From the NCBI GenBank assembly GCA_963825135.1, contig CAWGRW010000009.1, forward strand, positions 2,208,001 to 2,272,000: 64,000 nucleotides of DNA, read 5' to 3'. The DNA is from an uncultured bacterium (GTDB lineage Bacteria; Desulfobacterota_D; UBA1144; Nemesobacterales; UBA2774). Below, piece after piece: positions 1 to 64,000 of the stretch (positions within the stretch are counted from its first letter, which is position 1; the number at the start of each line of letters is the position of its first letter). The position numbers and the translations under genes are program-made. The notes beneath the pieces are model-generated. The model saw nothing but the letters and a program-made list of their open reading frames with translations. It was not told the DNA's origin and did not search any database.

Positions 1-333
1 GCTGATTGTTTTACTACGTCGATATCTTTCAATAGCGTTGTCGAAGTCACTGAGGAACCTACATCCGGATGGCCGCTTCAGGACGTCGTCTGCGATGATG
101 TTCCGGGATTTCCGGTTTCGAATATACGGGACGGTATATCGGCAAACTGTGCTCCGCAGTCGGGCTTCGCTGAGATTACCTGCACGTTCGTAAACGGAGT
201 GCCCCCGGCTAATATTCCGACCCTCTCCGAATGGGGCATGATAGCGGCGGCGGCGGGTCTTATGCTCGTCGGGGTCTTCTTCGCGGTGAGAAAACGACTG
301 CGAGCCAGCAAGCAGTCGGGCGCAATTGGCTGA
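1..333 (+). CDS. IPTL-CTERM sorting-domain surface protein, C-terminal part (5' end outside window)
   Basis: Frame 1 is open from base 1: ...EITCTFVNGVPPANIPTLSEWGMIAAAAGLMLVGVFFAVRKRLRASKQSGAIG*. It has the IPTLSEWG motif, a TM helix and a basic tail. Not in the ORF track. Confidence 0.85.
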   Translation, partial: ADCFTTSISFNSVVEVTEEPTSGWPLQDVVCDDVPGFPVSNIRDGISANCAPQSGFAEITCTFVNGVPPANIPTLSEWGMIAAAAGLMLVGVFFAVRKRLRASKQSGAIG

Positions 334-662
334 TTGCGGACAAGCTGGTCCCGCGCCTTATCGGAGAGACGGACGCCAAAACGAGAAGGGTTACGCATAT
401 ATTCACTTGGATTATTAATTTTCGGAATCGTTCTCCTAACGGGGGAGGAATGGAGTTAAATGGGGGATGATTTCCGGCAATTCGGACATTTCGGACATCA
501 GGAAGGGGTATATGCCGCGGGGAATGTCGCAAATGTCCGAAACCCCGTCCCTCCCGCGCCCTCAGCCTCTTCTTTCCTTTCAAGTAGTTACAACCGTTTT
601 CCTGTGGTACACTCTTGACCGCTCATGGGGTTATAATTACACCGCGCCGTCAAAAATAGCTC

Positions 663-1283
663 ATGCATATACCGTTTCTCGAAATAGACCTCGTTGCCCT
701 GATCAAGTGGGCCGGATACATAGGCATATTCGTCATCATATTCGCCGAATGCGGGTTCTTGCTGGGTATATTCCTCCCCGGCGACTCGCTCCTGTTCACG
801 GCCGGGTTCCTCGCCTCCCAGGGGCATCTGAATGTATCGCTCCTCATACTGATATGCTTTGCGGGCGCGGTTCTCGGCGACAACTTCGGATACGCGTTCG
901 GGCGCAGGGCGGGGCCCGCGATCTTCAAGAAAGAGGACTCGTTCTTTTTCCATAAGAAACACCTTGAGAGGGCGGCGCAGTTTTATGAGAAGCACGGAGG
1001 GAAAACCGTAATTCTCGCCCGCTTCATGCCCGTCATAAGGACGTTCGCCCCGATACTGGCCGGCGTGGGCAGGATGAACTACAAGGTTTTCATCATGTAC
1101 AACCTTGTCGGCGGCGCGCTCTGGGCTATCGGCCTGACGTCGCTCGGCTACTTTTTGGGCTCGACGATCCCGGGCGTGGACAAGTACCTCTTCCCGATCG
1201 TGCTGACGATCATCGTACTCTCCATGCTTCCGGGGATTATCGCGTCTCTCAAGTCCCTGCTCGGAAAGAAGAAGCAAAAATGA
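663..1283 (+). CDS. DedA/VTT family membrane protein
   Basis: FAECGFLLGIFLPGDSLLFTAG and LARFMPVIRTFAPILAG motifs are typical of DedA. Confidence 0.92.
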   Translation: MHIPFLEIDLVALIKWAGYIGIFVIIFAECGFLLGIFLPGDSLLFTAGFLASQGHLNVSLLILICFAGAVLGDNFGYAFGRRAGPAIFKKEDSFFFHKKHLERAAQFYEKHGGKTVILARFMPVIRTFAPILAGVGRMNYKVFIMYNLVGGALWAIGLTSLGYFLGSTIPGVDKYLFPIVLTIIVLSMLPGIIASLKSLLGKKKQK

Positions 1284-1285
1284 CT

Positions 1286-1510
1286 TCACTTTCGGGGGGG
1301 TTCTTTCGACTCCCGTACGAGCCGCTTCAACAGCAGAATCAAAACCCCGGGCTTGAATAATACCGAGATAAAGAATTTGAAATCCTCCCGGCCCGGATAA
1401 ATCTTTACCTCCCACGACCCCACTGCGGCGTTGACGACGACGCTCCCGCTTTCAATCGCAGCGCTTCTTATGACGACGTCAAGCTCGCCTGCGGGACTTG
1501 TTACCTTCAT
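1286..1510 (-). CDS. Small hypothetical protein, downstream of hemY
   Basis: 74-aa ORF overlapping the hemY 3' end, with a hydrophobic C-terminal stretch. Confidence 0.55.
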   Translation of the reverse strand: MKVTSPAGELDVVIRSAAIESGSVVVNAAVGSWEVKIYPGREDFKFFISVLFKPGVLILLLKRLVRESKEPPRK

Positions 1511-2978
1511 CCGCAGCCCTCCGCCCGGTGATGTAAGAGAATATTCCTTCCGCCGCTTCCTCGCCCGAGCGTATGCAATCGGGTACTCCCGCGCCGCCGT
1601 AGGCGTTCCCCGCGAGCCTCAATCCGGGATATGCGGACGCCGTCTCCTTTATCCGGGCTACAAGCGCGACGTGGCCGACCGCGTAATGGGGCATGGATTC
1701 CGGGTTCCGGGTGACCAGGCTGTATAGAGGCCCGGACCTGATGCCTAAAATGGGCGAGAGTGATTCGTGCGCAAGCCCTATGAGCCGTCCGTCGTCCTCG
1801 CGGCATATATTGGGGTTCTGAGCGCCTCCCGCGACGACGCGGAGGAGTACGGTATCTTCGGGACTCCGTCCCGGGAATTTCACGCTGCTGAACGTGCACG
1901 CGAGCACCGGCAGGCGTTCCGACGAAGGGACCAGGAAGCCCGAGCCGTCTAACGCGAGGGCCACGTCGCTCTTCCTGTATCCGACGTTTATCACGGCCGT
2001 CGATACGTATTTGATCCGGGAGAGGCGCTCCGGGAGCTCGAGGTCTATGCCTCCCGTGACGAGTGAGGCCTGAGAGGCCGGAAGCGCCACTATGACGGCG
2101 TCGTATTCGAGAGGGTTCCCGCCGTAAAGATGCACCCTGAATCCCTTTCCCGCGGGCTCGATCCGTTTCACCCTGCTCCTGAGTCTTAGGGAGTTCTGCG
2201 GCAGCCCGGATACGAGGGCCTGAATGAGGGTTTCCATGCCGCGGTTAAAGGTCGCGAACCTCCCGCCCTCTCCGCCGCCGTTTTTAGAGCCGTCTCGCGG
2301 GGCCCTGTTCTTTCTCATCCCGCGCGCGACGCTCCCGTATTGCTCCTCCATTTTCACGAGCCCGGGCAGGGCCGCGCGGACGCTCAGGGTAGCGGGGTCC
2401 CCGGCGTATATGCCGGTCAGCAGCGGCTCCGCTATCCGCTCGTACGCCTCCGCGCCGAACCTCCGCTTAATGAAAGCCGCCGCGCTCTCGTCATCGAGCG
2501 ATTCCCCCCTGGGCAGGAACGGCTCAAGCGTCATGCGGAGCTTCCCTCTCATCGAGAGTATCGGAGAGTTGAAAAGGGCCGCCATGCTCGAGGGGGCCGG
2601 GAACAGCCCGTCAGGCAGCGCAATGAGCTTTCCGCCCCGGACGATGTAGATTTTTCCCGCCTCCCCGCTCGTCCCTATCAATTCGGGCTCGAGGCCGGCC
2701 CTTATGGAAAGGCTGAGCGCCTCGGGCTTGGACCTGAGGAAGGAGTCGGGCCCCTCCTCGGCGAGAAAACCGCCTGAATAACGCGTAGAGATAACGCCCC
2801 CGGGCCTATCTTTGCCTTCGAGCACGGTGAGGTCCAAAGGCAGTCCCCGCTCGGCGCAGAGCCCGGCGAGCCTGTATGCGGCGCTAAGCCCCGTGATGCC
2901 GGCTCCTATGACGGCTATACGGGGCCTCTCGTTCATCCCGAAGCGCGCTCCGGGTGCCGGATTATTATGGCGGCTCAT
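1479..2978 (-). CDS. hemY: HemY-type protoporphyrinogen/coproporphyrinogen oxidase
   Basis: FAD motif IGAGITGLSAA, EEGPDSF, GIYAGDP, C-terminal GNAYGGAGVPDCI. Confidence 0.92.
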   Translation of the reverse strand: MSRHNNPAPGARFGMNERPRIAVIGAGITGLSAAYRLAGLCAERGLPLDLTVLEGKDRPGGVISTRYSGGFLAEEGPDSFLRSKPEALSLSIRAGLEPELIGTSGEAGKIYIVRGGKLIALPDGLFPAPSSMAALFNSPILSMRGKLRMTLEPFLPRGESLDDESAAAFIKRRFGAEAYERIAEPLLTGIYAGDPATLSVRAALPGLVKMEEQYGSVARGMRKNRAPRDGSKNGGGEGGRFATFNRGMETLIQALVSGLPQNSLRLRSRVKRIEPAGKGFRVHLYGGNPLEYDAVIVALPASQASLVTGGIDLELPERLSRIKYVSTAVINVGYRKSDVALALDGSGFLVPSSERLPVLACTFSSVKFPGRSPEDTVLLRVVAGGAQNPNICREDDGRLIGLAHESLSPILGIRSGPLYSLVTRNPESMPHYAVGHVALVARIKETASAYPGLRLAGNAYGGAGVPDCIRSGEEAAEGIFSYITGRRAADEGNKSRRRA

Positions 2979-3013
2979 CAGTAACTCCGTAGAATCCCCC
3001 CTCTAAGTAGAAA

Positions 3014-3029
3014 GGCAATAAAAGTGCCA
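3014..3029 (-). promoter_or_regulatory. sigma54 -24/-12 promoter for hemY
   Basis: Minus strand TGGCACTTTTATTGCC matches TGGCAC-N5-TTGC, 35 bp before the hemY start. Confidence 0.8.
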
Positions 3030-3078
3030 GTGTATTCTCTATTATTTATCGCGCATCCGGGCGGGGCCGGGTGTAAGG

Positions 3079-3095
3079 TGTCGGAAAGTCTGACA
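3079..3095. promoter_or_regulatory. Palindromic TGTC-N9-GACA site (candidate enhancer-binding-protein site)
   Basis: TGTCGGAAAGTCTGACA lies between two divergent sigma54 promoters. Confidence 0.65.
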
Positions 3096-3224
3096 GAGCG
3101 GGCGGATACGGAATACGGGCAAGAAGCCGTATTTTGCCTTGACTAGCGCGCTGCAGGGGTTCAAATACCCGGAATTCGTTCGGTAATCGCCTTAGGGCGG
3201 AGTTATCGCCTGTCTTTTCCCCTC

Positions 3225-3240
3225 TGGCACAGCGGTTGCA
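3225..3240 (+). promoter_or_regulatory. sigma54 -24/-12 promoter for the radical SAM gene
   Basis: TGGCACAGCGGTTGCA is a consensus match, 36 bp before the ATG at 3277. Confidence 0.85.
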
Positions 3241-3276
3241 ATTCATAAAGAATCAGTCAAATGCCGGTGAGCAGGT

Positions 3277-4407
3277 ATGGGAATAACACAGAAGCCTGAA
3301 AGAGCCGATTTTTCGGTTGCGCCCTTTATTGTGATCTGGGAGGTGACCCGGTCCTGCGACCTCGCGTGCCTCCACTGCAGGGCGGACGCGCGGACCTGCA
3401 GGGACCCTCGCGAGCTCACCACATACCAGGGGCGTAACCTCATAGACGATATAGCGGGGTTCGGATCCCCGCTCCTGGTCCTTACGGGCGGCGACCCGCT
3501 TAAAAGGGACGATATCTACGAGCTCATATCGTACGGCGTGGGGAAGGGGTTACGTACCACGGTGTCTCCGAGCGTGACGCCGCTTCTTACGGACGAGTCC
3601 GTCCGCAGGCTCGGGGATGCGGGCATCTCCAGAATGGCTGTGAGCCTCGACGGCTCCACACCCCTCATACACGATTCGTTCAGGGGCGTTAACGGCAGCT
3701 TCGCCAGGACCCTTGAGGTTCTATCTCTCTGCGCGCTCGAGGGCATACCGATACAGGTCAATACGACCGTAACGAAATACAATATAGGGGATTTCGACAA
3801 CATAGCGGACCTCATAAGCGGGTTCAATCCTGTTCTCTGGAGCGTGTTCTTCCTGGTGCCGACGGGGCGGGGGAAGGCGGTCGAAGGGGTGAGCGCGGAG
3901 GAATATGAGGAGGTCTTCGGGAAGATGTATGAGCTCTCGAAGGTGATGCCTTACGACATCAAGTCCACGGAAGCGCCCCATTACAGGCGCTACGCGGCCC
4001 AGGCAGGGGTCCGGGAATCGAGGGCGGGTAACCGGCCTCAGGCCGCGGGGGAAAGGAAGCGGGACGCCATAGGCAGGGCGCCGAGAGGGATAAACGACGG
4101 GAAGGGCTTCGTCTTCGTTTCCCACACGGGCGAGGTCTATCCGAGCGGGTTCTTGCCCCTGTCCGGCGGGAACGTGAAGAACGAAAGCATCGTGGATGTA
4201 TACGGAAACTCGCCGCTATTCAGGGAGATAAGGGACTACGACAGGCTCAAGGGGAAGTGCGGGGTATGCGAGTTCAAGAACATATGCGGCGGCTCGAGGG
4301 CGAGGTCGTACGCCGTGACCGGGGATTTCATGGAGTCCGAGCCATTTTGCGTGTACGTGCCGGAGAGATACAAGAGGGGCGGCACTCAGGATAATCCGGG
4401 AGTGTGA
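3277..4407 (+). CDS. Radical SAM/SPASM protein, AhbD/NirJ-like (heme biosynthesis related)
   Basis: WEVTRSCDLACLHCRA (CxxxCxxC), LTGGDPL, C-terminal KGKCGVCEFKNICGGSRARSYA. Confidence 0.8.
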   Translation: MGITQKPERADFSVAPFIVIWEVTRSCDLACLHCRADARTCRDPRELTTYQGRNLIDDIAGFGSPLLVLTGGDPLKRDDIYELISYGVGKGLRTTVSPSVTPLLTDESVRRLGDAGISRMAVSLDGSTPLIHDSFRGVNGSFARTLEVLSLCALEGIPIQVNTTVTKYNIGDFDNIADLISGFNPVLWSVFFLVPTGRGKAVEGVSAEEYEEVFGKMYELSKVMPYDIKSTEAPHYRRYAAQAGVRESRAGNRPQAAGERKRDAIGRAPRGINDGKGFVFVSHTGEVYPSGFLPLSGGNVKNESIVDVYGNSPLFREIRDYDRLKGKCGVCEFKNICGGSRARSYAVTGDFMESEPFCVYVPERYKRGGTQDNPGV

Positions 4408-4556
4408 AGTACCGGTTTCTCTCCCGAGCACGCGCTTCCGGTTCGGGTAATCGTATAATTTTAGTGATAAAGGGTTTTTCGCCGGGGCTTTCATTTACCG
4501 GCCCCTATGAATGTGTATAATCATTCAGCAAAAAAATTAAACGCGAGGGACTGAAC

Positions 4557-4979
4557 ATGATCGAGAATATAAAGGTGAAGGAAATAATGACCGCTGAAGT
4601 CCTTTCGGTGCACGATAACGAGAACCTGAGCGTCGTGGCCGGGATATTCAGGGAGAACCCGATACATCATGTCCCGGTCCTCAAGGGCAAAAGGCCCGTG
4701 GGGATAATTTCCACGCAGGACATATTTAAGCTGATATTCGACTTCGACTCGACCGATACCAGAATGCTCGACACCCTCCTCGACCATACCTATAAAATCA
4801 AGGACGTCATGACCGGCAAGCTCGTAATATTCGAGGAGGAATCGACGCTCAAGGACGCGGCGAAGATACTCTCCGACAGCTCGCTCCATTCGATCCTTAT
4901 AGTCGACAAGAAGGGCGATCTGACGGGCATTGTAACCACTACCGACCTCGTCAGGTTCCTCTATAAAAATATCGTATAA
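4557..4979 (+). CDS. CBS domain pair protein
   Basis: VKEIMT...IHHVPV...GIISTQDI and IKDVMT...GIVTTTDL. Confidence 0.9.
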   Translation: MIENIKVKEIMTAEVLSVHDNENLSVVAGIFRENPIHHVPVLKGKRPVGIISTQDIFKLIFDFDSTDTRMLDTLLDHTYKIKDVMTGKLVIFEEESTLKDAAKILSDSSLHSILIVDKKGDLTGIVTTTDLVRFLYKNIV

Positions 4980-5018
4980 CACACACACACGTTGTGTGGC
5001 TCTACGATTCTACCGGAA

Positions 5019-5184
5019 CTCCTCAGCTCAAATCGGCAACTGCGGTAATTTCGATTGTCAGCGGCGACTCGCCGCCCCGTTCATGCTGTGGCGCAGAGCC
5101 TGCGCTCGAATACGATCCTGCTGAATCTCCTCAGCTCAAATCAGCAACTGCGGTAATTTCGATTGTCAGCGGCGACTCGCCGCC
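5019..5184. repeat. 58-bp direct repeat, two copies (5019-5076, 5127-5184), one mismatch
   Basis: ctcctcagctcaaatc(g/a)gcaactgcggtaatttcgattgtcagcggcgactcgccgcc occurs twice, 50 bp apart, between convergent genes. Confidence 0.9.
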
Positions 5185-5254
5185 TGTTTATTCTGAGTTT
5201 GTCGAAAGATTTAATGACAGGGCGGGAGCGGAGCACGGAGCGAGTGTGCGTGCG

Positions 5255-5464
5255 CTAGAGGATGCCCTGTTTACGCAGGTCCTTTATGACGACGATTACG
5301 TAGATTATTATGGCCATCCCCATGCACGCCCCGCCCACCGACACGGATAATATCATAGTCAGGGGAGTGAATTTGAAGAGCGTCAGGATTATCGTGACGA
5401 GGGCGATCAGGTTGAGCACTCCCGCCGCTATCACGGCCTTTCTTACCCAGGGATGAGTATTCAT
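5255..5464 (-). CDS. Small two-TM membrane protein, last gene of the cytochrome cluster
   Basis: MNTHPWVRKAVIAAGVLNLIALVTII...; ATGA overlap with the upstream NapC-like gene. Confidence 0.7.
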   Translation of the reverse strand: MNTHPWVRKAVIAAGVLNLIALVTIILTLFKFTPLTMILSVSVGGACMGMAIIIYVIVVIKDLRKQGIL

Positions 5465-6099
5465 TGTTCCTTCCATGCCTCCTCGGGGTGGGGTCTCACG
5501 TGGCAGTCCATGCCGAGACACGACATCTTGCTTGAGAGTATGTCTGCCGCGTTCTTTTCGTGCTCCTCCTCTTCCTGAAACGCTATGACGGGGGCGTGGC
5601 AGCGCAGGCATATGGCGTTGTTATAAGTCCCGTAGAGCTTGACGGGGGTCTTGTACCCCGTGTAATAAGCCCATACGTGGCGTATCCCGCCCATCTTCGC
5701 CTTCATGTTGCCGAATATGCCGTAGTCCGAGTGGCATGTGAAACACTGGTCTTCGGAGACCCAGCGGTTCTGGTAGTGCTCTGAGGCGAGATATTCGCTG
5801 TCCGGGTCTTTCAGATCGTTCACGTACCCGTGCATGACGTGACACGAGTTGCAGAACGCGACCTGCTTCGAGTCCTCTATGGCCACGCTGAAGTTGAGGA
5901 GATATGCGATCGGGGAGAGGATGAAGAAGACGATGAGCAGCACCCATTTCCCGAAGGGCTCGGACAGCTTGTTCCTGTCCCGCGCTAAAACGATAATTAT
6001 GAGGACTATGCCGAGGACGCATATCGCAAGCACTATCCATGCGACAAAGGACATCCCCCCCGCGCCTCCCGCTTCCACGCTCTGTTCAAATGGGTTCAT
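5461..6099 (-). CDS. NapC/NirT (CymA-like) membrane-anchored tetraheme cytochrome c
   Basis: Two N-terminal TM helices; FCNSCHVM, CFTCH, CLRCH and atypical CLGMDCH. Confidence 0.85.
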   Translation of the reverse strand: MNPFEQSVEAGGAGGMSFVAWIVLAICVLGIVLIIIVLARDRNKLSEPFGKWVLLIVFFILSPIAYLLNFSVAIEDSKQVAFCNSCHVMHGYVNDLKDPDSEYLASEHYQNRWVSEDQCFTCHSDYGIFGNMKAKMGGIRHVWAYYTGYKTPVKLYGTYNNAICLRCHAPVIAFQEEEEHEKNAADILSSKMSCLGMDCHVRPHPEEAWKEQ

Positions 6100-6118
6100 T
6101 TATCTCTCGCCCGTTCTC

Positions 6119-6598
6119 TTATTGTTCCTTGAGGCAATCCTGAAATCCCGCTTCCTGCTTGTTTCCGTATTTCAGCGACTCCAGCCAGGCGAGCAAGTCC
6201 TGGAATTCGGCGTCGGTGCCCTTGAACTTCTTTCTCTCTTTCTTCTTGGCGAGCTTCTTGCAGTCAGGCGTGTCCTTGAAATAGTCCTTGGGATTTTTAA
6301 TGAAATCGGTCAGCCACTTCGCGTCCCTGTCCGCGCCTATGTTGGAGAGGTCTCCGCCCTTGGACTCCTCCTTGTCTTCCTCGCTCTCCTTGAGCTCGAC
6401 CCCTTTGGATTTCGCGAATGCCACCTTGGCCGCCTCAATCTGGGCCGACTCGGCCTTGACCGTATGGCACGTATAGCACCGCTTCTCTACAAATATAGCT
6501 ATGCCCTTCTGCTGCACGCTCGCGTCCTGGGCGAATGCCGCGGCCGGTATCATGAGCAGGAGCGCTAATACGTATACATATCCGTGAATTTGTACCAT
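6119..6598 (-). CDS. Periplasmic monoheme cytochrome c
   Basis: Signal peptide ending AAAFA, CYTCH, GGDLSNIG. Confidence 0.85.
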   Translation of the reverse strand: MVQIHGYVYVLALLLMIPAAAFAQDASVQQKGIAIFVEKRCYTCHTVKAESAQIEAAKVAFAKSKGVELKESEEDKEESKGGDLSNIGADRDAKWLTDFIKNPKDYFKDTPDCKKLAKKKERKKFKGTDAEFQDLLAWLESLKYGNKQEAGFQDCLKEQ

Positions 6599-7140
6599 GG
6601 TGTGTAAACCCCCTTGTATTTTATAGTTTCGTGACACGTTCCGCACACTTTATTCATGGGCTCTCTCAGATAGACCTCCTTTTCCGGGTCGAGCTTTATT
6701 TCCATGCCCGTCTCTTCCCTGAGCCCGGGAGCGGCGATGATCCTGAGAAAATCCATGCTCCGCTTGTCGAGCTCGGCCCCGTAAACCTTACGGCCCTTTA
6801 TCACGCCCTCCGGGTGCGGGTCGTGGCACGTAAAGCAGGCTATCTTCCCGTTCTCGTCCCCGGGGAGCGGCTTTGCGTCCTTCCCCTCGTGCTCTTTCGA
6901 CCCCGGGTGTATCGTTTCGTCGTGGCACCCGAGGCAGTTCTCGGAAGGGGCGTCCACGAGGAAATACGTCGGGCTCTTCTTCCCCTCCTTCGGGACCTCC
7001 GTATGGCAGTCGAGGCACACGAACTCGTCGTCGACCATCCCGGTATGGGGGTTGTCCTCCTCATCCTTTTTTTCCTGCGAGACGAGGAAGGTGGGGACGA
7101 GCACGATGAGCACGGTTATCAGCATATATCTAATAATCAT
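6565..7140 (-). CDS. Tetraheme c-type cytochrome
   Basis: Signal/TM segment; CLDCH, CLGCH, CFTCHDPH, CGTCH. Confidence 0.88.
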   Translation of the reverse strand: MIIRYMLITVLIVLVPTFLVSQEKKDEEDNPHTGMVDDEFVCLDCHTEVPKEGKKSPTYFLVDAPSENCLGCHDETIHPGSKEHEGKDAKPLPGDENGKIACFTCHDPHPEGVIKGRKVYGAELDKRSMDFLRIIAAPGLREETGMEIKLDPEKEVYLREPMNKVCGTCHETIKYKGVYTPWYKFTDMYTY

Positions 7141-7753
7141 ATCCGCCCTTCGTATGACACGTGTTGCAGAACGTTACCTGGTGGCAGCTCCCGCACTCTC
7201 TCGGGTTGGCGCGCGCCTCGACCCCGTGGATCAACCTGAAATTCCTGTCGTGGACCATTATTGTGGGGAGGTCTCTTCGATTGTGACAATCCTCGCAGAA
7301 CCGGGGCGCGTGGCAATTTTCACACGACTCCTCGTCGGCTTTGGCGAAGACGGCGTGCTTCTCCGTCCAGTTAAAATTGTGATTCTTGGGCTCGATTTCG
7401 GCCATGTTGACATGGCACAGGCTGCACTCTCCCGGCGCAACGTTGCCGGCTTCCGGATTGAAATGACAGAAATGGCACGTCTCCTTTCCGGGGAAGAAGG
7501 ACTGCTTGGACGCCTTGATGGCCTCTTCGATGCTCTTTTCGTCCTTGGCTTCCACGTTCATGGGATGGCAGACGAAGCAGTCGAACCCCTCCTTCTCCAT
7601 CACCTTCTTGTGCGCCTCGTGCGAGAAATTCATGCTTACGTCGAGCGGAACCTTCGGTTTCGCGCCCGAAGCGTTCTCCTCCTTGTTCTGGGCGCCGCAC
7701 CCCGCGAGCGCGAACACCGCCGCCGCTAATATCAATATCGCTCTCTTCATCAC
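7130..7753 (-). CDS. Heptaheme c-type cytochrome lipoprotein
   Basis: Lipobox LAGC; FSHEAH; CFVCH, CHFCH, CSLCH, CENCH, CEDCH, CGSCH, CNTCH. Confidence 0.88.
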   Translation of the reverse strand: MMKRAILILAAAVFALAGCGAQNKEENASGAKPKVPLDVSMNFSHEAHKKVMEKEGFDCFVCHPMNVEAKDEKSIEEAIKASKQSFFPGKETCHFCHFNPEAGNVAPGECSLCHVNMAEIEPKNHNFNWTEKHAVFAKADEESCENCHAPRFCEDCHNRRDLPTIMVHDRNFRLIHGVEARANPRECGSCHQVTFCNTCHTKGGYDY

Positions 7754-9051
7754 ATGCTCGTCGAAAAGTAGTAACTCAATCCCAAATCCACCCTTATGTC
7801 CTTGTTAAATTCCGGGTTCGTGTTGAACTCGAGAGCGGTCCTGAGTACGAGGTCTTTCAATATCATGTAGTCGCTCCCGACTATATAGCTGAAGGCGTTG
7901 CCGCTCTGGTTCGTAATCTTGTTATAGTATGCGTACGCAAAGGCGAACTGCAATTGCCATCCGCTCCTTATTTGCTCATACAGGCTTGTGTTCACACCTA
8001 CGGCGTAGTCGGTCTGCTCGCCCCCGTCGATATAGTAAAACCCCTGAAAGGCCCTGAGCCCCATGTTCTTCCAGAAGTCGAACATGAAGCCGAGCTTTGC
8101 TATATTCCCGTTCGTGCTCGTGTCCTCCGAAGGGTCGTAGTTGGAATACGCGTAGCTCCCGTTGATCTCCAGGTAGGAGACCGGAACGTACGTGACGCCT
8201 ACTTTCGCCTGCTGGAGCCTTCCTACGGAAAATATGTCGAATATCGGGTCGAGCTGGAAGTCGTTCCTCTGCTGATCCAGATTGTAGTTGTCGTATTCGA
8301 GGTTGAGGTAGAGGGACCGGAGTACCGTGATGCCCACTCCAGTCGTGAGGAGACCGAGGTTCCCTTCGCCTACGTCTATCTCCGCGAGGCCGTAAATGTC
8401 GGCGAAATCCGTATAGGGGACGGCCCTGTTGAAGGTGACGTTAATGAACTGCCTCGATGAGAAGTTGTCAGGGGCGTAGACCTCGTAGCCGACGGAGATT
8501 ATGGATCCCAGTATTGCGTCCGTTTTCAGTTTGAGGCCGAATATGCCGTAGCTGTCGCCCGGCCTCTCGGGTTCCGGCTGAAGGTCGTTTTCCTGATATC
8601 CCCCGTAAGCGGTTATCTCAAGCCCTTTCATGGGTTTTACCTTGACGAGCGCGCCGTCCATGAGTACGAAGTTTACTCCCTCCGTCATCGCCTGCCTGCC
8701 GAGCCTCACCTCGTACGTGCCGGGCGTATTCGAGATATCGACGAAAGCGTTATAGACGTCCAGCGACTCCTGGTCGCCGTTGAATATCTCCCTTCCTCTG
8801 AGAAAAGTGTTGAAGTAAACATTGTGGTCGGGGGAAACGGTGCTGAGGTCGAGGTATTGGTAAAAAGGGTAAACGTCTTTCTTGTCGCCGTCAGGGTTTA
8901 GCAGCGGGGTAGGGGCCTGAAACAGCATAAAGGCGTTTCCATAAAGACCCAGACTCCTCGGGCGTATTATCTCTGTCTGCCCGTATGCCGCAACTCCCCC
9001 CGTTGCCGAGAGCAGTAGCATTGTCGCCGCACATAAAATATTTTTCGGCAT
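7750..9051 (-). CDS. Putative outer-membrane beta-barrel (cytochrome-associated porin)
   Basis: Signal peptide; aromatic/Gly-rich amphipathic strands (EVRLGRQ, near-terminal VDLGLSYYF); sits among multiheme genes. Confidence 0.75.
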   Translation of the reverse strand: MPKNILCAATMLLLSATGGVAAYGQTEIIRPRSLGLYGNAFMLFQAPTPLLNPDGDKKDVYPFYQYLDLSTVSPDHNVYFNTFLRGREIFNGDQESLDVYNAFVDISNTPGTYEVRLGRQAMTEGVNFVLMDGALVKVKPMKGLEITAYGGYQENDLQPEPERPGDSYGIFGLKLKTDAILGSIISVGYEVYAPDNFSSRQFINVTFNRAVPYTDFADIYGLAEIDVGEGNLGLLTTGVGITVLRSLYLNLEYDNYNLDQQRNDFQLDPIFDIFSVGRLQQAKVGVTYVPVSYLEINGSYAYSNYDPSEDTSTNGNIAKLGFMFDFWKNMGLRAFQGFYYIDGGEQTDYAVGVNTSLYEQIRSGWQLQFAFAYAYYNKITNQSGNAFSYIVGSDYMILKDLVLRTALEFNTNPEFNKDIRVDLGLSYYFSTSM

Positions 9052-9059
9052 TTGAAAGA

Positions 9060-9374
9060 CTACTCCGTAAGTCCAGGTACGCCGTTATCTCCATGACAAA
9101 TCGGACAGCTCGCAAGCCCTTCCTGCACGGTAAATTCGCGTATATCCTCGAGCAGCAGGACCCCTAGACCGGAACGGTCCTCCTGGTGTATCACCTCGAG
9201 CGGGTGACACGCGAAACAATCTTCCCTCCCCCATCCGTCGGGATGTTCTTCCTCTGTCAGTTTAATCCCCTCGACCCCGTCAAAGATGTTCCCCCAGTCC
9301 TGCCCCTTGTCATCCTCGCTGACGCACGAGGCGAGTAGGAATATAAGCAATATCAACAGGACGAGCTTTTTCAT
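9060..9374 (-). CDS. Small diheme c-type cytochrome lipoprotein
   Basis: Lipobox LASC; CFACH and CPICH. Confidence 0.85.
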   Translation of the reverse strand: MKKLVLLILLIFLLASCVSEDDKGQDWGNIFDGVEGIKLTEEEHPDGWGREDCFACHPLEVIHQEDRSGLGVLLLEDIREFTVQEGLASCPICHGDNGVPGLTE

Positions 9375-9396
9375 GTCGTGTTTGTCCTTGCATTTA

Positions 9397-11647
9397 TTAC
9401 ATATCGGGACGGTTTATGCGTTCTGCCGGCGAGAGCGGAGGCAGGTGCACTTCCGCGGCGCCGAGCGGGTCGCCCGCGGCATGGCAGTTTATGCATGCTG
9501 ACTCCGGCTGCGGCCCTCCCAGGTGGTTTTCGCCCGTGAGCGCGTCGCCCGCTGCATTCACGACCACGTCGTCGTGACACGAAGTACATACCGTGATTAC
9601 GGGCTGGGTCGAGAATGTTTCAAGGACGTCGTTCTCCTCGCCTACCTTCGTGAACTTCCTGTTCACGGTCGCGAGTATCCCCGGGCCCAGAATGCCCGTT
9701 CCGGGATTGAGTATGTTCGTATTGGGCAGATGACATGCCCTGCAGTCGTTCGTCGCCCCCGGGTAAAGGACGTCGCTGAAGTCGTTGAAGCTGCCCCTGA
9801 AACCGTATATCACGTAGGGTGTTACAGACAGGTTTTCGCCGGTGTGTATCTTGTGAATCATCTCCCTGAAGTCTATCGACGTCGTTGTGGGCGTCATGCT
9901 TCCCGTCCAGTCGGGTACGGGTCTGGTCGATATATCGTCGTCAGACGGGTTATGGCAGAGCACGCAGTATTCGGTGTTATTGCGCAGGTTGCCGTGGACG
10001 CTGAAGTCCTCGGAGAATACCCCGTGACAGGAATTGCAGAATTCGTCCTCCGTTGTATTGTCGACTACGACCCTCCTCGGCACGGGTATGATGTCTGTGA
10101 CCCCGAAGTAGCGGACTACGTTCTTCCCTGCCTCATCCACATCCTCGAACAGGATGAGGTTCTCTCCGCCCACCTTTCTCACGATCCTGCCCTCGATGCC
10201 CACCGCGTATGTTCCTGTGGCGTCATTCGGGATTATTCCCTGGAATGTGTATTTGTAGTTTCCTTCCGCGTCGGGCCCTTCGGCAGCGTCGACAGGCGAC
10301 TCACGGAGGAAGTTGTCCACTCCGGGGGTCTCAACGCCGGTTCCGCTGTAGTCCTGTATGTTGTAATCGGTCGTCGGACCCGCTATCACCAGGCTTATCG
10401 AGTCCATGTCCGCCAGGTTAACTACTGCGCCCGCGTCCGTTTTAAGGCTGAACGTGACTTCCGCGTGGTCGCCCGGGCGAACCCTCTGTTTCCCTGTCTC
10501 GGCGCTCCTCACGTCTACGATTTCGAAGTTCAACCCGGGAGGGTGGAGGCCTTGAGCGGTACGGTGTGGAGCCCGGTTACCGAGATATCGAACTCGGTAT
10601 TCGACTGCGGGATGTGACAACCCGAACAGTTGTTGTCGTTTAACTGTACCGTGGGATGATTTGTGGCCGTGGCGAAGTCGACATTGTCATGGCAGGAGCC
10701 GCATGAAGCCCTCGTCGGGTCGTTCTTGTAGTCATTGGCCTGGGACGCGAGGGATTCGTCGTGGCACTTGGTGCAGTTCCTTATGTCCTGCGGGAATACG
10801 ACGGTCGAGAAGTCGTGAACGGTATCATTGAACCCGGTTATGAAATACGGCATTCCCGCCTCGACGCTCGGAAGCATCTCCCCCATGTGTATCTTATGTA
10901 TCATTATGTTGAATCCGATACTGTTACCCGAATCGGGGTCGATCTGTTCGACCGTCTCTCCGGTTTCCGGGTTAATGATCTTGCTCGAATGGCACGTAAT
11001 ACAGACCCCCACGTCCCTCCTGGCCCCTCCGTGGAGCGCGAGCGGGTCGTGACATGTATTGCACGATTCGGTCGCGACGATGTCCCTCACGGTCTTGACA
11101 GGGCCGCCGTCGGGAACGAAATCGAATGTCGCGTTCGACACGAACGTCTGGCTCCCGATCGTCTTTTCTCCGTATAGCGCTATGGTGTGGGTAAGACTCG
11201 CGTCGTATCCCTGGGGCAGCATTATGGCGTACTTATAATTATAGGTGCCCCCGCCTAGGTCTGTATACTCGCCTTCGTCCTCGGAATCTGCCTGTGTGGC
11301 CCCTTTCTGGTCCCTCGTAATGTAGTCGATGTACTCACCGCTCTCGACTATCCTCGCGATTATGAAGCTTATATCGACGCCGTTCCTGCTTATCGGGTTT
11401 CCGTTTTCATCGGTGAGCTTGATCGTTGCGACAGGATGGTTGTCGTCGCCGATGAATGCGTCGGTTATTTCAATATTCAGCTTGTTGCCTTCAACGGGCG
11501 GCGGCGGTGGCGGCGGGGGAGTTATGCCTCCTCCCCTCCTCCTCCGCATCCTCCATAAACCGAGATTAACAGGAATGGGAAAACGATCAATCGGACAAGA
11601 AAAGAACGGAAAATGCCTTTATCTTGATTATTCATCCTGCCGTTCAT
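9397..11647 (-). CDS. OmcA/MtrC-family decaheme cytochrome lipoprotein, split by two single-base frameshifts (~11535, ~10536)
   Basis: ATG at 11647 with RBS and lipoprotein signal ...ISVYGGC; Gly/Pro linker; 5 hemes (CNTCH, CITCH, CTKCH, CGSCH, CSGCH) plus 5 hemes (CNSCH, CVLCH, CRACH, CTSCH, CINCH); two MIHKIH motifs typical of OmcA/MtrC. Confidence 0.85.
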
Positions 11648-11922
11648 AGTACCCTCTCCTTTAAGAACGACTCTTGTTAAACATTAAATAACATGAAATG
11701 GAATGTTTTATAAGAGTTAATTTTAATGACAAGTGTTTATGGGTCTGGCTATACGGCGCATGGAATTTTACTCCGGCCGGTGCGCTTGAATCACTACCCG
11801 GGCTGAATTATTTATCATGACCGGGAAATGAAAATAGCAGGCTTTATTCTCAAAAACGACACGGCCGTTTCCGGCACAAAATCAGAAAGGGGTTAAGTCC
11901 GCATCCGCCCCGTTTTGTACGC

Positions 11923-11939
11923 TGTCAGATAATCGGACG
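11923..11939. promoter_or_regulatory. TGTC-N9-GAC(G) palindrome
   Basis: TGTCAGATAATCGGACG is 15/17 identical to the site upstream of the cco operon. Confidence 0.55.
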
Positions 11940-11991
11940 AAGTCGCCACGGACGAAACTCAGATTATCTCATAATGACAGATGGTTATGTT

Positions 11992-12007
11992 TGGCATGAA
12001 AGTTGTA
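11992..12007 (+). promoter_or_regulatory. Variant sigma54 promoter
   Basis: TGGCATGAAAGTTGTA (GT instead of GC at -12), just before ATG 12023. Confidence 0.45.
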
Positions 12008-12022
12008 CTTATCTTTGATATT

Positions 12023-12418
12023 ATGACAAAACGAGCAGAGAGGGTGAAAAGAGAAATCAGGGCTATATTCCGGCCCGACGCGGAGAAACCGGCAAATATA
12101 GCGAAGAGTCATTCATCACTGTACGTTAAAGCCTGCAAGGCGTTCGGGTCTTGGAGGAACGCTCTTGAGGCGTGCGGGATAGATTATGAGAGTTCGAGGA
12201 ACAACAGGAAGTGGACGAGGGAGAAGATCATTGCGGAGATTAAAAGGCTCCGGGTGAAGGGCGAGTGTCTCAGGCCTTCCGTCCTCAGGAAGAGCGGGAT
12301 GACAACGCTCGTTTCCGCGGCCGAATACCATTTCGGTTCATGGAGAAAGGCGGTCGAGTACTCCGGGCTCGATTACTCCTTCGGAAGACGCAAGAAGTGT
12401 ATGCGGCTCTCCGCGTAA
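12023..12418 (+). CDS. Basic protein with two homing-endonuclease-associated-like repeats (FGSW..A) and no nuclease domain
   Basis: KAFGSWRNALEACGID and YHFGSWRKAVEYSGLD repeats; WTREKIIAEI. Confidence 0.7.
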   Translation: MTKRAERVKREIRAIFRPDAEKPANIAKSHSSLYVKACKAFGSWRNALEACGIDYESSRNNRKWTREKIIAEIKRLRVKGECLRPSVLRKSGMTTLVSAAEYHFGSWRKAVEYSGLDYSFGRRKKCMRLSA

Positions 12419-12595
12419 GCGGGGGGCCGGCTGGTAACGGCGGTGGTGATTTTCGGGCATTATTTCCCCAATAAAACATGATATAAGAGTAATTAAAGCT
12501 ATCCCCCTCCAAAGCAGGCGACTTGTCGGTTCGTCTACTCTTTTTTATTTTATATGGTACTATTTCTTGTCCTGTCCAATCCGAAATAAATCAAT

Positions 12596-12674
12596 GGTGG
12601 GTGTAGCTCAGCTTGGTTAGAGCACTGGGTTGTGGCCCCAGAGGTCGCGGGTTCAAGTCCCGTCACTCACCCCA
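12596..12674 (+). tRNA. tRNA-His (GUG)
   Basis: G-1 base, acceptor stem gtgggtg/cactcac, anticodon arm ctggg-ttGTGgc-cccag, T-arm gggttcaagtccc, encoded CCA. Confidence 0.97.
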
Positions 12675-12797
12675 GATTATTAGAAAATTTCAGACAAAAT
12701 CGTCAATCCATGCAATTTGTTTCCACGATGTTGTCATTCCGATATGGATTTCCCACGAGTATTCGAATATAATATCACTATCACTTCTGGAAAGGAA

Positions 12798-13139
12798 CTA
12801 TCTGCGTATCCGTTTAGCCATCTGCTTCATAACATGTAGTGCGAAGTACGGATGTGAATGAACGAGACGCGTGAAACTCTTTTTGTCTATGGGTACTAGC
12901 TGACAATCCGATATAGCAACAGCTGTAGCACTTCTGAGGCCTTCATCAATAAGTGCCATTTCTCCTAAAACATCACCCGGTCCGGCCATTTCAATTACTT
13001 TGTCGCCTATTATGATTTCTACTTCTCCGTTTTTAACGGCGTACATTTTTTCGCCGGGTTCCCCTACCTTGAAGATCACTTGGCCGGCCGGATAGGATTC
13101 AAAATCAGTTGAGTGCCGAAACAAATTTACAGTTTCCAT
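12798..13139 (-). CDS. Stand-alone cyclic-nucleotide-binding domain protein
   Basis: IFKVGEPGEKMY...GEVEI...LGEMALIDEGLRSATAVA; no HTH. Confidence 0.9.
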   Translation of the reverse strand: METVNLFRHSTDFESYPAGQVIFKVGEPGEKMYAVKNGEVEIIIGDKVIEMAGPGDVLGEMALIDEGLRSATAVAISDCQLVPIDKKSFTRLVHSHPYFALHVMKQMAKRIRR

Positions 13140-13399
13140 CTCGAACAACCTCCCATATCTTTGTGATTAGTTAATAGGCTTCTACTAGAGGGCGGTTACT
13201 AGGAAGCAGCAACTTCCTTACATAGCACAACCAAAAAGTATAAGCCAGAAGCGAAATCATACCATACAGATTCCAATTAAGTGTTAAGTTCATGTTAAGG
13301 TTAAGCTCACAAAAATACCCACCTTTTCCACAGACCTGGGATTCGACAGCCAGGACGGATTCTATTACGGGAATATTCAGGTTCAATGAGAGGGGTTTT

Positions 13400-13462
13400 A
13401 TGAAATGGATATTACTTATCTCGGTATTGCTCCTCCTTGGCTGCGCTGGGAAGAACGGTTAA
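13400..13462 (+). pseudogene. Lipoprotein signal-peptide stub (20 aa)
   Basis: RBS gagagggg then MKWILLISVLLLLGCAGKNG*. Confidence 0.45.
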
Positions 13463-13940
13463 GATAGCGAATCTAATACTACGTCACGGACATATCAACC
13501 CGTCCCGAAAAATACCCCCCTGTCCGGATGGTTGTTCGAACAAAAACAAACCTGGTACTTAATTCGTACTTACTTCGTACCTTTATTCGCACAGAATATC
13601 TAATAATTACGACTTAATTCGTTTTATTCGTACCTTGTAATCCCAATAACCCAAAGTCATAATTGGTTGACTACACTTTATAGCAAGTTCTGGAGTAATG
13701 GTATATGATAAAAACAACAGAGAGGAAGGCCGCCTGAATGATTTTTACACACCAATTGAAAAGACCTCATTACAAATTTAGGTTACGCGCAATTTGTATC
13801 CTGAAATTTAATCGACCCATCCCGGCTTGAACTCGATCCGACGGTTATGATACGATAGCAGCAAGTCGGGGTATTACTTTTGTGCGTACTCGTTATTTAT
13901 TTAAAATCCAGGGAACCGAGCAGTCAAACGACCTACTTTA

Positions 13941-14807
13941 ATGACAAGTAACTGTTTCATTCCAGCTGTCATACTAGTTTTCCTTTTCTTGCCGTCAACT
14001 GGTCTGAGTACGGCAGAAGAGAATCCCTGCTCCGAACCCTGCTACCCCGGCGTTATATCCCCTCCCGGTAAACCTGAGACCGAATGGGAGAAAGCCAATT
14101 GGGACAAAATATTAAAAGGACGAGAAATCGCTCTCAACACATACGAACTCTTGGGGCCTGAGTTCGTCGTCGCCAAGCTGCACTGCGGAAGCTGTCATCT
14201 GAACGCCGGCGGCAACCCCGACGCTGCTTGGTTCGTGAATATGGAGGAGAAATATAAAACGAAGATAAGGCTGCAGGAGAGAATAAATAGGTGCTTTGAC
14301 CGAAGCATGAACGGGACCCCCGTATGCGACAGTGAGAACGGAGAGTGCAATGATAATCCCGTCATGGAAAGCCTAATATCATACATGGAATGGATCACCA
14401 GCCGGTGGCGGAAGGAGGGCTTGCCCCCCTCGCCGGAAGACTTCCCGCAGATAGCAGCTCTCGAAAGAAACCCGGAAAGGGGGAGAATGACGTACATTCA
14501 AAAGTGCAGCTTCTGTCATAATGCCGATGCCCGGGGCATATACGAGGGCGGAAAATATATACGCCCCGCGCTCGTGGGACCGAACTCATTCAATGCCTGT
14601 GCCGGGATGGCAGAGCTTAAAAAATTCACCCGATTTATAAAAGCCAACATGCCTTACGGAAGCGGAGGCTCGCTTACGGACCAAGAAGCGTGGGACATAG
14701 CGACTTTTATCGACGGCGAGTGCCGCCCCGGAAAGGGGAAAGACCGGAACGGAAATATTTGCTCCGAGAGCAGAATGTGCAAAAACGGAAAGCCTCTGAA
14801 CGAATAA
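13941..14807 (+). CDS. TsdA-like diheme cytochrome c (thiosulfate dehydrogenase family)
   Basis: Signal peptide; CGSCH; RINRCFDRSMNG (Cys heme-ligand motif of TsdA); CSFCH; GAGMA-like CAGMA; ANMPYG. Confidence 0.72.
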   Translation: MTSNCFIPAVILVFLFLPSTGLSTAEENPCSEPCYPGVISPPGKPETEWEKANWDKILKGREIALNTYELLGPEFVVAKLHCGSCHLNAGGNPDAAWFVNMEEKYKTKIRLQERINRCFDRSMNGTPVCDSENGECNDNPVMESLISYMEWITSRWRKEGLPPSPEDFPQIAALERNPERGRMTYIQKCSFCHNADARGIYEGGKYIRPALVGPNSFNACAGMAELKKFTRFIKANMPYGSGGSLTDQEAWDIATFIDGECRPGKGKDRNGNICSESRMCKNGKPLNE

Positions 14808-15092
14808 TCAATCCTGCGACGCGCTCAATCGCAGATCATTATCGAGCCGAGAGCGATGCAAGCCGTAGTTATCAACTGCTATCCGCCCGATTAACCTATT
14901 ACCTGTGTTCAGACCGGGAACTTCATTACCTGCAATTAATTCGACCGGTACGCTTTTTATTTGCACACTTATCGCGTTTGTCCCGCTTTTTTTGAGTGTA
15001 ACCTGCTGTAATCATTCAACTGCCCCGCATGCCGCGTTTTTTTTACGCGGAAAACTAAAAAATGTAATGATTTAAATGTACTCGGGGTTGCT

Positions 15093-15132
15093 GCCCCGGA
15101 GGTCGCGGGTTCAAGTCCCGTCACTCACCCCA
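15093..15132 (+). repeat. att-like copy of the tRNA-His 3' end (copy 1)
   Basis: Matches tRNA 12635-12674 except one A>G. Confidence 0.93.
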
Positions 15133-15228
15133 TTTATACCCAAATACTTGGCGTCCGCAGCTGCCCCATTTGGTCAAGCTATGAAATACTGAGGACGTGC
15201 CGTTTGCTTCCCGAAAGCGAACCTTGGA

Positions 15229-15591
15229 TCAGTGGAGGACTGCTACCGATTGAGTATCAGTATTAAGTTCCGGCATATTCAAGCATCTTTTCTGGCATCT
15301 CACCTTGTCTTTGAATGCGGAACATTTCAGAACGTCATCGTAAGTTCTATATGTAAAAATACTCGGTCGAAACTTCGCTTCCACTGTCATCTTTCTAAAC
15401 GGACAGAAAAACGACTTCATTGCGGACCTATGGGACAAGCTGCGATCTTCTTCTAGTAAGTAAAAAGACACAGCAACTAGCAAAACAAAAGCAAGAATAA
15501 AAGCAAATGGAACAAACAAAAAACTTAGTAGAAATAAAATACTCGCGATGACGCCCGCTATAATTGAAATAACTATATTGAATTTACCCAT
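15229..15591 (-). CDS. Small membrane protein with a Cys-containing C-terminal domain
   Basis: Two N-terminal TM helices, then FFCPF...CSAF...CQKRC; RBS ggggg before ATG 15591. Confidence 0.75.
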   Translation of the reverse strand: MGKFNIVISIIAGVIASILFLLSFLFVPFAFILAFVLLVAVSFYLLEEDRSLSHRSAMKSFFCPFRKMTVEAKFRPSIFTYRTYDDVLKCSAFKDKVRCQKRCLNMPELNTDTQSVAVLH

Positions 15592-15633
15592 GATATTCAC
15601 CCCCTTTCAATGTTATTTCATAGTTATTTGAGT

Positions 15634-15649
15634 TGCATAATTTATGCCA
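15634..15649 (-). promoter_or_regulatory. sigma54 -24/-12 promoter
   Basis: Minus strand TGGCATAAATTATGCA (GG-N10-GC). Confidence 0.65.
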
Positions 15650-15718
15650 GTTTTCTTATTGCCATTTCGCCTATAAGGACTAACAAATTTTTAGGGATGA
15701 TTTGAGATTTCCCCAAAT

Positions 15719-15735
15719 TGTCTGAACTTCTGACA
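15719..15735. promoter_or_regulatory. TGTC-N9-GACA palindrome
   Basis: TGTCTGAACTTCTGACA, 69 bp upstream of the sigma54 promoter. Confidence 0.6.
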
Positions 15736-15764
15736 CATTCCGATATTTTTAGAATGCGGGAGAT

Positions 15765-15806
15765 TGGCCCCGGAGGTCGCGGGTTCAAGTCCCGTCACTC
15801 ACCCCA
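15765..15806 (+). repeat. att-like copy of the tRNA-His 3' end (copy 2)
   Basis: Matches tRNA 12633-12674 with the same A>G as copy 1. Confidence 0.93.
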
Positions 15807-15968
15807 TGGATTTCCTAATAATTACAATATAGAACAATTCACCTGAAGGTCCGGCAAAATAAATAATGGAATGGGCCGCATTAGTGGTAGTATTATTAGT
15901 ATTGTATGTTGCTAATAGATTTAACTAATCGATTACATTAAAAATCGGACGTGAAGGGGGGAATTAAA

Positions 15969-16310
15969 ATGAAGCGTTCATTCTACCCGCTGTTCATATT
16001 TCTGATTACGGGGATATTTGCAGTATTCCTTACAATAAACGCGGTGAATGCCAAGCCTATGCCGAATCCGACTCCCAAGCCCGTTGAGGGGACAACGGTC
16101 AAAAGCGGCAAGTCGAACTCCAGTGACCGCGAGATGCAGCCGACGCCTGCCCCCCTCCAGACTCCCGCGCCCGTTGAGGGGACGTCGGTCAAAAGCAGCA
16201 AATCGAACACCAGCGATCGTCAAATACAACCGACCCCTGCTCCTGTCCAGACTCCGGTACCCGCCGAGGGGACGACGGTCAAAAGCGGCAAGTCGAACTC
16301 AAGCGAGTGA
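15969..16310 (+). CDS. Secreted protein with three 30-aa-period repeats (EGTTVKSGKSNSSD)
   Basis: Signal peptide ending AVNA; 90-bp nucleotide periodicity starting near 16080, 16170 and 16260. Confidence 0.8.
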   Translation: MKRSFYPLFIFLITGIFAVFLTINAVNAKPMPNPTPKPVEGTTVKSGKSNSSDREMQPTPAPLQTPAPVEGTSVKSSKSNTSDRQIQPTPAPVQTPVPAEGTTVKSGKSNSSE

Positions 16311-16535
16311 CTTCGTGCAGGCGGTCCGTCCATCTATCCATCACTATGATTGGTTATCGGAATGTTGCAAGACAGTTCGGATATTATTCCGGGGCTCGGC
16401 TATCGTTTTCCGCAGGCCTGTAAACATGAGCTATTCTGAACTTAAAAGAATGCAGAATTCCTGAAGACCGCGGGGACTCGATTAATTCTTATTCGGGGAT
16501 ATACCGGGCTGTTGTAATTATTGTAAAAAGAAGGG

Positions 16536-16565
16536 AAAGTGCGCCGAATCGCTTCAGCGCACTTT
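16536..16565 (-). terminator. Putative intrinsic terminator of the cold-shock gene
   Basis: aaagtgcgc...gcgcacttt hairpin followed by a T-rich tract on the minus strand. Confidence 0.55.
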
Positions 16566-16577
16566 GATATTCGATCC

Positions 16578-16787
16578 TTAGGCTAGAACTACGTTCTGAG
16601 CTTGTGGGCCTTTTTGTCCATCGACGACTGTAAACTCTACTCTCTGTCCTTCTTCGAGAGAACGGTAGCCGGTAGCGCTTATTTCGCTGAAGTGAACGAA
16701 TACATCTTTTTCACCGTCGAGCTCTATGAAGCCGAAGCCTTTCGCAGAATTGAACCACTTAACTAAGCCAATTTTACGTTCTGACAT
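16578..16787 (-). CDS. cspA: Cold-shock protein
   Basis: [30 protein letters not shown]. Confidence 0.95.
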
Positions 16788-16990
16788 GTCGGATTAACCT
16801 CCTTTGTATTATTGGGTTGTGCTAGTGGTTCAAAATCAAGTTCAGATTGGTATCTCAATTTAGACTAGAACTACTGCAAACTCTGAAATTAATATAGCAT
16901 AAAATTATAATATTGTCAATTGAGCATTAAAATTTATCAAATTTAAGCTTTTTCCGGTTCTACCGGATAATACTGTATTCTACATCACTC

Positions 16991-17827
16991 ATGGACATAC
17001 TGGAATTTTCCTCACTCGTCTTCCTCGGGTCTCTCTTTGCGGGATTCCTCGGCGCAGCGACGGGACTCGGTGGAGGGGTAGTGATAGTGCCGCTCCTGGT
17101 GATCGGCTTCGGAGTCGATATACGCTACGCCATGGGCGCTTCACTCGTGTCCGTGATCGCGACGTCCTCGGCCGCCGCGTCGGCATATGTTAAAGAGGGG
17201 TTCAGCAACTTACGCGTCGGGATGTTTCTGGAAATCGCCACCACCATAGGTGCGGTCGCGGGCGCGGCTGTCGCGACCAGCATCTCTCCTTCTGCAATCG
17301 CGGTAGTCTTCGGTCTCGTGCTTATCTATTCGTCCTATCAATCCGGCTTCTCCCGTCACAAAGATGCCGCGCCCGGCAAACCCGACAGGCTCGCGACGCG
17401 TCTCAGGATGAATTCAGAGTACCCGACGCCGGAAGGGGCGGAAAAATATTATGTCAGGGCAGTACCCGGCGGGTTCGGAGTAATGTTTATAGCGGGCGCC
17501 CTTTCGGGGCTTCTGGGCATAGGCTCGGGAGCGCTTAAAGTGATAGCCATGGATCAGGTCATGCGCCTGCCTTTCAAGGTATCTACGACTACGAGCAACT
17601 TCATGATAGGCGTTACCGCTGCGGCGAGCGCCGGGGTATTTCTTAACCGCGGGTATGTTGACCCCGGCCTCTCCATGCCCGTAATGCTGGGCGTGCTCTT
17701 CGGCTCCCTCCTCGGAACACATTTCTTGTTGAAGGTATCGACCCGCATCCTCCGCATCGTGTTCGCGGTAGTTATATTTGCACTGGCTATAGAGATGCTC
17801 TATAAGGGGCTCACAGGTGGGTTTTGA
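16991..17827 (+). CDS. TauE/SafE family (sulfite exporter-like) permease
   Basis: Duplicated GLGGG / GLLGIGSG motifs; multiple TM helices. Confidence 0.88.
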   Translation: MDILEFSSLVFLGSLFAGFLGAATGLGGGVVIVPLLVIGFGVDIRYAMGASLVSVIATSSAAASAYVKEGFSNLRVGMFLEIATTIGAVAGAAVATSISPSAIAVVFGLVLIYSSYQSGFSRHKDAAPGKPDRLATRLRMNSEYPTPEGAEKYYVRAVPGGFGVMFIAGALSGLLGIGSGALKVIAMDQVMRLPFKVSTTTSNFMIGVTAAASAGVFLNRGYVDPGLSMPVMLGVLFGSLLGTHFLLKVSTRILRIVFAVVIFALAIEMLYKGLTGGF

Positions 17828-17828
17828 T

Positions 17829-18218
17829 ATGGGAGATAAAAAGTACGTTATGAACGATGAGAGGATAGACCAGATTATCGGCGACCTTCTCAGGATAGCT
17901 GTGATACTATCGGCTGTATTCGTAATTACGGGCGCCGTTATTTACCTGATGCGGCACGGCACGGAGATGCCGGATTACGGCGTCTTCACGGGTGTGCCGA
18001 AAGACCTGCGCGGCCTGAGGGAGATTATAGAGGCCGCATGGCAGATAAGGAGCGTGGGGATAATACAGCTTGGTCTTTTACTCCTCATCGCCACGCCCGT
18101 CGCGCGCGTAATATTTTCGGTATTTGCCTTCCTTATTCAGCGTGATTATATGTACGTTGTTTTTACTTTAATCGTACTTTCGGTGCTCCTCCTGAGCTTA
18201 ACGGGAGTAATAATGTAG
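17829..18218 (+). CDS. DUF1634 family membrane protein
   Basis: IIQLGLLLLIATPVARV motif; usual partner of the preceding TauE gene. Confidence 0.85.
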   Translation: MGDKKYVMNDERIDQIIGDLLRIAVILSAVFVITGAVIYLMRHGTEMPDYGVFTGVPKDLRGLREIIEAAWQIRSVGIIQLGLLLLIATPVARVIFSVFAFLIQRDYMYVVFTLIVLSVLLLSLTGVIM

Positions 18219-18468
18219 CTCTATATAAAGCCGCCGGCAATCGATGATAAGAGGGGAATCGCGATCGATGTCACTTACTGAAAAGATAGGTCGGGCGGAT
18301 GGTAAAGACCGCGTACGGTTTTTTGGGGCGATCAAACGGCAATGGGAACTTTAACGCTATTGATAAGCAATATAGGGGCGATGAAACTTCAGGCAAGCGG
18401 ATAATGGTGTTATTATTTATGATCTTCGGGAAATTAGTGTTCACATAGCCGATGCATCCGGGGGAACC

Positions 18469-19917
18469 ATGAATATGATAAAAAGGCATCACATTCGACA
18501 AGTCATAATATTTGCTTTTGTTTTGTCCATTCCATTAATCCTATTGTCGGTATTATTCGCTCAATCGTTCACGGCCGGGGCGAAAGAGCCCGGCGCTATT
18601 GAGACGAAACAGATCGCGGAAGAGGCGTACATATACGGCTTCCCGATGATAATGAATTACGGGACGATGTACGAGTATTCCATCGACCGCTCTTCGTCTC
18701 AATATAAGGCCCCATTCAACCGGATCTATAATACCGCGCGGGTGTACACGCCGAAGGACACGGTGGTGATCACCCCGAACAGCGACACCCCGTACTCGTT
18801 CGCGGGAATGGACCTCCGTGCGGAGCCCGTAGTCCTATGCGTGCCGGAGGTTGAAAAAGGGCGCTATTACTCCGTTCAGCTGGTCGATATGTACACGTAC
18901 AATATCGGTTATATAGGGAGCCGCGCAACGGGAAACGGCGCGGGGTGCTATATGGTCTCGGGTCCGGGCTGGAGGGGCGAAACGCCCGCGGGCATCGCGA
19001 AGGCTTTCCCGGTAGAGACGGATTTTGCCTTTGCGATTTACCGTACCCAGCTCTTTAACTCCGGAGACATAGACAATGTAAAGAAGATACAGGCGGGTTA
19101 CAAGGTGTACACCCTTTCGGAATACACGAAGAAGCCCGCTCCTGCCTCACCGCCTGAAATCAAATTCCCGAAATTCTCAAAGAAGGAGGCGTTCGGTGCC
19201 GACCCCTTCAGTTATTTGAACTTTCTGCTGCAATTCTGTCCGCCGGTACCCCAGGAAAAGCCGCTCCGAGACGTATTCGCAAGGATAGGGATTGAGTCGG
19301 GAAAACCTTTTGACGCAGGCAAGCTTTCGGCTAAGGACAGGGCTGCGGTTGAGACCGGAATCAAGAAGGGTTATGAGGTTATTAAACGGAAGCGGCTGAC
19401 TCTCGGTAAAGACGTGGACGGTTGGCGGGTTATGTCGGCGTTCGGTGACCGGAAATTCTATAAGGGCAACTGGACACTCAGGGCGGCTGCGGCCATGGCG
19501 GGTATTTACGGTAACGACGCGGTCGAAGCCATGTACCCCATCGCGTTTACCGACGGCACGGGCGCCAAACTCGACGGGAGCAAAACCGCATACACGATCA
19601 CCTTTGCGTCGGGGGAATTGCCCCCCGTAAATGCCTTCTGGTCCGTTACGATGTATGACGGCAAGACGCAGCTCCTGGTCGCGAACCCGATCGACCGGTA
19701 CCTGATCAATTCACCGATGCTCCCCGGTCTCAAGAAGAACCCTGACGGATCGCTCACGCTCTATGTGCAGAAAGCCTCACCCGGCGCGGAGAAGGAGTCC
19801 AACTGGCTCCCCGCCCCCGACGGCCCGTTTTATCTGGTATTGAGGCTCTATTGGCCGAAGCAAGAGGCGCTCGACGGAAAGTGGACTCCTCCGGCCGTTA
19901 CGCAGGTGAAGAAATGA
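18469..19917 (+). CDS. DUF1254/DUF1214 domain exported protein
   Basis: AYIYGFP, TPNSDTPYS, PPVNAFWSVTMYD, NWLPAPDGPFYLVLRLYWP. Confidence 0.9.
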   Translation: MNMIKRHHIRQVIIFAFVLSIPLILLSVLFAQSFTAGAKEPGAIETKQIAEEAYIYGFPMIMNYGTMYEYSIDRSSSQYKAPFNRIYNTARVYTPKDTVVITPNSDTPYSFAGMDLRAEPVVLCVPEVEKGRYYSVQLVDMYTYNIGYIGSRATGNGAGCYMVSGPGWRGETPAGIAKAFPVETDFAFAIYRTQLFNSGDIDNVKKIQAGYKVYTLSEYTKKPAPASPPEIKFPKFSKKEAFGADPFSYLNFLLQFCPPVPQEKPLRDVFARIGIESGKPFDAGKLSAKDRAAVETGIKKGYEVIKRKRLTLGKDVDGWRVMSAFGDRKFYKGNWTLRAAAAMAGIYGNDAVEAMYPIAFTDGTGAKLDGSKTAYTITFASGELPPVNAFWSVTMYDGKTQLLVANPIDRYLINSPMLPGLKKNPDGSLTLYVQKASPGAEKESNWLPAPDGPFYLVLRLYWPKQEALDGKWTPPAVTQVKK

Positions 19918-20102
19918 TCTATCAAAGAAAGAGAATTCGGCGCGATGTCTCAGGGCGCATGAGCGGTATGAAGATTGGGACAATGTCCCCGTTCCGATAA
20001 GGCAGTCGGTATTATATTGAAATTCTGCGGCTATTCCGGAATCGCTCATTACGGCTCGATAAGTATCGGAACGGCTTCAAAATTCGGGCAAAGGAGCAGG
20101 AA

Positions 20103-20693
20103 ATGAAAATGCAATCACGTAAGCATGTCGTATTGATTTTAGTTCTCTCGGCGATGTTCGGTGTTCTTCAGGGACTGGCGCAGGAAGGAAACGAGACAGG
20201 GGTCGATTTAAAGCCCTCTCCTGATGCAATCAGCAAGGCCCGGAACCCCTCGCCGCCCGCTGATGCCCAAAAATCCGACTCAATCGGCAAAGGGAATATT
20301 ACGATGAACACCGCGAACTCTCCGGGCGATACGGATTCTTTCTGGGTTCAGCAGATAGACGTCAACGGCGACGGAACCGTGGAGTCCGCCAACCTCATCT
20401 GGGACGACGAGGACAGGATTCTCTACTTCTATTACGAGGGCGGATTCAAGTGTAAGAACGGAAAAACGGGCTCCGGCGCGGTGCTCGTAGGAGTGAACGG
20501 CAAGGACAACCCCCGGAATAGACCGGCCGGCTCCGGTTTCTACGCCGTGTCTCTGGATAAGGACGAGTGCGGTGCGGAGGAAGCCGGGCTCTGGGGCTGC
20601 AGGTTCGACGCGGCCGGCAATCCTACGGCCTGCGGAACCGTGGGAATCGACGACAAATACGACGACATTATAATCTTGACAGCGAGTAAATAA
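20103..20693 (+). CDS. Exported hypothetical protein
   Basis: Signal peptide, RBS aaggag, DVNGDG loop, four Cys. Confidence 0.75.
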   Translation: MKMQSRKHVVLILVLSAMFGVLQGLAQEGNETGVDLKPSPDAISKARNPSPPADAQKSDSIGKGNITMNTANSPGDTDSFWVQQIDVNGDGTVESANLIWDDEDRILYFYYEGGFKCKNGKTGSGAVLVGVNGKDNPRNRPAGSGFYAVSLDKDECGAEEAGLWGCRFDAAGNPTACGTVGIDDKYDDIIILTASK

Positions 20694-20749
20694 TAACCGT
20701 TTCATTATTCCGTGACTTAAGAATCCGGAAAATTGCGAGGGAGGTAAGT

Positions 20750-21148
20750 ATGAAGGTACTTAAGAATTTTTTTGTAATTGCATTCGCGATTGCGACGCTA
20801 TCGACGATAAATCTTGCAACAGCCGCAGCAGGAGCCCTGAACGCCGACAGCATTGTCGGCAAGTGGAAGGATACGGAGGGAACGGCTGTCGTGCGGATAG
20901 AGAGCAAGGGCGGGTACTACGAAGGCGTTGTTGTGGAGGACGCGGAGAACCCCGGCGTGGTTTCCACAACGGTTTTCAAAAACCTGGTATATGACAGCGG
21001 GGAAGGGGTTTGGAAAGGGACCATATATTCTATCAAGAAGAAAAAAGAGTTCGATGTAAAGATTCAAATGGCTGATAGCGGTAACTTCACCATGACGGTG
21101 AAAGCCGGATTAGGCTCAAAGAAGCTCGATTGGGATCGGGTCCAATAA
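20750..21148 (+). CDS. DUF2147-like exported protein
   Basis: Signal peptide, IVGKWK, WKGTIY, terminal W-x-RV. Confidence 0.75.
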   Translation: MKVLKNFFVIAFAIATLSTINLATAAAGALNADSIVGKWKDTEGTAVVRIESKGGYYEGVVVEDAENPGVVSTTVFKNLVYDSGEGVWKGTIYSIKKKKEFDVKIQMADSGNFTMTVKAGLGSKKLDWDRVQ

Positions 21149-21394
21149 CGGCGCCTGACCGTGACGCAATCTCTTTCCATAGATACATCCCGGGTTACAT
21201 AGCATTTATGTCTGCCGATACGGGACCCGTGTCCCTGGGCGGTAACCCGATAATCGGTCCAGAGGCGCTTCGCAATATTGAATAATTTTTCTAAGGCAAT
21301 AAAATTAGAGATATATGCCGCGGTGCGCCTTATCATTGAAAGAAACGAAATGCGGATCAATCCGGTTCAGGCATAAAGCTGCTTCTTTACATAG

Positions 21395-22741
21395 ATGCTG
21401 AAAAAATTATCCCTTGGCGCAATGTTACTACTTCTTGCAGCTGCATCAGGCTGCGGGGGGAGCTATACCCCGAAGCCGCCCGAGGAAGTCTCTTTCCTCG
21501 ACAGGGCGGAGACGCAGAGCAGGAACGGTCTGACCGTAACGGTCGCTGTTTTGAGCCGCGAGGAGAGCAAGGAGGTGTTCGGTGTGGACCTTTCTGCTAA
21601 TGGAATCCAGTCTGTTTGGCTCGATATAGAGAACAAGACCGGGAAACCATACGTTTTTATGCCCATTGCTCTCGACCCCGGATATTTCTCGCCAAATGAA
21701 GTCGCATTCATGAACCATTTCAAGTTTAACAGCTCGGCCAACAGGGAGATGGATGAACAGTTCTCGAAATACGGTATTCAGGTAGAGTACATTATGCCGG
21801 GCGAAAGGGATAAGGGATTCGTGTACACGAACCTCGACCCGGGGTTGAAGTTCGTAAACGTGACACTGTATCAGATAGACGGAACCGAGAACTTCTTTTT
21901 CTATTTCGAGGTTCCCGGCATTCAGCCCGATTACGAAAATGTCGATTTCGCCGCCCTCTATAAAAAGGACGAGATAGTCCATATCGATGACGAGGACGGG
22001 CTTCGCAAAGCCCTGGAGGAGCTTCCCTGCTGTACGACCGGGGCTGAGGGCGGAGGGGGAGGCGAACCTATCAACGTTGTCCTCATCGGCGACCCCGACG
22101 ATATATCTTCGGCCATCGTGCGCAGGAAATGGGATGTGACGGAGGCCGAGACGAAGAAATTCAACCTCGACCTCGGCCGGGCCTTCTCCCCCGAGGGTTA
22201 CAGGACTTTTCCCATGGCCAGCCTGTATGTGTTCGGCAGGAGGCAGGACGTGGGCTTCCAGAAATCGAGGCGCGAGACGGACGCCGCCTACCGTCAGAGG
22301 AATACGCTCAGGCTCTGGCTCACACCCCTCAGGTATAAGGGGAAAACGGTATGGGCGGGAGCCGTGAGCAGGGACATCGGGTCCGACCTCAGGATCAGGA
22401 AATACTGGTTCGCGGCGCAGGAGATAGACCCGGACATAGACGAGACCAGGGACTTTATTGTGGAGGACCTCGTCATTTCACAGAGTGTGCAGAAGCTCGG
22501 CTACGTCACCGGGGTTGGGCAGTCGACCCCTGAGAATCCGGCATATAATCTGAATAAGCTGCCCTGGTGGTCTGACGGCTACAGGGCCGTATTGCTCTTC
22601 GGGAATGACCAGACGACTCTGGGCGACATGGAATATTTCGATTGGGAGAACGTTGAGGACATCAATAACGGGGAAAGGGGCGAAGGCGGGTCTGGGAACG
22701 GAGACTCCGAAGAAACGGAGAAAGGGGATAAGCACGAATGA
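21395..22741 (+). CDS. LssY C-terminal domain lipoprotein
   Basis: Lipobox ASGC; GEPINVVLIG, SLYVFGRRQDVGFQK, RNTLRLW, EIDPDIDETRD. Confidence 0.8.
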   Translation: MLKKLSLGAMLLLLAAASGCGGSYTPKPPEEVSFLDRAETQSRNGLTVTVAVLSREESKEVFGVDLSANGIQSVWLDIENKTGKPYVFMPIALDPGYFSPNEVAFMNHFKFNSSANREMDEQFSKYGIQVEYIMPGERDKGFVYTNLDPGLKFVNVTLYQIDGTENFFFYFEVPGIQPDYENVDFAALYKKDEIVHIDDEDGLRKALEELPCCTTGAEGGGGGEPINVVLIGDPDDISSAIVRRKWDVTEAETKKFNLDLGRAFSPEGYRTFPMASLYVFGRRQDVGFQKSRRETDAAYRQRNTLRLWLTPLRYKGKTVWAGAVSRDIGSDLRIRKYWFAAQEIDPDIDETRDFIVEDLVISQSVQKLGYVTGVGQSTPENPAYNLNKLPWWSDGYRAVLLFGNDQTTLGDMEYFDWENVEDINNGERGEGGSGNGDSEETEKGDKHE

Positions 22742-24180
22742 AGCCCTCGCTAAAAGAGCGATCTGCCGCTCTTGATATTATTCTCTTAATCTCGCTATGC
22801 CTGCTCCCGGGGTTTTGGGGATGCGCGTCGTACTGCGCCAACCAGGCGAGCAGAGACGCGAGCATGTTCAGTACGCCGCCGGCAAAGGGATGCAAGGTAT
22901 ATTCTCCCTCTCCCGACCCGGCCACGGATGTACCGTTTAAAATCAGGGCCGAAACGCAATCCGAAGACGGCATATCGGTCTCCGCCGTCGTATTGAGCGA
23001 TTATGAGAGCGAAAAGATATTCGGAGTCAACCTCGCCGGGAACGGTATTCAGCCCGTATGGCTCGATATCCGCAACACCACCGGTACGCCTGTATCTCTC
23101 ATTTATGTCGCGACGGACCCCGGATATTATTCCCCGAACGAGGCTGCGTACACAAACTACGGCTATGCGAGTCCCGTGAATGAGGAAATGAACGAATACT
23201 TCAACAAGCAGAGCATCAGGAGAGAGATTCCGGCCGGAGGCGAGCTCTCGGGCTTCTTTTACACGAACTGGGACCCGGGGATCAAATACCTCAACGTAAG
23301 CGTCTACGGTGAGGAGCAGGAAAAGAACTTCGTGTTCTATTTCGTTATTCCCGGCATCAAGCTCGACTATCAGCGGGTGGACTTTGACAATATATATAAG
23401 AAGGACGAGTATGTGAATTACGATACCGAGGAAGAGCTTCGCAAAGCGCTCGAAGCCGTCCCGTGCTGCGCTACCGGAAAGGACGGCACGGGCGAGAACG
23501 ACGCGCTCAATTTCTTCGTCATCGGGGATACGGACAATATAATCTCCGCGTTTATAAGGCGGGGATGGGACGTGACGGAGCCTATTTCGGTTAGTTCCGG
23601 CTTGAGAGCGTTCAAGGCATACTTCTCGGGGGCGAGATACAGGACCTCCCCAATGAGCAGCGTCTACGTGTTCAGGAGGGTCCAGGATATCGGGCTCCAA
23701 AAGGCGAGGTCCACGATACATGAGCGTAACCACCTCAGGCTCTGGTTAATGCCTATCCGCTATAAAGGTATGGACGTCTGGATAGGATCTGTGAGCCGTG
23801 ACATAGGCTCGTACTTCACGTTCAGGACCCCCTGGCTTTCCGCGCACGCTATTGACCCGGATATCGACGAAGCGAGGACTTACCTCGAGCAGGACCTGCT
23901 TTTCTCGGGAGGCGTAGATAAGTTCGGCTACGTCAAGGGCATAGCGCCCGCTACCGCCGAGAACCCGCACAGGAATTTCATGAAGCAGCCGTGGTGGACC
24001 GACGGATACCGGTCTGTTTTCCTTTTCGGTGAAGCCTCGGTTACGCTTAACGATCTCGAATTCTTCGACTGGGAATGGGCGGGGGAGAACGGACCTGAGG
24101 TCATCGAGTACATCAAAGCCATGAGCGCCGGGAGAAAACAGGGCAAGCCGGCCGCTCCGGCTCCTATAAAACCCGACTGA
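22738..24180 (+). CDS. LssY C-terminal domain lipoprotein (tandem paralog)
   Basis: Same motifs (RNHLRLW, IDPDIDEARTY, PWWTDG); ATGA overlap. Confidence 0.8.
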   Translation: MKPSLKERSAALDIILLISLCLLPGFWGCASYCANQASRDASMFSTPPAKGCKVYSPSPDPATDVPFKIRAETQSEDGISVSAVVLSDYESEKIFGVNLAGNGIQPVWLDIRNTTGTPVSLIYVATDPGYYSPNEAAYTNYGYASPVNEEMNEYFNKQSIRREIPAGGELSGFFYTNWDPGIKYLNVSVYGEEQEKNFVFYFVIPGIKLDYQRVDFDNIYKKDEYVNYDTEEELRKALEAVPCCATGKDGTGENDALNFFVIGDTDNIISAFIRRGWDVTEPISVSSGLRAFKAYFSGARYRTSPMSSVYVFRRVQDIGLQKARSTIHERNHLRLWLMPIRYKGMDVWIGSVSRDIGSYFTFRTPWLSAHAIDPDIDEARTYLEQDLLFSGGVDKFGYVKGIAPATAENPHRNFMKQPWWTDGYRSVFLFGEASVTLNDLEFFDWEWAGENGPEVIEYIKAMSAGRKQGKPAAPAPIKPD

Positions 24181-24245
24181 TTTAAAGACCGCGTGAGCCT
24201 GATCGTGCCTGTCTTTCGGACGCTGCTCGGGCACAGGATGTCGTG

Positions 24246-24262
24246 TGTCTTATATTACGACA
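24246..24262. promoter_or_regulatory. TGTC-N9-GACA palindrome
   Basis: TGTCTTATATTACGACA, upstream of the sigma54 promoter at 24437. Confidence 0.55.
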
Positions 24263-24436
24263 ATCCTGTTAGAATACGCCAAAATGCAATCGGGCCTCCC
24301 TTCTACGCTAATGCGTTTCTAATATGGGTCTGACATCGAATTATTCTGTAATATATTCTGTAATACCGGTAGAAACCCCTATCAGAAGGGGTGAGCCGGA
24401 GACCGCATCTGCACACCTGCAATGATCAATCTTCAC

Positions 24437-24452
24437 TGGTATGCTCCTTGCA
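24437..24452 (+). promoter_or_regulatory. sigma54 -24/-12 promoter
   Basis: TGGTATGCTCCTTGCA (GG-N10-GC) just before the GNAT gene. Confidence 0.65.
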
Positions 24453-24467
24453 AGTTAATTATCAACG

Positions 24468-25052
24468 ATGAAAGTGTATCCAAAAGAGTTTTTGCTCAAA
24501 GATAAGAGCATGGTTATTATCAGGCCGCTAGTTGAGGAGGACTGGGAATTCGTTCAGACGTTTTTTTCAAAAATACCCAGGGAGGACCTCATCATTTATA
24601 AAGACGACGTAACGAAGTGGGAATCGCTCGAAAACTGGTTCGTGAACCCGAATTACGAGAAGGTGGTCGAGCTCGTGTCCTTTTGCAAGAAAGAAGTCGT
24701 CGCGAAAGGCACGCTCCACGCTCAGGGGCTTTACTGGCCCCACGCCGCCGAGGTGAAGCTGGTGGTCCATCCGGAGTACAGGGGCAATGGCCTCGGTTCC
24801 CAGATGTTCAGCCTGCTTCTCTATGAAGGGCTCAAACACCAATTCCAGAAGATTATCGTGAGGTACATCCCGGACAACCTGAGCTTCGTGAAGATTCTCG
24901 GCCATTACGGGTTTGAGCCGGAAACCGTACTTAACTATTATGTGCTGGACGAGGCTACGAATGAGCAGAAGGACCTCGTGATCGCTTCCTACGACCTGCA
25001 GAACTGGGAGCGCAGGTTCGAGTTTTACAGCTACGTTTATGGCGGTAACTAA
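24468..25052 (+). CDS. GNAT N-acetyltransferase
   Basis: VVHPEYRGNGLGSQM acetyl-CoA motif; N-terminal LKDKSMVIIRPL. Confidence 0.85.
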   Translation: MKVYPKEFLLKDKSMVIIRPLVEEDWEFVQTFFSKIPREDLIIYKDDVTKWESLENWFVNPNYEKVVELVSFCKKEVVAKGTLHAQGLYWPHAAEVKLVVHPEYRGNGLGSQMFSLLLYEGLKHQFQKIIVRYIPDNLSFVKILGHYGFEPETVLNYYVLDEATNEQKDLVIASYDLQNWERRFEFYSYVYGGN

Positions 25053-25156
25053 CGACCAGTTGTCGCCGCATGGATTGTAACTCCCCGCATTAGATGATAT
25101 TCTCATCTTAAATTCAACAAAATCTTTTAAATCCTCATCCTCCGGATGTTCTCGGT

Positions 25157-26704
25157 ATGAATGATCTGAAAAAAACAAAAAAAGAGCTTGCTGCGGAATT
25201 GGAAGTGCTCCGGAAAAAGATCAAATCATATGAAAGTCAGGACGGCGGGGAGAGCGCATTATTCGGGAACAATTACAGCTTCATAGTCGAATCCGTACCT
25301 AGCGGGATAGTCATGACGGACGATACAGGGAAGATTATTTTCGTGAATTCCCTCGTAAATGCGACGCTCGGATACGGGGACGGGGAGCTTCTCGGAAAAA
25401 GTATCGAGATTCTCGTCCCGGAACGCTACCGCAGGGCGCATCCCGTATTCAGAGATACATTCATGATGTCGCCGATCTCAAGACCGATGGGGAAAGGGCG
25501 TGATCTTTTCGCCCTGAAGAAGGACGGTTCCGAGCTCCCGGTAGAGATAGGCCTCAATCCCGTGAAGACTAAAAACGGGTTCGTGGTGCTCAGCACCCTT
25601 ATCGATATCACGGAGAGGAAATTAGCCGAGAGGATGCTGCGGGAAGGGGAAGAGAGACTCCGCGGGATAATGGAAAATACGTCCGACGCCGTGCTGCTCT
25701 TTGACGGCGACGGCCGGATCGAATCTGTAAACAGGGCGGGGCTTGTACTTTTTACCGGCAGCGAAAACGGGGAAATCGGGAACATTCGGGAAATAATCAC
25801 GCCTGAACAAAGGGAGAGCTTCACGGCGAAGCTGAGAAACGCGAAAGAGGGTGTTTCGGTTACGGACTTCGAGACGGAATTGATGAGGAAAGACGGCAGG
25901 AGAGTCCCAGTGAGCATCAGCCTCGTTTATATGAACCACGGCGGCGGGAGGTTCATTGAGACGGTGAGGGACATTTCCGCAAGAGTAGCGATGAGAAAGA
26001 AAATAATAGAGCTCGAGAAATCCCAGATAGTGGGGAGGATGGCTGAAGGTTTCGCCCATCACATGGGTACTCCGCTCGCATCCATGCTGCTCAGGGTACA
26101 GATGCTCAAAGAAGACGTATCGGATATAACGGGATATGAGGGGATTCTGGAGAAACTGGATTCGATTGAAAGACAGATCCTCTACGGCCAGAAAGTGATA
26201 CAGAGGCTTCTCAAGTTTGTCGGCAACCCCATAAGCGAAAAGAGTCCCGAGGACGCGGCGTCCATTCTGATCGAGTCGGTAGACCTTATCAGGCCTCTTC
26301 TCAAAAAGAAAATCATAGACGTGCTCGTGGAAACGGAAGATAATTTAACGATACTCACCGACACGAACTTGCTCCACCTCGTGTTCACCGATACCATAAT
26401 GAACGCAGTCGACGCAATGCCCGGAGGCGGATCACTCACCTTGACAGCATCGGGCGATAAAGTGCCGGGCTTAGCAGTAATAACGATAAACGATACCGGG
26501 GACGGTATCCCCAAAGAGATTATTCCTTACGTGTTCGAGCCCTTTTTTACGACGAAGCCTGCCGGAATGGGCACGGGGCTCGGCCTCTCCGTCGCAAAAC
26601 GTATCATAAGCGACCACGGCGGCGAGATTTCCTTAAAGAGCAAGGAGGGGGAGGGCACCACCGTTACTATCAAACTTCCAATATTTTCCAAGGAGCAGCA
26701 ATAG
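25157..26704 (+). CDS. Cytoplasmic PAS-PAS histidine kinase (first PAS FixL-like)
   Basis: PAS LVPERYRRAH...RPMGKGRDLFALKKDG; H-box FAHHMGTPL; NAVDAM, DTGDGI, FEPFFTTK, GTGLGL. Confidence 0.92.
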   Translation: MNDLKKTKKELAAELEVLRKKIKSYESQDGGESALFGNNYSFIVESVPSGIVMTDDTGKIIFVNSLVNATLGYGDGELLGKSIEILVPERYRRAHPVFRDTFMMSPISRPMGKGRDLFALKKDGSELPVEIGLNPVKTKNGFVVLSTLIDITERKLAERMLREGEERLRGIMENTSDAVLLFDGDGRIESVNRAGLVLFTGSENGEIGNIREIITPEQRESFTAKLRNAKEGVSVTDFETELMRKDGRRVPVSISLVYMNHGGGRFIETVRDISARVAMRKKIIELEKSQIVGRMAEGFAHHMGTPLASMLLRVQMLKEDVSDITGYEGILEKLDSIERQILYGQKVIQRLLKFVGNPISEKSPEDAASILIESVDLIRPLLKKKIIDVLVETEDNLTILTDTNLLHLVFTDTIMNAVDAMPGGGSLTLTASGDKVPGLAVITINDTGDGIPKEIIPYVFEPFFTTKPAGMGTGLGLSVAKRIISDHGGEISLKSKEGEGTTVTIKLPIFSKEQQ

Positions 26705-28060
26705 TGAGCCCTGAAAAATTCAAAGTGCTTGTTGTTGATGACGATAAGGAGTTTATCGAGGCGGTCAAAGAGCTCCTCGAACGTAATAGCTATCAGGTGC
26801 TAACCGCGTATTCGGGGAAAGAGGCGCTCGAAAAAGCGGCCGAGGAGGACGGGCTCAGGCTCGTGCTGCTCGATCTCGTGATGCCGCTTATGGATGGTTT
26901 CACTCTCCTCGAGAAACTCATGGACCTGATACCGGGGTTGACTGTGATTATGGTTACGGGTCAGGGAACCGTGCAGACGGCGGTCGAGGCAATCAAACGG
27001 GGGGCTAAAGACTTTATATCGAAGCCCTTCGATAAAGACGTTCTCCTTAACAAACTCGAAGTGATAAGAAAAGCGGAAGAGCTTGAGAATAAAGTCAGCA
27101 CCCTGAATGTGCTCCTTTCTGAAAAATACGGCTTCGACAATATCATAAGCGGCTCCAAGCTGATGAAAACGGTTTTCGAGAGGGCTTCCGCGGCCGCCCA
27201 CAGCAATGCGCCCGTATTCATTGTGGGCGAGACGGGTACGGGAAAAGAGCTCCTGGCCAAGGCCATACACCTGAGCGGCGAGAGGGCGGGCAAACCCTTC
27301 GTCGGTGTTAACTGCGGGGCTATACCCAAAGACCTTCTCGAATCCGAGCTCTTCGGATACCGGAAAGGGTGCCTTCACCGGGGCAGTGAGGGACCATGAG
27401 GGCCTGTTTGTCGCGGCGGAGAAGGGGACGATATTTCTCGATGAAATAGGGGAGATGCCTAAAGAGCTCCAGGTGAGATTGCTTCGGGTGCTCGAAGAAT
27501 ATAAAGTGCGTCCTATCGGGCATACGCAGGAGATATCGCTCGACGTAAGGGTTATATCCGCAAGCAACCACAGCATAGAGGATCTCAAGAAGACTTACCT
27601 GAGGGAGGATCTCTTCTTCAGACTCGCCGTTATAGTGATAGAGCTCCCTCCGTTGAGGGACAGAAAGGGGGATATCCCTCTCCTCATTGACCACTTCGTA
27701 AGCAGATTCAGTAATAAGTACTCGAAGAAGGTTAAAGGTCTCTCCGAAGGGGCGTTCAGCTCACTCTACAACTACGACTTCCCCGGTAACATCAGGGAGC
27801 TCGAAAATCTGATAGAGGGTATCATTGCCGTGATACCATCCGGCAAGAACACCATTACGGAAAAAGAGCTTAAGGAACATCTGCTCTGGCAGCAGCCCAA
27901 GAGCTCCGAGCACCAGATCCTCGCCCTCGACAGGCTCGAGAAATTCGCGCTCGAGCAGGCGCTAAGGGAATGCAAGGGGAACAAATCGAAGGCCGCCGAT
28001 ATACTCGGCATCTCGAGGGACACGCTTTACAGGAAGCTTAAACAATACGAGGTTGAATAG
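26704..28060 (+). CDS. NtrC-family sigma54-dependent response regulator, +1 frameshift at ~27365
   Basis: Receiver VDDD/DLVMP, Walker [23 protein letters not shown] spanning the shift, [15 protein letters not shown], Fis-type HTH. Confidence 0.9.
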
Positions 28061-28155
28061 AGACACTCCTGCGCTGTTTCGCGCTGCCTCATTGTCCGGA
28101 CGGGCTGCAATATCCGCAGTATCGTCGGAAGTGATTCTTCATCATCCCGATATAC

Positions 28156-28932
28156 TCAAATCCGGAAGGTGTGATTATCTTGCTTCGAATATGTATCCGC
28201 CGGCGCAGGGTCACTGTCGACAGCCGAGCATACAGCATTACCATGAACCGTTCCCCGGAGCGGTATCACATGGATTGCGAAATTGGCGAGCCCGACCAGT
28301 ATCAAAATAATCCCCGCTATGATGCTCAGTTTCCTGGGCGCTAAACCGATTGATCTCTTGTAGAAAAAGGGGAGGAAGGACAACGCCGGCACCGTCCCGA
28401 GCCAGAAGATTAAAAGCACCGCGCCCCCGTACAAAGGATTCTTCGTCGCGACCGAGCCGATCACGAATATGTAGACCCATCCGCATGGTATGAACCCGTT
28501 GACGAGACCGAGCGTGAGCGCAGCAAGGGGTTTCTTCTGGGTGAGAGACCATCGGGCCGGAATTGTCAGCAGGGAAGTGACGAGCCTGTCGGGTATGAGC
28601 TCAAGACGCCTGCCTCTCACGAGGTTGAGGCCCGCATATATGAGGAATAGAGACAGGAGGATTAGTGAGGCCCTCGAAATAAGCGGGTAGTTATTGCTCA
28701 GGAATTTTTCTCCCAGCAGTCCCGCCAATACCCCGAGTGAGAGGTAGCTTGCCAGCCTGCCCAGATGGTAGAGCGGGAGGTACCCGATCCTGCTGTGCAC
28801 GGTTATCGCGATAGGGCCGCACATGGCGGCGCAGTGCGAGCTGCCGACCAGGCTCGCGATAAACACCCCGACGGGCACGGACAGGTACGACCAGCGGCCT
28901 ATTATCTCGCTAAATTGACTTAGGTCCGACAA
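28156..28932 (-). CDS. cbb3 biogenesis DsbD_2/TauE-like membrane protein
   Basis: SHCAAMCGPI, YHLGR, NGFIPCGWVY, FWLGTVP; last gene of the cco operon. Confidence 0.85.
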   Translation of the reverse strand: MSDLSQFSEIIGRWSYLSVPVGVFIASLVGSSHCAAMCGPIAITVHSRIGYLPLYHLGRLASYLSLGVLAGLLGEKFLSNNYPLISRASLILLSLFLIYAGLNLVRGRRLELIPDRLVTSLLTIPARWSLTQKKPLAALTLGLVNGFIPCGWVYIFVIGSVATKNPLYGGAVLLIFWLGTVPALSFLPFFYKRSIGLAPRKLSIIAGIILILVGLANFAIHVIPLRGTVHGNAVCSAVDSDPAPADTYSKQDNHTFRI

Positions 28933-30337
28933 GCTGTATGTCCTCCTCCGCTTCTATCTTATTGTTCTTCTCATCTATGAAACTAAGCTTAACCGATTCC
29001 GTCCCGCTGCTCCCGGTTACGGTCTGAGGGAACTTGACGAAGAAATGAACGGTCAGGTCCTTCCCAGCTCCGAGATCGTATGATTCGCTCTGGGAGATGA
29101 TCTCGATTTTCTTCTCCTTTAATTCCTCGGGGATTATCATCTTTAGCCGGATATCGTCGAACGACTGATTCTTCATGTGCATTTTGAAATGGTTTATTAT
29201 CACTTCGCTCCCGTCCCCGTTCTTTATGATCTGAAACGGCGTGTCTTTTCCGCGAAGGATCGTAACGACTATTTCTTCTCTCCTCTGAACTGAAAATATC
29301 AACGCGCTGACGACGGCTACGAGCAGAACTACGTATATCGCGACCCTGGGCCGAAGCCATCTTGTCTTGAGTCCCTTGAGAGTCCTCCCGGTAGCGTATC
29401 TTATGAGCCCCTTTGGTTTTTCTATCTTCTCCATGACCTCGTCGCATGCGTCTATGCACGCCGTGCACCCTATGCACTCAAGCTGGAGGCCGTTCCTTAT
29501 GTCTATGCCGGTGGGGCATACGGCGACACACTTGTAGCAGCTGATGCAGTCGCCCTCGGTCTGGCCCGGCTTTACGCTCCCCTTCCTCGGCTCGCCCCTC
29601 ACGGAGTCGTACGAAACCGTGAGCGAGTCGTCGTCGAGAAGCACCGACTGGAACCTGCCGTAAGGGCATACTATTATGCAGAACTGTTCCCTGAACCACC
29701 CGAAGTCGAACAGGAACACGGCGGTAAGAAAGGCCATGATGACGAATATTGTCCAGTTCTCTCCCGGGTTGTGCCGGGTCATCTCGACGAGCCTGTCCGC
29801 ACCCACGAAATAAGCGAGAAAACTGTGGGCGATCACGAGGCTTGCTATTGTAAAAAGGGTCCAGAGGACTGAGAGCTTCAGAAATTTTCTCACGTCCCAC
29901 GGGGCCTGTGCGAGGTTCCGCTGCTGAACGTGGCTCCCGATAATCAGGTATTCGAGCCTTCTGAAGATGCCGTCTATGAACACCGTCTGCGGGCACCCCC
30001 ATCCGCACCATATCCTTCCCCATACCGCGGTCACGAACGCGAGCCCTATCGTGAGGAAAGCCAGTATAAAGAAAATCAGCGGCGCGTCGTGCGCCCAGAA
30101 GGTAAGACCGAAAATGGAGAATTTCCTCTCTCCGATATTGAGTAGCAGCGCCTGGTGTCCCCCTATCTTTATCCACGGGAGCACGAGGAAGAAGATGACG
30201 AGGAATATCTCCGTGACCGTCCTCAATTTCCGCCATAGGCCCGAAACCTGCGCCGGGAATATGAAGACCCTCTTTCCTTTTTCATCCATGGTCGCCGGAC
30301 GCTCGTCCGGGAGGTGTCTCTGATCTAGTACTTTCAT
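28910..30337 (-). CDS. ccoG: cbb3 oxidase accessory ferredoxin-like protein CcoG
   Basis: GRIWCGWGCPQTV, REQFCIIVCPYGRFQ, CISCYKCVAVCPTGIDIR, CIGCTACIDAC. Confidence 0.95.
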   Translation of the reverse strand: MKVLDQRHLPDERPATMDEKGKRVFIFPAQVSGLWRKLRTVTEIFLVIFFLVLPWIKIGGHQALLLNIGERKFSIFGLTFWAHDAPLIFFILAFLTIGLAFVTAVWGRIWCGWGCPQTVFIDGIFRRLEYLIIGSHVQQRNLAQAPWDVRKFLKLSVLWTLFTIASLVIAHSFLAYFVGADRLVEMTRHNPGENWTIFVIMAFLTAVFLFDFGWFREQFCIIVCPYGRFQSVLLDDDSLTVSYDSVRGEPRKGSVKPGQTEGDCISCYKCVAVCPTGIDIRNGLQLECIGCTACIDACDEVMEKIEKPKGLIRYATGRTLKGLKTRWLRPRVAIYVVLLVAVVSALIFSVQRREEIVVTILRGKDTPFQIIKNGDGSEVIINHFKMHMKNQSFDDIRLKMIIPEELKEKKIEIISQSESYDLGAGKDLTVHFFVKFPQTVTGSSGTESVKLSFIDEKNNKIEAEEDIQLVGPKSI

Positions 30338-30903
30338 CTTCGCTCTATCATCTGTCCCTGCGGCGCTTTAGCTCCGGGCGGGTTCGTGCCGTGAATGCTG
30401 TAAACGTATGCCGCTACGTCTTCCTCCAGGTCGGCCGGTATAACCCCTTTCCACTGGGGCATCCCCTTGTCCGGTACCCCTGAGTTCATTACTGTAAGTA
30501 TAGCAGGAATAGACCCGTCGCCGTGTATCCAGTAGTCGTCCGTGAGGTTGGGGCCTATAATCCCCTGCCCCTTGTCTCCGTGGCACGGCAGACACTTGGT
30601 CAGGAACTCGGCTTTGCCCCTCGCTATCGCTTCCGGATTCGATACAAGCGCGAGATAATCTGCCTGGGTCTTCATTTCTCCGGTCTCTTCGGTCTTTTGC
30701 TGTACCGTTTTGATGGAGCTCATCTCCGACGACAGTTCCTGGTCGAGAGTCGGGCCTCCGAACAGCTGATAGTACGCGAAATAAATGACGGCGAATATCA
30801 CGGTGATGTAAAAAGTCATGAGCCACCATCCGGGGAGCGGGTTGTTCAGCTCCTGTATTCCGTCATAATCGTGGTCCTCTATCAGTTTTTCTTTATCAGG
30901 CAT
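30334..30903 (-). CDS. ccoP: cbb3 oxidase subunit III (monoheme CcoP)
   Basis: DHDYDGIQELNNPLPGWW, CLPCH, GPNLTDDYWIHG, KGMPQW. Confidence 0.92.
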   Translation of the reverse strand: MPDKEKLIEDHDYDGIQELNNPLPGWWLMTFYITVIFAVIYFAYYQLFGGPTLDQELSSEMSSIKTVQQKTEETGEMKTQADYLALVSNPEAIARGKAEFLTKCLPCHGDKGQGIIGPNLTDDYWIHGDGSIPAILTVMNSGVPDKGMPQWKGVIPADLEEDVAAYVYSIHGTNPPGAKAPQGQMIERR

Positions 30904-31087
30904 GGTTGTCCTCCTTTGATCTGAATCTCTCATCCTCGAGGGGAAGGCGCTCCATCTCCTCGATCTCGGCCTTCGGTTTCTTAAGCGCCCAGAGTACTAT
31001 CATTACAAAGGCCGAGAGGAACAGGACGAGGGCTATGATGATAATCTCTATGTCCGTAAAATATGAAAGTGCTATCTGGTTGATGAC
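30896..31087 (-). CDS. ccoQ: CcoQ-like small subunit (no canonical start codon at expected position)
   Basis: VINQIALSYFTDIEIIIIALVLFLSAFVMIVLWALKKPKAEIEEMERLPLEDE...; lies between ccoNO and ccoP. Confidence 0.7.
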   Translation of the reverse strand, partial: VINQIALSYFTDIEIIIIALVLFLSAFVMIVLWALKKPKAEIEEMERLPLEDERFRSKEDNHA

Positions 31088-33234
31088 GTGACCCCCTGCT
31101 GGGTTGTCTTCTTACCCAGACTCTGGAGATATGCGATAATCGCTATGACTTCCGAGTCCTTGACGGACGTGAGTGAGGGGTCCTGGGAAACGAGGCCCTC
31201 GTAGATGGTTTCCGCCTGCTTCTCCGCGTTTATGTCGGCGTTTGAGACCTCCTCCCCCGTATACGGCACGCCGAGCATCTTCATGACGCTTAGCTTCTTT
31301 CTAAGAATGTTGTAATCGATCTTGTTCGAAGCAAGCCACGGGTATGACGGCATGATTGACCTGGGCGTGATTTCACGGGGGTTTATCATGTGACGGAGGT
31401 GCCACATGTCGGGGTATTTACCGCCGACCCTCGCGAGGTCCGGGCCGGTCCTTTTGGATCCCCACTGGAACGGGTGGTCGTACATGGATTCTTCGAGCGT
31501 GGAGCTGGGTCCGAACCTGAGCACGTCGAAAGGAAGCTTCCTTATCATCTGCGAATGACATACGTAGCAGCCTTCCTTGATATATATGTCCCTGCCCGCG
31601 AGCTCGAGAGAGGTGTACGGCTCTGTCTTGGCCGTTTGAGGAAGATATTTGTAGATCGCGAGCGTGGGAATGATTTCGATTATCGAGCCTGCCAGCACGG
31701 CTATCAGAAGCAGTACCGTGAAGATCGCCGATAGGGCTTCTAGTTTTCTATGACCTGTGCCGATCGGGGTAACTTCCGCTGAGCGCGCCGGCACCTCTAC
31801 CGCCATTGCCTTCTCTCCCTTCGGCGCTCTCGCGATAGTTGTCCATACGTTGTAGATGAGAAGGATGAACCCGGTCAGGAACAGGACCCCGCCCGCGAAC
31901 CTCACGTAATAGAGGGGCTGGATCCTGATCACGGTTTCGACGAAGTCAGGATAAACGAGCTGGCCGTTTTCCCCGATGGCCCTCCACATGAGGCCCTGCG
32001 TTATACCGCTTGCCCACATGGAAATATAATAGAGAAGTATGCCGAGAAAACCGATCCAGAAGTGCCAGTTCATGAGCCTCTGGCTGTACATCTTGGTATT
32101 CCAGAGTCTCGGCACGAGATAGTAAATAATCCCGAACGTGAGGAACCCGTTCCACCCGAGCGTCCCGCCGTGCACGTGGCCGATAATCCAGTCCGTATAG
32201 TGCGCGAGGGAGCTCACCGATTTAATGGACAGCAGCGGACCTTCGAACGTCGACATTCCGTAGAACGTTATGGCCACTGCGAGGAACTTGATTATGGGGT
32301 CCGTGCGCAGCTTGGTCCACGCGCCCCTCAGTGTGAGGAGTCCGTTAATCATGCCGCCCCAGCTCGGCGCCCAGAGCATTATGCTGAATATCATCCCGAG
32401 CGTCTGCGCCCAATCGGGGAGAGCGGTATTGAGGAGATGGTGAGGGCCTGCCCATATGTAGATGAATACGAGGGACCAGAAATGGACGATAGAAAGCCTG
32501 TAGCTGTATATTGGCCTGTTCGCCGCTTTGGGTACGTAGTAGTACATGAGCCCCAGGAACGGAGTCGTCAGGAAGAATGCGACAGCGTTATGGCCGTACC
32601 ACCACTGGACGAGAGCGTCCTGCACCCCTGCGTAGACCGGATAGCTCTTGAACATCGCTACCGGGATCTCTATCGAGTTCACGACGTGGAGGAGCGTCAC
32701 AGTCACTATCGTCGCGATGTAAAACCATATCGCCACGTAGAGGTGACGGACTCTCCTTATCGCTATGGTGCCGAAGAAATTGACCGCGAATACGACCCAG
32801 ACGACGGCTATGGCGATGTCGAGGGGCCACTCGAGCTCCGCGTACTCCTTCCCGTGTGAATACCCGAGCGGGAGCGTAATCAGGGCGCCCACTATGATCA
32901 GCTGCCATCCCCAGAAATGAAAGTTGCTGAGGACGTCGGAGAAGTTCCTCGTCTTCAGGAGCCGCTGCGTCGAATGATATATGCCCGCAAAAATAATGTT
33001 ACCGCCGAACGCGAATATTGCGGCGTTCGTATGGAGCGGCCTGATCCTGCCGAACGTGAGCCACGGGAGCTCCAGGTTCGCAGGCCAGTACGCGAGCTCA
33101 AGCGCCGCAAGCAATCCGACTATGAATGCCGCGGCCCCCCAGAATATCGTCGCGTAAATAAATTTCTTGACGATGTCGTCGTCGTAATAAATCTTTTCAG
33201 TAATAGCGGTGTTACCCGCTCTGGCGTCGCTCAT
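31072..33234 (-). CDS. ccoN: Fused cbb3 oxidase subunits I and II (CcoN-CcoO)
   Basis: RIRPLHTNA, QWWYGHNAV, WAGPHH, HVHGG; CcoO part EGCYVCHSQMIR, WGSKRTGPDLAR. Confidence 0.96.
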   Translation of the reverse strand: MSDARAGNTAITEKIYYDDDIVKKFIYATIFWGAAAFIVGLLAALELAYWPANLELPWLTFGRIRPLHTNAAIFAFGGNIIFAGIYHSTQRLLKTRNFSDVLSNFHFWGWQLIIVGALITLPLGYSHGKEYAELEWPLDIAIAVVWVVFAVNFFGTIAIRRVRHLYVAIWFYIATIVTVTLLHVVNSIEIPVAMFKSYPVYAGVQDALVQWWYGHNAVAFFLTTPFLGLMYYYVPKAANRPIYSYRLSIVHFWSLVFIYIWAGPHHLLNTALPDWAQTLGMIFSIMLWAPSWGGMINGLLTLRGAWTKLRTDPIIKFLAVAITFYGMSTFEGPLLSIKSVSSLAHYTDWIIGHVHGGTLGWNGFLTFGIIYYLVPRLWNTKMYSQRLMNWHFWIGFLGILLYYISMWASGITQGLMWRAIGENGQLVYPDFVETVIRIQPLYYVRFAGGVLFLTGFILLIYNVWTTIARAPKGEKAMAVEVPARSAEVTPIGTGHRKLEALSAIFTVLLLIAVLAGSIIEIIPTLAIYKYLPQTAKTEPYTSLELAGRDIYIKEGCYVCHSQMIRKLPFDVLRFGPSSTLEESMYDHPFQWGSKRTGPDLARVGGKYPDMWHLRHMINPREITPRSIMPSYPWLASNKIDYNILRKKLSVMKMLGVPYTGEEVSNADINAEKQAETIYEGLVSQDPSLTSVKDSEVIAIIAYLQSLGKKTTQQGVTSSTR

Positions 33235-33416
33235 TTGCCCGTTTCCTCCTTAACGTGTTGGTTCTTTTTATCGGTTTCGTAGTCGTCGAGTAGCATCCTG
33301 TGTCCCGGGGTATCGAGGTCGTCGTACTGGCCTTTTCCCGCGGCCCATATGAAAGCCGCAAGGAAAACGAGCGCGATTGCGATTGAGACGCCCAGAGTGA
33401 GGAATATAATATTCAT
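33231..33416 (-). CDS. ccoS: cbb3 assembly protein CcoS
   Basis: TM helix then FIWAAGKGQYDDLDTPGHRMLLDD. Confidence 0.93.
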   Translation of the reverse strand: MNIIFLTLGVSIAIALVFLAAFIWAAGKGQYDDLDTPGHRMLLDDYETDKKNQHVKEETGK

Positions 33417-35866
33417 GCCCGCGCTCCTCCCTCACGGGTCCTCGTCTTGTTCCGGCCGTAAAGCGAGGAGGCTATGAGCAGCACCGAGCTCAACGGCATC
33501 AGCACTGCGGCCGCAAGCGGATTGATAAATCCCATGAGGGCGAATGCCCCGGCCGTGACGTTGTAAGTAATGGAGAAGGCCGTATTCCTCCTTACCGTTT
33601 CCCGTATAACCCTTCCGTGGTCTAACAGGTCGAGAATCGTGAACAAATCGTTCTCGAGTATATAGGCGTCTGAGACCTTCATGCTCTCCCCGACGCTTCC
33701 CTGAATTGCCACCCCTACTTCGGAAGACGAGAGCGCTCCCGCGTCATTGAGCCCGTCCCCGATCATCATCGACCCGCCGCACGCCCGGACGATCTCCGAT
33801 TTCCGCTCGGGCGTCACTTCCGAGTACACGTTATCCATGGGTATTTGAAGCTTTCGGGCGACCTGTCTGACGTTCGATTCCTTGTCGCCTGACAGGATAT
33901 AGAGCGAGTAGCCTCTCCTTTTAAGCTCCGTCACTACGAACTTCGCGTCTTCTTTGAGTGAATCCCCGAGGAGGATTTCGGATAGGGGTACCCCGTCCTT
34001 CCGGATGACGATCCTCGTCGCTATGATTTCGTTGATCTCATTCGGCCTGGATAGGTCGCTCTCCGCCGTCAGCGAATAGAGGTGCCCCCCGGCCCTGCCT
34101 TCGACGCCTTTGGAATAGAGGTGCCTGAAGCCGCTCACTTCGGGAATATCGAGTTCTTCGCCCGAGAGATAAGCGACCACGGCCCTCGCAACCGGGTGCT
34201 CCGATTCACGCTCGATGGCGAGCACTGCGGCGCGGTCGGTTGCGGGAAGCTTATCCGTATCCCAGCTGAGTATCCTGTATACGCCGTTCGTGAGCGTCCC
34301 CGTCTTGTCGAAGAATATGTTCTTTACACGCGGGAGCTTGTCGAAAATCTTGGCGTCCTTTATCAGTATCCCATTGTCCGAGGCGGATTTGAGGAAGAGG
34401 CCGAACGACAGGGGCAGAACGAATACGAATGCGCAGGGGCATGAAATAAGTATGAACGCTATAGTCCTATCGAGTGCTTCGGAAGCGCCGTAGTATGAGG
34501 AAACCGTGAAAAAGGAAACCGCCGCTATAATGCCGACCGCGAAAGTGAATGCGGTCGCGTATCTGTCACTGTAGGTGGAGAGGCCGATTTTACTCCTGTA
34601 GTTATTCTCCACTTCCTCGAGTATCTTTCCGATCCTGGTCGAGTTTCCGGTCTCCGTAATCTCTAGAAGCGCCTCGTCCGAATCGAGTATGGAGCCCGCG
34701 TAAACGATCTCTCCCCTCGATACGGTCCTGGGTATGTTCTCTCCAGTGAGCACGGACAGGTTGACCTCGGCAATCTGAGAGAGCAATCTGCCGTCGGCGG
34801 GGAAACGGCCGCCTCGGGCGAGCTTGATTTTCTGTCCCGCCCGGAGGGATTCCACGGGCTGATAAAAGTACTGTTTCGCGCTATCGTCTCTGACGAGGAC
34901 GCGGTTCGCTGAAAAGAGGCTCTTTCCGAGGGGTTCCCTGTCGTCAAGCCGTCCCTGGACTGTCCTCAGGAAATACCTGCTCGCGAGGAGAAGGAAAACG
35001 AACATGCTTATCGAGTCGAAATAAACTTCCGGGTTGCCGCTAAAGTAGTTATACACGCTTATGAAGAACCCTGCGAATATTACGAATACTATGGGGATGT
35101 CGACGGTCGCCCGTCCCGTCCTGACGGAGCCGAGCACGCTCTTGTAAAAGGGCAGGGAGCAGTACGTTATGACGGGGAGGGAAAGTATAAGGTTCAGGAG
35201 CATGAACTGCTCCTCGAACACACCGCGCGCGCCGGAATATATGGCCGCCGAGAGGAGCATGATGTTCCCCGCGCATACGGCGGCGATCGATAGTCTTATG
35301 AGAGACTTCCTGTTCTCGCTCTTCTTATGACCGCTCGCGTCTTCGTTTTTCTTAAGCGGGTGCGCTCTGTACCCGAATTTCTTTGCCGCTTCCGGAAATG
35401 ACGAGAATTTTTTTTCAGGTGTGAAATTGACCGTCGCAGTGTTGTCCGACATGTTGAGCGAAAGGGATTCGATCCCGGGTACGAAATCCGGTATTTTTTC
35501 AATAAGCCAGAGGCATGCGGCGCATTCGATCCCCTCCACATAAAAATTCATCGTCAGGGGCTTCTCTTCCTTAACATATAAGTCGGTGAAACTCTCGCTG
35601 TCGAGGTATCCGTAGTCTTCCCCTGAGGCTGGGTCTGCCGGGGGGGTTGTTTTAAGTATGTTCTGGGATTCCCTGATACTGTAGTAGTCGTCCAGGCCGA
35701 GCGCGCCGAGAAGCTCATACACCGACCTGCATCCGTTGCAGCAGAACATTTTGCCGTTCGATGCTACGATATTTGACGGGTTTACGGCTTCGCCGCAGTG
35801 GAGGCACCGACCATATTGCAACAGTTCTCCGGAAATGTTCTCTCTCGGTACTATCGTATTCGTCAT
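33413..35866 (-). CDS. ccoI: Cu-translocating P1B ATPase CcoI/FixI
   Basis: CLHC, FCCNGC, CAAC, SCPCA, DKTGTLT, SEHP, GDGLND; start placed at ATG 35866, downstream of the sigma54 promoter. Confidence 0.92.
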   Translation of the reverse strand: MTNTIVPRENISGELLQYGRCLHCGEAVNPSNIVASNGKMFCCNGCRSVYELLGALGLDDYYSIRESQNILKTTPPADPASGEDYGYLDSESFTDLYVKEEKPLTMNFYVEGIECAACLWLIEKIPDFVPGIESLSLNMSDNTATVNFTPEKKFSSFPEAAKKFGYRAHPLKKNEDASGHKKSENRKSLIRLSIAAVCAGNIMLLSAAIYSGARGVFEEQFMLLNLILSLPVITYCSLPFYKSVLGSVRTGRATVDIPIVFVIFAGFFISVYNYFSGNPEVYFDSISMFVFLLLASRYFLRTVQGRLDDREPLGKSLFSANRVLVRDDSAKQYFYQPVESLRAGQKIKLARGGRFPADGRLLSQIAEVNLSVLTGENIPRTVSRGEIVYAGSILDSDEALLEITETGNSTRIGKILEEVENNYRSKIGLSTYSDRYATAFTFAVGIIAAVSFFTVSSYYGASEALDRTIAFILISCPCAFVFVLPLSFGLFLKSASDNGILIKDAKIFDKLPRVKNIFFDKTGTLTNGVYRILSWDTDKLPATDRAAVLAIERESEHPVARAVVAYLSGEELDIPEVSGFRHLYSKGVEGRAGGHLYSLTAESDLSRPNEINEIIATRIVIRKDGVPLSEILLGDSLKEDAKFVVTELKRRGYSLYILSGDKESNVRQVARKLQIPMDNVYSEVTPERKSEIVRACGGSMMIGDGLNDAGALSSSEVGVAIQGSVGESMKVSDAYILENDLFTILDLLDHGRVIRETVRRNTAFSITYNVTAGAFALMGFINPLAAAVLMPLSSVLLIASSLYGRNKTRTREGGARA

Positions 35867-35901
35867 CACGGTATTTGTTACTCTTTGACAGTTCTTTACG
35901 G

Positions 35902-35916
35902 GCAATAACTATGCCA
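35902..35916 (-). promoter_or_regulatory. sigma54 -24/-12 promoter of the cco operon
   Basis: Minus strand TGGCATAGTTATTGC, 35 bp before ATG 35866. Confidence 0.8.
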
Positions 35917-35965
35917 TTGCAAATATTAATGAATACGATATTTCACGCCTGCATCCGGTGTCGAT

Positions 35966-35982
35966 TGTCAGATAATAGGACA
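35966..35982. promoter_or_regulatory. TGTC-N9-GACA palindrome
   Basis: TGTCAGATAATAGGACA, 49 bp from the promoter (same gap as at hemY). Confidence 0.65.
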
Positions 35983-36104
35983 GAACGTAAATATAATCGA
36001 GAAATTGGGGGCCAAATGGTCAAAACGGCTTATTCGGCGCATTAACGCCTGTATGCAAGACAGTTCAGGATAACGGGGACGCGCGGGCAAAGTCCCTTCC
36101 CCGC

Positions 36105-36200
36105 TCAACTGAACCAAAGATAAAAGCAAAGCGCGAAGAACACACCCATGGCAATAAGAAAAAGGGCGGCGCCGAGGTTTTGACCGGAAGAATCTTTCAT
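36105..36200 (-). CDS. 31-aa single-TM small protein
   Basis: RBS ggaggt then MKDSSGQNLGAALFLIAMGVFFALCFYLWFS*. Confidence 0.55.
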   Translation of the reverse strand: MKDSSGQNLGAALFLIAMGVFFALCFYLWFS

Positions 36201-36301
36201 AATGACCTCCATAGGTGAATATGAATTGATTATATAATCTTTCGGGAGGCGGAATCAACAGTTATTTATCGCTGCTGCCCGCATGCCCCTTACTGCGAAT
36301 A

Positions 36302-36805
36302 TCAGGCTTTCAAGGTTTTAATCGCCTTATTAACCTCAAGCGTCTTCCTCATCTTAAAACACTCGAGCTCGACGCCCTTCCTTTTTTCGACAACGGGACA
36401 CTCGAGCTCAAAGCCAAGCCTTTCGAAAAGGGGTTTCGAAATCCGGCTTGCGTCGGTTGTAAGGTGCACTGCTCCATTAACGATTGCATGGTCCTCGAGC
36501 CGTCTATAAATCTCTGTCGCGACCCCCAGCCTCGAATATTCCTTAATGGTATAGAGAAATGCGATATGGTCCACAGGCTTAAGCTGCCCGAAGGCGACCG
36601 GCCGATTCCCCGATTCAGCGACGAGCGTTAGCCCTTCTGCGAGCCTGTGCCTGATCTCTTCGATCTCGTCCGCGTAAGACACCCACGCCTCTACCTCCTC
36701 AGGCGTGTACATCTGTATCGCTATTTCCCTCACGGAGTTCTCGAAGAGCTCTGCAATACCCTCGGCGTCCTCGGGCTTATACCTGCGTATGGTCAAACCC
36801 TTCAC
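36302..36805 (-). CDS. GNAT N-acetyltransferase
   Basis: YSRLGVAT, TDASRISKPLFERLGF. Confidence 0.85.
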   Translation of the reverse strand: MKGLTIRRYKPEDAEGIAELFENSVREIAIQMYTPEEVEAWVSYADEIEEIRHRLAEGLTLVAESGNRPVAFGQLKPVDHIAFLYTIKEYSRLGVATEIYRRLEDHAIVNGAVHLTTDASRISKPLFERLGFELECPVVEKRKGVELECFKMRKTLEVNKAIKTLKA

Positions 36806-36837
36806 CCGGTCACCACCTCCATACCTTCTTCATAATC

Positions 36838-37470
36838 TCAAGCATGGGGCGGGCCCGGAATGAAGTCGAGAATTCCCAACATGACAAATTGAACCCCGAT
36901 GCAGATGAGGAGGAACCCCATTATGCGTGTCAATATCACGATCCCGTAGTTTCCAAGCATTCTTTTAACGCTCCCAGCGATTCGGAGCAATATATAGGAT
37001 ATAACGGCCACTACTATGATCCCGAGCGTCTCGCCAATGTATTCGAATCTCGAATCCGCGTTGGCGGCCATACCGACCGTCACGGCTATCGCCCCGGGCC
37101 CGCTCAGCATGGGCATGGCGAGAGGGGTAAACGCGATATCGTCGTCGGCGGGTATCATGGCTCCCTGAATCTGCGGGTCCCTGGGCTCGGGATTCAGCAT
37201 CCTGAACCCTATATACGTGATAATGATCCCGCCCGCTATGCGTATTCCGGGCAGGGAAATGCCGAAGAACCTCATTATCAGCACCCCGGCGATGAGGAAC
37301 ACGACCAGGATAACAGCCATGTAAACGGACGCGAGCAGCGCCTGCCGGTTCCTTTTGCCGTCGTCCATGTCCTTCGAAAGGGAGATGAATGTCACGGCGA
37401 CGGAGAATGGGTTCACGATGGGGAGGAGCGAGATAATAGTTCCGAGGAGTATCTGAGTGAAGTCGCTCAT
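36838..37470 (-). CDS. MarC family membrane protein
   Basis: IVNPF, FFGISLPGIRIAGG, PLAMPMLSGPGAI, TRIMGFLL. Confidence 0.92.
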   Translation of the reverse strand: MSDFTQILLGTIISLLPIVNPFSVAVTFISLSKDMDDGKRNRQALLASVYMAVILVVFLIAGVLIMRFFGISLPGIRIAGGIIITYIGFRMLNPEPRDPQIQGAMIPADDDIAFTPLAMPMLSGPGAIAVTVGMAANADSRFEYIGETLGIIVVAVISYILLRIAGSVKRMLGNYGIVILTRIMGFLLICIGVQFVMLGILDFIPGPPHA

Positions 37471-37484
37471 CGCACTATTTTACA

Positions 37485-38629
37485 CTAAACCGCGGGGAGC
37501 CCGTTCCAGAATTCCGTCTGCCCGGCGAATATGCGCTCGGTCACTTCGGGGTCTGGCTCCATGCTCCAGTTGCCGTAGTCCCTCGACCCGCCGAGCATGA
37601 TGCCGTCCGTGCGCGGTATCATATATATGCCCGCGCCTTTTACGAGCGTGATATAGTCCACCTCAGGCTGGGGTCTGAGCACGATGAGCTGTCCCTTCAC
37701 CGGTTCTAGCTCCCGGTCCCCGAAGAGGAAATAGGAGCCCAGGCCCGTGCAGTTCATAATCAGCGGCTCCCTCAATGTAAGGAGCTCTCCGGTCTCGCTG
37801 AAATTCCTCACATATATCTTCCCTCCGTCTCTCCTGAAATCGTTCATCACGGCGTTTAGATAAGTGGGAGAATCTATGAGCATCGTCTTAAGCGTGACGC
37901 ACGAGGGCTCGTCGAACGGGTACTGGCCGGGGACTAATGTCGTGAGCTTGCCGTAGAGTTCGGGAGCTCGTGTATGGCGTCCGGCAGCTCGACGGGGTAG
38001 TCGCCGAAATAAAAATTATCCGCCACCCTCACTCCGTAATAGCTCCCGATGAGCTTCCGGAAATAACCGTACGAGAGTCTCGAGGCCCGGAGGAATTCGC
38101 TGTAAAAAGCGGGGGTGATCGCCCCCGAATCGAACACCGTAAAGGGCGACCACTGACCCGCGGCTACGTTCGATGTCGTATTGGGCGGAAGGTCCTTCGC
38201 GTATATCGTGACGCTCAAGCCCTTAAACTGCATGAGCCTCGCGGTCGCGAGCCCCAGGGCTCCGCATCCGAGCACGGCGCAGCTCCTGTGTCCGAGAGGC
38301 AGCGCCTTCTCCACGGCGAGGTGCGACGTGCCCCACGATAGAGAAAGCCCGCCCCCGCCGTGCCCGTAGTTATGTATGATGTCTTTATCGCCTATCCTGT
38401 CTCTCCGCACGACGAATCCCGAAGGGCGGTAGGGTCTCAAACCGACGGCCTGCCTCACTATCCTGTCCCGTGAGACATCGACCCTGGGGAAGTCGCGGTA
38501 GGGCCTTACAGGGGGTTTTCCGACTGTCGCTGTTTTAGACGCGCATGAGGTCGATAAGGCTGCGGTGAGCAGCCCCGTTCCCGCCAGTCTTATCGCTTCT
38601 CTTCTGCTGATCCGATCGTTTCCGGGCAT
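37485..38629 (-). CDS. Tat-exported FAD-dependent D-amino-acid oxidase-like protein, frameshift at ~37962
   Basis: SRREAI Tat motif; VGLRPYR, HNYGHGGGG, VLGCGALG, NCTGLG, PVKGQ; frames join as ELPELYGKLTT...KTMLID. Confidence 0.82.
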
Positions 38630-38803
38630 ATGGTCCTCGGCGCGGATAATCAGACGTCGTGATAGTTCCAATCTACATCTTACGATGTAGTTCCCTCTTT
38701 GTAAAGGAGGGTAAGGGGATCTTTCCGTTTTCTTTCCCGTCATCTATACCAAGTCGCGGCAATTGAGCTTGAAGGCGTCTTCGGCGACTAGAGGCAAATA
38801 GAT

Positions 38804-39526
38804 TTACTTAATCCCCACGAACGCCGCGAAGCACGAATTCTTGTGGAGGACGTCGGCGGTGCGAAACCCGACCTTCTTCATCAAATCCATCTGGTACGTA
38901 AGGCTCCGGGGCGTGTCCTCTTTGTCGATGTAATCGAACACCTTGCCGCTGTAACCGGGGCCGCCCGTGGATTCGAGGTAATCTCCGTACCTTCTCCACA
39001 TCGCATCCTGTACGCGCTCGTCCTCGTGGAACACCAGATCGCTTACAAAAAATGCGCCGCCCGGCTTGAGCAGGCCGTATATCTTCCCGAAGCAGCCTTC
39101 CCAATCGGCGTCGTCCCGGAGGTGATGGAGCACGGCCGCCGCGACTATTATATCGTAATTTGAGGAGGGCATGGCCAGGTCCCTGAAATCCCCGTGGAAT
39201 GTCCTGACCACGCCGGTATTCTCATTACCGAGGCGCTCCCTTGCGCGCTCGAGCATCGGGAGGCTCAGGTCAACGAGGTCGCAGTTCATCCCGCCATTTC
39301 TTCTTACGATGGCGATTGTGTTGTTCCCGGCGCCGCACCCTATATCGAGCAGGTTCCGGGCGTCGGGCTTTATGCCGACGGCGAGCTCCGATATTAGCTC
39401 GAGCATCAGGGGGGCGTCTATAACCGCCTGCTGCCCGGTCTCGAGATTAGAGAAACGCTCGACGTCCGCGTCGAACCTCTCTTTAATTTCACCGACAGTG
39501 GATTTCTTACCGGGAGGTATTTTCAT
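38804..39526 (-). CDS. Class I SAM-dependent methyltransferase
   Basis: LLDIGCGAG, VDLSLPML, AVLHHL, LKPGG. Confidence 0.9.
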   Translation of the reverse strand: MKIPPGKKSTVGEIKERFDADVERFSNLETGQQAVIDAPLMLELISELAVGIKPDARNLLDIGCGAGNNTIAIVRRNGGMNCDLVDLSLPMLERARERLGNENTGVVRTFHGDFRDLAMPSSNYDIIVAAAVLHHLRDDADWEGCFGKIYGLLKPGGAFFVSDLVFHEDERVQDAMWRRYGDYLESTGGPGYSGKVFDYIDKEDTPRSLTYQMDLMKKVGFRTADVLHKNSCFAAFVGIK

Positions 39527-40016
39527 GGCGTAATATTCTACCTTTTCGGAGGACGAGCGCCATCGGTATGTGTATTACCCCGTGTATGATTTTTTCATCT
39601 TCAGTCCGGGTGAAGCCCAGGCTCTCGTAGAAGGGCACGGCGAAGCGCGAGGAGTGGACCGTAACCTTTTTGGGAGGACGGCTCTCGGATTTGATTCTGT
39701 CGAGCGCGGCTCCCAGAAGCTCCTTCCCGATCCCTCTCCTGTGAAAGGCTTTTTCGACGAAGAGCATTGAGACGTGCCTCATCTCCCTTATCTCTATCAT
39801 GCCGGCGATTGCGCCTTCAGCCTCGGCTACGAGGACGAAGTGACTGCCTTCCGAGCGTTTGATGAGCGCTCGCGGGTTCGAGTATCTGAAGAATTCCTCT
39901 ATGCCTTCCTCGGGAAAATCCGGGGCTATGAATTCATTGAACGACCTCGCGACGAGGTTCACCACCTCGACCTCTTCGCCGGGGTTTATTAATCTGATCT
40001 GTATGGGATTGTTCAT
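39507..40016 (-). CDS. GNAT N-acetyltransferase
   Basis: LFVEKAFHRRGIGKEL, AVPFYESLGF. Confidence 0.88.
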   Translation of the reverse strand: MNNPIQIRLINPGEEVEVVNLVARSFNEFIAPDFPEEGIEEFFRYSNPRALIKRSEGSHFVLVAEAEGAIAGMIEIREMRHVSMLFVEKAFHRRGIGKELLGAALDRIKSESRPPKKVTVHSSRFAVPFYESLGFTRTEDEKIIHGVIHIPMALVLRKGRILRHENTSR

Positions 40017-40081
40017 TGGATTGAAGCGACAGGAAAGTATTTCCGAGTAAACGATTCGAGTTTAAAGAATGTGAAACAATC

Positions 40082-40441
40082 TCACCCCCTCACCCACTCC
40101 TTCGCTTCATCTTTCTGCTCGAAAGAGAAAACCCTGACTTCGATGTGGGGGACCAGTTTGGATGCGAACCTTATCCAGGATTTTATCCAGCCCTTGTCCG
40201 AGACGACGGCCTCTTTTTCGATGTCCCTCCAGTGTTTCAGGCCGTAGTGGAGGTCTTTCATAAAAGTATTCACGGACATTCCCTTGAACTCCTCCATCTC
40301 CGCGTAGACCCGGAGCTTCTTATGCTCCTTAAGCGCTCCCTCCATCCTGCTAATGAGCTCGTCGAATTCATCGTCCTCCATCTTCCCGCTAAGACGGAAC
40401 CCGATAATATTCCCTTCCTCAAACGGTATGATTTCGAGCAT
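40082..40441 (-). CDS. STAS/SEC14 (SpoIIAA-like) protein
   Basis: GFRLSGK, EKEAVVSDKGW, EAKEWV. Confidence 0.82.
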   Translation of the reverse strand: MLEIIPFEEGNIIGFRLSGKMEDDEFDELISRMEGALKEHKKLRVYAEMEEFKGMSVNTFMKDLHYGLKHWRDIEKEAVVSDKGWIKSWIRFASKLVPHIEVRVFSFEQKDEAKEWVRG

Positions 40442-40471
40442 ACATACCTCCCCGCACTCTCGGTCTTAACC

Positions 40472-41251
40472 TTATTGAGCCGCCTGTTTCCCCAGTATGT
40501 TTTCCACGCAGAATACGATCATACGGTAATCGTAGGTGTTCCCTTTCTTCCATAGGGAGCTGCAGTTCTGAATAGTCTGCTTTTCTCTCGAGCCTGCCGG
40601 GTACGTGCGGTTCATCTGACTTAACTTGCTGAGCGCCTCGGTCTGGTTCTTGACGCAGTAATCCTGCATCCTCTGGTCGGCGGGCCATGTCGAAGCGCAC
40701 ATCTGCTCGATCTTGTTGTCAGGCGCGGCCGCCGTCGGAGTCTGCACCAGGGGGTTCATGATCAGCTTGTTCACCTGTCTGACCTTTTCGTCCGCGTCGA
40801 TAATCCTCTGCCTTCCGTCGTATCCCATCTTGGATTTCAGATTATAGTCGGGCTCCGTGCACGCCTTCGTGTACAGGCTGAGCCCGCTTATGTAATCGCC
40901 TATTGCCAGGAGCGCTGTCGACTGTACGTTCACCATCCTCGGGGGCGGCGGGATGCTGTTGAGACGCACCCTGAGCCCTTCCACTATGCCCTGGTAGTAG
41001 CCGAACTCGTACGAGCACACGTCCGTGCTCGAGTTCTGGAGCCCTACGGCCTTCTCGCTCACCGATTTGCCTACTTCCGAAAGCTCGTACAGTACCGGAG
41101 TAATGTCTTTAAGGTATATCTTCTCCTTGTTGCTGTAAACGACGGCCTCCGCAGCGCCCCCGCTCAATAGAACTAGCGGGAAGCCCGCGATCACTATTAA
41201 TGCGAACAGCGAAAACATATATTTACTGATGGATTCGGTCACAATTTTCAT
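40472..41251 (-). CDS. Exported hypothetical protein, paralog of 47324-48901
   Basis: RBS aggagg; TM/signal segment; helical domain plus Cys-containing C-terminal domain. Confidence 0.75.
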   Translation of the reverse strand: MKIVTESISKYMFSLFALIVIAGFPLVLLSGGAAEAVVYSNKEKIYLKDITPVLYELSEVGKSVSEKAVGLQNSSTDVCSYEFGYYQGIVEGLRVRLNSIPPPPRMVNVQSTALLAIGDYISGLSLYTKACTEPDYNLKSKMGYDGRQRIIDADEKVRQVNKLIMNPLVQTPTAAAPDNKIEQMCASTWPADQRMQDYCVKNQTEALSKLSQMNRTYPAGSREKQTIQNCSSLWKKGNTYDYRMIVFCVENILGKQAAQ

Positions 41252-41484
41252 TACGTTTAGCACCTCCTGTCGATTTTCCCGGCCCGGATATCGGGCCCGC
41301 ATGTTTTCGTAAACATAAATTACATGATTATCAGGCGACTTCGAAGCCAAATTTTCTATATCAAATATGGAAACACTCGTGGTATCGGCCGCATGTCCGC
41401 AAATTATATGCGGTCTTAAGAGTTATCTCCACACTGGCAGTTACGTTCGGCGCGGGGAACCGGCCCCAGTCGGCATGAGCGGCC

Positions 41485-42018
41485 TTATTCCTTAAACTCC
41501 TTCGCAAGCGGCGCGTCGAACACGACGTCGATCTTGGGCCCGTCCGCGGCGGAGTCGTCAACGGTGAGCTTGCCGGCCATCCTGTCGGCGGTGTCCGTCG
41601 TCAGCGCCAGCGCGGAAACGTCGTAGTTCCCGGAATACTGCATCATCCCGTCTTTGGTGACGACCCAGTAAACGACCCTGGTCGTGCTCCCGAAATCCTC
41701 TTTCCCGACGGTCATGCCTTCGGTGATACCGCTTGCGCACGAGACGCTCCCGCACTCCGAGATTTTCTGACTGATATCGTTGGGCGTGAGAATCACCGTG
41801 CTCACAATTTTGCTCGGATCGAACGAGTCAGGGGCCTTGATGAGGTATGCGTACTTCAAGTCGACCGTCTTGTCCTTGAGCTTTACTGTTCCCTTCGCCG
41901 TTCCGCCTGCGGCCGACGCATTGGACGTGAATAAATTCAGTCCTCCGGTCCCGAGAACGAGGACCAGAAGGAATACTAACGAAGATACACATAATTGATT
42001 TACCGATAGTCTGTTCAT
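41485..42018 (-). CDS. Exported hypothetical protein
   Basis: RBS aggag; signal peptide ending ASA; beta-rich. Confidence 0.7.
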   Translation of the reverse strand: MNRLSVNQLCVSSLVFLLVLVLGTGGLNLFTSNASAAGGTAKGTVKLKDKTVDLKYAYLIKAPDSFDPSKIVSTVILTPNDISQKISECGSVSCASGITEGMTVGKEDFGSTTRVVYWVVTKDGMMQYSGNYDVSALALTTDTADRMAGKLTVDDSAADGPKIDVVFDAPLAKEFKE

Positions 42019-42265
42019 TTTACATCTCCTTTTGCGTGCATGTCGGACAGGTCTCGCAGTTTCCTGTCTCCGCCGTTTTTGAATCGCCCCGAATCCCGCC
42101 CTGCCGCGTATGGGGAATCCGGCGTGCCTCTCCTTTATTTCGAGATTATGCTCAAGCGGCAACGTCCAGTCAATGGTTTCAGCCAATATTCAGGCGCGTC
42201 CGGAATTCCCGGCGCATTGGATATTGCCCGGGTTTGCGATATATTGATTGGAAGAGGTGGGGAAT

Positions 42266-42733
42266 ATGAAATACATTCCTTTCGCGGTGCTCTGCTTTAC
42301 CACGATCCTGGCAGGCTGCATCGAAGTAGGCGATTCGGGCTCAAGCTTTATCCACGGGGAGGTCGTGGAGAGGAGGCCGCTAACCGACGAAGAGGTCGCG
42401 ATTTGGAACGACCAGGCGCAATGCATGGAGACTGAAAGCAAATCGAGGGAAGATATCCAGGACCTGGACGCCACCGACGTCCGGATTGTCCCCGAGATTA
42501 CCATAAGAAAAGACCTGGCCTGCGGCGACATACCGCCCGACAACCTTATCGCCTGCCAGACCGAGAACGAGATAGCTATACTGGATGGACTCGACGCCGA
42601 GACGTTCGAAAGGGCTTTAAGACACGAGGAAATCCACTATATACTTTTTTTCGAGACGGGCAACAACGACAGCGGCCACAAGAGCATCTGGTTCAATATC
42701 GATGAAAGCCCCTGTCCCGCGACCGCTCAGTGA
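42266..42733 (+). CDS. Lipoprotein with HExxH motif (putative minimal zinc metallopeptidase)
   Basis: Lipobox LAGC; ALRHEEIHY followed by a downstream His (SGH). Confidence 0.65.
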   Translation: MKYIPFAVLCFTTILAGCIEVGDSGSSFIHGEVVERRPLTDEEVAIWNDQAQCMETESKSREDIQDLDATDVRIVPEITIRKDLACGDIPPDNLIACQTENEIAILDGLDAETFERALRHEEIHYILFFETGNNDSGHKSIWFNIDESPCPATAQ

Positions 42734-42894
42734 CCGGGTATATTTCGCTGACCCGGGGTATCATTGGCGGCTCGCGCCCGGGAGTCGGCGCCCAAACGCC
42801 ACATTCTCCTTGACTGTGCCTTTCGTTGAGGTAGCTTATCAGCGGTTTCTTCCTTGCCGGTACAAAATTTCAAATAAAGGTATAAATTAAATTT

Positions 42895-43995
42895 ATGGGA
42901 CTAAAATGCGGAATCATAGGGCTTCCCAATGTAGGAAAGTCCACACTTTTTAACGCGCTCACGAACGCCGGGGCGGAGATGGGTAATTTCCCGTTTACCA
43001 CCATAGAGGACAATGTCGGCATAATACCGGTTGCCGACGAGAGGCTCTACAAGTTGGCAAACCTCGTGAAACCCCAGAAGATTACACCCAGCTACCTCGA
43101 AGTGGTCGACATCGCCGGACTCGTTAGGGGCGCTTCGGAAGGCAAGGGCAAGGGCAACGCGTTTCTCGCCAGCATCAGGGAGGTCGACCTCATACTCCAC
43201 ACCGTCCGTTGTTTCGAAGACGATAACGTCATGCACGTCGAAGGCTCGACCGACGCCATGCGGGACATACATATAATCGAGGACGAGCTTATACTGAAAG
43301 ACCTTGAGACGCTTGAGAAGCGGGAGGAGAAACTCCAGTCCCAGGCAAAGAGCGGGGATAAGAAGACTAAAGACGCCCTGGATACGGTGACCCGCCTCAG
43401 GGAATTCATAGAGAGCGGGAACAAGGTCAGGAATTTTCCTCTCGACGAGGAATCCGCCAAGGTCGTGAGGGAGATGTATCTCCTTACGAGGATACCCGTT
43501 CTCTACGTGTGTAACGTCGGCGAAGCGGATATACCCGACGCCTCGGGGAACGAAGAGGTGCAGAAAGTGAGAGAGTACGCCGGGAAAGAAGGGTCGGACG
43601 TCATAGTACTTTCCGCGAAGATCGAGGCCGAAATCGCCGAGCTCCCGTACGACGAGAAGAAGGCCTTCCTTAACGAGATGGGTCTCGAAAGCTCGGGACT
43701 CGACAGGCTGGCCAGGGTCGCATATGATAAACTTGGATTGATCACGTATTTCACGCAGGGGCCCAAGGAAGTGAGGGCATGGACTGTAAAGTCCGGCTCG
43801 AAGGCGCCTCAGGCGGCGGGGGTCATACACTCCGACTTCGAGAGGGGGTTCATCCGGGCCGAGACCGCAGGGTACGATGATTTTATAGCGGCAGGCTCCG
43901 AGGCGGCCCTTAAAGAGGCGGGGAAAATGAGGTCCGAGGGAAAGGAATACGTGGTAAAAGACGGGGACATACTCCTCTTCAGGTTCAATGTATAA
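42895..43995 (+). CDS. ychF: Redox-regulated ATPase YchF
   Basis: GLPNVGKSTLFNALT, DIAGLVRGAS, APQAAGVIHSDFERGFIRAE, FRFNV. Confidence 0.97.
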   Translation: MGLKCGIIGLPNVGKSTLFNALTNAGAEMGNFPFTTIEDNVGIIPVADERLYKLANLVKPQKITPSYLEVVDIAGLVRGASEGKGKGNAFLASIREVDLILHTVRCFEDDNVMHVEGSTDAMRDIHIIEDELILKDLETLEKREEKLQSQAKSGDKKTKDALDTVTRLREFIESGNKVRNFPLDEESAKVVREMYLLTRIPVLYVCNVGEADIPDASGNEEVQKVREYAGKEGSDVIVLSAKIEAEIAELPYDEKKAFLNEMGLESSGLDRLARVAYDKLGLITYFTQGPKEVRAWTVKSGSKAPQAAGVIHSDFERGFIRAETAGYDDFIAAGSEAALKEAGKMRSEGKEYVVKDGDILLFRFNV

Positions 43996-45091
43996 AGAGA
44001 TTATAAGGCCTCTACTCGACAGGCTCGATTCCGAAACCTTCCACAACATAGCAAGGGAATCCCTTCATCTCGCGGAATTAACCCCTCTTACGCTCAGGCT
44101 CGTCGAGCTTTTCGCCGACGGGTGCAAGAGGTTCGCAGACGAGAGGCTCCGCACATCACTGGGCGGCGTCGAATTCGAGAACCCGCTCATCGTCGGCGCG
44201 GGCTGGGATAAATCCGGGCGCGCGCTCATGGGCTTATGGCAGCTCGGTTTTGCGGGGGTCGAGGTGGGCTCCGTGCTCGAGTACAGGCAGCCCGGCAACC
44301 CGAAGCCCAGGCAGTTCATGGTCTCGCCCGGGGTCGCGATAAACTGGCTCGGGTTCAACAGCCCGGGCATGGACGTGGTTGCAAAGAATCTCGGCAGATA
44401 CGAGGGCTCGCCCGTCAGAGTCGGCATAAGCATAGGCATGAACAGGGACGTTCCCCACGACGATTCCCCCGAGGCCCACGCCGCCGTCGCTAAAAGGCTC
44501 TACGGTTACGCCGATTACTTCGCCATAAACGTAAGCTCTCCGAATACGCCCGGACTCAGGATGCTCCACGAGAAGGGGAGGAAGAGGGATATCATACGGG
44601 CTGTCAACGAGGCGATGGAAGGAGAGGGCGGGAGGAAGCCGCTATTCGTCAAGATCGCTCCGGAGCTCGGCTTTAAAGAGGTGGACGATATATTGGAAGT
44701 GGCTGTCGAGCACTCGATCACGGGGATTATCGCCGCCAATACCGCCGACGTGCCGGAGATGAAGGCGAAATACGGGGAGAAATGGAGGGGCCAGCCGGGA
44801 GGGCTCAGCGGGGACGACGAGGACTACAGAAAGATGACTACTGAAAAGGTCGCACACGTATACAGGCAGGCTGGGGATAAGCTCGAGATAATCGGGGTAG
44901 GCGGGATAAAAGATGCAGATACCGCCCTCGAGAAGATCAAGGCGGGGGCCAGGGCGCTTCAAATAGTGACCGCGATAAGGGGCGAGGGTACGGCTGTAGC
45001 CGGGAGGATAAACCGGGGCATAGTGGAATACATGGAGAGGGAAGGGGTCAGGTCGTTCGGTGAACTGGTCGGCGTCGATGCGGGGAAGTGA
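43988..45091 (+). CDS. pyrD: Quinone-dependent dihydroorotate dehydrogenase
   Basis: AGWDK, QPGNPKPR, INWLGFNS, NVSSPNTPGLR, VKIAP, GGLSG. Confidence 0.93.
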   Translation: MYKEIIRPLLDRLDSETFHNIARESLHLAELTPLTLRLVELFADGCKRFADERLRTSLGGVEFENPLIVGAGWDKSGRALMGLWQLGFAGVEVGSVLEYRQPGNPKPRQFMVSPGVAINWLGFNSPGMDVVAKNLGRYEGSPVRVGISIGMNRDVPHDDSPEAHAAVAKRLYGYADYFAINVSSPNTPGLRMLHEKGRKRDIIRAVNEAMEGEGGRKPLFVKIAPELGFKEVDDILEVAVEHSITGIIAANTADVPEMKAKYGEKWRGQPGGLSGDDEDYRKMTTEKVAHVYRQAGDKLEIIGVGGIKDADTALEKIKAGARALQIVTAIRGEGTAVAGRINRGIVEYMEREGVRSFGELVGVDAGK

Positions 45092-45109
45092 GGCGACTCA
45101 CTCCTCCCC

Positions 45110-45141
45110 ATGCGAGGGAATGAAATGACCGAAGCAATCTC
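45110..45141. repeat. REP-like element between convergent genes
   Basis: atgcgagggaatgaaatgaccgaagcaatctc shares tgcgag...gcaatctc ends with the element at 54853. Confidence 0.5.
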
Positions 45142-45173
45142 GCCATCTCACTGTCCGTCACACCTGGAACAAT

Positions 45174-46353
45174 CTATGTCCTGTAATGCGAGTTTATCTT
45201 TAAATAGTCGTACGTAATGTCGCTCGTGATGACGAACGAAGCCTTCTTTCCCGGTCTTGAGGTCGAGCGTGATCGAGAACTTCGGCGTCTTCATGATATC
45301 GAGAACCGCGGCTTCGTCCATCACCTGCTTCGAGTTCCTCAATACCTTATGGCTCCCTATATAGAGGTCGAGCCTGTCCGGGTTGAAATCGACCCCGGCC
45401 CTCCCGGCTGCGGCGACTATCCTCCCCCAGTTGGGGTCTTCCCCGTAAAGCGCGCTCTTGACGAGGAGAGAGGTGCCTATGGTCCTCGCCACGTTCTCGG
45501 CGTCGCTCTCTGATTTGGCGCCCTTGACGATTATCCTCACGGTCTTTGTCGCCCCCTCACCGTCCTTCACTATCATCTCTGCGACTTCCGAGGCCGCCTC
45601 CGTCACCGCCTGCTCGAATTTCCTGTAATAGGTGCCTGTGAGCCCGATCGCCGTATTCCCGAGCTTCCCGTTTGCGAGCATCAGCACCGTATCGTTGGTC
45701 GATGTATCGCCGTCCACTATTATCTTGTTAAAGGAATTATTGACGGCGTTTCTGAGCGCCTTAGTCAACGTCCGCCTTCCCACGTTGATGTCCGTGAGTA
45801 TATACGCGAGCATCGTCGCCATGTTGGGCATTATCATCCCCGCGCCCTTTCCTATGACGCATACGGTCCCGGTCCTGCCGCCTATCCCTACCTTCGTGAC
45901 GGCATATTTCGGGAATGCGTCGGTAGTCATGATCGCCTCTGCCGCGTCGAGCAGCCCTTCCTCCCGGAGCTCCGATACCAGGAGAGGCATCGCCTTATTG
46001 ATCTTGTCGACGGGGAGCGGCCCTCCTATGACTCCGGTCGAGGACGGGATGACGAGGGCTTCATCGATGCCGAGCTCTCCTGCCGCGCGCTCGGTCGTGA
46101 GCAAGGCGGTTTTCATGCCCGCCTGACCGGTGAACGCGTTGGCTACGCCGCTGTTGATTAAAACCGCCTGACATTGTCCGCTTCTGATCCTCTCCATTCC
46201 CAGGAGCACAGGGGGCGCTTTCACGATATTCTGCGTGAACATGCCCGCCGCTCTGGCGGGGTTTTCGGAGAAAATGAGGGCCAGGTCCTTTTTCCCCCTC
46301 TTTTTTATTCCGCACGATATGCCGCTACCGACAAATCCGGGGACCTTTATCAT
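45174..46353 (-). CDS. argJ: Ornithine acetyltransferase ArgJ, +1 frameshift at ~45248
   Basis: NSGVANA, STGVIG, AIMTTD, KGAGMIMPNMATML, DGDTSTND, DGEGATK; canonical end TSDITYDYLKINSHYRT* lies in the shifted frame. Confidence 0.95.
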
Positions 46354-47057
46354 ATCTTGAGCTCCTCAATGAATTTCGATGAATTCAATTTTTTTTCAGT
46401 ATGGTATTCGGTAAATCTGGAAAACAGCTTTATGTATTTTAGCACCTTACCGAGGTGTATTTCCATTAATTCTTTGTCCCTCAGGAAATCGCCCGAGAAT
46501 GTAGCGCCGTTCTCCGCTCCGCCCGCACATTCGGCGCACAGGGCGCCCCCTTTCCTGATGCTGAAGCGGGCCCCGGTTCCGGGCTCTCTCCCGCATTCCG
46601 CGCACGCGTCCAGACTCGGGCCGTACCCCGAAAGAGAAAGTGCCCCGAGCTGGAACCCGAGTACCAGCGGCATGGCGCTCTTCCCCGCATCGAGCTCCCT
46701 CAGCGTGTCCGCGAACAGGTTGAACAAAGCCTCGTTAGGGGCTTCTTTGGGGAGCAGTACCTCCATGGACTCTGTCATGAAGCTTCCCCACATGAAGAGC
46801 TCCAGGTCTTCCATCAGGTGCCGGAATACCTCTATTGTCTCGAGGTCCTCTACGAACTTCATATCGCCCTGCTTCTCGCGGAACCTGACCCGGAATAGAA
46901 CGAAGGGCTCGAGCCTCCCCCCGAACCTTTTTCTGCTCGATTTGGCGTTTTTTGCCAGCCCGGTTATCTTGCCGAACTCCCTCGTGAAGAGTGTTATGAT
47001 GTAGTCGGCGTCGCCGTACGGTCTCTTGCGGAGTAAAAGCGCTTCCGAGCTTTTCAT
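46350..47057 (-). CDS. recO: DNA repair protein RecO
   Basis: LFTREFGKI, AKSSRKRFGGRLEPF, zinc finger CAEC...CAEC. Confidence 0.92.
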   Translation of the reverse strand: MKSSEALLLRKRPYGDADYIITLFTREFGKITGLAKNAKSSRKRFGGRLEPFVLFRVRFREKQGDMKFVEDLETIEVFRHLMEDLELFMWGSFMTESMEVLLPKEAPNEALFNLFADTLRELDAGKSAMPLVLGFQLGALSLSGYGPSLDACAECGREPGTGARFSIRKGGALCAECAGGAENGATFSGDFLRDKELMEIHLGKVLKYIKLFSRFTEYHTEKKLNSSKFIEELKI

Positions 47058-47323
47058 TGAACTGATATTATTCCCAAAAACTGGGGAGTTGGCGAGTAAT
47101 CAGGCGATATTCCGCCTGACTTGTGTTTACGGACCGCTCTGCCGGTGCGTGCCTGCCCCGCTTCGACGATGACCGCGCGGGCGATATTCCGTCCCGGGAT
47201 ATTTTTATGATAAATTCGGCCGGGCACACTAGTGTTGCTTGTACAGTTCTTATATAATATTATCCGCCGCAATGAGACGCGCGGCATCGAGAATGATGGA
47301 ATTAGACTGTTGGGGAGTATGCT

Positions 47324-48901
47324 ATGCATAAACTGTGCTTTCGTATAAGGGAGAGGGTCCGGGCCGCCGCTTTTTCTCTTTTCATCCTGTTGTTACTATT
47401 TACAGCCCCGGGGCTTCACGAAAAATCGTTCGCTCAGGGGGTATACAGCGCCCAGGAGCAGATATATCTCAAAAACACTACCCCTTTACTGTACGAGTTC
47501 TCGCAGGCGGCGTCGGAGGTGAGCGCCTCCGTGCTTAAGCTCCAGTCGGCCCCGCCCGAGGAGTGCGCGTCCAGATTCGCCGACTACAGGGGTATAATCG
47601 GCTCACTCGGTAATCAGCTCGGAACCATTACCCCGCCGCCCCGCCTTGAGACCGTGCATGAATATTCGATGCAGGCCCTGACCGGTTATTTGTCCGGGCT
47701 GGAGCTTTATTTCAAAGCCTGCACTGAAGAGGATTACGGTGTTAAGGAGAGCATGGTGAGGCAGGGAGGGGTGTATCTGAATAAATCTGTCGGTGCGGTG
47801 GGAAAAGCCTACGAAGAGATCGAAAATCTCAAAGCGGCCGGGCCTGCGGTCGTTAAGAAAGAAGCCAATGAAGAAATCACCGAGGGCGATATCACGGACG
47901 CGGGATTGGCGAAAGAGAAGCCCGATGTCGGGAATATGAAAGAAGAATCGGCAAATACCGCCGATTCGGTACCGCCGGCCCCGGAAGTGAAGACCAAAGC
48001 TCAGGTTCTCGAGGAAATTTCCAGGAAGGTGCAGGCCGATATGGAGGCTCAGGAGGCTGCTGAGTCCGAGGCTCCCGCGCGGGATAACGCCGTACGCAAG
48101 GAGCCGCCGGCCGCCGCGCCCAGGGAGGAAGTATCCGCGCCTGAGCCGCCCAAGAAGAAAGCCGTGGTAAAAACCCCGGAGAAGAAGGAGATTGCCGAAT
48201 CACCTGAGGCCGTCCCTCCCCCTCCCCCGTCGGAGACGCCCGGGGTGAAGCCCGAAGAAGCGCCGTCTGTTGAAACCGCCGAGAAAGCGGAGGAAAGCGC
48301 TCAGGCCCCGGCGGAGGTAAAAACAGATAAGGCGGGTGCGGCGAATGAGGCAGAATCGTCAGGTAAGGATAAGATAGAGAAGCTCAACCAGAAGATAATG
48401 GAGCAAACCAACTCTGCTCAGCCGAAAGAGAATGCTGCGGAAGCGGGCCCGGGGGAATCCGAAACCCCTCAGGCTACGGTCCCGGATGAAGGAAAAGGGA
48501 CTGAGACGCCTCCCGGGACAGCGGCGGCCGGGAATGCCGGGGCGGAGAACCCTGCGCCGGCTCCGGAAAATAAAGAGCTTGCCGCGGCGCCACCGGGCGG
48601 CGTGTCTGAAGAGCTCAAGGAAGAAGAAGTGCCTGTGGACGATGTGAAATCATGGTGTCAGGAACGGTATCAGGATCCCTCCGAACGGGAGGCATGCATG
48701 GAGGAGAGGGCGGCGGCGAAGGATAAAATCGACAAGCTGAGCGGCGCGTACTCCGGAGGGACCAAAGAAAGAGAGGTTCTGGACAAATGCATGACCGACT
48801 GGAAAGAAGGGAGCACGTACAACTACCAGATGGTGATTTCGTGCACCCAGTTTTACTGCAAGCAGGGCGGCATCGAGGACTGCAAGAATTTGAGTAAGTA
48901 A
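47324..48901 (+). CDS. Exported protein with a long Pro/Ala/Glu-rich linker, paralog of 40472-41251
   Basis: Signal peptide; shares N- and C-terminal domains with the paralog. Confidence 0.8.
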   Translation: MHKLCFRIRERVRAAAFSLFILLLLFTAPGLHEKSFAQGVYSAQEQIYLKNTTPLLYEFSQAASEVSASVLKLQSAPPEECASRFADYRGIIGSLGNQLGTITPPPRLETVHEYSMQALTGYLSGLELYFKACTEEDYGVKESMVRQGGVYLNKSVGAVGKAYEEIENLKAAGPAVVKKEANEEITEGDITDAGLAKEKPDVGNMKEESANTADSVPPAPEVKTKAQVLEEISRKVQADMEAQEAAESEAPARDNAVRKEPPAAAPREEVSAPEPPKKKAVVKTPEKKEIAESPEAVPPPPPSETPGVKPEEAPSVETAEKAEESAQAPAEVKTDKAGAANEAESSGKDKIEKLNQKIMEQTNSAQPKENAAEAGPGESETPQATVPDEGKGTETPPGTAAAGNAGAENPAPAPENKELAAAPPGGVSEELKEEEVPVDDVKSWCQERYQDPSEREACMEERAAAKDKIDKLSGAYSGGTKEREVLDKCMTDWKEGSTYNYQMVISCTQFYCKQGGIEDCKNLSK

Positions 48902-48961
48902 GTGGCGCGCGGGGCGCCGTCTGGTCGATCTGGACGTACCTGAATCTTTATAAGGAATTAC

Positions 48962-50314
48962 CTAGAGAATCAGCATCGCGATTAAAAGGTAAAAGGTCGA
49001 GCCGAAAATGTCGTTAAACATGGTCAGAAAGGGCCCCGACGCGCCGGCGGGATCGAAATTCAGCTTGTAGAGTATCAGAGGTTCCGTCACGCCGATGACC
49101 GACGTCGCGAAAGTGGCTGAAACCATGGATATAAAGATAATGATTGCGAGCCTGAATGCCTCAGGTTGAGCATGGCTTATAAGTCCTCCTATTATGGCGG
49201 CTATGAGCCCGCAGATCGTGCCTAAAAAAAGTCCTACCTTTACCTCTGAAATAATTATTTTTACTATCTGTTTCACGTTGATGGTACGCATGCCGAGGCC
49301 CCTCACGATGATGGTGGTCGTCTGAAGCCCCACATTCCCGCCCACCGCCATGATGGCGGGCATGAAAGCCGCGAGTATGGCCAGTTTTTCAAGCGCGGGT
49401 TTCAATGAGGACACGATAATAAACGCGATAAAGAGCTCTCCGCAGAGGGTCAGGAGAAGCCAGGGCATCCTGAGTCTGATCTGGCTCCGGATCGGCGTAA
49501 ATATAGGGTGCAGGGTCTCACCCACGCCCGCCATCTGCAGGATGTCCTCGGAAGCTTCCTCGGTTACGACGTCCATTATGTCGTCAGCCGTTATCCTGCC
49601 CAGGAGCACTCCTTTCCTGTCAATAACCGGGAGCGACAGTATGCCGTATTTCTGGAAGATCTTGGCGACTTCCTCCTGGTCCATATAAGGGGTCGCCATG
49701 TGCTCTACTGGCTCCATGATATCCGAAACCCTGGAGCCGGGGGTCGCGAGAACGAGCCTGCTGAGGGACATCTGCCCGAGGAGCTTGTCGCTCTCATCGG
49801 TTACATAGATGAGATAAAAGTCATGGATTTCGTCGGCTATGAGCCGTATCCAGTTGATCGTATCCCGCACCGTGAACTTTTCGACGACCTTCACGAGCTC
49901 CGTCTGCATTATGCCGCCCGCCGAGTCGTCCGGGTATTTCAGGAGCGGCTCTAGGTCCCGCAGATCCTCGGGGTCCATTTTGGCCATAACGTCGCTCGCG
50001 GTTTGATCGGAAAGCTCCCCGATCAGGTCGGCGGCGTCGTCTGACTCCATCTCTTCGACGATATCCGCAATCGTCTCTGCGTCGAGCTCGCCGAGAATTT
50101 CTTCCCTCTGCACGGGTTCGAGCTCGAGGATTACTTCCGAGGCGGTGTCGGTGTCGAGGATTTCGAGGACCCTTTGGTACTCTTCCGGGTCTAAAGCCTG
50201 GAGTATGTCGGCGATCTCCGAAGGATGGATTCCTGCCAGGAGTTCTTTGATCCCCTGGAGATTTCCCTCCTCCAAGCTGCTGGATATTTGTTCGGCGAGT
50301 TCGGGTCTCGGCAT
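48962..50314 (-). CDS. mgtE: Magnesium transporter MgtE
   Basis: HPSEIADIL, MESDDAADL, YPDDSAGGIM, CBS pair, GGNVGLQ, DPAGASGPF. Confidence 0.95.
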   Translation of the reverse strand: MPRPELAEQISSSLEEGNLQGIKELLAGIHPSEIADILQALDPEEYQRVLEILDTDTASEVILELEPVQREEILGELDAETIADIVEEMESDDAADLIGELSDQTASDVMAKMDPEDLRDLEPLLKYPDDSAGGIMQTELVKVVEKFTVRDTINWIRLIADEIHDFYLIYVTDESDKLLGQMSLSRLVLATPGSRVSDIMEPVEHMATPYMDQEEVAKIFQKYGILSLPVIDRKGVLLGRITADDIMDVVTEEASEDILQMAGVGETLHPIFTPIRSQIRLRMPWLLLTLCGELFIAFIIVSSLKPALEKLAILAAFMPAIMAVGGNVGLQTTTIIVRGLGMRTINVKQIVKIIISEVKVGLFLGTICGLIAAIIGGLISHAQPEAFRLAIIIFISMVSATFATSVIGVTEPLILYKLNFDPAGASGPFLTMFNDIFGSTFYLLIAMLIL

Positions 50315-50378
50315 GATTTTCTCCGCCCCGGTGGAATAGATGGTAATTGTATAGAAGAGAGGGTAAAAGTAAAGTAGA

Positions 50379-51257
50379 ATGAATGCCTTACCGGGAGAAA
50401 TGTTAAGGCATCCTATGGGCAGCGTAAAAAATTTCACGAATTTTATAAAATTCGAGCACACGCTATTTTCGCTCCCGCTTATTTTTGCGGGGGCATTCCT
50501 CGCGTGGGGCGGGATGCCCGAGACTCGCCTGCTCCTCCTGATTGTGCTCGCCGGAGTCGGGGCCAGGACCGCGGCTCTCGCGATAAACAGGATAATAGAC
50601 AGGCGTATAGACGCCCTTAACCCGAGGACTCGCGACAGGGAGCTCCCGTCCGGCAGGATGGGCCTTCCATACGCGCTCGGTATCACTCTGGCGGGGATGA
50701 TGCTGTACTTCGTCTCTGCTTATCTCATATGCGATCTCGTCTTTCGGCTCTCCCCGGTCCCTATAATAGTTTTCATCCTATACCCCCTGATGAAGCGCTT
50801 TACCCCCCTCTGCCATTTCGGAGTCGGGCTCGGCCTCGCCCTGGCCCCGCTCGGAGGATGGGTCGCGGTCACCTGCTCATTATCGGGAATTATCCCTGCG
50901 GTCGTTCTTTCTCTCTTCACTTTTTTCTGGGTGTCGGGTTTCGACATCATCTACGCCACTCTCGATGAGGAATCCGACAAGGGGACCGGCATACGGTCCA
51001 TAATCTCTGTCTACGGTAAAGAGACCGGACTATATATCGCCGGGTTACTCCACTACGCGGCTTTTTTCTGCATTGCGTTCATCTATTTCTTTATGTTCAA
51101 TACGATAATTGCGGCCGTCATTCTCGCCGCTATCGGTTTTCTCCTTTACCTGGAACACAAAAAGTCGGAAGACGTCGACCTGGCTTTCTTCAGGATCAAC
51201 ATTGTGGTGGGCTTCGCCGTCTTCCTTTTTGTCCTCGCTGGGATATACTTACCCTAG
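50379..51257 (+). CDS. UbiA-family prenyltransferase (MqnP-like)
   Basis: IKFEHTLFSLP, NRIIDRRIDALNPRTRDRELPSG, GFDIIYA. Confidence 0.9.
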   Translation: MNALPGEMLRHPMGSVKNFTNFIKFEHTLFSLPLIFAGAFLAWGGMPETRLLLLIVLAGVGARTAALAINRIIDRRIDALNPRTRDRELPSGRMGLPYALGITLAGMMLYFVSAYLICDLVFRLSPVPIIVFILYPLMKRFTPLCHFGVGLGLALAPLGGWVAVTCSLSGIIPAVVLSLFTFFWVSGFDIIYATLDEESDKGTGIRSIISVYGKETGLYIAGLLHYAAFFCIAFIYFFMFNTIIAAVILAAIGFLLYLEHKKSEDVDLAFFRINIVVGFAVFLFVLAGIYLP

Positions 51258-51259
51258 AA

Positions 51260-51811
51260 ATGCGTACGATAGTCGGATTTACCGGTGCGTCCGGGGCGGC
51301 CTACGGCGTGGACTTCCTGAGGAGGTGCCCCGATGACAAGTTCCTTGTGGCGAGCAAGTGGGGCAAGAGGGTGCTCCATGAGGAGCTCGGACTCAAGGTG
51401 GAGGAGTTAAGGCCCTGGGTTAGCGATATTTACAGCGATTCCGACCTCGCGGCCCCGTTTTCATCCGGCAGCAACCATTTCGATTCGCTGGTCATCATCC
51501 CCTGTTCTATTTCCACCCTGGCCAAGATAGCGAACGGCATAGCCGACACGCTCATAACAAGGATAGCCCAGGTGGCGCTCAAGGAGAGAAGGAGGCTCGT
51601 CATAGCCCTCAGGGAGACGCCTCTAAGCTCGATTGCGCTTGAGAACGCGCTCAAGCTCTCGAGGGAAGGGGTGATTATAATGCCTATTAGCCCCCCGCAT
51701 TATTTAAAAGCGGGCACTGTGAACGACCTGATTGGGGCCTATGTCGACAAGGTGCTGAATATAATCGGCGTCGGGACCGGGAACGGCTGGAAGCACGACG
51801 AGCTCGATTAG
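51260..51811 (+). CDS. ubiX: Flavin prenyltransferase UbiX
   Basis: TGASG, SSGS, PCSISTLAKIA, LKERR, RETPL. Confidence 0.93.
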   Translation: MRTIVGFTGASGAAYGVDFLRRCPDDKFLVASKWGKRVLHEELGLKVEELRPWVSDIYSDSDLAAPFSSGSNHFDSLVIIPCSISTLAKIANGIADTLITRIAQVALKERRRLVIALRETPLSSIALENALKLSREGVIIMPISPPHYLKAGTVNDLIGAYVDKVLNIIGVGTGNGWKHDELD

Positions 51812-51935
51812 GCCCGATTACCGCTCAGGGTATATTCCCGGGGACAAAAATCTCGCGATAAACCTCATTGATAACGTTAACTTTGCCTTGATATAGTCTG
51901 TCTTCAAAACATATAATGGATTTTGGTTTGATGAA

Positions 51936-53711
51936 ATGGCGAAAAAGCAGTTCTACGACCTACAGGAATACATAAACTATTTAGAAGCCATAGGGGACCT
52001 CGTGCGCGTAAAGGCGGAGGTCGACCCTGTACTCGAAATCACCGAGATTTCCTCGCGGGTAATCAAGGAAAGGGGCCCGGCCCTCATATTCGAGAACGTC
52101 AGGGGCGCGTCGTACCCGCTCGCGATAAACCTCTTCGGGACGGAAGAGAGGGTGGAGCTTGCGCTCGGCAGAAGGCCGAGGGATGTGGGGGAGGAGCTCG
52201 TTGAATTGTTTCATAAAGTGAATCCGCCTTCATTAAAATCCTTTTTCTCCGTCCTCCCAAAGGTATACGATCTCCTTTCCATGAGGACGAAAGGCGTCAA
52301 AACCGGCGCCTCCCAGGAGGTGGAGGAGCGGCCCGGCCTCGGCAAGCTGCCGATCATCAAGTGTTGGCCCCTCGACGGCGGGAGGTTTATAACGCTCGGG
52401 CTCGTTCTCACGGAGGACCCTGTGACCAGCAGAAGGAACCTCGGCATATACAGGCTCCAGATATACGATGAAAAAACGACGGGCATGCACTGGCACCCCC
52501 ACAAGGGCGGGGCCGCCCACTACCACGAAGCAGGCAAACTCGGCAGGGACCTCGAAGCGGCTGTCGTACTCGGGGGCGACCCGAAGATGATATTCACCGC
52601 CATAGCCCCTCTGCCTGAGGGCATGGACGAGCTCGCCTTCGCGAGCTATCTGAGAGGCAGACCCATCCCGATGGTCAGGGGCAAGAGCATCTCCCTCGCC
52701 GTCCCCGCCAATGCCGAATTCGTCATCGAAGGCGTAGTTCCGCAGAATGAATTGAGGGTCGAAGGCCCGTTCGGCGACCACTTCGGGCATTATTCGATGG
52801 AGGCCGATTTCCCGGTATTCCACGTGAACGAGATAACTCACAGGCTGAATCCGATTTTCCCCGCGACTGTCGTGGGCAAGCCCCCGAAGGAGGACATTTA
52901 CCTGGGCATGGCCGCGGCCGACATGTTCTCGCCCCTTGTGAGGATAATCCACCCCGAGGTGAAGGACATGTGGGCCTATCCCGAGGCCGGGTTCCACAAC
53001 CTCCTTGTCGTCTCGGTCGACGAGCGCTACCCCAAAAACGGCATCAAGGCGATGCTCGCGCTCTGGGGCACGGGCCAGCTTCTGCTGACGAAGGTCATGA
53101 TTACCGTATCGAGCGACGTAAATCCCCGCGACTGGAACGCCGTGCTCATGGAGATCGGCGAGAACTTCGATCCGAACGAGGACTTCCTCATGATCCCCTG
53201 GGCGCCCCTCGACACGCTCGACTTCACGAGCGGGAAGCTCAACGTCGGGAGCAAGATGGGTATAAACGCGGTGCGCGGGAAGGAGGGCGGCAGGACTAAG
53301 CGCAAGGCCCCCGGACGCGTCCCCGACCCGAGGGGGAAACACAAAGAGATACTCGACTGGAGACTCCTGCCGGGCGGAATTCTGGCAATAAAACTGGAAA
53401 ATAATCCCAAGGATGTACTGAAAAAAATGTTCGAGACCCCCGGGTATGAAGACGTCAGGATAATCGCCGCCGTGAGCCCCGACATCGACGTCCACGACGA
53501 CACGGAGCTCATATGGGGGATATTCACAAGATTCGATCCCTATCTCGACGTAATATTCGAGCGGACCGAGCTCAGGGGCTCTGCGGTTCTGTACGGCGGC
53601 AGGATGGGGATAGATGCGACCATAAAAAGCTGGTATCCTCTTGTAATCGAGATGTCGGAGGACGTGAGGGAGAAGGTAGCCGAAAGATGGAAAGAATACT
53701 GGATGAAGTAG
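51936..53711 (+). CDS. UbiD-family menaquinone biosynthesis decarboxylase (MqnL-like)
   Basis: GPALIFEN, WPLDGG, RNLGIYR, EGPFGDHFGHYS, VVGKPPKED. Confidence 0.9.
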   Translation: MAKKQFYDLQEYINYLEAIGDLVRVKAEVDPVLEITEISSRVIKERGPALIFENVRGASYPLAINLFGTEERVELALGRRPRDVGEELVELFHKVNPPSLKSFFSVLPKVYDLLSMRTKGVKTGASQEVEERPGLGKLPIIKCWPLDGGRFITLGLVLTEDPVTSRRNLGIYRLQIYDEKTTGMHWHPHKGGAAHYHEAGKLGRDLEAAVVLGGDPKMIFTAIAPLPEGMDELAFASYLRGRPIPMVRGKSISLAVPANAEFVIEGVVPQNELRVEGPFGDHFGHYSMEADFPVFHVNEITHRLNPIFPATVVGKPPKEDIYLGMAAADMFSPLVRIIHPEVKDMWAYPEAGFHNLLVVSVDERYPKNGIKAMLALWGTGQLLLTKVMITVSSDVNPRDWNAVLMEIGENFDPNEDFLMIPWAPLDTLDFTSGKLNVGSKMGINAVRGKEGGRTKRKAPGRVPDPRGKHKEILDWRLLPGGILAIKLENNPKDVLKKMFETPGYEDVRIIAAVSPDIDVHDDTELIWGIFTRFDPYLDVIFERTELRGSAVLYGGRMGIDATIKSWYPLVIEMSEDVREKVAERWKEYWMK

Positions 53712-54796
53712 AAAAGCTCTGTTTCGATAAGTCGCTCTTCCCGATAATCGCCAAGGTCGCGGACGGCGAGCGTCTTTCTTTTGAAGACGGTCTCACCGTG
53801 ATGAACACCGCCGATCTCAACACGGTCGGCATGCTCGCCGATTACGTCAAGAGGAAGAGGGCCGGGGACAAGGTCTATTTCGTCGTGAACAGGCACGTGA
53901 ACCCCACGAACATCTGCGCCATATCGTGCAAGTTCTGCGCCTTCGGCACTACCAAGAAATCGGCTAACGCCTACGAGCTTTCGCACGAGCAGATACTCTC
54001 GCTCCTCGACGACGACATACGCGAGGTGCACATAGTGGGCGGCCTCCACCCCGACTGGAAGTTCCAGAACTACCTCGACATAGTCAGGCTCGTCAAGGAC
54101 CACTTCCCGAAGACGCACGTCAAGGCATTCACTGCGGTAGAGATAGACTGGTTTACGGAGATAAGCGGCATGGGTCTCGAAGAGGTGTTAGAGACGCTGA
54201 GGGAAGCCGGGGTCGACGCGCTCACGGGCGGCGGGGCCGAGATTCTCCACCCCGATATCAGAAAGAAGATATGCGCGCCCAAGACCGTAGCCACGAGGTG
54301 GGAGGAGATACACAGCCTCGCTCACAGGATGGGGATACCGACCAATGCGACTATCCTCTACGGGCACATAGAAGAGCCTTTCCACGTAGTCGACCATTAT
54401 GAGAGACTGAGAAATATCGAAGACAGATCGCCGGGCTTTTTCGCTTTCATCCCGGTGCTTTTCCAGCCCGAGAATACCGGGCTCAAGAAGCAGGTGAAAT
54501 TCTTCCCGGCTTCGTACGATCTGAAAATACACGCCCTCGCAAGGCTATACCTCGACAACTTCCCCCACATCAAATCCTACTGGATTACGCTCGGGGAGAA
54601 GATGGCTCAGGTCGCGCTCCATTACGGGTGCAGCGACGCTGACGGCACTATCATGCGGGAGAAGATAATCCACGACGCGGGCGCCCCGTCGGAGCTCGGG
54701 CACACGCGCGACTTCATGGTCAACATGATAAAGAACGCGGGCTTCATCCCCGTTGAGCGCGACGCGCTGTACAACGAAGTCCGGGTTTACAATTAG
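53687..54796 (+). CDS. mqnE: Aminofutalosine synthase MqnE (radical SAM)
   Basis: NRHVNPTNICAISCKFCAF, EVHIVGGLHP, GGGAEI, RLYLDNFPHIKSYW, ERDALYN. Confidence 0.9.
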   Translation: MERILDEVEKLCFDKSLFPIIAKVADGERLSFEDGLTVMNTADLNTVGMLADYVKRKRAGDKVYFVVNRHVNPTNICAISCKFCAFGTTKKSANAYELSHEQILSLLDDDIREVHIVGGLHPDWKFQNYLDIVRLVKDHFPKTHVKAFTAVEIDWFTEISGMGLEEVLETLREAGVDALTGGGAEILHPDIRKKICAPKTVATRWEEIHSLAHRMGIPTNATILYGHIEEPFHVVDHYERLRNIEDRSPGFFAFIPVLFQPENTGLKKQVKFFPASYDLKIHALARLYLDNFPHIKSYWITLGEKMAQVALHYGCSDADGTIMREKIIHDAGAPSELGHTRDFMVNMIKNAGFIPVERDALYNEVRVYN

Positions 54797-54852
54797 AGTC
54801 CTACAGTTCCATATCCAGAATTTGTAAGAGCGGCTTCAAGCCATCTCTAACC

Positions 54853-55186
54853 TGTCATTGCGAGAACGGTTCTGAACGTGTGCAAGAACCGGACGCCTTC
54901 GGCTGAAAGTATATAAGCAGCTAAATCAACGCACTCAAGTCGATAAATACAAATTACGGAGCGACGCGGCAATCTCGTTTTTATGTCATCCTGAACTACG
55001 TTTCTGAGCAGCAAGATTCCGAGCAAGCAAGGAAATGGTCACTCGTGGTTGAGTGCACGAACGTTAATATCTCTCCGCTCAGTTATGACAGAAGCCAAAT
55101 TAGCAAGAAACGGACGCCATTGGCTGAATCCAATAATGTATATATTCTCCGCTTGATCGTTTACCAACCCAGAAATTCAGGATCTC
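54853..55186. repeat. Cluster of two interrupted REP-like elements
   Basis: tgtcattgcgag(54853)...gcaatctcg(54977) and tgtcatcctgaa(54984)...ttcaggatctc(55186); internal repeat gcaagaa.cggacgcc.t.ggctgaa at 54882 and 55103. Confidence 0.55.
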
Positions 55187-55273
55187 ATCTTCTAACTCCC
55201 TTTTCTTAAATATGACTTGCAAACCCCTCCGTTTTGATTAATCCTTTTACATATATCAGGGGGGAAGTAAAAA

Positions 55274-55600
55274 ATGAGAAATACCGCCAAAGCGTTTTCG
55301 CTCGCAGTCATACTTGTGTCGGTGCTTGCCTTGGGAATATTCTATGCCGGGAACGAGCCTGCCTCATCACAGCAGCCCCAGGACGTAAGCTTCACAAATC
55401 AGGGCTTCGATCCCGATTTATATTCGTTCGAAGAATTGGCGCCCGTATCAGGCATTGTGGTCGCCATGGCTAACTGCGGGAACGATACGTGCTCGGACAG
55501 CCAGTGCTGCTGCCTCAACACCGACACGGGCGCGCAGTGCTGCAGGCCTAATCAGGGCGGCAACTGCGTAGAGTCCTGCAAGAAAAGCAACCCGTGTTAA
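55274..55600 (+). CDS. Exported protein with a 10-Cys C-terminal mini-domain
   Basis: Signal/TM segment then ANCGNDTCSDSQCCCLNTDTGAQCCRPNQGGNCVESCKKSNPC. Confidence 0.8.
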   Translation: MRNTAKAFSLAVILVSVLALGIFYAGNEPASSQQPQDVSFTNQGFDPDLYSFEELAPVSGIVVAMANCGNDTCSDSQCCCLNTDTGAQCCRPNQGGNCVESCKKSNPC

Positions 55601-55753
55601 CTTGCGAGGCACTTGGCGATACAAGCTGGGTCGAATAACGAAGTGCTTTTTAAGGTTGTGTTAAATTTCCCCAAATTCTCAAATTCCCCCTTGAAATGTG
55701 AGAAATAGTACTTATTATATCTCTAATTAATTTTCAGGAATGGGGTGAAATAA

Positions 55754-56038
55754 ATGATTAATACGGACAATTTAAATCATACGGGCACAAAGTTCTCCCG
55801 CAGTTTCTACGTGGGGAACATAAAAAAGGCCACTTTGCACAAGCCCGTCGACGACCTGAACGAAAAGGAACATGACCAGTTCACGTGCCTTTCCGAGCAG
55901 ATGAAATGGGGAAAGGATAACGGCTACAACCTCGTGCTGACGCGCGACAGCGAGCAGATAGACTGCTGGATGATACGGGATACCTCCATGGACGACCTGA
56001 ACCCGCTCTTCAAGAAGACGATCCTCCAGGTTTTCTGA
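55754..56038 (+). CDS. Hypothetical protein
   Basis: RBS ggggtg; 94-aa ORF with coding-like codon pattern. Confidence 0.65.
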   Translation: MINTDNLNHTGTKFSRSFYVGNIKKATLHKPVDDLNEKEHDQFTCLSEQMKWGKDNGYNLVLTRDSEQIDCWMIRDTSMDDLNPLFKKTILQVF

Positions 56039-56252
56039 TTCACACAAAATCGACAATACGCCCATAAATAATAATTATTGAATGAATTGCGGATAAAAGG
56101 CCGCGGGGGATGTTTTTTGCGGACGCGGGCCTCTCTTCTGACCGGGTTACAATCAAATTGATTTTGTTTCATACCGGGGTGCAGCTTTTCTAAACCTCGA
56201 AATAGTGTTAATATGTTGAATAGATTATCGTGATACGCGGCCGGAGCAATAT

Positions 56253-56579
56253 ATGAGTGATTATGACGCCATAATCGAAAAACTGAGAATTAAGAAAGCG
56301 GAGCTCGAAAACAGACTCAACAAGGTCGAGTCCTCCATGAGAAAGACCTATGCCAAAGATTCGCAGGAGCAGTCGATCGAGCGTGAGAACGACGAGGTTG
56401 TGGAAGCCCTCGACGAGAACATCCGGACGGAATTGAACCAGATCAACACTGCGCTTGCCCGCGTGGAAAAGAACCAGTACGGCATATGCGCCGTTTGCGA
56501 CGACCCCATACCAGTCGCGCGTCTCGAAGCGCTGCCCTACACGGACCGCTGTGTGAGCTGCGCCAGCGAATCCGAGTAG
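56253..56579 (+). CDS. TraR/DksA C4 zinc-finger protein
   Basis: Coiled coil; YGICAVCDDPIPVARLEALPYTDRCVSC. Confidence 0.92.
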   Translation: MSDYDAIIEKLRIKKAELENRLNKVESSMRKTYAKDSQEQSIERENDEVVEALDENIRTELNQINTALARVEKNQYGICAVCDDPIPVARLEALPYTDRCVSCASESE

Positions 56580-56742
56580 TCCCAAATCCCCCGAAACAGC
56601 CGTTTTACCCCTTATCGCATACGTTTATCCCGCTTATTGTTAAGTTACTGTTAACTTTTTTGACTTGAAAATGCTTTCGGTTTATAAAATTCACTGAATA
56701 ACGTTCGGTTGAATTTTCTCGCGCAGGCGGAGGCATTGGTCT

Positions 56743-57090
56743 ATGGAGATGAAGGTTATAAGGGAAGACGACGAATTGACCCACGTGAAGCTTTCCGGAA
56801 GGGTCGATCTGGAGGGGATCGGGGACCTCGACCTCGAATTTACGAGACATACGGTTACACGCAGGAAACCGACGCTTGTTGACATATCCGACGTCGATTA
56901 CATCGCCTCCATCGGCCTCAGAATGCTCGTGACCGCCGCAAAAGCGCTCAACAAGTTCGGCGCCAGACTGGTCCTTCTCAACCCTCACCCCGACGTCGAA
57001 GACGTGTTGAGGACGGCGGGCTTCGATAAGGTAATGCCCATAGAGTACGATTACGAGAGCGCGCTCGAGACGCTTAAGACGGCCGCTTGA
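56743..57090 (+). CDS. STAS anti-anti-sigma factor (RsbV-like)
   Basis: LSGRVD, VDYIASIGLRML. Confidence 0.9.
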   Translation: MEMKVIREDDELTHVKLSGRVDLEGIGDLDLEFTRHTVTRRKPTLVDISDVDYIASIGLRMLVTAAKALNKFGARLVLLNPHPDVEDVLRTAGFDKVMPIEYDYESALETLKTAA

Positions 57091-57207
57091 GGCCGGCGAA
57101 TCGAAAAGGACGGCTTTTCCCGATTAAAAAACAATATATATCAGCGTTGTTCATATTATATCGAGCGTGTTTGACGCTATTTCGCACCCCGGACCAGGTG
57201 TTGAACT

Positions 57208-58416
57208 ATGGAAAATGAAATTTCCGAAGACCCGGCAGCCATGACGGATGCCGCGCCCGCGACTATTCTCGTCGTGGACGACGACCCGGATTTAGAGCTC
57301 CTCGTGACCCAGAAGTTCAGGCGTCAGATAAGGAACGACGAGTTTCATTTCATATTCGTCCGCAGAGGGGAGGACGCGCTCGAAAAACTGAGGGAGAACG
57401 ATATCGATGTCCTCATCACCGATATCAAGCTACCGGGCATGGACGGCCTCACCCTTATATCGAGACTCAAGGCCGAATACCCGCTCATCAGGTCGGTCAT
57501 CATCTCCTCGTACGGGGACATGAGGACTATCAGGAGGGCGCTCAACCTGGGCGCGTTCGACTTCCTTACGAAGCCCATAGACTTCGACGACCTTGGCATC
57601 ACTATTACGAAAACAATAGAAGAGGCGCTCGCCCTGAAACAGGCCGTGCATGACAGGGAGCGCCTCGCCGCGATTCGGCAGGAACTGGACATCGCCCGGA
57701 GGATACAGCTCTCCATGATCCCCGGGATATTCCCCGCATACCCGGAAAGGGGGGAATTCGAGATATTCGGCGAGATAATTACGGCCCGCGACGTGGGCGG
57801 CGACTTCTATGATTTCTGCATGATCGACGACGACAGGCTCTACTTCTCGATCGGGGACGCGTCCGGCAAGGGAGTGCCGGCCGCTCTTTTCATGGCGGTC
57901 ACGAGGACCATGGTCAAAGCCGACGCCGTAAAGGGCCTCCCTCCCGACAGGTGTCTTTCCGAAGCGAACAGGATACTCTGCATGGAGAACGAGTTCTCGA
58001 TGTTCATCACTGTATGGACGGGAGTTCTGAATACGAAGACCGGTGAAATAATATATTCTAACGGAGGGCATAAGCTCCCGTTCATTATCCGCGGAGGGAG
58101 CGGGCCGGAGACGCTCGATAACACCGAGGGCATTGCGCTCGGCGTGATAGGAGGAGATTCGCTCTACGGGTTGCGGAGCGTGAAGCTCGAGCCCGGGGAC
58201 GGTATAATACTCTACAGCGACGGTGTGACCGAGGCGATGGATAAGGACGGGAACCTGTTTACGGACAAGAGGCTCAAGGACTTGCTCGCGAATAACGGTT
58301 TTGAGAACCCTCGTGATACGGTCGGTAAGATATTGAGGGATGTCGAAGAGTTTTCCCGCGGGGTCCACCTTAGAGACGACATTACGCTACTTGCGATCAG
58401 ATATAACAAGTCATGA
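57208..58416 (+). CDS. Receiver-domain PP2C/SpoIIE phosphatase (RsbU-like)
   Basis: VVDDD, DIKLPGMDG, VGGDFYD, GDASGKGVPAA, YSDGVTEA, DDIT. Confidence 0.92.
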   Translation: MENEISEDPAAMTDAAPATILVVDDDPDLELLVTQKFRRQIRNDEFHFIFVRRGEDALEKLRENDIDVLITDIKLPGMDGLTLISRLKAEYPLIRSVIISSYGDMRTIRRALNLGAFDFLTKPIDFDDLGITITKTIEEALALKQAVHDRERLAAIRQELDIARRIQLSMIPGIFPAYPERGEFEIFGEIITARDVGGDFYDFCMIDDDRLYFSIGDASGKGVPAALFMAVTRTMVKADAVKGLPPDRCLSEANRILCMENEFSMFITVWTGVLNTKTGEIIYSNGGHKLPFIIRGGSGPETLDNTEGIALGVIGGDSLYGLRSVKLEPGDGIILYSDGVTEAMDKDGNLFTDKRLKDLLANNGFENPRDTVGKILRDVEEFSRGVHLRDDITLLAIRYNKS

Positions 58417-58826
58417 ATTCCGATCTATCGATCCGGCTCAAGAACCGTTTCAGCGAATTGAGGCGTCTCAAGGGCGAGCTCCATAAATACTGTGAGTTCA
58501 GGGAGCTGCCCTCGAACATCGTCTTCGCCATTACCCTCTCGCTCGACGAGGTAGTAACGAACGTCATTTCATACGGATACGACGACCACGACGAGCACCT
58601 CATAAACGTGACGCTCCGGTCGGGGAAGGGAATTATAGAGGTATCGGTCGAAGACGACGGAAAGCCGTTTAACCCCCTCGAATTCAGTACGCCCGATCTT
58701 AAATGCCCGCTCGACGAATGGCCCATAGGCGGGCTCGGCATATATCTGGTCAAGACCTATATGAACGAGCTTGAGTACGAGAGGGCAGGGGGAAAGAACC
58801 GGCTCACGCTGAGAAAGTGGATATGA
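58413..58826 (+). CDS. Anti-sigma/serine kinase (RsbW-like ATP-binding protein)
   Basis: DEVVTNVISYG, DDGKPFNP, GGLGIYLV. Confidence 0.9.
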   Translation: MNSDLSIRLKNRFSELRRLKGELHKYCEFRELPSNIVFAITLSLDEVVTNVISYGYDDHDEHLINVTLRSGKGIIEVSVEDDGKPFNPLEFSTPDLKCPLDEWPIGGLGIYLVKTYMNELEYERAGGKNRLTLRKWI

Positions 58827-58933
58827 ACCAGTGGGTCGTCAAAAAGGCCCGCGCGAGATCCTCTCGCGGACGAGTTCCCCATAGCGTGTGCATTAGCTAG
58901 TCCGCCCTTCGGGCTGCAAGCCGGTTTAAGAGG

Positions 58934-59758
58934 TCAGTCGCGGAATTCCAGTTTGTAGTCTCTTTCATGGACTAAGTTAGGTGAATCGAGACCGGTTACC
59001 GGGTATGACCTTTCGGAAGGTCTTTCCCGTCCCGGGGAGAGCTCCTTACTTTCGAATGTCATCTCTATCGTCGTGGGTATTCCCCGTTGGTCCAGCCCGT
59101 CGTAATTATTAACGTGGACGTGAACGATATAGAAGGATTTACCCAGGTCGTCTAGATGGCACCTGACTGTATCCATCATTGTATACAAATGATGGAACTC
59201 GACTACTATCCCGGTTAGTCTCTCATAGTAGTCCTTGAGTCCGTAAAGCGAGCGGTACTCCCATCCTTCTATATCCATTTTGATGAAGACCCTGTCTCGA
59301 GCGGGAATTCTGGCAAAGATTTTTCTGAAATCCGTATAATACTCCGGGTCGTCGCCGATTTTTTCCGTAAAGTGCTTTCTGTTTCCCGAGAAAAAAGCTC
59401 GGTATTTTAGCGGCATTAAAATGTTCGGCATATGAAGTGTTCTGGTGTTGCTGATACGCAGGGTCCTGAGGAATAGTCTCATGTTTCGTATAGCGTCTCT
59501 GGTGAAGCGCCTCAGGCCAATGGTGTGGTCGTAGCAGTGAACGGGGATGCCTCTTCGCTTGTGAAAATCGGCCTCGAAAGCCCAATCCGTTCCGATCCCC
59601 AGACCAACGAGGAAATCCGTATGCTCGATAATATTTTTCGTTACGATATACCCGCCGTCGTGATAAGACCCCAGTCTCACAAGGTCATCGCGGTGCCTGG
59701 GCATCCACGCTGAAGGCAGATACGCGACACTCGATTGCTCGGAAGTATTCTCATTCAT
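58934..59758 (-). CDS. FkbM-like methyltransferase domain protein
   Basis: RLGSYHDGGY, GIGTDWAFE, FIKMDIEGWE, VEFH. Confidence 0.75.
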   Translation of the reverse strand: MNENTSEQSSVAYLPSAWMPRHRDDLVRLGSYHDGGYIVTKNIIEHTDFLVGLGIGTDWAFEADFHKRRGIPVHCYDHTIGLRRFTRDAIRNMRLFLRTLRISNTRTLHMPNILMPLKYRAFFSGNRKHFTEKIGDDPEYYTDFRKIFARIPARDRVFIKMDIEGWEYRSLYGLKDYYERLTGIVVEFHHLYTMMDTVRCHLDDLGKSFYIVHVHVNNYDGLDQRGIPTTIEMTFESKELSPGRERPSERSYPVTGLDSPNLVHERDYKLEFRD

Positions 59759-59938
59759 GATCGAACACCGTACCTGCATTATACTCTCTCAATAGTTGAG
59801 GAGTAAATTCTTAATCACACTAAACGAATTCCTCTTGATGACCGGAAGGAATTTATCGGGTTCGCTCCTTCCGGTTTCTCTCTATTGAGACTATAATTAC
59901 CCGGCAAACCCCATTTTCAAAACCGGAGGTCGCTAATT

Positions 59939-61033
59939 ATGGTCAAGTCCGCAAAAACAAAATCCAGGAGGAATAAGGGGAAGTCCGGCAAAAAATCATC
60001 AAAGGGAAATCCGTTGCAGTTTACATATGATCTCGAAGGTCAGAAGCCAGCGGTATGGAAGGCCGGGAATTCAAGAGAGGTCTCGGTAAGGGAGCTGCCC
60101 ATATCGAAGGGAATCGCGGGCGTTTCGATGCGGCTGAAACCGGGCGGCATACGCGAGCTCCACTGGCACGCGATCGCCGCCGAATGGGGATTCTTTATAA
60201 CGGGTAGCGCAAGGGTCACAGTCCTCAATCCCGACGGCGAGTGGGATACGCAGGAGTACGGCCCGGGGGATATATTCTTCATACCGATGGGACACGCCCA
60301 TTATATAGAAAGCATCGGAGAGGGGGAATGCCATTTCATACTAGCTTTCAATAACGGGGCTTTCAACGAGTTCAGCACGTTCAGTGTTACGGAGTGGATC
60401 GCTCAGACCCCGAAAGAGGTGCTGTCCAAAAATTTCGGAGTCCCCGGGAAGCTGTTCGATAAATTTCCCAAGAAAGAAGTTTACATGGCTCAAGGGCCAA
60501 TTCCCGGGAAGAAGTCCCTCGGGCGAAGGAGCGCGCAGAACACAGCCAAGCTCAGCCACAAGTTCCCCCTGCGGGCCCAGGAGGGAGAGGTCTATCCGGG
60601 GGGGACGGTAAAGCTGGCTACAGTGGATAATTTCCCCATCTCGGATAATATGGCCGGTGCGCTCATGACCCTCAAGCCGGGCGCCCTCAGGGAGATGCAC
60701 TGGCATCCGAACGCCAGTGAATGGGGGTTTCTATTAAAAGGTAAGATAAGAATCACTCTCTTTGCGGCGGACGAGGGATCGTTCACTGAGGAGATCGGGC
60801 CGGGCGAGGTGTTTTATATCCCTCAGGGGTGCGGTCACTATCTTGAAAATACCGGAGCCAAGGAAGCGGAGATTCTGCTGGTATTCGATAACGGCGTGTA
60901 TCAGGAAATAAGCATATCGGAGTGGATAGCGGATACGCCTCCCGAAGTCGTTTCCGCTGTTTTCGGTGTGCCCGAGAAGGTCGTTAAGGAATTCCCGAAG
61001 GAGGAAGTATTTATCTCCGGCAAAAGCCGGTAA
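59939..61033 (+). CDS. Oxalate decarboxylase-family bicupin
   Basis: GIRELHWH...AEW and GALREMHWHPNASEW cupin motifs. Confidence 0.88.
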   Translation: MVKSAKTKSRRNKGKSGKKSSKGNPLQFTYDLEGQKPAVWKAGNSREVSVRELPISKGIAGVSMRLKPGGIRELHWHAIAAEWGFFITGSARVTVLNPDGEWDTQEYGPGDIFFIPMGHAHYIESIGEGECHFILAFNNGAFNEFSTFSVTEWIAQTPKEVLSKNFGVPGKLFDKFPKKEVYMAQGPIPGKKSLGRRSAQNTAKLSHKFPLRAQEGEVYPGGTVKLATVDNFPISDNMAGALMTLKPGALREMHWHPNASEWGFLLKGKIRITLFAADEGSFTEEIGPGEVFYIPQGCGHYLENTGAKEAEILLVFDNGVYQEISISEWIADTPPEVVSAVFGVPEKVVKEFPKEEVFISGKSR

Positions 61034-61038
61034 TTGTA

Positions 61039-61758
61039 TTATCGGTCGTCCCCGTAGTTGAGGAGTAAATTCTTAACGACTTCGAACGAATTCCTGGCGA
61101 CGACCGGAAGGAATTTATTGAAGTCGGATGCCGCGGTCCCGTCCGCCCTGTCCGAGACCGTCCTTACTATGATAAAAGGGATTTTATTGAGGGTGCATAC
61201 CTGGGCTATCGAGCCGCCTTCCATCTCGATCGCGTCCCCGTGAAGCTCGTCTGTAAGATATTTGTGCTCGTTCATCTCTTTCTTTGTGATAAACTGGTCG
61301 CCCGTGAGTATCCTGCCCGTGATTATCTTCTGTCTTCTCAGTCTCGTGGCGCAAGCGATTTTGAGGAGATTCTCGTCGGCCTTGAATTCCCTGAGCTCCG
61401 TATAGGGTATGGCCCCCCGCATAAATCCGAGCGCCTGGACGTCGACGTCGTGCTGGATGCAGGTTTCGCTCAAAACGACGTCGCCGATGTCGAGCTCTCC
61501 GTTGAGCGCCCCGGCTACGCCCGTGAATACGACGGCGTCCGGGCCATAAATATCAATGAGCCTCTCGCACACCATCGCGGCGAAGACTTTGCCCACGCCC
61601 GATTTCACTATAACGGCGTCCTGACCGAACAAAACGGCCTCGTGGAACGTTATCCCGTTCCAATCCGTCTTCTTCTTCGGCTCCGAGCTCTTGAGATACT
61701 GAGTGATCTCGGCATCCATAGACCCGATAATGCCGATAGTTTTCTTATGTCTGACCAT
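61039..61758 (-). CDS. mtnN: 5'-methylthioadenosine/S-adenosylhomocysteine nucleosidase
   Basis: SGVGKV, TGVAGAL, TGDQF, EMEGG, RTVSDRADG. Confidence 0.92.
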   Translation of the reverse strand: MVRHKKTIGIIGSMDAEITQYLKSSEPKKKTDWNGITFHEAVLFGQDAVIVKSGVGKVFAAMVCERLIDIYGPDAVVFTGVAGALNGELDIGDVVLSETCIQHDVDVQALGFMRGAIPYTELREFKADENLLKIACATRLRRQKIITGRILTGDQFITKKEMNEHKYLTDELHGDAIEMEGGSIAQVCTLNKIPFIIVRTVSDRADGTAASDFNKFLPVVARNSFEVVKNLLLNYGDDR

Positions 61759-61808
61759 GGATAAGTATCAAAAAGTCCGCAGTGGCTAATTACAATTTCG
61801 GGATTCTA

Positions 61809-62351
61809 TTATTCAGGGTTAATTTCGTACCACATACCCTTCTGGTACCCCTGCTTGTCAACTTCCGTGAACTGCTTTCCGGCAACGGGAGTCGTGCCGC
61901 TGCAAGTCCACTCATAAATAGTGGAGTGACCCGTTACGTACATCGGTATAAAATCGGAGCCGGAGTTTTCCTTGCAGTAGTCCTTCATCCCCTGCGTCGG
62001 TTCCTTATTCACGTCGGCTTTTTCCTCGCACGGTATGTTCGCCCCTACGTTGCAGGCATAGACTTCACCGTCCATACAGCGCCAGTACGTTCCCCTTACG
62101 AATGTGTCGAGCGGGGCGGATTCGGGCGAGCCCCATTGCTTTTTGAGCGCCTTTGCTATGGATTCGGGCACCGGGGGGCCGGTGTATTCCTTCCCGGGAG
62201 CGTCGATCGTGCCGACGGCCCTGCAGTATGCGAACGGGCTGTCGTAGGTTTTGCCCACGTCGGAGCCGGTCTCGCCTGCGCTGCACGATAGCGCGGTCAG
62301 TATAAGTACGGCGGGTAATGTAAATAATAACAGTATGGAATGAGTCCTCAT
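61809..62351 (-). CDS. Cys-containing lipoprotein of unknown function
   Basis: Lipobox ALSC; YCRAVGTID, WRCMDG, CNVGANIPC. Confidence 0.75.
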   Translation of the reverse strand: MRTHSILLLFTLPAVLILTALSCSAGETGSDVGKTYDSPFAYCRAVGTIDAPGKEYTGPPVPESIAKALKKQWGSPESAPLDTFVRGTYWRCMDGEVYACNVGANIPCEEKADVNKEPTQGMKDYCKENSGSDFIPMYVTGHSTIYEWTCSGTTPVAGKQFTEVDKQGYQKGMWYEINPE

Positions 62352-62543
62352 CTTCGTCTCCTTGATTTTTAGTGAACCGGCCATAATTACCTGCTTAAAC
62401 CCAATTAGCAATTATAACGCAACCGGTTAAATATACTAAATCATTGTCCTGATAATCCGCTCCCGATTGCCGGTTTGAGAGATTGCACAAGGATGTACCT
62501 CAGGGGCTTTCATGTTCTTGATAAGGGCTATATAATTTGCAAA

Positions 62544-64000
62544 ATGCTCAATAGAACGGGACTCATATTATTCCTGTCCGTCTTTTTGGCGGTATTGATA
62601 GCGTGTGAAGAGGATAAAGGAGACAACAGTCTCCCCCCCGACCCCAAGGACTGGGTATGCGAAAGCTCGCTTGTAGAGCCCACTCAGGAGGAGATCGAGC
62701 AATTTTGCGCGTCTGCCGACCACGGTCTGCCCGCTCCGGACTTTCTCAGGGACCCGTCCCCGTTTTCCCGTCTCGACGACAAGAATATGTATGACACCCG
62801 GATGCAGGATTTTCTAAGAGCTAAGGGATATGTTAACGAGCTCGGGTGGCCCGGCGATTTAAACTGGCGCCTTACAGGTCCGTATGTGGGGCCTATCGGC
62901 AGCGGGCAGGCTTACGGTGTGCACCCCGCGGTCAGACTCTACTATTCCCCGGAAGTCGTGGATTGGCTCTGCGGCGGCAGGGTAACCGAAATCCCCGACG
63001 GCGCGATCATAGTGAAGGAGATGCATTCGATTAATGCGAACCTCGGCATCACTCTCGATTCCGAAGGGTGCATGGTGATAAACGCCGATGTAGAACCCGA
63101 TTCCTGGACGATAATGGTCAAGCAGAAGGATGAATCCCTCGACGGCTGGTACTGGGGAAATTATGTAATAAAATACGACCCTCCCACGGCTAGCTGGCAG
63201 GTCGGGAACCCGCCCATATTCGATATTTCCGCCGTCACGAGCGACGAGTTTTTCGGAGGTCAGGCCGTACCGCTTGAGCCCAATCCGCTCTGGTACCCCA
63301 CGGGTTACGTTTACGAAAGCAGTAACAAACTGCCCGACATTGTTCCGGCGACCAGCGATTACGGGAACTATTGCATAAACTGCCATGCCTCCGCCGAAAG
63401 CGAGCAGACTTTCACCTCGCTCGACAATATACTGACCCCGGGAATCAGGTACAAACACTACGGATCGCTTAAGGCGAGTAATGTCCAGCGCAGCTACAAT
63501 GACCCGGGCCCGGTATACGGCCCCGGAGGGATTGCTCCGGAGAATGTCCGGCCCGGCCTCAGGTCGGAGGGTGAGGTCGACAACTACGATTCGCCTTTCT
63601 CTGTGCCGCTTCCCGGGCCTGCTCCCGAATTCCTTGCATTCTATGATCAGCTCGGGATGGTGACATTCCCTGATGTGTGGGACTTACGTCTTCCGGCGGA
63701 AACCTACGACCATATCGTTTCCGGGACGGGTGCTGACGACGAATTTATTACGTCCGACCAGTGCGCGGGTTGCCATGACGCGTCGTTCCTGAACTCCGCG
63801 CTTCCGAATATGATCTTTGAGGAGCCCGGCCCGGACGGAACGAATTATATCAACCTTTCGCCTTACAGCGAGTGGAAGGCGTCGCCGATGGGGCTTGCCG
63901 GGCGCGACCCGGTCTTTTTCTCGCAGCTGCAGAGCGAGACGAATAATCTTCCTGAGCTCACGGAATGTATTGAAACCACCTGCCTTCATTGTCACGGCGT
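62544..64000 (+). CDS. Lipoprotein with a cytochrome P460-like domain fused to a multiheme domain (3' end outside window)
   Basis: Open frame from ATG 62544 to the window edge; lipobox LIAC; PDGAIIVKEMH, DGWYW, CINCH; then CAGCH, EWKASPMGLAGRDPVF, CLHCH. Not in the ORF track. Confidence 0.82.
   Translation, partial: MLNRTGLILFLSVFLAVLIACEEDKGDNSLPPDPKDWVCESSLVEPTQEEIEQFCASADHGLPAPDFLRDPSPFSRLDDKNMYDTRMQDFLRAKGYVNELGWPGDLNWRLTGPYVGPIGSGQAYGVHPAVRLYYSPEVVDWLCGGRVTEIPDGAIIVKEMHSINANLGITLDSEGCMVINADVEPDSWTIMVKQKDESLDGWYWGNYVIKYDPPTASWQVGNPPIFDISAVTSDEFFGGQAVPLEPNPLWYPTGYVYESSNKLPDIVPATSDYGNYCINCHASAESEQTFTSLDNILTPGIRYKHYGSLKASNVQRSYNDPGPVYGPGGIAPENVRPGLRSEGEVDNYDSPFSVPLPGPAPEFLAFYDQLGMVTFPDVWDLRLPAETYDHIVSGTGADDEFITSDQCAGCHDASFLNSALPNMIFEEPGPDGTNYINLSPYSEWKASPMGLAGRDPVFFSQLQSETNNLPELTECIETTCLHCHG

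Follow-up and report, generated by a model that had tools for sequence, protein, structure and literature searches.

A TGTC-N9-GACA element as the predicted enhancer of a sigma-54-dependent low-oxygen regulon in Dadabacteria

We propose that the palindrome TGTC-N9-GACA is the enhancer of an NtrC-class activator encoded at 26704-28060, and that this activator and its FixL-like partner kinase turn on a sigma-54 low-oxygen regulon, a reading to which we assign a probability of about 0.72. Falling oxygen would cause the haem-PAS kinase to phosphorylate the adjacent activator, and the phosphorylated activator, at TGTC-N9-GACA, would open the sigma-54 promoters of the regulon and, in a predicted positive feedback, that of its own operon. 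Activation is placed at low rather than high oxygen because of what the predicted targets encode.

The starting point is a 64-kb stretch of DNA (hereafter, the window), in which a re-scan recovered every palindrome and -24/-12 match named in the original prediction. There are exactly four perfect palindromes, at 3079, 15719, 24246 and 35966, and all four stand upstream of one of these -24/-12 matches, that at 3079 being common to two promoters. These two, the -24/-12 sequences of hemY (3014..3029, minus strand) and of the radical SAM operon (3225..3240, plus strand; conserved), are perfect consensus matches and share a predicted enhancer at 3072..3095, comprising the palindrome (3079-3095) and an extra half-site (3072-3075) that faces hemY; the gaps of 49 and 129 bp are retained in relatives as 49 and 129-131. 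The cco operon promoter (35901..35916, minus strand; conserved in 17/17 relatives) has its predicted enhancer at 35959..35982, with the palindrome at 35966-35982 and a promoter-facing half-site at 35959-35962, and the 49-bp gap said to be common to hemY and ccoI is indeed found at both. For the GNAT-kinase-regulator operon, the promoter sequence (24437..24452, plus strand; identified by the scan and in relatives) lies 174 bp from a predicted enhancer (24239..24262) made up of a palindrome (24246-24262) and a far-side half-site (24239-24242). The promoter sequence at 15634..15649 (minus strand) has two mismatches and is separated by 69 bp from a predicted enhancer palindrome (15719..15735) that has no extra half-site. 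Finally, a predicted enhancer at 11916..11939, with its extra half-site on the far side, scores 18.0 with a matrix trained solely on other genomes; its palindrome at 11923 carries a single mismatch and agrees with that at 35966 at 15 of 17 positions, and the variant promoter (11992..12007, plus strand) reads GG-N10-GT at a gap of 52. This promoter precedes a small PF18780 repeat protein (ORF 11981-12418, plus strand; start probably 12024), whose orthologue in the relative G036 (locus L041) has an exact palindrome and a canonical promoter at a gap of 53. The predicted enhancer is usually a polar 24-mer with an orientation linked to promoter distance, and assembly of the activator may be held to one face by the extra half-site. 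Putative IHF sites lie between enhancer and promoter in 21 of 89 cases, compared with a shuffled mean of 12.6 and maximum of 19 in what is a weak test.

How much of this could arise by chance? One-mismatch palindromes (24 in the window) are uninformative by themselves, and the bare TGTC-N9-GACA sequence is at background genome-wide, with 43 copies against 11-56 for spacers of 0-25. The signal is the association of palindrome with promoter; the original prediction had looked to genome-wide frequency, by which the bare palindrome fails and the palindrome-promoter pairing stands above all controls. An exact N9 site is present upstream of 8 of the 82 promoter matches in the whole genome (at most one mismatch), and of 5 of the 79 outside the window, whereas each of the other spacers from 4 to 15 gives 0-1 of 82 (N10, 1/82) and the downstream control gives 0 of 82. 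When 351 candidates are ranked by matrix score, all six window promoters come ninth or higher; 18 of the 351 reach a score of at least 12, 12 of these outside the window, as opposed to none downstream and a mean of 0.57 (maximum 4) for 100 column-shuffled matrices. Spacers of 10-14 yield 13 matches in 11 of 41 genomes, nine of them a single orthologous N12 site, and the reversed pattern occurs in 0 of 107 Dadabacteria genomes. The single match in G056 lies inside an ORF and was treated as chance. Thus, although the bare count would suit chance co-occurrence in AT-rich intergenic DNA, the spacer, downstream, reversed-pattern and shuffle controls, together with conservation, already refute that explanation, and we give it virtually no credence.

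The predicted targets in the window are a second hemY/hemG gene of the protoporphyrinogen/coproporphyrinogen oxidase family (1479..2978, minus strand; TIGR00562, 290 bits vs a cut-off of 98); a TIGR04053 radical SAM/SPASM protein that is AhbD-like (3277..4407, plus strand; 461 vs 395 bits), followed by a CBS protein (4557-4979); a small membrane protein without a family match (15229..15600, minus strand); and the cco operon (28156..35905, minus strand), which encodes the P-type ATPase CcoI, a fused CcoNO, CcoP, CcoG and a DsbD-like protein. Conservation upstream of orthologues, when checked, was extensive. The palindrome precedes ccoI in 17/17 relatives (gap 49-51 in 15), site and promoter accompany 9 of the 10 hemY copies that adjoin the radical SAM gene (the sole miss is G033) and 0 of 20 other hemY copies, and the regulator-operon site is kept in 12/12 relatives having upstream sequence; a properly spaced site was not found at the regulator operon of G014. 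Among 20 genomes fetched for the clade II nos operon, the palindrome lies upstream in 18/18 that bear the regulator, is absent in G027, which has no regulator, and is weak in G033, in which the regulator is broken; several nos promoters do not have the canonical GC at -12. In the present genome, NosZ is encoded outside the window and is of the clade II, Sec-dependent type (TIGR04246, 870 bits vs a cut-off of 625; TAT model, 460), and CBS, USP, HSP20, peroxidase and phaC genes are also preceded by the palindrome. The predicted set comprises cbb3 oxidase, haem enzymes, clade II N2O reductase, di-haem peroxidase, USP/CBS/HSP20 proteins, PhaC and the regulator's own operon, with NrfHA and, in G040, a second oxidase also among the predicted targets. 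Judged by its sites, this regulon is larger than originally reported, adding N2O reductase and hypoxia-stress genes.

Which protein reads the element? The regulator operon begins with a GNAT acetyltransferase gene (24468..25052, plus strand; PF00583), which also precedes the kinase in relatives and for which a sequence-cluster look-up returned generic GNAT clusters only. It also holds the activator gene (26704..28060, plus strand; receiver, AAA+ and Fis HTH domains), which in this assembly occupies two frames owing to one extra base near 27367-27370, a frameshift not remarked upon before. The protein is intact in relatives at 451 aa, and the receiver Asp, Walker A/B, GAFTGA and Fis HTH are all present in the intact relative L002; among the homologues listed, GAFTGA occurs in 104/120 and the recognition helix G[IV]SRDTL[YH]RK in 120/120. 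In a comparison of 107 Dadabacteria genomes, presence of the motif-promoter pair follows that of this activator, with 38 genomes having both, 65 neither and 4 discordant; related genomes are not independent, and 58 of the 65 add little because they come from three families of small genomes. This genome encodes rpoN and eleven other sigma-54 activators, so a different one, encoded elsewhere, might bind the element and the 26704 operon might be merely a target, as the frameshift and G036 could also suggest: G036 (93% complete) carries at least five sites, yet orthologues of the activator, kinase and GNAT were not found in it. Both congeners of G036 possess the activator, however, and in a FastTree phylogeny of 86 activators its clade alone is represented in each of the four motif-positive test genomes yet missing from the motif-negative G026, G027 and G030, all three of which have rpoN and 9-10 activators; the two remaining clades common to the four also occur in those three. 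Additionally, the palindrome accompanies homologues in another phylum. In the DNA surrounding 52 distant homologues with a matching recognition helix, mostly from Acidobacteriota, there are 35 exact N9 palindromes versus 4-13 for other spacers, and matrix matches number 59 in 40 of the 52 loci versus a shuffle mean of 1.2. Scored with the Dadabacteria matrix, only 11 of these 59 sites have a promoter that reaches at least 9, and 0/5 Acidobacteriota genomes with such homologues showed the strict motif-promoter pattern. We consider binding by another activator improbable, and very probably it is the 26704-28060 protein that binds the element. That this one activator would co-control haem synthesis, cbb3 oxidase and its own operon, as first suggested, is supported by conservation, co-occurrence, the activator tree and the Acidobacteriota loci.

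A Crp/Fnr-family or other sigma-70 regulator could also be imagined at the palindrome; CooA-type boxes differ from it by one spacer base, and relatives carry a Crp/Fnr gene within the hemY/radical SAM island. That gene lies downstream of the radical SAM gene in 9 of the 10 loci fetched, and for this reason we take it to be a target. Furthermore, no Crp/Fnr protein in this genome scores above the model cut-off, a match exists in just 14 of the 41 motif-positive genomes (27 have none), and FNR, CRP and CooA boxes are 2-4 bases off at 13/13 promoters, making such a regulator very unlikely. The 26704-28060 activator and its predicted haem kinase likely do the job that FNR performs in other bacteria.

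The kinase (25157..26704, plus strand) is a predicted soluble PAS-PAS histidine kinase, in which no hydrophobic segment was found. Its first PAS domain is FixL-like, with His95 and Arg115; in FixL, the corresponding residues are the proximal His and distal Arg. The His is invariant (25/25), the Arg nearly so (24/25), and their 20-residue spacing is that of the FixL and DosP alignments. The closest solved structures are the haem PAS domains of FG214, FixL and DosP, although similarity is general among PAS folds, with 494 matches at E<=0.001. Haem and oxygen are thus the probable signal. It is also possible, if distinctly less likely, that the same activator and regulon answer to a kinase that senses NO, CO, haem supply or redox instead, or that is mainly a phosphatase. 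An acidic residue after the phospho-His is needed for autokinase activity, and here the H-box has His, not Glu or Asp, at that position in all rows read; haem-synthesis genes and nos are among the targets; Acidobacteriota pair the activator with membrane-anchored kinases that have no haem PAS; and Vibrio FlrB reportedly binds haem as a signal (bioRxiv 10.1101/2023.06.29.547052). Against this stand the conserved His-Arg spacing and the cbb3, second oxidase, peroxidase, USP, CBS and NrfHA targets, which fit low-oxygen regulons.

Taken together, these observations permit a broader reading that we hold at even odds: FNR/FixK would have been replaced in Dadabacteria by a two-protein relay from a FixL-type sensor to a sigma-54 activator acting directly; clade II N2O reductase would be under oxygen, not nitrogen-oxide, control; the helical face would be set by a polar three-half-site enhancer; and behind a different, membrane-bound sensor the same helix-operator pair would run Acidobacteriota respiratory chains. 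Of 38 nosZ-bearing genomes among the 107, 36 have the activator, and the circuit would therefore predict when Dadabacteria of soil, sediment and groundwater consume N2O. In a phylum known only from metagenomes, microaerobic respiration and N2O reduction thereby acquire a candidate regulator, operator and signal; in Acidobacteriota the operator serves to annotate a putative respiratory regulon, and studies of enhancer geometry gain a natural data set in the orientation-distance rule. In a literature search confined to the main texts of openly accessible articles, TGTC-N9-GACA occurred in no paper and none of the papers listed reports such a system.

The closest known systems are Myxococcus NmpR, with a different operator and sensor, and FixLJ-FixK. 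NtrY is membrane-anchored and NtrX has no GAFTGA, whereas the kinase here is soluble and the regulator, which falls below the NtrX model (309 bits vs a cut-off of 600), retains GAFTGA. Like our system as predicted, NtrYX couples a haem-binding kinase to a regulator of the NtrC family that acts on cbb3 and denitrification genes (PMC9409073). Enterobacterial GlrR (QseF) is likewise a sigma-54 activator with TGTC...GACA half-sites, but it has a spacer of 10, three sites and glmY as target (PMC3045617); the spacer here is 9, and our activator is below the GlrR model (346 bits vs 763). In the FNR regulon of Ca. Accumulibacter, likewise uncultured, a single predicted motif also precedes the nos and cbb3 operons, but the motif is an FNR box and the regulator a Crp/Fnr protein, neither of which is found here (PMC6446978). 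Bradyrhizobium FixL acts through FixJ on FixK2, with no -24/-12 element found at nosR (PMC5582078); a haem-PAS kinase and low-oxygen control reaching nos, both predicted here, are common to the two systems, as is a Crp/Fnr gene, which lies downstream in some relatives. The partner here, unlike FixJ, belongs to the sigma-54 AAA+ activators and is predicted to control respiratory operons directly, and the kinase is below the NCBIfam FixL cut-off (NF041777, 158 bits vs 850). Lastly, NmpR of Myxococcus xanthus binds tandem GCGCA-N5-TGCGC, an element with 3-4 mismatches at 13/13 of our promoters, and a protoglobin kinase serves as its sensor through a phosphorelay (PMC11841059); a search of the present genome, which is 94% complete, found no protoglobin (PF11563). 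Our system departs from NmpRSTU in its single polar site, in its kinase with a FixL-type PAS and in having nos as a predicted target, yet both have an NtrC-like activator, sigma-54 promoters and haem-based sensing (predicted here), and in both the targets, predicted in our case, include a cbb3 operon with a P-type ATPase, a haem enzyme and the sensor's own operon (PMC11841059).

The sequence carries the four perfect TGTC-N9-GACA palindromes of the original prediction, its five -24/-12 matches with a variant at 11992, and the 49-bp gap between palindrome and promoter at both hemY and ccoI. The source genome (3.13 Mb, 94% complete) contains rpoN and encodes 12 sigma-54 activators. The expectation that the motif would exceed background was borne out for its placement before sigma-54 promoters and failed for the bare motif: the 43 genome-wide copies of TGTC-N9-GACA fall within the range of other spacers (11-56), and the palindrome count alone is thus uninformative. 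An exact N9 site lies upstream of 8 of the 82 strong promoter matches in the genome (5 of 79 outside the window) and downstream of none of the 82, and control spacers of 4-15 give 0-1 of 82. With a weight matrix built on 53 distinct site cores, all from other genomes (consensus TGTCNKAWWWTMNGACA), the six window promoters all rank in the top 9 of 351 candidates, and 18 of the 351 score at least 12 against a shuffled mean of 0.57.

Predicted targets in the window are a second hemY, the TIGR04053 radical SAM + CBS gene, two small genes of unknown function, the cco operon, and the operon of a GNAT gene (24468..25052, +), a kinase (25157..26704, +) and an NtrC-class regulator (26704..28060, +), whose closest relatives among titled records are from Candidatus Dadabacteria. 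Elsewhere in the genome, the predicted targets are CBS and USP operons (C9:2650079, C10:91056), HSP20-USP (C9:2644642), a di-haem peroxidase operon (C9:2743915), phaC-hpf (C9:2148541), a weaker second TIGR04053 gene (C9:2205495) and the nos operon (C9:2665581; gap 49, -12 element TTTCA), with NosZ scoring over the cut-off of the Sec-dependent (clade II) model. Relatives add nrfHA, FtsH, PHB depolymerase-like and outer-membrane genes, and in G040 the regulator is followed by another haem-copper oxidase with SCO1. Low-oxygen regulons of the FNR/FixK type typically hold genes of these kinds. Parts of PMC5582078 and PMC6446978 give partial support for that content. Divergent from the 11923 site lies a multihaem cytochrome cluster (NapC/NrfH-like, MtrC-like; 5461-11549, -); the window also holds a tRNA-His (12597-12674) and, by eye with no ARAGORN call, a tRNA-like 3' fragment near 15757-15800.

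Conservation upstream of orthologues, on which the original prediction had staked itself, is seen at ccoI, the regulator operon, nos and the hemY adjacent to the radical SAM gene. The ccoI site is kept at all 17 loci having upstream sequence (20 were compared, 3 being cut before that region), exactly in 14, with a gap of 49-51 in 15. The regulator operon keeps its site at 12/12 loci of the first relative set; elsewhere, that of G014 has no properly spaced site, and those of L078 and L084 no exact one. Among 20 genomes fetched out of 38 carrying nosZ, the nos site is present in all 18 that bear the regulator; G027 has neither site nor promoter there, and G033 weak scores only. Beside the radical SAM gene, hemY has the site at 9/10 copies, some with modest scores (8.5-23.8), and at 0/20 copies elsewhere.

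Which activator reads these sites? Across 107 genomes of the phylum at least 85% complete, the motif-promoter pattern occurs in 41 and the regulator's C-terminal region in 39, both together in 38 and neither in 65. Four genomes are discordant: G005 has a regulator fragment at a contig edge; in G056 the motif match falls within an ORF; G033 has a split regulator, no motif and no kinase orthologue found; and G036 has at least five sites, with searches for regulator, kinase and GNAT gene finding none. Two congeners of G036 possess the regulator, and our guess is an assembly gap or recent loss. G033 (L238:3394-4125, L042:4838-6198) also has a Crp/Fnr gene close to its nos operon, which may point to a hand-over of control. 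Because three small-genome families supply 58 of the 65 genomes with neither, the informative negatives are G026, G027 and G030, which are motif-negative, with rpoN and 9-10 activators each. When 86 sigma-54 activators were placed in a FastTree phylogeny comparing four motif-positive test genomes with these three, three clades proved common to all four; two of them also occur in G026, G027 and G030, and only the 26704 clade is absent there. Co-occurrence, clade distribution and the Acidobacteriota sites described below uphold, at the level of sequence, the 26704 gene as the predicted activator.

A Crp/Fnr protein as the site binder was rejected: 15 of the 107 genomes have one, none in the source genome scores over the cut-off, and the gene sits behind the radical SAM gene at 9 of 10 loci fetched, which makes it a second-tier target. 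In relatives (L293-L302) this Crp/Fnr-family gene encodes a Cys-x2-Cys N-terminus; it is missing at window 4407-4557, and a stand-alone cNMP-binding ORF lies at 12798-13148.

At 52 distant regulator loci, mostly Acidobacteriota (~49% identical, same recognition helix, some loci near-identical), the exact palindrome occurs 35 times with the N9 spacer and 4-13 times with other spacers, and the matrix gives 59 hits in 40 loci (control 1.2). The sites often stand directly behind the regulator gene, adjoining cytochrome bc, multihaem and porin genes, and these loci lend independent support to a 26704 homologue as the probable reader of the palindrome. The Dadabacteria promoter matrix fits poorly at these sites (11/59; background 3.3%), and the strict motif-promoter pattern was found in 0/5 Acidobacteriota genomes. 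The homologous kinases at Acidobacteriota loci (L090:8669-9982, L110, L121 and others) have no haem PAS; in its place is a short hydrophobic segment at the N-terminus, itself conserved, in which a HYLYI[TS]RG stretch looks invariant. Their neighbours include cytochrome bc, multihaem and MtrB/PioB porin genes, and these kinases may be an undescribed membrane redox sensor.

A further half-site usually extends the element to TGTC-N9-GACA-N3-(G/T)ACA. In a set of 124 distinct pairs of site and promoter, in which orthologues are not independent, this third half-site points toward the promoter in 52/56 pairs with gaps of 45-52 (away in 0), and away from it in 9/12 with gaps of 53-60 and 31/35 with gaps beyond 80. 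Forward sites cluster at gaps of 49-50, 59-60, 70-72 and 80, reversed sites at 53-56, 64-66, 75-76 and 85-87; for a 10.5-bp period and 25 classes, the resultant is 0.57 from the 24-mer centre vs 0.09 from the palindrome centre, a choice made post hoc. Acidobacteriota sites lack the extension (1/59 and 2/59 sites), and some of them stand in tandem with an 18-bp spacing. Other spacers also precede sigma-54 promoters: TGTC-N12-GACA-TTTTTGC (source genome, G000:C9:631220-631314), with orthologues conserved in eight genus members, probably serves another activator, and G030, without the N9 system, has two TGTC-N10-GACA sites with GlrR-like spacing (L176-L185; C2:409958, C2:544502).

Two PAS domains are recognised in the kinase, whose sequence shows no membrane segment. 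Haem PAS domains are the best sequence matches of the first (FG214 1e-15, FixL 4e-11, DosP 3e-8), and they make up all the structural matches listed, down to rank 30, for its predicted fold (pLDDT 88). In 25 orthologues chosen from 45 partly redundant hits, His95 is conserved in 25 and Arg115 in 24; after FixL, we take these to be the proximal ligand and the distal O2-sensing residue. A second His-bearing FixL-like PAS, with Leu at the Arg position, belongs to an activator-like protein in which no HTH is clear (L039, G000:C9:2105916-2108588). A likely mechanism is that at low O2 the deoxy-haem kinase would phosphorylate the activator, which would assemble on the enhancer and open the sigma-54 promoters of genes that scavenge oxygen, supply haem, respire N2O or encode dormancy-type stress proteins, amplifying its own operon as well. 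The sites, their targets and the co-occurrence are established from the sequences, and binding, phosphotransfer, signal and direction are what we infer from them; either signalling direction is possible because the H-box, AHHMGTP, is without the usual acidic residue.

Compared with the gene in four relatives and on one related contig, the window regulator carries a single additional base near 27367-27370. Two other window genes appear split in like manner, an OmcA/MtrC-type decahaem gene (9397-11549) and a ThiO-like oxidase (37485-38743), each seemingly two ORFs, which suggests indel errors or decay; by a crude test, frame splits occur at 3/30 compared loci. The regulator frameshift is likely an assembly error; if real, it would mean that the switch of this strain was broken recently and that its sites are intact.

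No description of the present system appears in the literature searched, though supplements could contain such a motif, and the regulator scores below every named activator model listed. Myxococcus NmpR (PMC11841059) works in a like way, but its operator and sensor features are not matched here. FixL shares the sensor type, with a partner here that is not FixJ, and GlrR has similar half-sites with a different spacer (parts of PMC3045617); NtrYX (parts of PMC9409073) and FlrBC are looser parallels. The sites are real and the predicted regulon is well supported; it would join a FixL-type sensor to a sigma-54 activator that reads an N9 operator.

Follow-up and report, generated by a model that had tools for sequence, protein, structure and literature searches.

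How might an uncultured soil bacterium of the Dadabacteria that is otherwise an aerobic heterotroph use a dense cluster of multiheme cytochrome genes? The genome (3.13 Mb, 94% complete) carries eight co-oriented, tightly packed genes on the minus strand at positions 5255-11647 of the window, that is, of the whole 64,000-nucleotide stretch of DNA that was analysed; neighbouring genes are separated by, or overlap by, 4-34 nt. All eight lie where the first-pass annotation had placed them, and its estimate of about 28 heme motifs was accurate, there being 27 CXXCH motifs and one conserved CX4CH. The entire genome contains 13 stop-to-stop frames with at least two CXXCH motifs and six of these belong to the cluster; given this concentration and a gene order that is kept in 24 related loci, the cluster is not a product of chance. 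A Shine-Dalgarno sequence, AGGAGAGGG, precedes the ATG at 11647, and the intergenic region of lower G+C content lying 5' of the operon (11648-11980, minus strand) is the presumed promoter region, where a promoter scan returned six candidates, no better than the 4.6 +/- 2.2 found in shuffled sequences. We consider it likely that the operon encodes a porin-cytochrome-type conduit for extracellular electron transfer that spans the envelope from the quinone pool to the surface and is made from parts of two known systems. To judge by its sequences, it looks like a Geobacter-type outer-membrane pore and cytochrome pair joined to a Shewanella-type surface cytochrome.

The proposal of a terminal cytochrome of the OmcA/MtrC type was borne out. 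The decaheme surface lipoprotein gene (9397-11647) occupies three frames: the ATG at 11647 followed by a lipobox (VYGGC), an open reading frame at 10530-11549 with five CXXCH motifs and another at 9397-10620 with five more. TIGR03507 matches it with 257.7 bits over profile positions 5-313 (cut-off 209.3) and with 153.9 bits over positions 338-672, and PF22113 matches it twice. An intact orthologue of 747 amino acids, from locus L017, aligns without gaps over the PG|LNF junction and finds MtrF (3pmq, 4e-32), OmcA (4lmh, 6e-20) and 6r2q_C (3e-17) among solved structures. The MtrC homologues have no cysteine outside the heme motifs and the lipobox, so they lack the domain-III CX8-15C disulfide that the account of Edwards et al. 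2015 places in all clades of outer-membrane multiheme cytochromes and ties to flavin binding and aerobic growth.

Two frameshifts, each equivalent to one nucleotide, split the decaheme gene at about 11545-11560 and at 10531-10533, and both are real in the assembly. They are most likely consensus errors, because on either side of the break the reading frames remain 80-88% identical to intact orthologues, with no other stops or decay; because soil contigs that are 95-99% alike have, at each of the two sites, a net +1 base that compensates; because one extra G in this assembly also disrupts the invariant GAFTGA motif of a sigma-54 activator in the window; and because similar splits occur in other long-contig relatives. 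A DAO gene is also split in this assembly. The alternative is that the system is decaying in this genome, MtrC being a true pseudogene and the conduit either lacking its surface cytochrome or going unused. The first frameshift falls in a (GGA)n/G run just past the lipobox, where real slippage could occur, and a search for reads of the same strain found none, the best holder having 0.29 of the sampled words. Even so we regard decay as unlikely: the other seven genes of the operon are intact and 19 relatives have MtrC as an uninterrupted frame of 687-824 amino acids.

The centre of the proposed conduit is a 433-residue protein (7750-9051) and a heptaheme lipoprotein (7130-7753), whose orthologues have been flagged respectively as homologues of a Pcc porin and of a Pcc periplasmic cytochrome. 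Pfam and NCBIfam searches placed the former in no family, and its AlphaFold2 model (pLDDT 82.4) is a 22-strand barrel with no plug domain, in keeping with the earlier description of a beta-barrel smaller than MtrB. Its best structural matches are the 22-strand barrels of TonB-dependent receptors (Z 18-20.6, rmsd 3.3-3.9 over about 350-360 residues), with MtrB (6r2q_B) at Z 16.3. The heptaheme protein has about 27 residues per heme, and in 17 of 17 sequences neither the seven CXXCH motifs nor the lipobox Cys19 varies. Modelled alone it folds poorly (pLDDT 41). Modelled with the barrel, its C-terminal half is placed inside it, as the suggestion that a small heptaheme stands in for MtrA had anticipated; three runs gave ipSAE values of 0.80, 0.78 and 0.79, and the best of three controls scored 0.00. 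Some 300 contacts are formed, at least 77% of them common to the runs, and the partner has a pLDDT of 62-63. The heptaheme contributes residues 118-203, its C-terminal half, while the barrel contributes alternate inward-facing strand residues all the way round together with loops 158-165, 268-275 and 341-350. In a calibration whose alignments differ from those used here, 116 of 157 solved complexes attained this ipSAE mark, as did 2 of 215 mismatched pairs. The score expresses the model's own confidence and may include structural memory, MtrAB being a solved analogue; recall of a solved sequence relative is not indicated, because a PDB sequence search gave a best E of 0.22 for the barrel and 0.13 for the heptaheme, with no similar chain for either. 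We propose that the heptaheme acts as a wire through the barrel, a functional analogue of MtrA or OmaB.

Where does this pair belong? The supplement of FeGenie (2020) lists orthologues of both proteins, 91-92% identical and from a Dadabacteria MAG, among proteins with BLAST homology to the Pcc set described by Shi et al. 2014: the barrel resembles a Pcc 'porin' of Desulfurobacterium (5e-19) and the heptaheme a Pcc 'periplasmic cytochrome' or 'pc' of Thermovibrio (7e-44). These supplementary BLAST rows are what links the pair to the Geobacter-type Pcc class, to which it would then belong; our own profile searches did not reach named Pcc proteins. In the description of Shi et al. 2014 (PMC4245776), Pcc porins have 18-22 predicted strands and inner cytochromes have 5-14 hemes, ranges that include the pair. 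Thus the non-canonical architecture claimed for the locus holds for the combination of parts but not for the barrel and heptaheme, which fall within a known class. It is the combination that is unusual and not the principle.

The remaining genes supply candidate partners for these proteins. The diheme lipoprotein of 104 amino acids (9060-9374; lipobox LASC) has two CXXCH motifs and a lipobox-like cysteine in 24 of 24 loci; it matched no Pfam family at E<=0.1, its nearest Atlas clusters are unnamed, and we propose it as an adaptor at the barrel or at MtrC. A proposed periplasmic relay is the tetraheme cytochrome (6565-7140; PF09699, PF14522, PF14537), which has a single N-terminal hydrophobic segment resembling a cleavable signal peptide and four CXXCH motifs in all 22 open reading frames extracted. 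The class-I monoheme cytochrome c (6119-6598, the longest frame extending to 6646) matches PF00034 (8e-9), has a weak likeness to FixO and a signal peptide, and finds cytochrome c555 as its best PDB match (8e-7). In 18 of 24 loci its gene is a neighbour of the tetraheme gene, and we propose it as a periplasmic carrier. That the operon has its own NapC/NirT-type protein was correct: the product of 5461-6099 belongs to the NapC/NirT/NrfH superfamily (PF03264, 38.3 bits where 24.1 is the cut-off), with all NCBIfam equivalogs below their cut-offs. It has two predicted N-terminal helices and, in 16 of 16 sequences, three CXXCH motifs and a CX4CH that does not vary, motif 1 having the form CXXCHxM. 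We propose that it is a quinol dehydrogenase or quinone reductase. The last gene (5255-5464), whose start overlaps the end of the NapC-like gene, encodes a 69-residue protein with two hydrophobic segments, predicted to be transmembrane helices. Pfam and NCBIfam gave this protein no family, tblastn matches (E<=1e-5) follow the NapC-like gene directly in 12 of 24 loci, and we propose that it is the membrane partner of the NapC-like protein.

The 24 loci compared for synteny come from Dadabacteria, Binatia and other MAGs, and each contains the five-gene outer module as far as its contig reaches: MtrC and the diheme protein occur in all 24, and the heptaheme and tetraheme in 22, the contigs of the other two loci being cut off within the porin gene. 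The numbers of hemes are likewise conserved. Across 120 genomes of the phylum the porin was found in 25 and MtrC in 23, all of them among the 25; in the two genomes with the porin alone it sits at a contig end, and MtrC was absent from all 95 genomes without the porin. The NapC module is found in 15 of the 24 loci and is not beside the outer module in five that are long enough to show it (L011, L012, L015, L018 and L027). The description of the conduit as self-contained therefore fits the present cluster, with its own NapC-type protein, but fails for the family as a whole. Relatives have the outer module linked to genes for Rieske, cytochrome b and multiheme proteins, this cytochrome b being nearest to Geobacter ExtP (219.8 bits, under the cut-off of 290).

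The closest known systems are the Geobacter-type Pcc conduits (OmbB-OmaB-OmcB; PMC4245776), especially phylogenetic group III of Denitrovibrio, Desulfurobacterium and Thermovibrio. As described there, they resemble this operon in that the gene for a small porin adjoins genes for a compact inner cytochrome with several hemes and for a multiheme lipoprotein of the outer membrane; further cytochromes and a quinol-active membrane protein are encoded close by. In contrast to the Pcc systems, the outer cytochrome here is an OmcA/MtrC-family decaheme and not OmcB-like, a comparison made with the text of Shi et al. for the outer cytochromes of groups other than III. According to that text Pcc inner cytochromes are periplasmic, whereas the wire here has a conserved lipobox cysteine; a diheme lipoprotein has been added; and the quinol module consists of a NapC/NrfH-like protein and a two-helix partner instead of the eight-motif cytochrome with cytochrome-b likeness of Desulfurobacterium and Thermovibrio. 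Shewanella MtrCAB (6R2Q) with CymA offers the same sequence of parts, namely a NapC/NirT quinol dehydrogenase, periplasmic carriers, a heme wire in a barrel and an outer MtrC-family decaheme lipoprotein, and the outer cytochrome here is a true member of the MtrC family. No partner of the MtrA or MtrB type was detected: MtrB_PioB has no match anywhere in the genome and DmsE/MtrA matches reach at most 27 bits against a cut-off of 192. The MtrB barrel has 26 strands and the barrel here 22; the wire has seven hemes and is lipidated, compared with ten hemes; the disulfide discussed by Edwards et al. is absent; and the quinol dehydrogenase lies inside the operon. MtoAB-MtoD-CymA of Sideroxydans and the PCC3 and PCC4 clusters of He et al. 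2017 likewise combine a porin-cytochrome pair with a monoheme c, an inner-membrane redox protein or both in one operon. As their sources describe them, however, Mto has no MtrC-type outer cytochrome (Shi et al. 2014), PCC4 has no extracellular cytochrome, and PCC3 has cytochromes with medians of 34 and 21 hemes, porins of up to 42 strands and a five-helix inner-membrane protein with HX13H motifs, none of which is seen here. Our literature search found no description of a Pcc-type pair combined with an outer cytochrome of the MtrC family (which here lacks the conserved disulfide), nor of a lipidated inner wire, a diheme lipoprotein or a built-in quinol dehydrogenase.

In the arrangement that we infer for localisation, carrier order and the parts played by the diheme and small proteins, the NapC/NrfH-like tetraheme, probably together with the 69-residue protein, would give electrons to, or receive them from, the quinone pool at the inner membrane, and the soluble tetraheme, possibly with the monoheme c, would carry them across the periplasm. 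The heptaheme would be anchored by its N-terminus in the inner leaflet of the outer membrane, and its C-terminal four-heme half would thread the barrel to the extracellular loops; this sidedness is drawn from the usual topology rule for outer-membrane proteins, not from the coordinates. At the loops electrons would pass to the MtrC-type decaheme, perhaps by way of the diheme lipoprotein, and from there to an external acceptor.

Direction and substrate are likewise matters of inference. We agree with the earlier view that direction cannot be read from the sequence; a class-I monoheme c and an aerobic host fit inward flow too. The host has alternative complex III and three heme-copper oxidases, including cbb3 genes 17-24 kb from the operon, as well as a type II secretin (514 bits). 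In the inward reading, which we find improbable, MtrC and the heptaheme would accept electrons donated by Fe(II), reduced minerals or humics and the monoheme c would deliver them to cbb3 or aa3 oxidases, while the NapC-like protein (or, in relatives, Rieske/cytochrome b) would push a share of them uphill into the quinone pool, in the manner proposed for MtoAB-MtoD-CymA. The weakly FixO-like monoheme c, its gene duplicated in L004, L007 and L017, and the oxidases of the host agree with this, as does section 7 of Shi et al. 2014, where MtrK/MtoD and CymA are Mtr-associated carriers. Against it, section 6 of the same review describes Fe(II)-oxidising mtr clusters as lacking mtrC, and He et al. 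2017 report no MtrC/OmcA homologue in 73 iron-oxidiser genomes. No RuBisCO large subunit was found in the 94%-complete genome, which counts against autotrophy of the CBB type but not against mixotrophy. It is less probable still that the module serves an extracellular substrate other than metal oxides, dissolved or in colloidal form, for instance elemental sulfur or polysulfide, selenite or tellurite, or humic quinones. The cytochrome b of relatives is nearest to ExtP of a selenite/tellurite operon, and Shi et al. 2014 (abstract and section 6) note Pcc clusters in the sulfur reducers Thermovibrio and Desulfurobacterium and argue that some act on substrates other than Fe or Mn oxides; yet no catalytic subunit (molybdopterin, rhodanese or similar) lies in or beside the operon. 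To our knowledge, MtrC-family proteins have so far been tied to minerals, flavins and electrodes.

Outward flow is favoured because of the absence of MtrC from iron oxidisers and from Fe(II)-oxidising mtr clusters, as those sources present them, and because of the ExtP-like cytochrome b of relatives. We give it slightly better than an even chance, and inward flow in general a clearly lesser one. Running outward, the conduit would allow this bacterium to respire Fe(III) or Mn(IV) oxides, humics or similar acceptors once oxygen runs out.

The cluster consists of eight co-oriented genes on the minus strand (window 5255-11647), with neighbours separated or overlapped by 4-34 nt, and it stands as the first-pass annotation had described it; its 27 CXXCH motifs and one CX4CH motif agree with the earlier estimate of about 28. 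Across the 3.13-Mb genome, two or more CXXCH motifs occur in just 13 frames, six of which belong to the operon, so its heme motifs are not a product of chance. Behind an MtrC-type decaheme lipoprotein come a 104-aa diheme lipoprotein for which no family was found and whose nearest Protein Atlas clusters are unnamed, a 433-aa barrel protein (7750-9051) without a Pfam or NCBIfam family, a 207-aa heptaheme protein (7130-7753) with the lipobox LAGC, a 191-aa tetraheme protein with a plain signal peptide, a monoheme class-I cytochrome c, a NapC/NirT-family protein (5461-6099) and a 69-aa protein with two hydrophobic helices. The reading of this set as a porin-cytochrome conduit that is self-contained and ends in an MtrC-type cytochrome holds good in substance, but the distance of the barrel and the heptaheme wire from known systems had been overstated, given the FeGenie homologues of the Pcc (Geobacter-type porin-cytochrome) kind. 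A promoter and terminator scan did no better than shuffled sequences (6 versus 4.6; 12 versus 7.1), and one metatranscriptome gave only two 151-nt contigs, at 9610-9927, which do not show transcription of the operon.

We found that the terminal cytochrome is of the OmcA/MtrC type, as had been proposed: in HMM searches ORF 10530-11549 scored 257.7 bits against the TIGR03507 cut-off of 209.3 (profile positions 5-313) and ORF 9397-10620 scored 153.9 bits (338-672), while the intact proteins of relatives reach 377-457 bits. Each of these long ORFs has one match to the Pfam model for MtrC/MtrF domain II/IV (PF22113, twice in all), and the ten CXXCH motifs are arranged as 5+5 in two pentaheme domains. 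The actual start codon of the gene is the ATG at 11647, which lies behind a Shine-Dalgarno sequence and opens a lipoprotein signal peptide ending in the lipobox VYGGC. A search for cysteines outside the heme motifs and the lipobox found none in the window's MtrC ORFs or in the orthologues of three relatives (loci L004, L007 and L017), so the CX8-15C disulfide of domain III is absent from these homologues. That disulfide is reported from all clades of outer-membrane multiheme cytochromes and has been tied to flavin binding and aerobic growth (Edwards et al. 2015, PMC4486940).

The MtrC reading frame is interrupted in the window and intact in relatives. Since the frame that starts at 11647 closes after 41 codons, the gene spans three frames separated by two frameshifts. 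In L017 the orthologue is intact (747 aa); it is 88% and 80% identical to the two long ORFs, and its alignment joins them exactly at LPG/LNF, so that a single base has been lost there and nothing else; at the 5' site, in a GGA/G run that directly follows the lipobox, the window is five bases longer than L017 and L004. Contigs from three soil-metagenome runs have a net additional base at 10532-10576 and are five bases shorter at the 5' site, which leaves the frame open; being 90-99% alike, they represent relatives and are silent on the frameshifts of this strain. Among the sequencing runs searched for words sampled from the sequence, none contained as many as half of them.

Other genes of the window are split in a similar manner. 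A sigma-54 response regulator (26704-28060, plus strand) is divided into ORFs 26704-27399 and 27305-28060, its GAFTGA motif broken by an apparent extra G in a G run at about 27366-27372, which argues for indel errors in the assembly. A DAO-family FAD oxidoreductase (37485-38743, minus strand) is divided into ORFs 37485-37883 and 37934-38743, which match complementary parts of PF01266. Comparable splits occur in other relatives with long contigs, in MtrC (locus L027 and genome G007) and in the barrel gene of L017 (L017:8001-9303; ORFs 8001-8765 and 8392-9303). These splits, together with the length of the contig itself (2.79 Mb), lead us to regard the MtrC frameshifts as quite probably an assembly error.

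The expectation that the product of 7750-9051 would be a beta-barrel was borne out. The AlphaFold2 model, built from a 35-sequence alignment, has a mean pLDDT of 82.4, a pTM of 0.68 and 22 strands (DSSP). Outer-membrane barrels are its structural matches, in Foldseek as well as in a search against representatives, where 22-strand TonB-dependent receptor barrels lead (Z 18-20.6, rmsd 3.3-3.9 A over about 350-360 residues) and MtrB (6r2q_B) gives Z 16.3, rmsd 4.3 A over 334 residues. The nearest Protein Atlas clusters are unnamed. As modelled, the protein is barrel throughout and has no counterpart of the plug of TonB receptors, so something else must fill its lumen.

Insertion of the heptaheme protein in this barrel, a possibility raised earlier, is what multimer prediction returned. 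Barrel residues 25-433 and heptaheme residues 19-207, each with its own alignment, gave a predicted complex whose ipSAE was 0.80, 0.78 and 0.79 over three runs, against 0.00 for the highest of three controls. Of 157 solved complexes, 116 reach the mark applied to ipSAE, as do 2 of 215 mismatched pairs; these counts serve as a rough guide here since the alignments are not those of the calibration. About 300 contacts were predicted, at least 77% of them common to the runs, with a partner pLDDT of 62-63; the heptaheme protein alone was modelled too poorly for a fold search (pLDDT 41.2, pTM 0.26). The predicted interface places the C-terminal half of the heptaheme protein, residues 118-203 with hemes 4-7, within the barrel (ipSAE 0.79), against lumen-lining alternate residues of strands all round and loops 158-165, 268-275 and 341-350. 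The termini and short turns of such barrels usually face the periplasm, which would make the long loops extracellular and bring the C-terminal hemes to the outer rim, with the lipidated N-terminal half on the periplasmic side. Its lipobox cysteine, Cys19, is invariant in 17 of 17 sequences. PDB sequence searches with the heptaheme and barrel profiles found nothing (best E 0.13 and 0.22, respectively), so no sequence relative in the PDB accounts for the score of the complex, although a general picture of a cytochrome in a barrel, learnt from MtrAB, may lie behind it.

The barrel and its wire can be related to described systems. Dadabacteria encode porin-cytochrome operons homologous to those of Geobacter, according to the FeGenie paper, whose supplement lists a contig (MFCJ01000044.1, our locus L004) on which the heptaheme orthologue matches a 'pc' protein of Thermovibrio ammonificans (7e-44) and the barrel orthologue a 'porin' of Desulfurobacterium thermolithotrophum (5e-19). 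The L004 proteins are 92% (heptaheme) and 91% (barrel) identical to those of the window, and the FeGenie reference proteins are Pcc group III of Shi et al. 2014. According to that paper, Pcc porins have 18-22 strands and the inner cytochromes 5-14 hemes, the outer cytochromes vary greatly, and further cytochromes of the membrane and periplasm are associated with them. The arrangement set out in sections 6 and 8 of that paper is also found here: the barrel has 22 strands, the start of the heptaheme gene overlaps the end of the porin gene by 4 nt, and the gene of the MtrC-type lipoprotein lies two genes upstream of the pair. The FeGenie rows for these 91-92% identical orthologues thus point to a barrel and wire of an already known kind, the Pcc type. 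Our own searches did not reach named Pcc proteins: the heptaheme profile, a widened barrel profile and ten distant clusters gave unnamed or 'hypothetical' MAG proteins, as did an exhaustive search of representatives (240 clusters at E<=1e-3, 79 at <=1e-10 and 15 at <=1e-30).

Two other types were considered and rejected. For the Mtr type of Shewanella, the genome (94% complete) contains no match to MtrB_PioB (PF11854), the 433-aa protein has no Pfam hit to that family at E<=0.1, and proteins of the cluster score at most 27 bits against an MtrA/DmsE (TIGR03508) cut-off of 192. In line with the first-pass annotation, small multiheme partners would take the place of MtrA. The PCC3 and PCC4 types are built on very large multiheme cytochromes and a five-helix inner-membrane protein with two HX13H motifs (He et al. 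2017); the cytochromes of the present cluster carry 1-10 hemes, and its sole small membrane protein has two helices and 69 aa.

A literature search, with subscription journals outside its scope, found no description of the eight-gene cluster or of MtrC paired with Pcc components, and the parts used of PMC9386147, PMC8258643, PMC10732223, PMC11748539, PMC12545173, PMC13186404 and PMC11434368 make no mention of the cluster. Nor did that search find described an OmcA/MtrC-family outer cytochrome paired with a Pcc-type barrel, a lipobox on the inner wire, the diheme lipoprotein, or a NapC/NrfH-like protein that has two helices at its N-terminus and is accompanied by a two-helix partner. In published descriptions the Mtr type is unrelated to the Pcc type, and co-evolution with MtrAB is stated for MtrC. 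To a specialist, the combination of Mtr and Pcc parts, an MtrC that lacks the disulfide and the lineages of the hosts would be noteworthy rather than startling.

The operon has its own NapC/NirT-type protein, as had been suggested: the product of 5461-6099 scores 38.3 bits against the PF03264 cut-off of 24.1 and has four heme motifs, three CXXCH and a CX4CH that is invariant in 16 of 16 sequences. It did not reach a named equivalog (NapC, NrfH or TorC), all of its NCBIfam hits falling well short of their cut-offs (for example, 39 versus 310 and 35 versus 134 bits). Its hydropathy scan shows two N-terminal hydrophobic segments, whereas canonical NapC, NirT and NrfH proteins are anchored by one N-terminal helix. 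Other quinol modules occur in some relatives: L007 and L017 have genes for a Rieske protein, cytochrome b and an octaheme protein inserted ahead of the NapC-like gene (L007:11777-14996; L017:11782-14952), and in locus L012 a Rieske/cytochrome b/multiheme set follows the tetraheme gene (L012:5340-8889). The cytochrome b most resembles ExtP of Geobacter, at 219.8 bits and so under the cut-off of 290. The invariant unit is therefore the outer module, from MtrC to the tetraheme protein, whereas the quinol module differs between loci.

A pattern scan of one genome per species, with tblastn using the window's proteins, found the cluster order in 24 loci from Dadabacteria, Thermodesulfobacteriota, Binatia, 'Polyangiaceae UTPRO1' and bacterium HR37, so that the synteny across MAGs raised earlier does exist. 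MtrC and the diheme protein are present in all 24; the heptaheme and tetraheme proteins are each present in 22, the other two contigs ending inside the porin gene. An adjacent monoheme gene occurs in 18, the NapC-like gene in 15 (four contigs end too early and five lack it in the flank covered) and the 69-aa protein in 12 (E<=1e-5). Heme counts are constant in all extracted ORFs (diheme 2, heptaheme 7, tetraheme 4, monoheme 1, NapC-like 3+1). Within the window's phylum the barrel was found in 25 of 120 species genomes, including 8 of 9 in its own genus and 24 of 49 in three families of one order, and in none of 70 from the other six families; MtrC was found in 23, all among those 25, the two exceptions having the barrel at a contig end.

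Contigs of two soil runs (X1 and X3) that align with the operon part from the window exactly at 5251, just past the last gene of the operon, with identical loose-end sequence; the neighbour beyond this point differs in relatives, which fits a cassette boundary. In the spacer between a CBS-domain gene and the operon end is a 74-nt direct repeat in two copies 92% alike (5003-5076 and 5111-5184, plus strand), each ending in a GC hairpin (GCGGCGACTCGCCGC). Beside the operon, at 1479-2978 (minus strand) and 3277-4407 (plus strand), are heme-related genes. They encode a protoporphyrinogen oxidase (TIGR00562, 290 bits) and a radical SAM/SPASM protein of the TIGR04053 family (461 bits), the latter being close to AhbD heme b synthase (366 bits, under cut-off). 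On the other side, 2.3 kb upstream, a 288-aa protein with two CXXCH motifs (13941-14807, plus strand; PF13442 in its C-terminal half, no NCBIfam family) adjoins a cNMP-binding protein (12798-13148). The only other large multiheme cytochromes in the genome are ActA of alternative complex III and a 782-aa protein that combines eight CXXCH motifs with fused TPR repeats (G000:C9:1670271-1672622; L028:6275-8623). The window ends within the gene of a 786-aa protein (62475-64000 and beyond; L029:2475-4835, plus strand) that has six CXXCH motifs and belongs to no Pfam or NCBIfam family.

The conduit could pass electrons either way. We favour outward flow when oxygen is short because relatives join the outer module to quinol-oxidising Rieske/cytochrome b modules; also on this side, MtrC/OmcA homologues are reported absent from 73 genomes of iron oxidisers (He et al. 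2017), and Fe(II)-oxidising mtr clusters are described without mtrC (Shi et al. 2014). Inward flow, in which the same conduit would carry electrons from outside to the oxidases, is the less probable direction, with the class-I monoheme cytochrome c, its weak likeness to FixO and the aerobic character of the host in its favour. The genome encodes alternative complex III and three heme-copper oxidases, one of them a cbb3 oxidase with fused CcoNO that lies in the window; a search for the RuBisCO large subunit found none in this 94% complete assembly. The cbb3 cluster (28156-35905, minus strand) comprises the fused CcoN-CcoO (720 aa), CcoP, CcoG, a DsbD_2-family membrane protein and a CcoI-like P-type ATPase. 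A type II secretin is also encoded, and in Shewanella type II secretion has a role in the display of MtrC.

Taken jointly, these observations allow us to propose, tentatively and at rather less than even expectation, a distinct and self-sufficient class of conduit in which an MtrC module of the Shewanella type would be docked on a Pcc barrel of the Geobacter type through a lipid-anchored heptaheme wire and a diheme adaptor. The five-gene outer module would move as a cassette among Dadabacteria, Binatia and other uncultured lineages of soil and groundwater, plugging into swappable quinol modules, either the NapC-like protein with its two-helix partner or a Rieske/cytochrome b/multiheme set, and its MtrC would do without the disulfide that senses oxygen and the flavin switch. 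On this reading, abundant phyla seen as 'aerobic heterotrophs' would have an overlooked ability to respire minerals or to exchange electrons in both directions.

The known route by which Gram-negative cells exchange electrons with minerals and electrodes is the porin-cytochrome conduit. If the pairing of MtrC with Pcc components is true, the surface module would be portable between conduit types, and a 22-strand barrel with a seven-heme wire would offer a compact system to express and solve. Dadabacteria and Binatia are widespread uncultured lineages of soil and subsurface that are usually read as aerobic heterotrophs or methylotrophs. A capacity for extracellular electron transfer in these two lineages would bear on iron and manganese cycling at oxic-anoxic interfaces.
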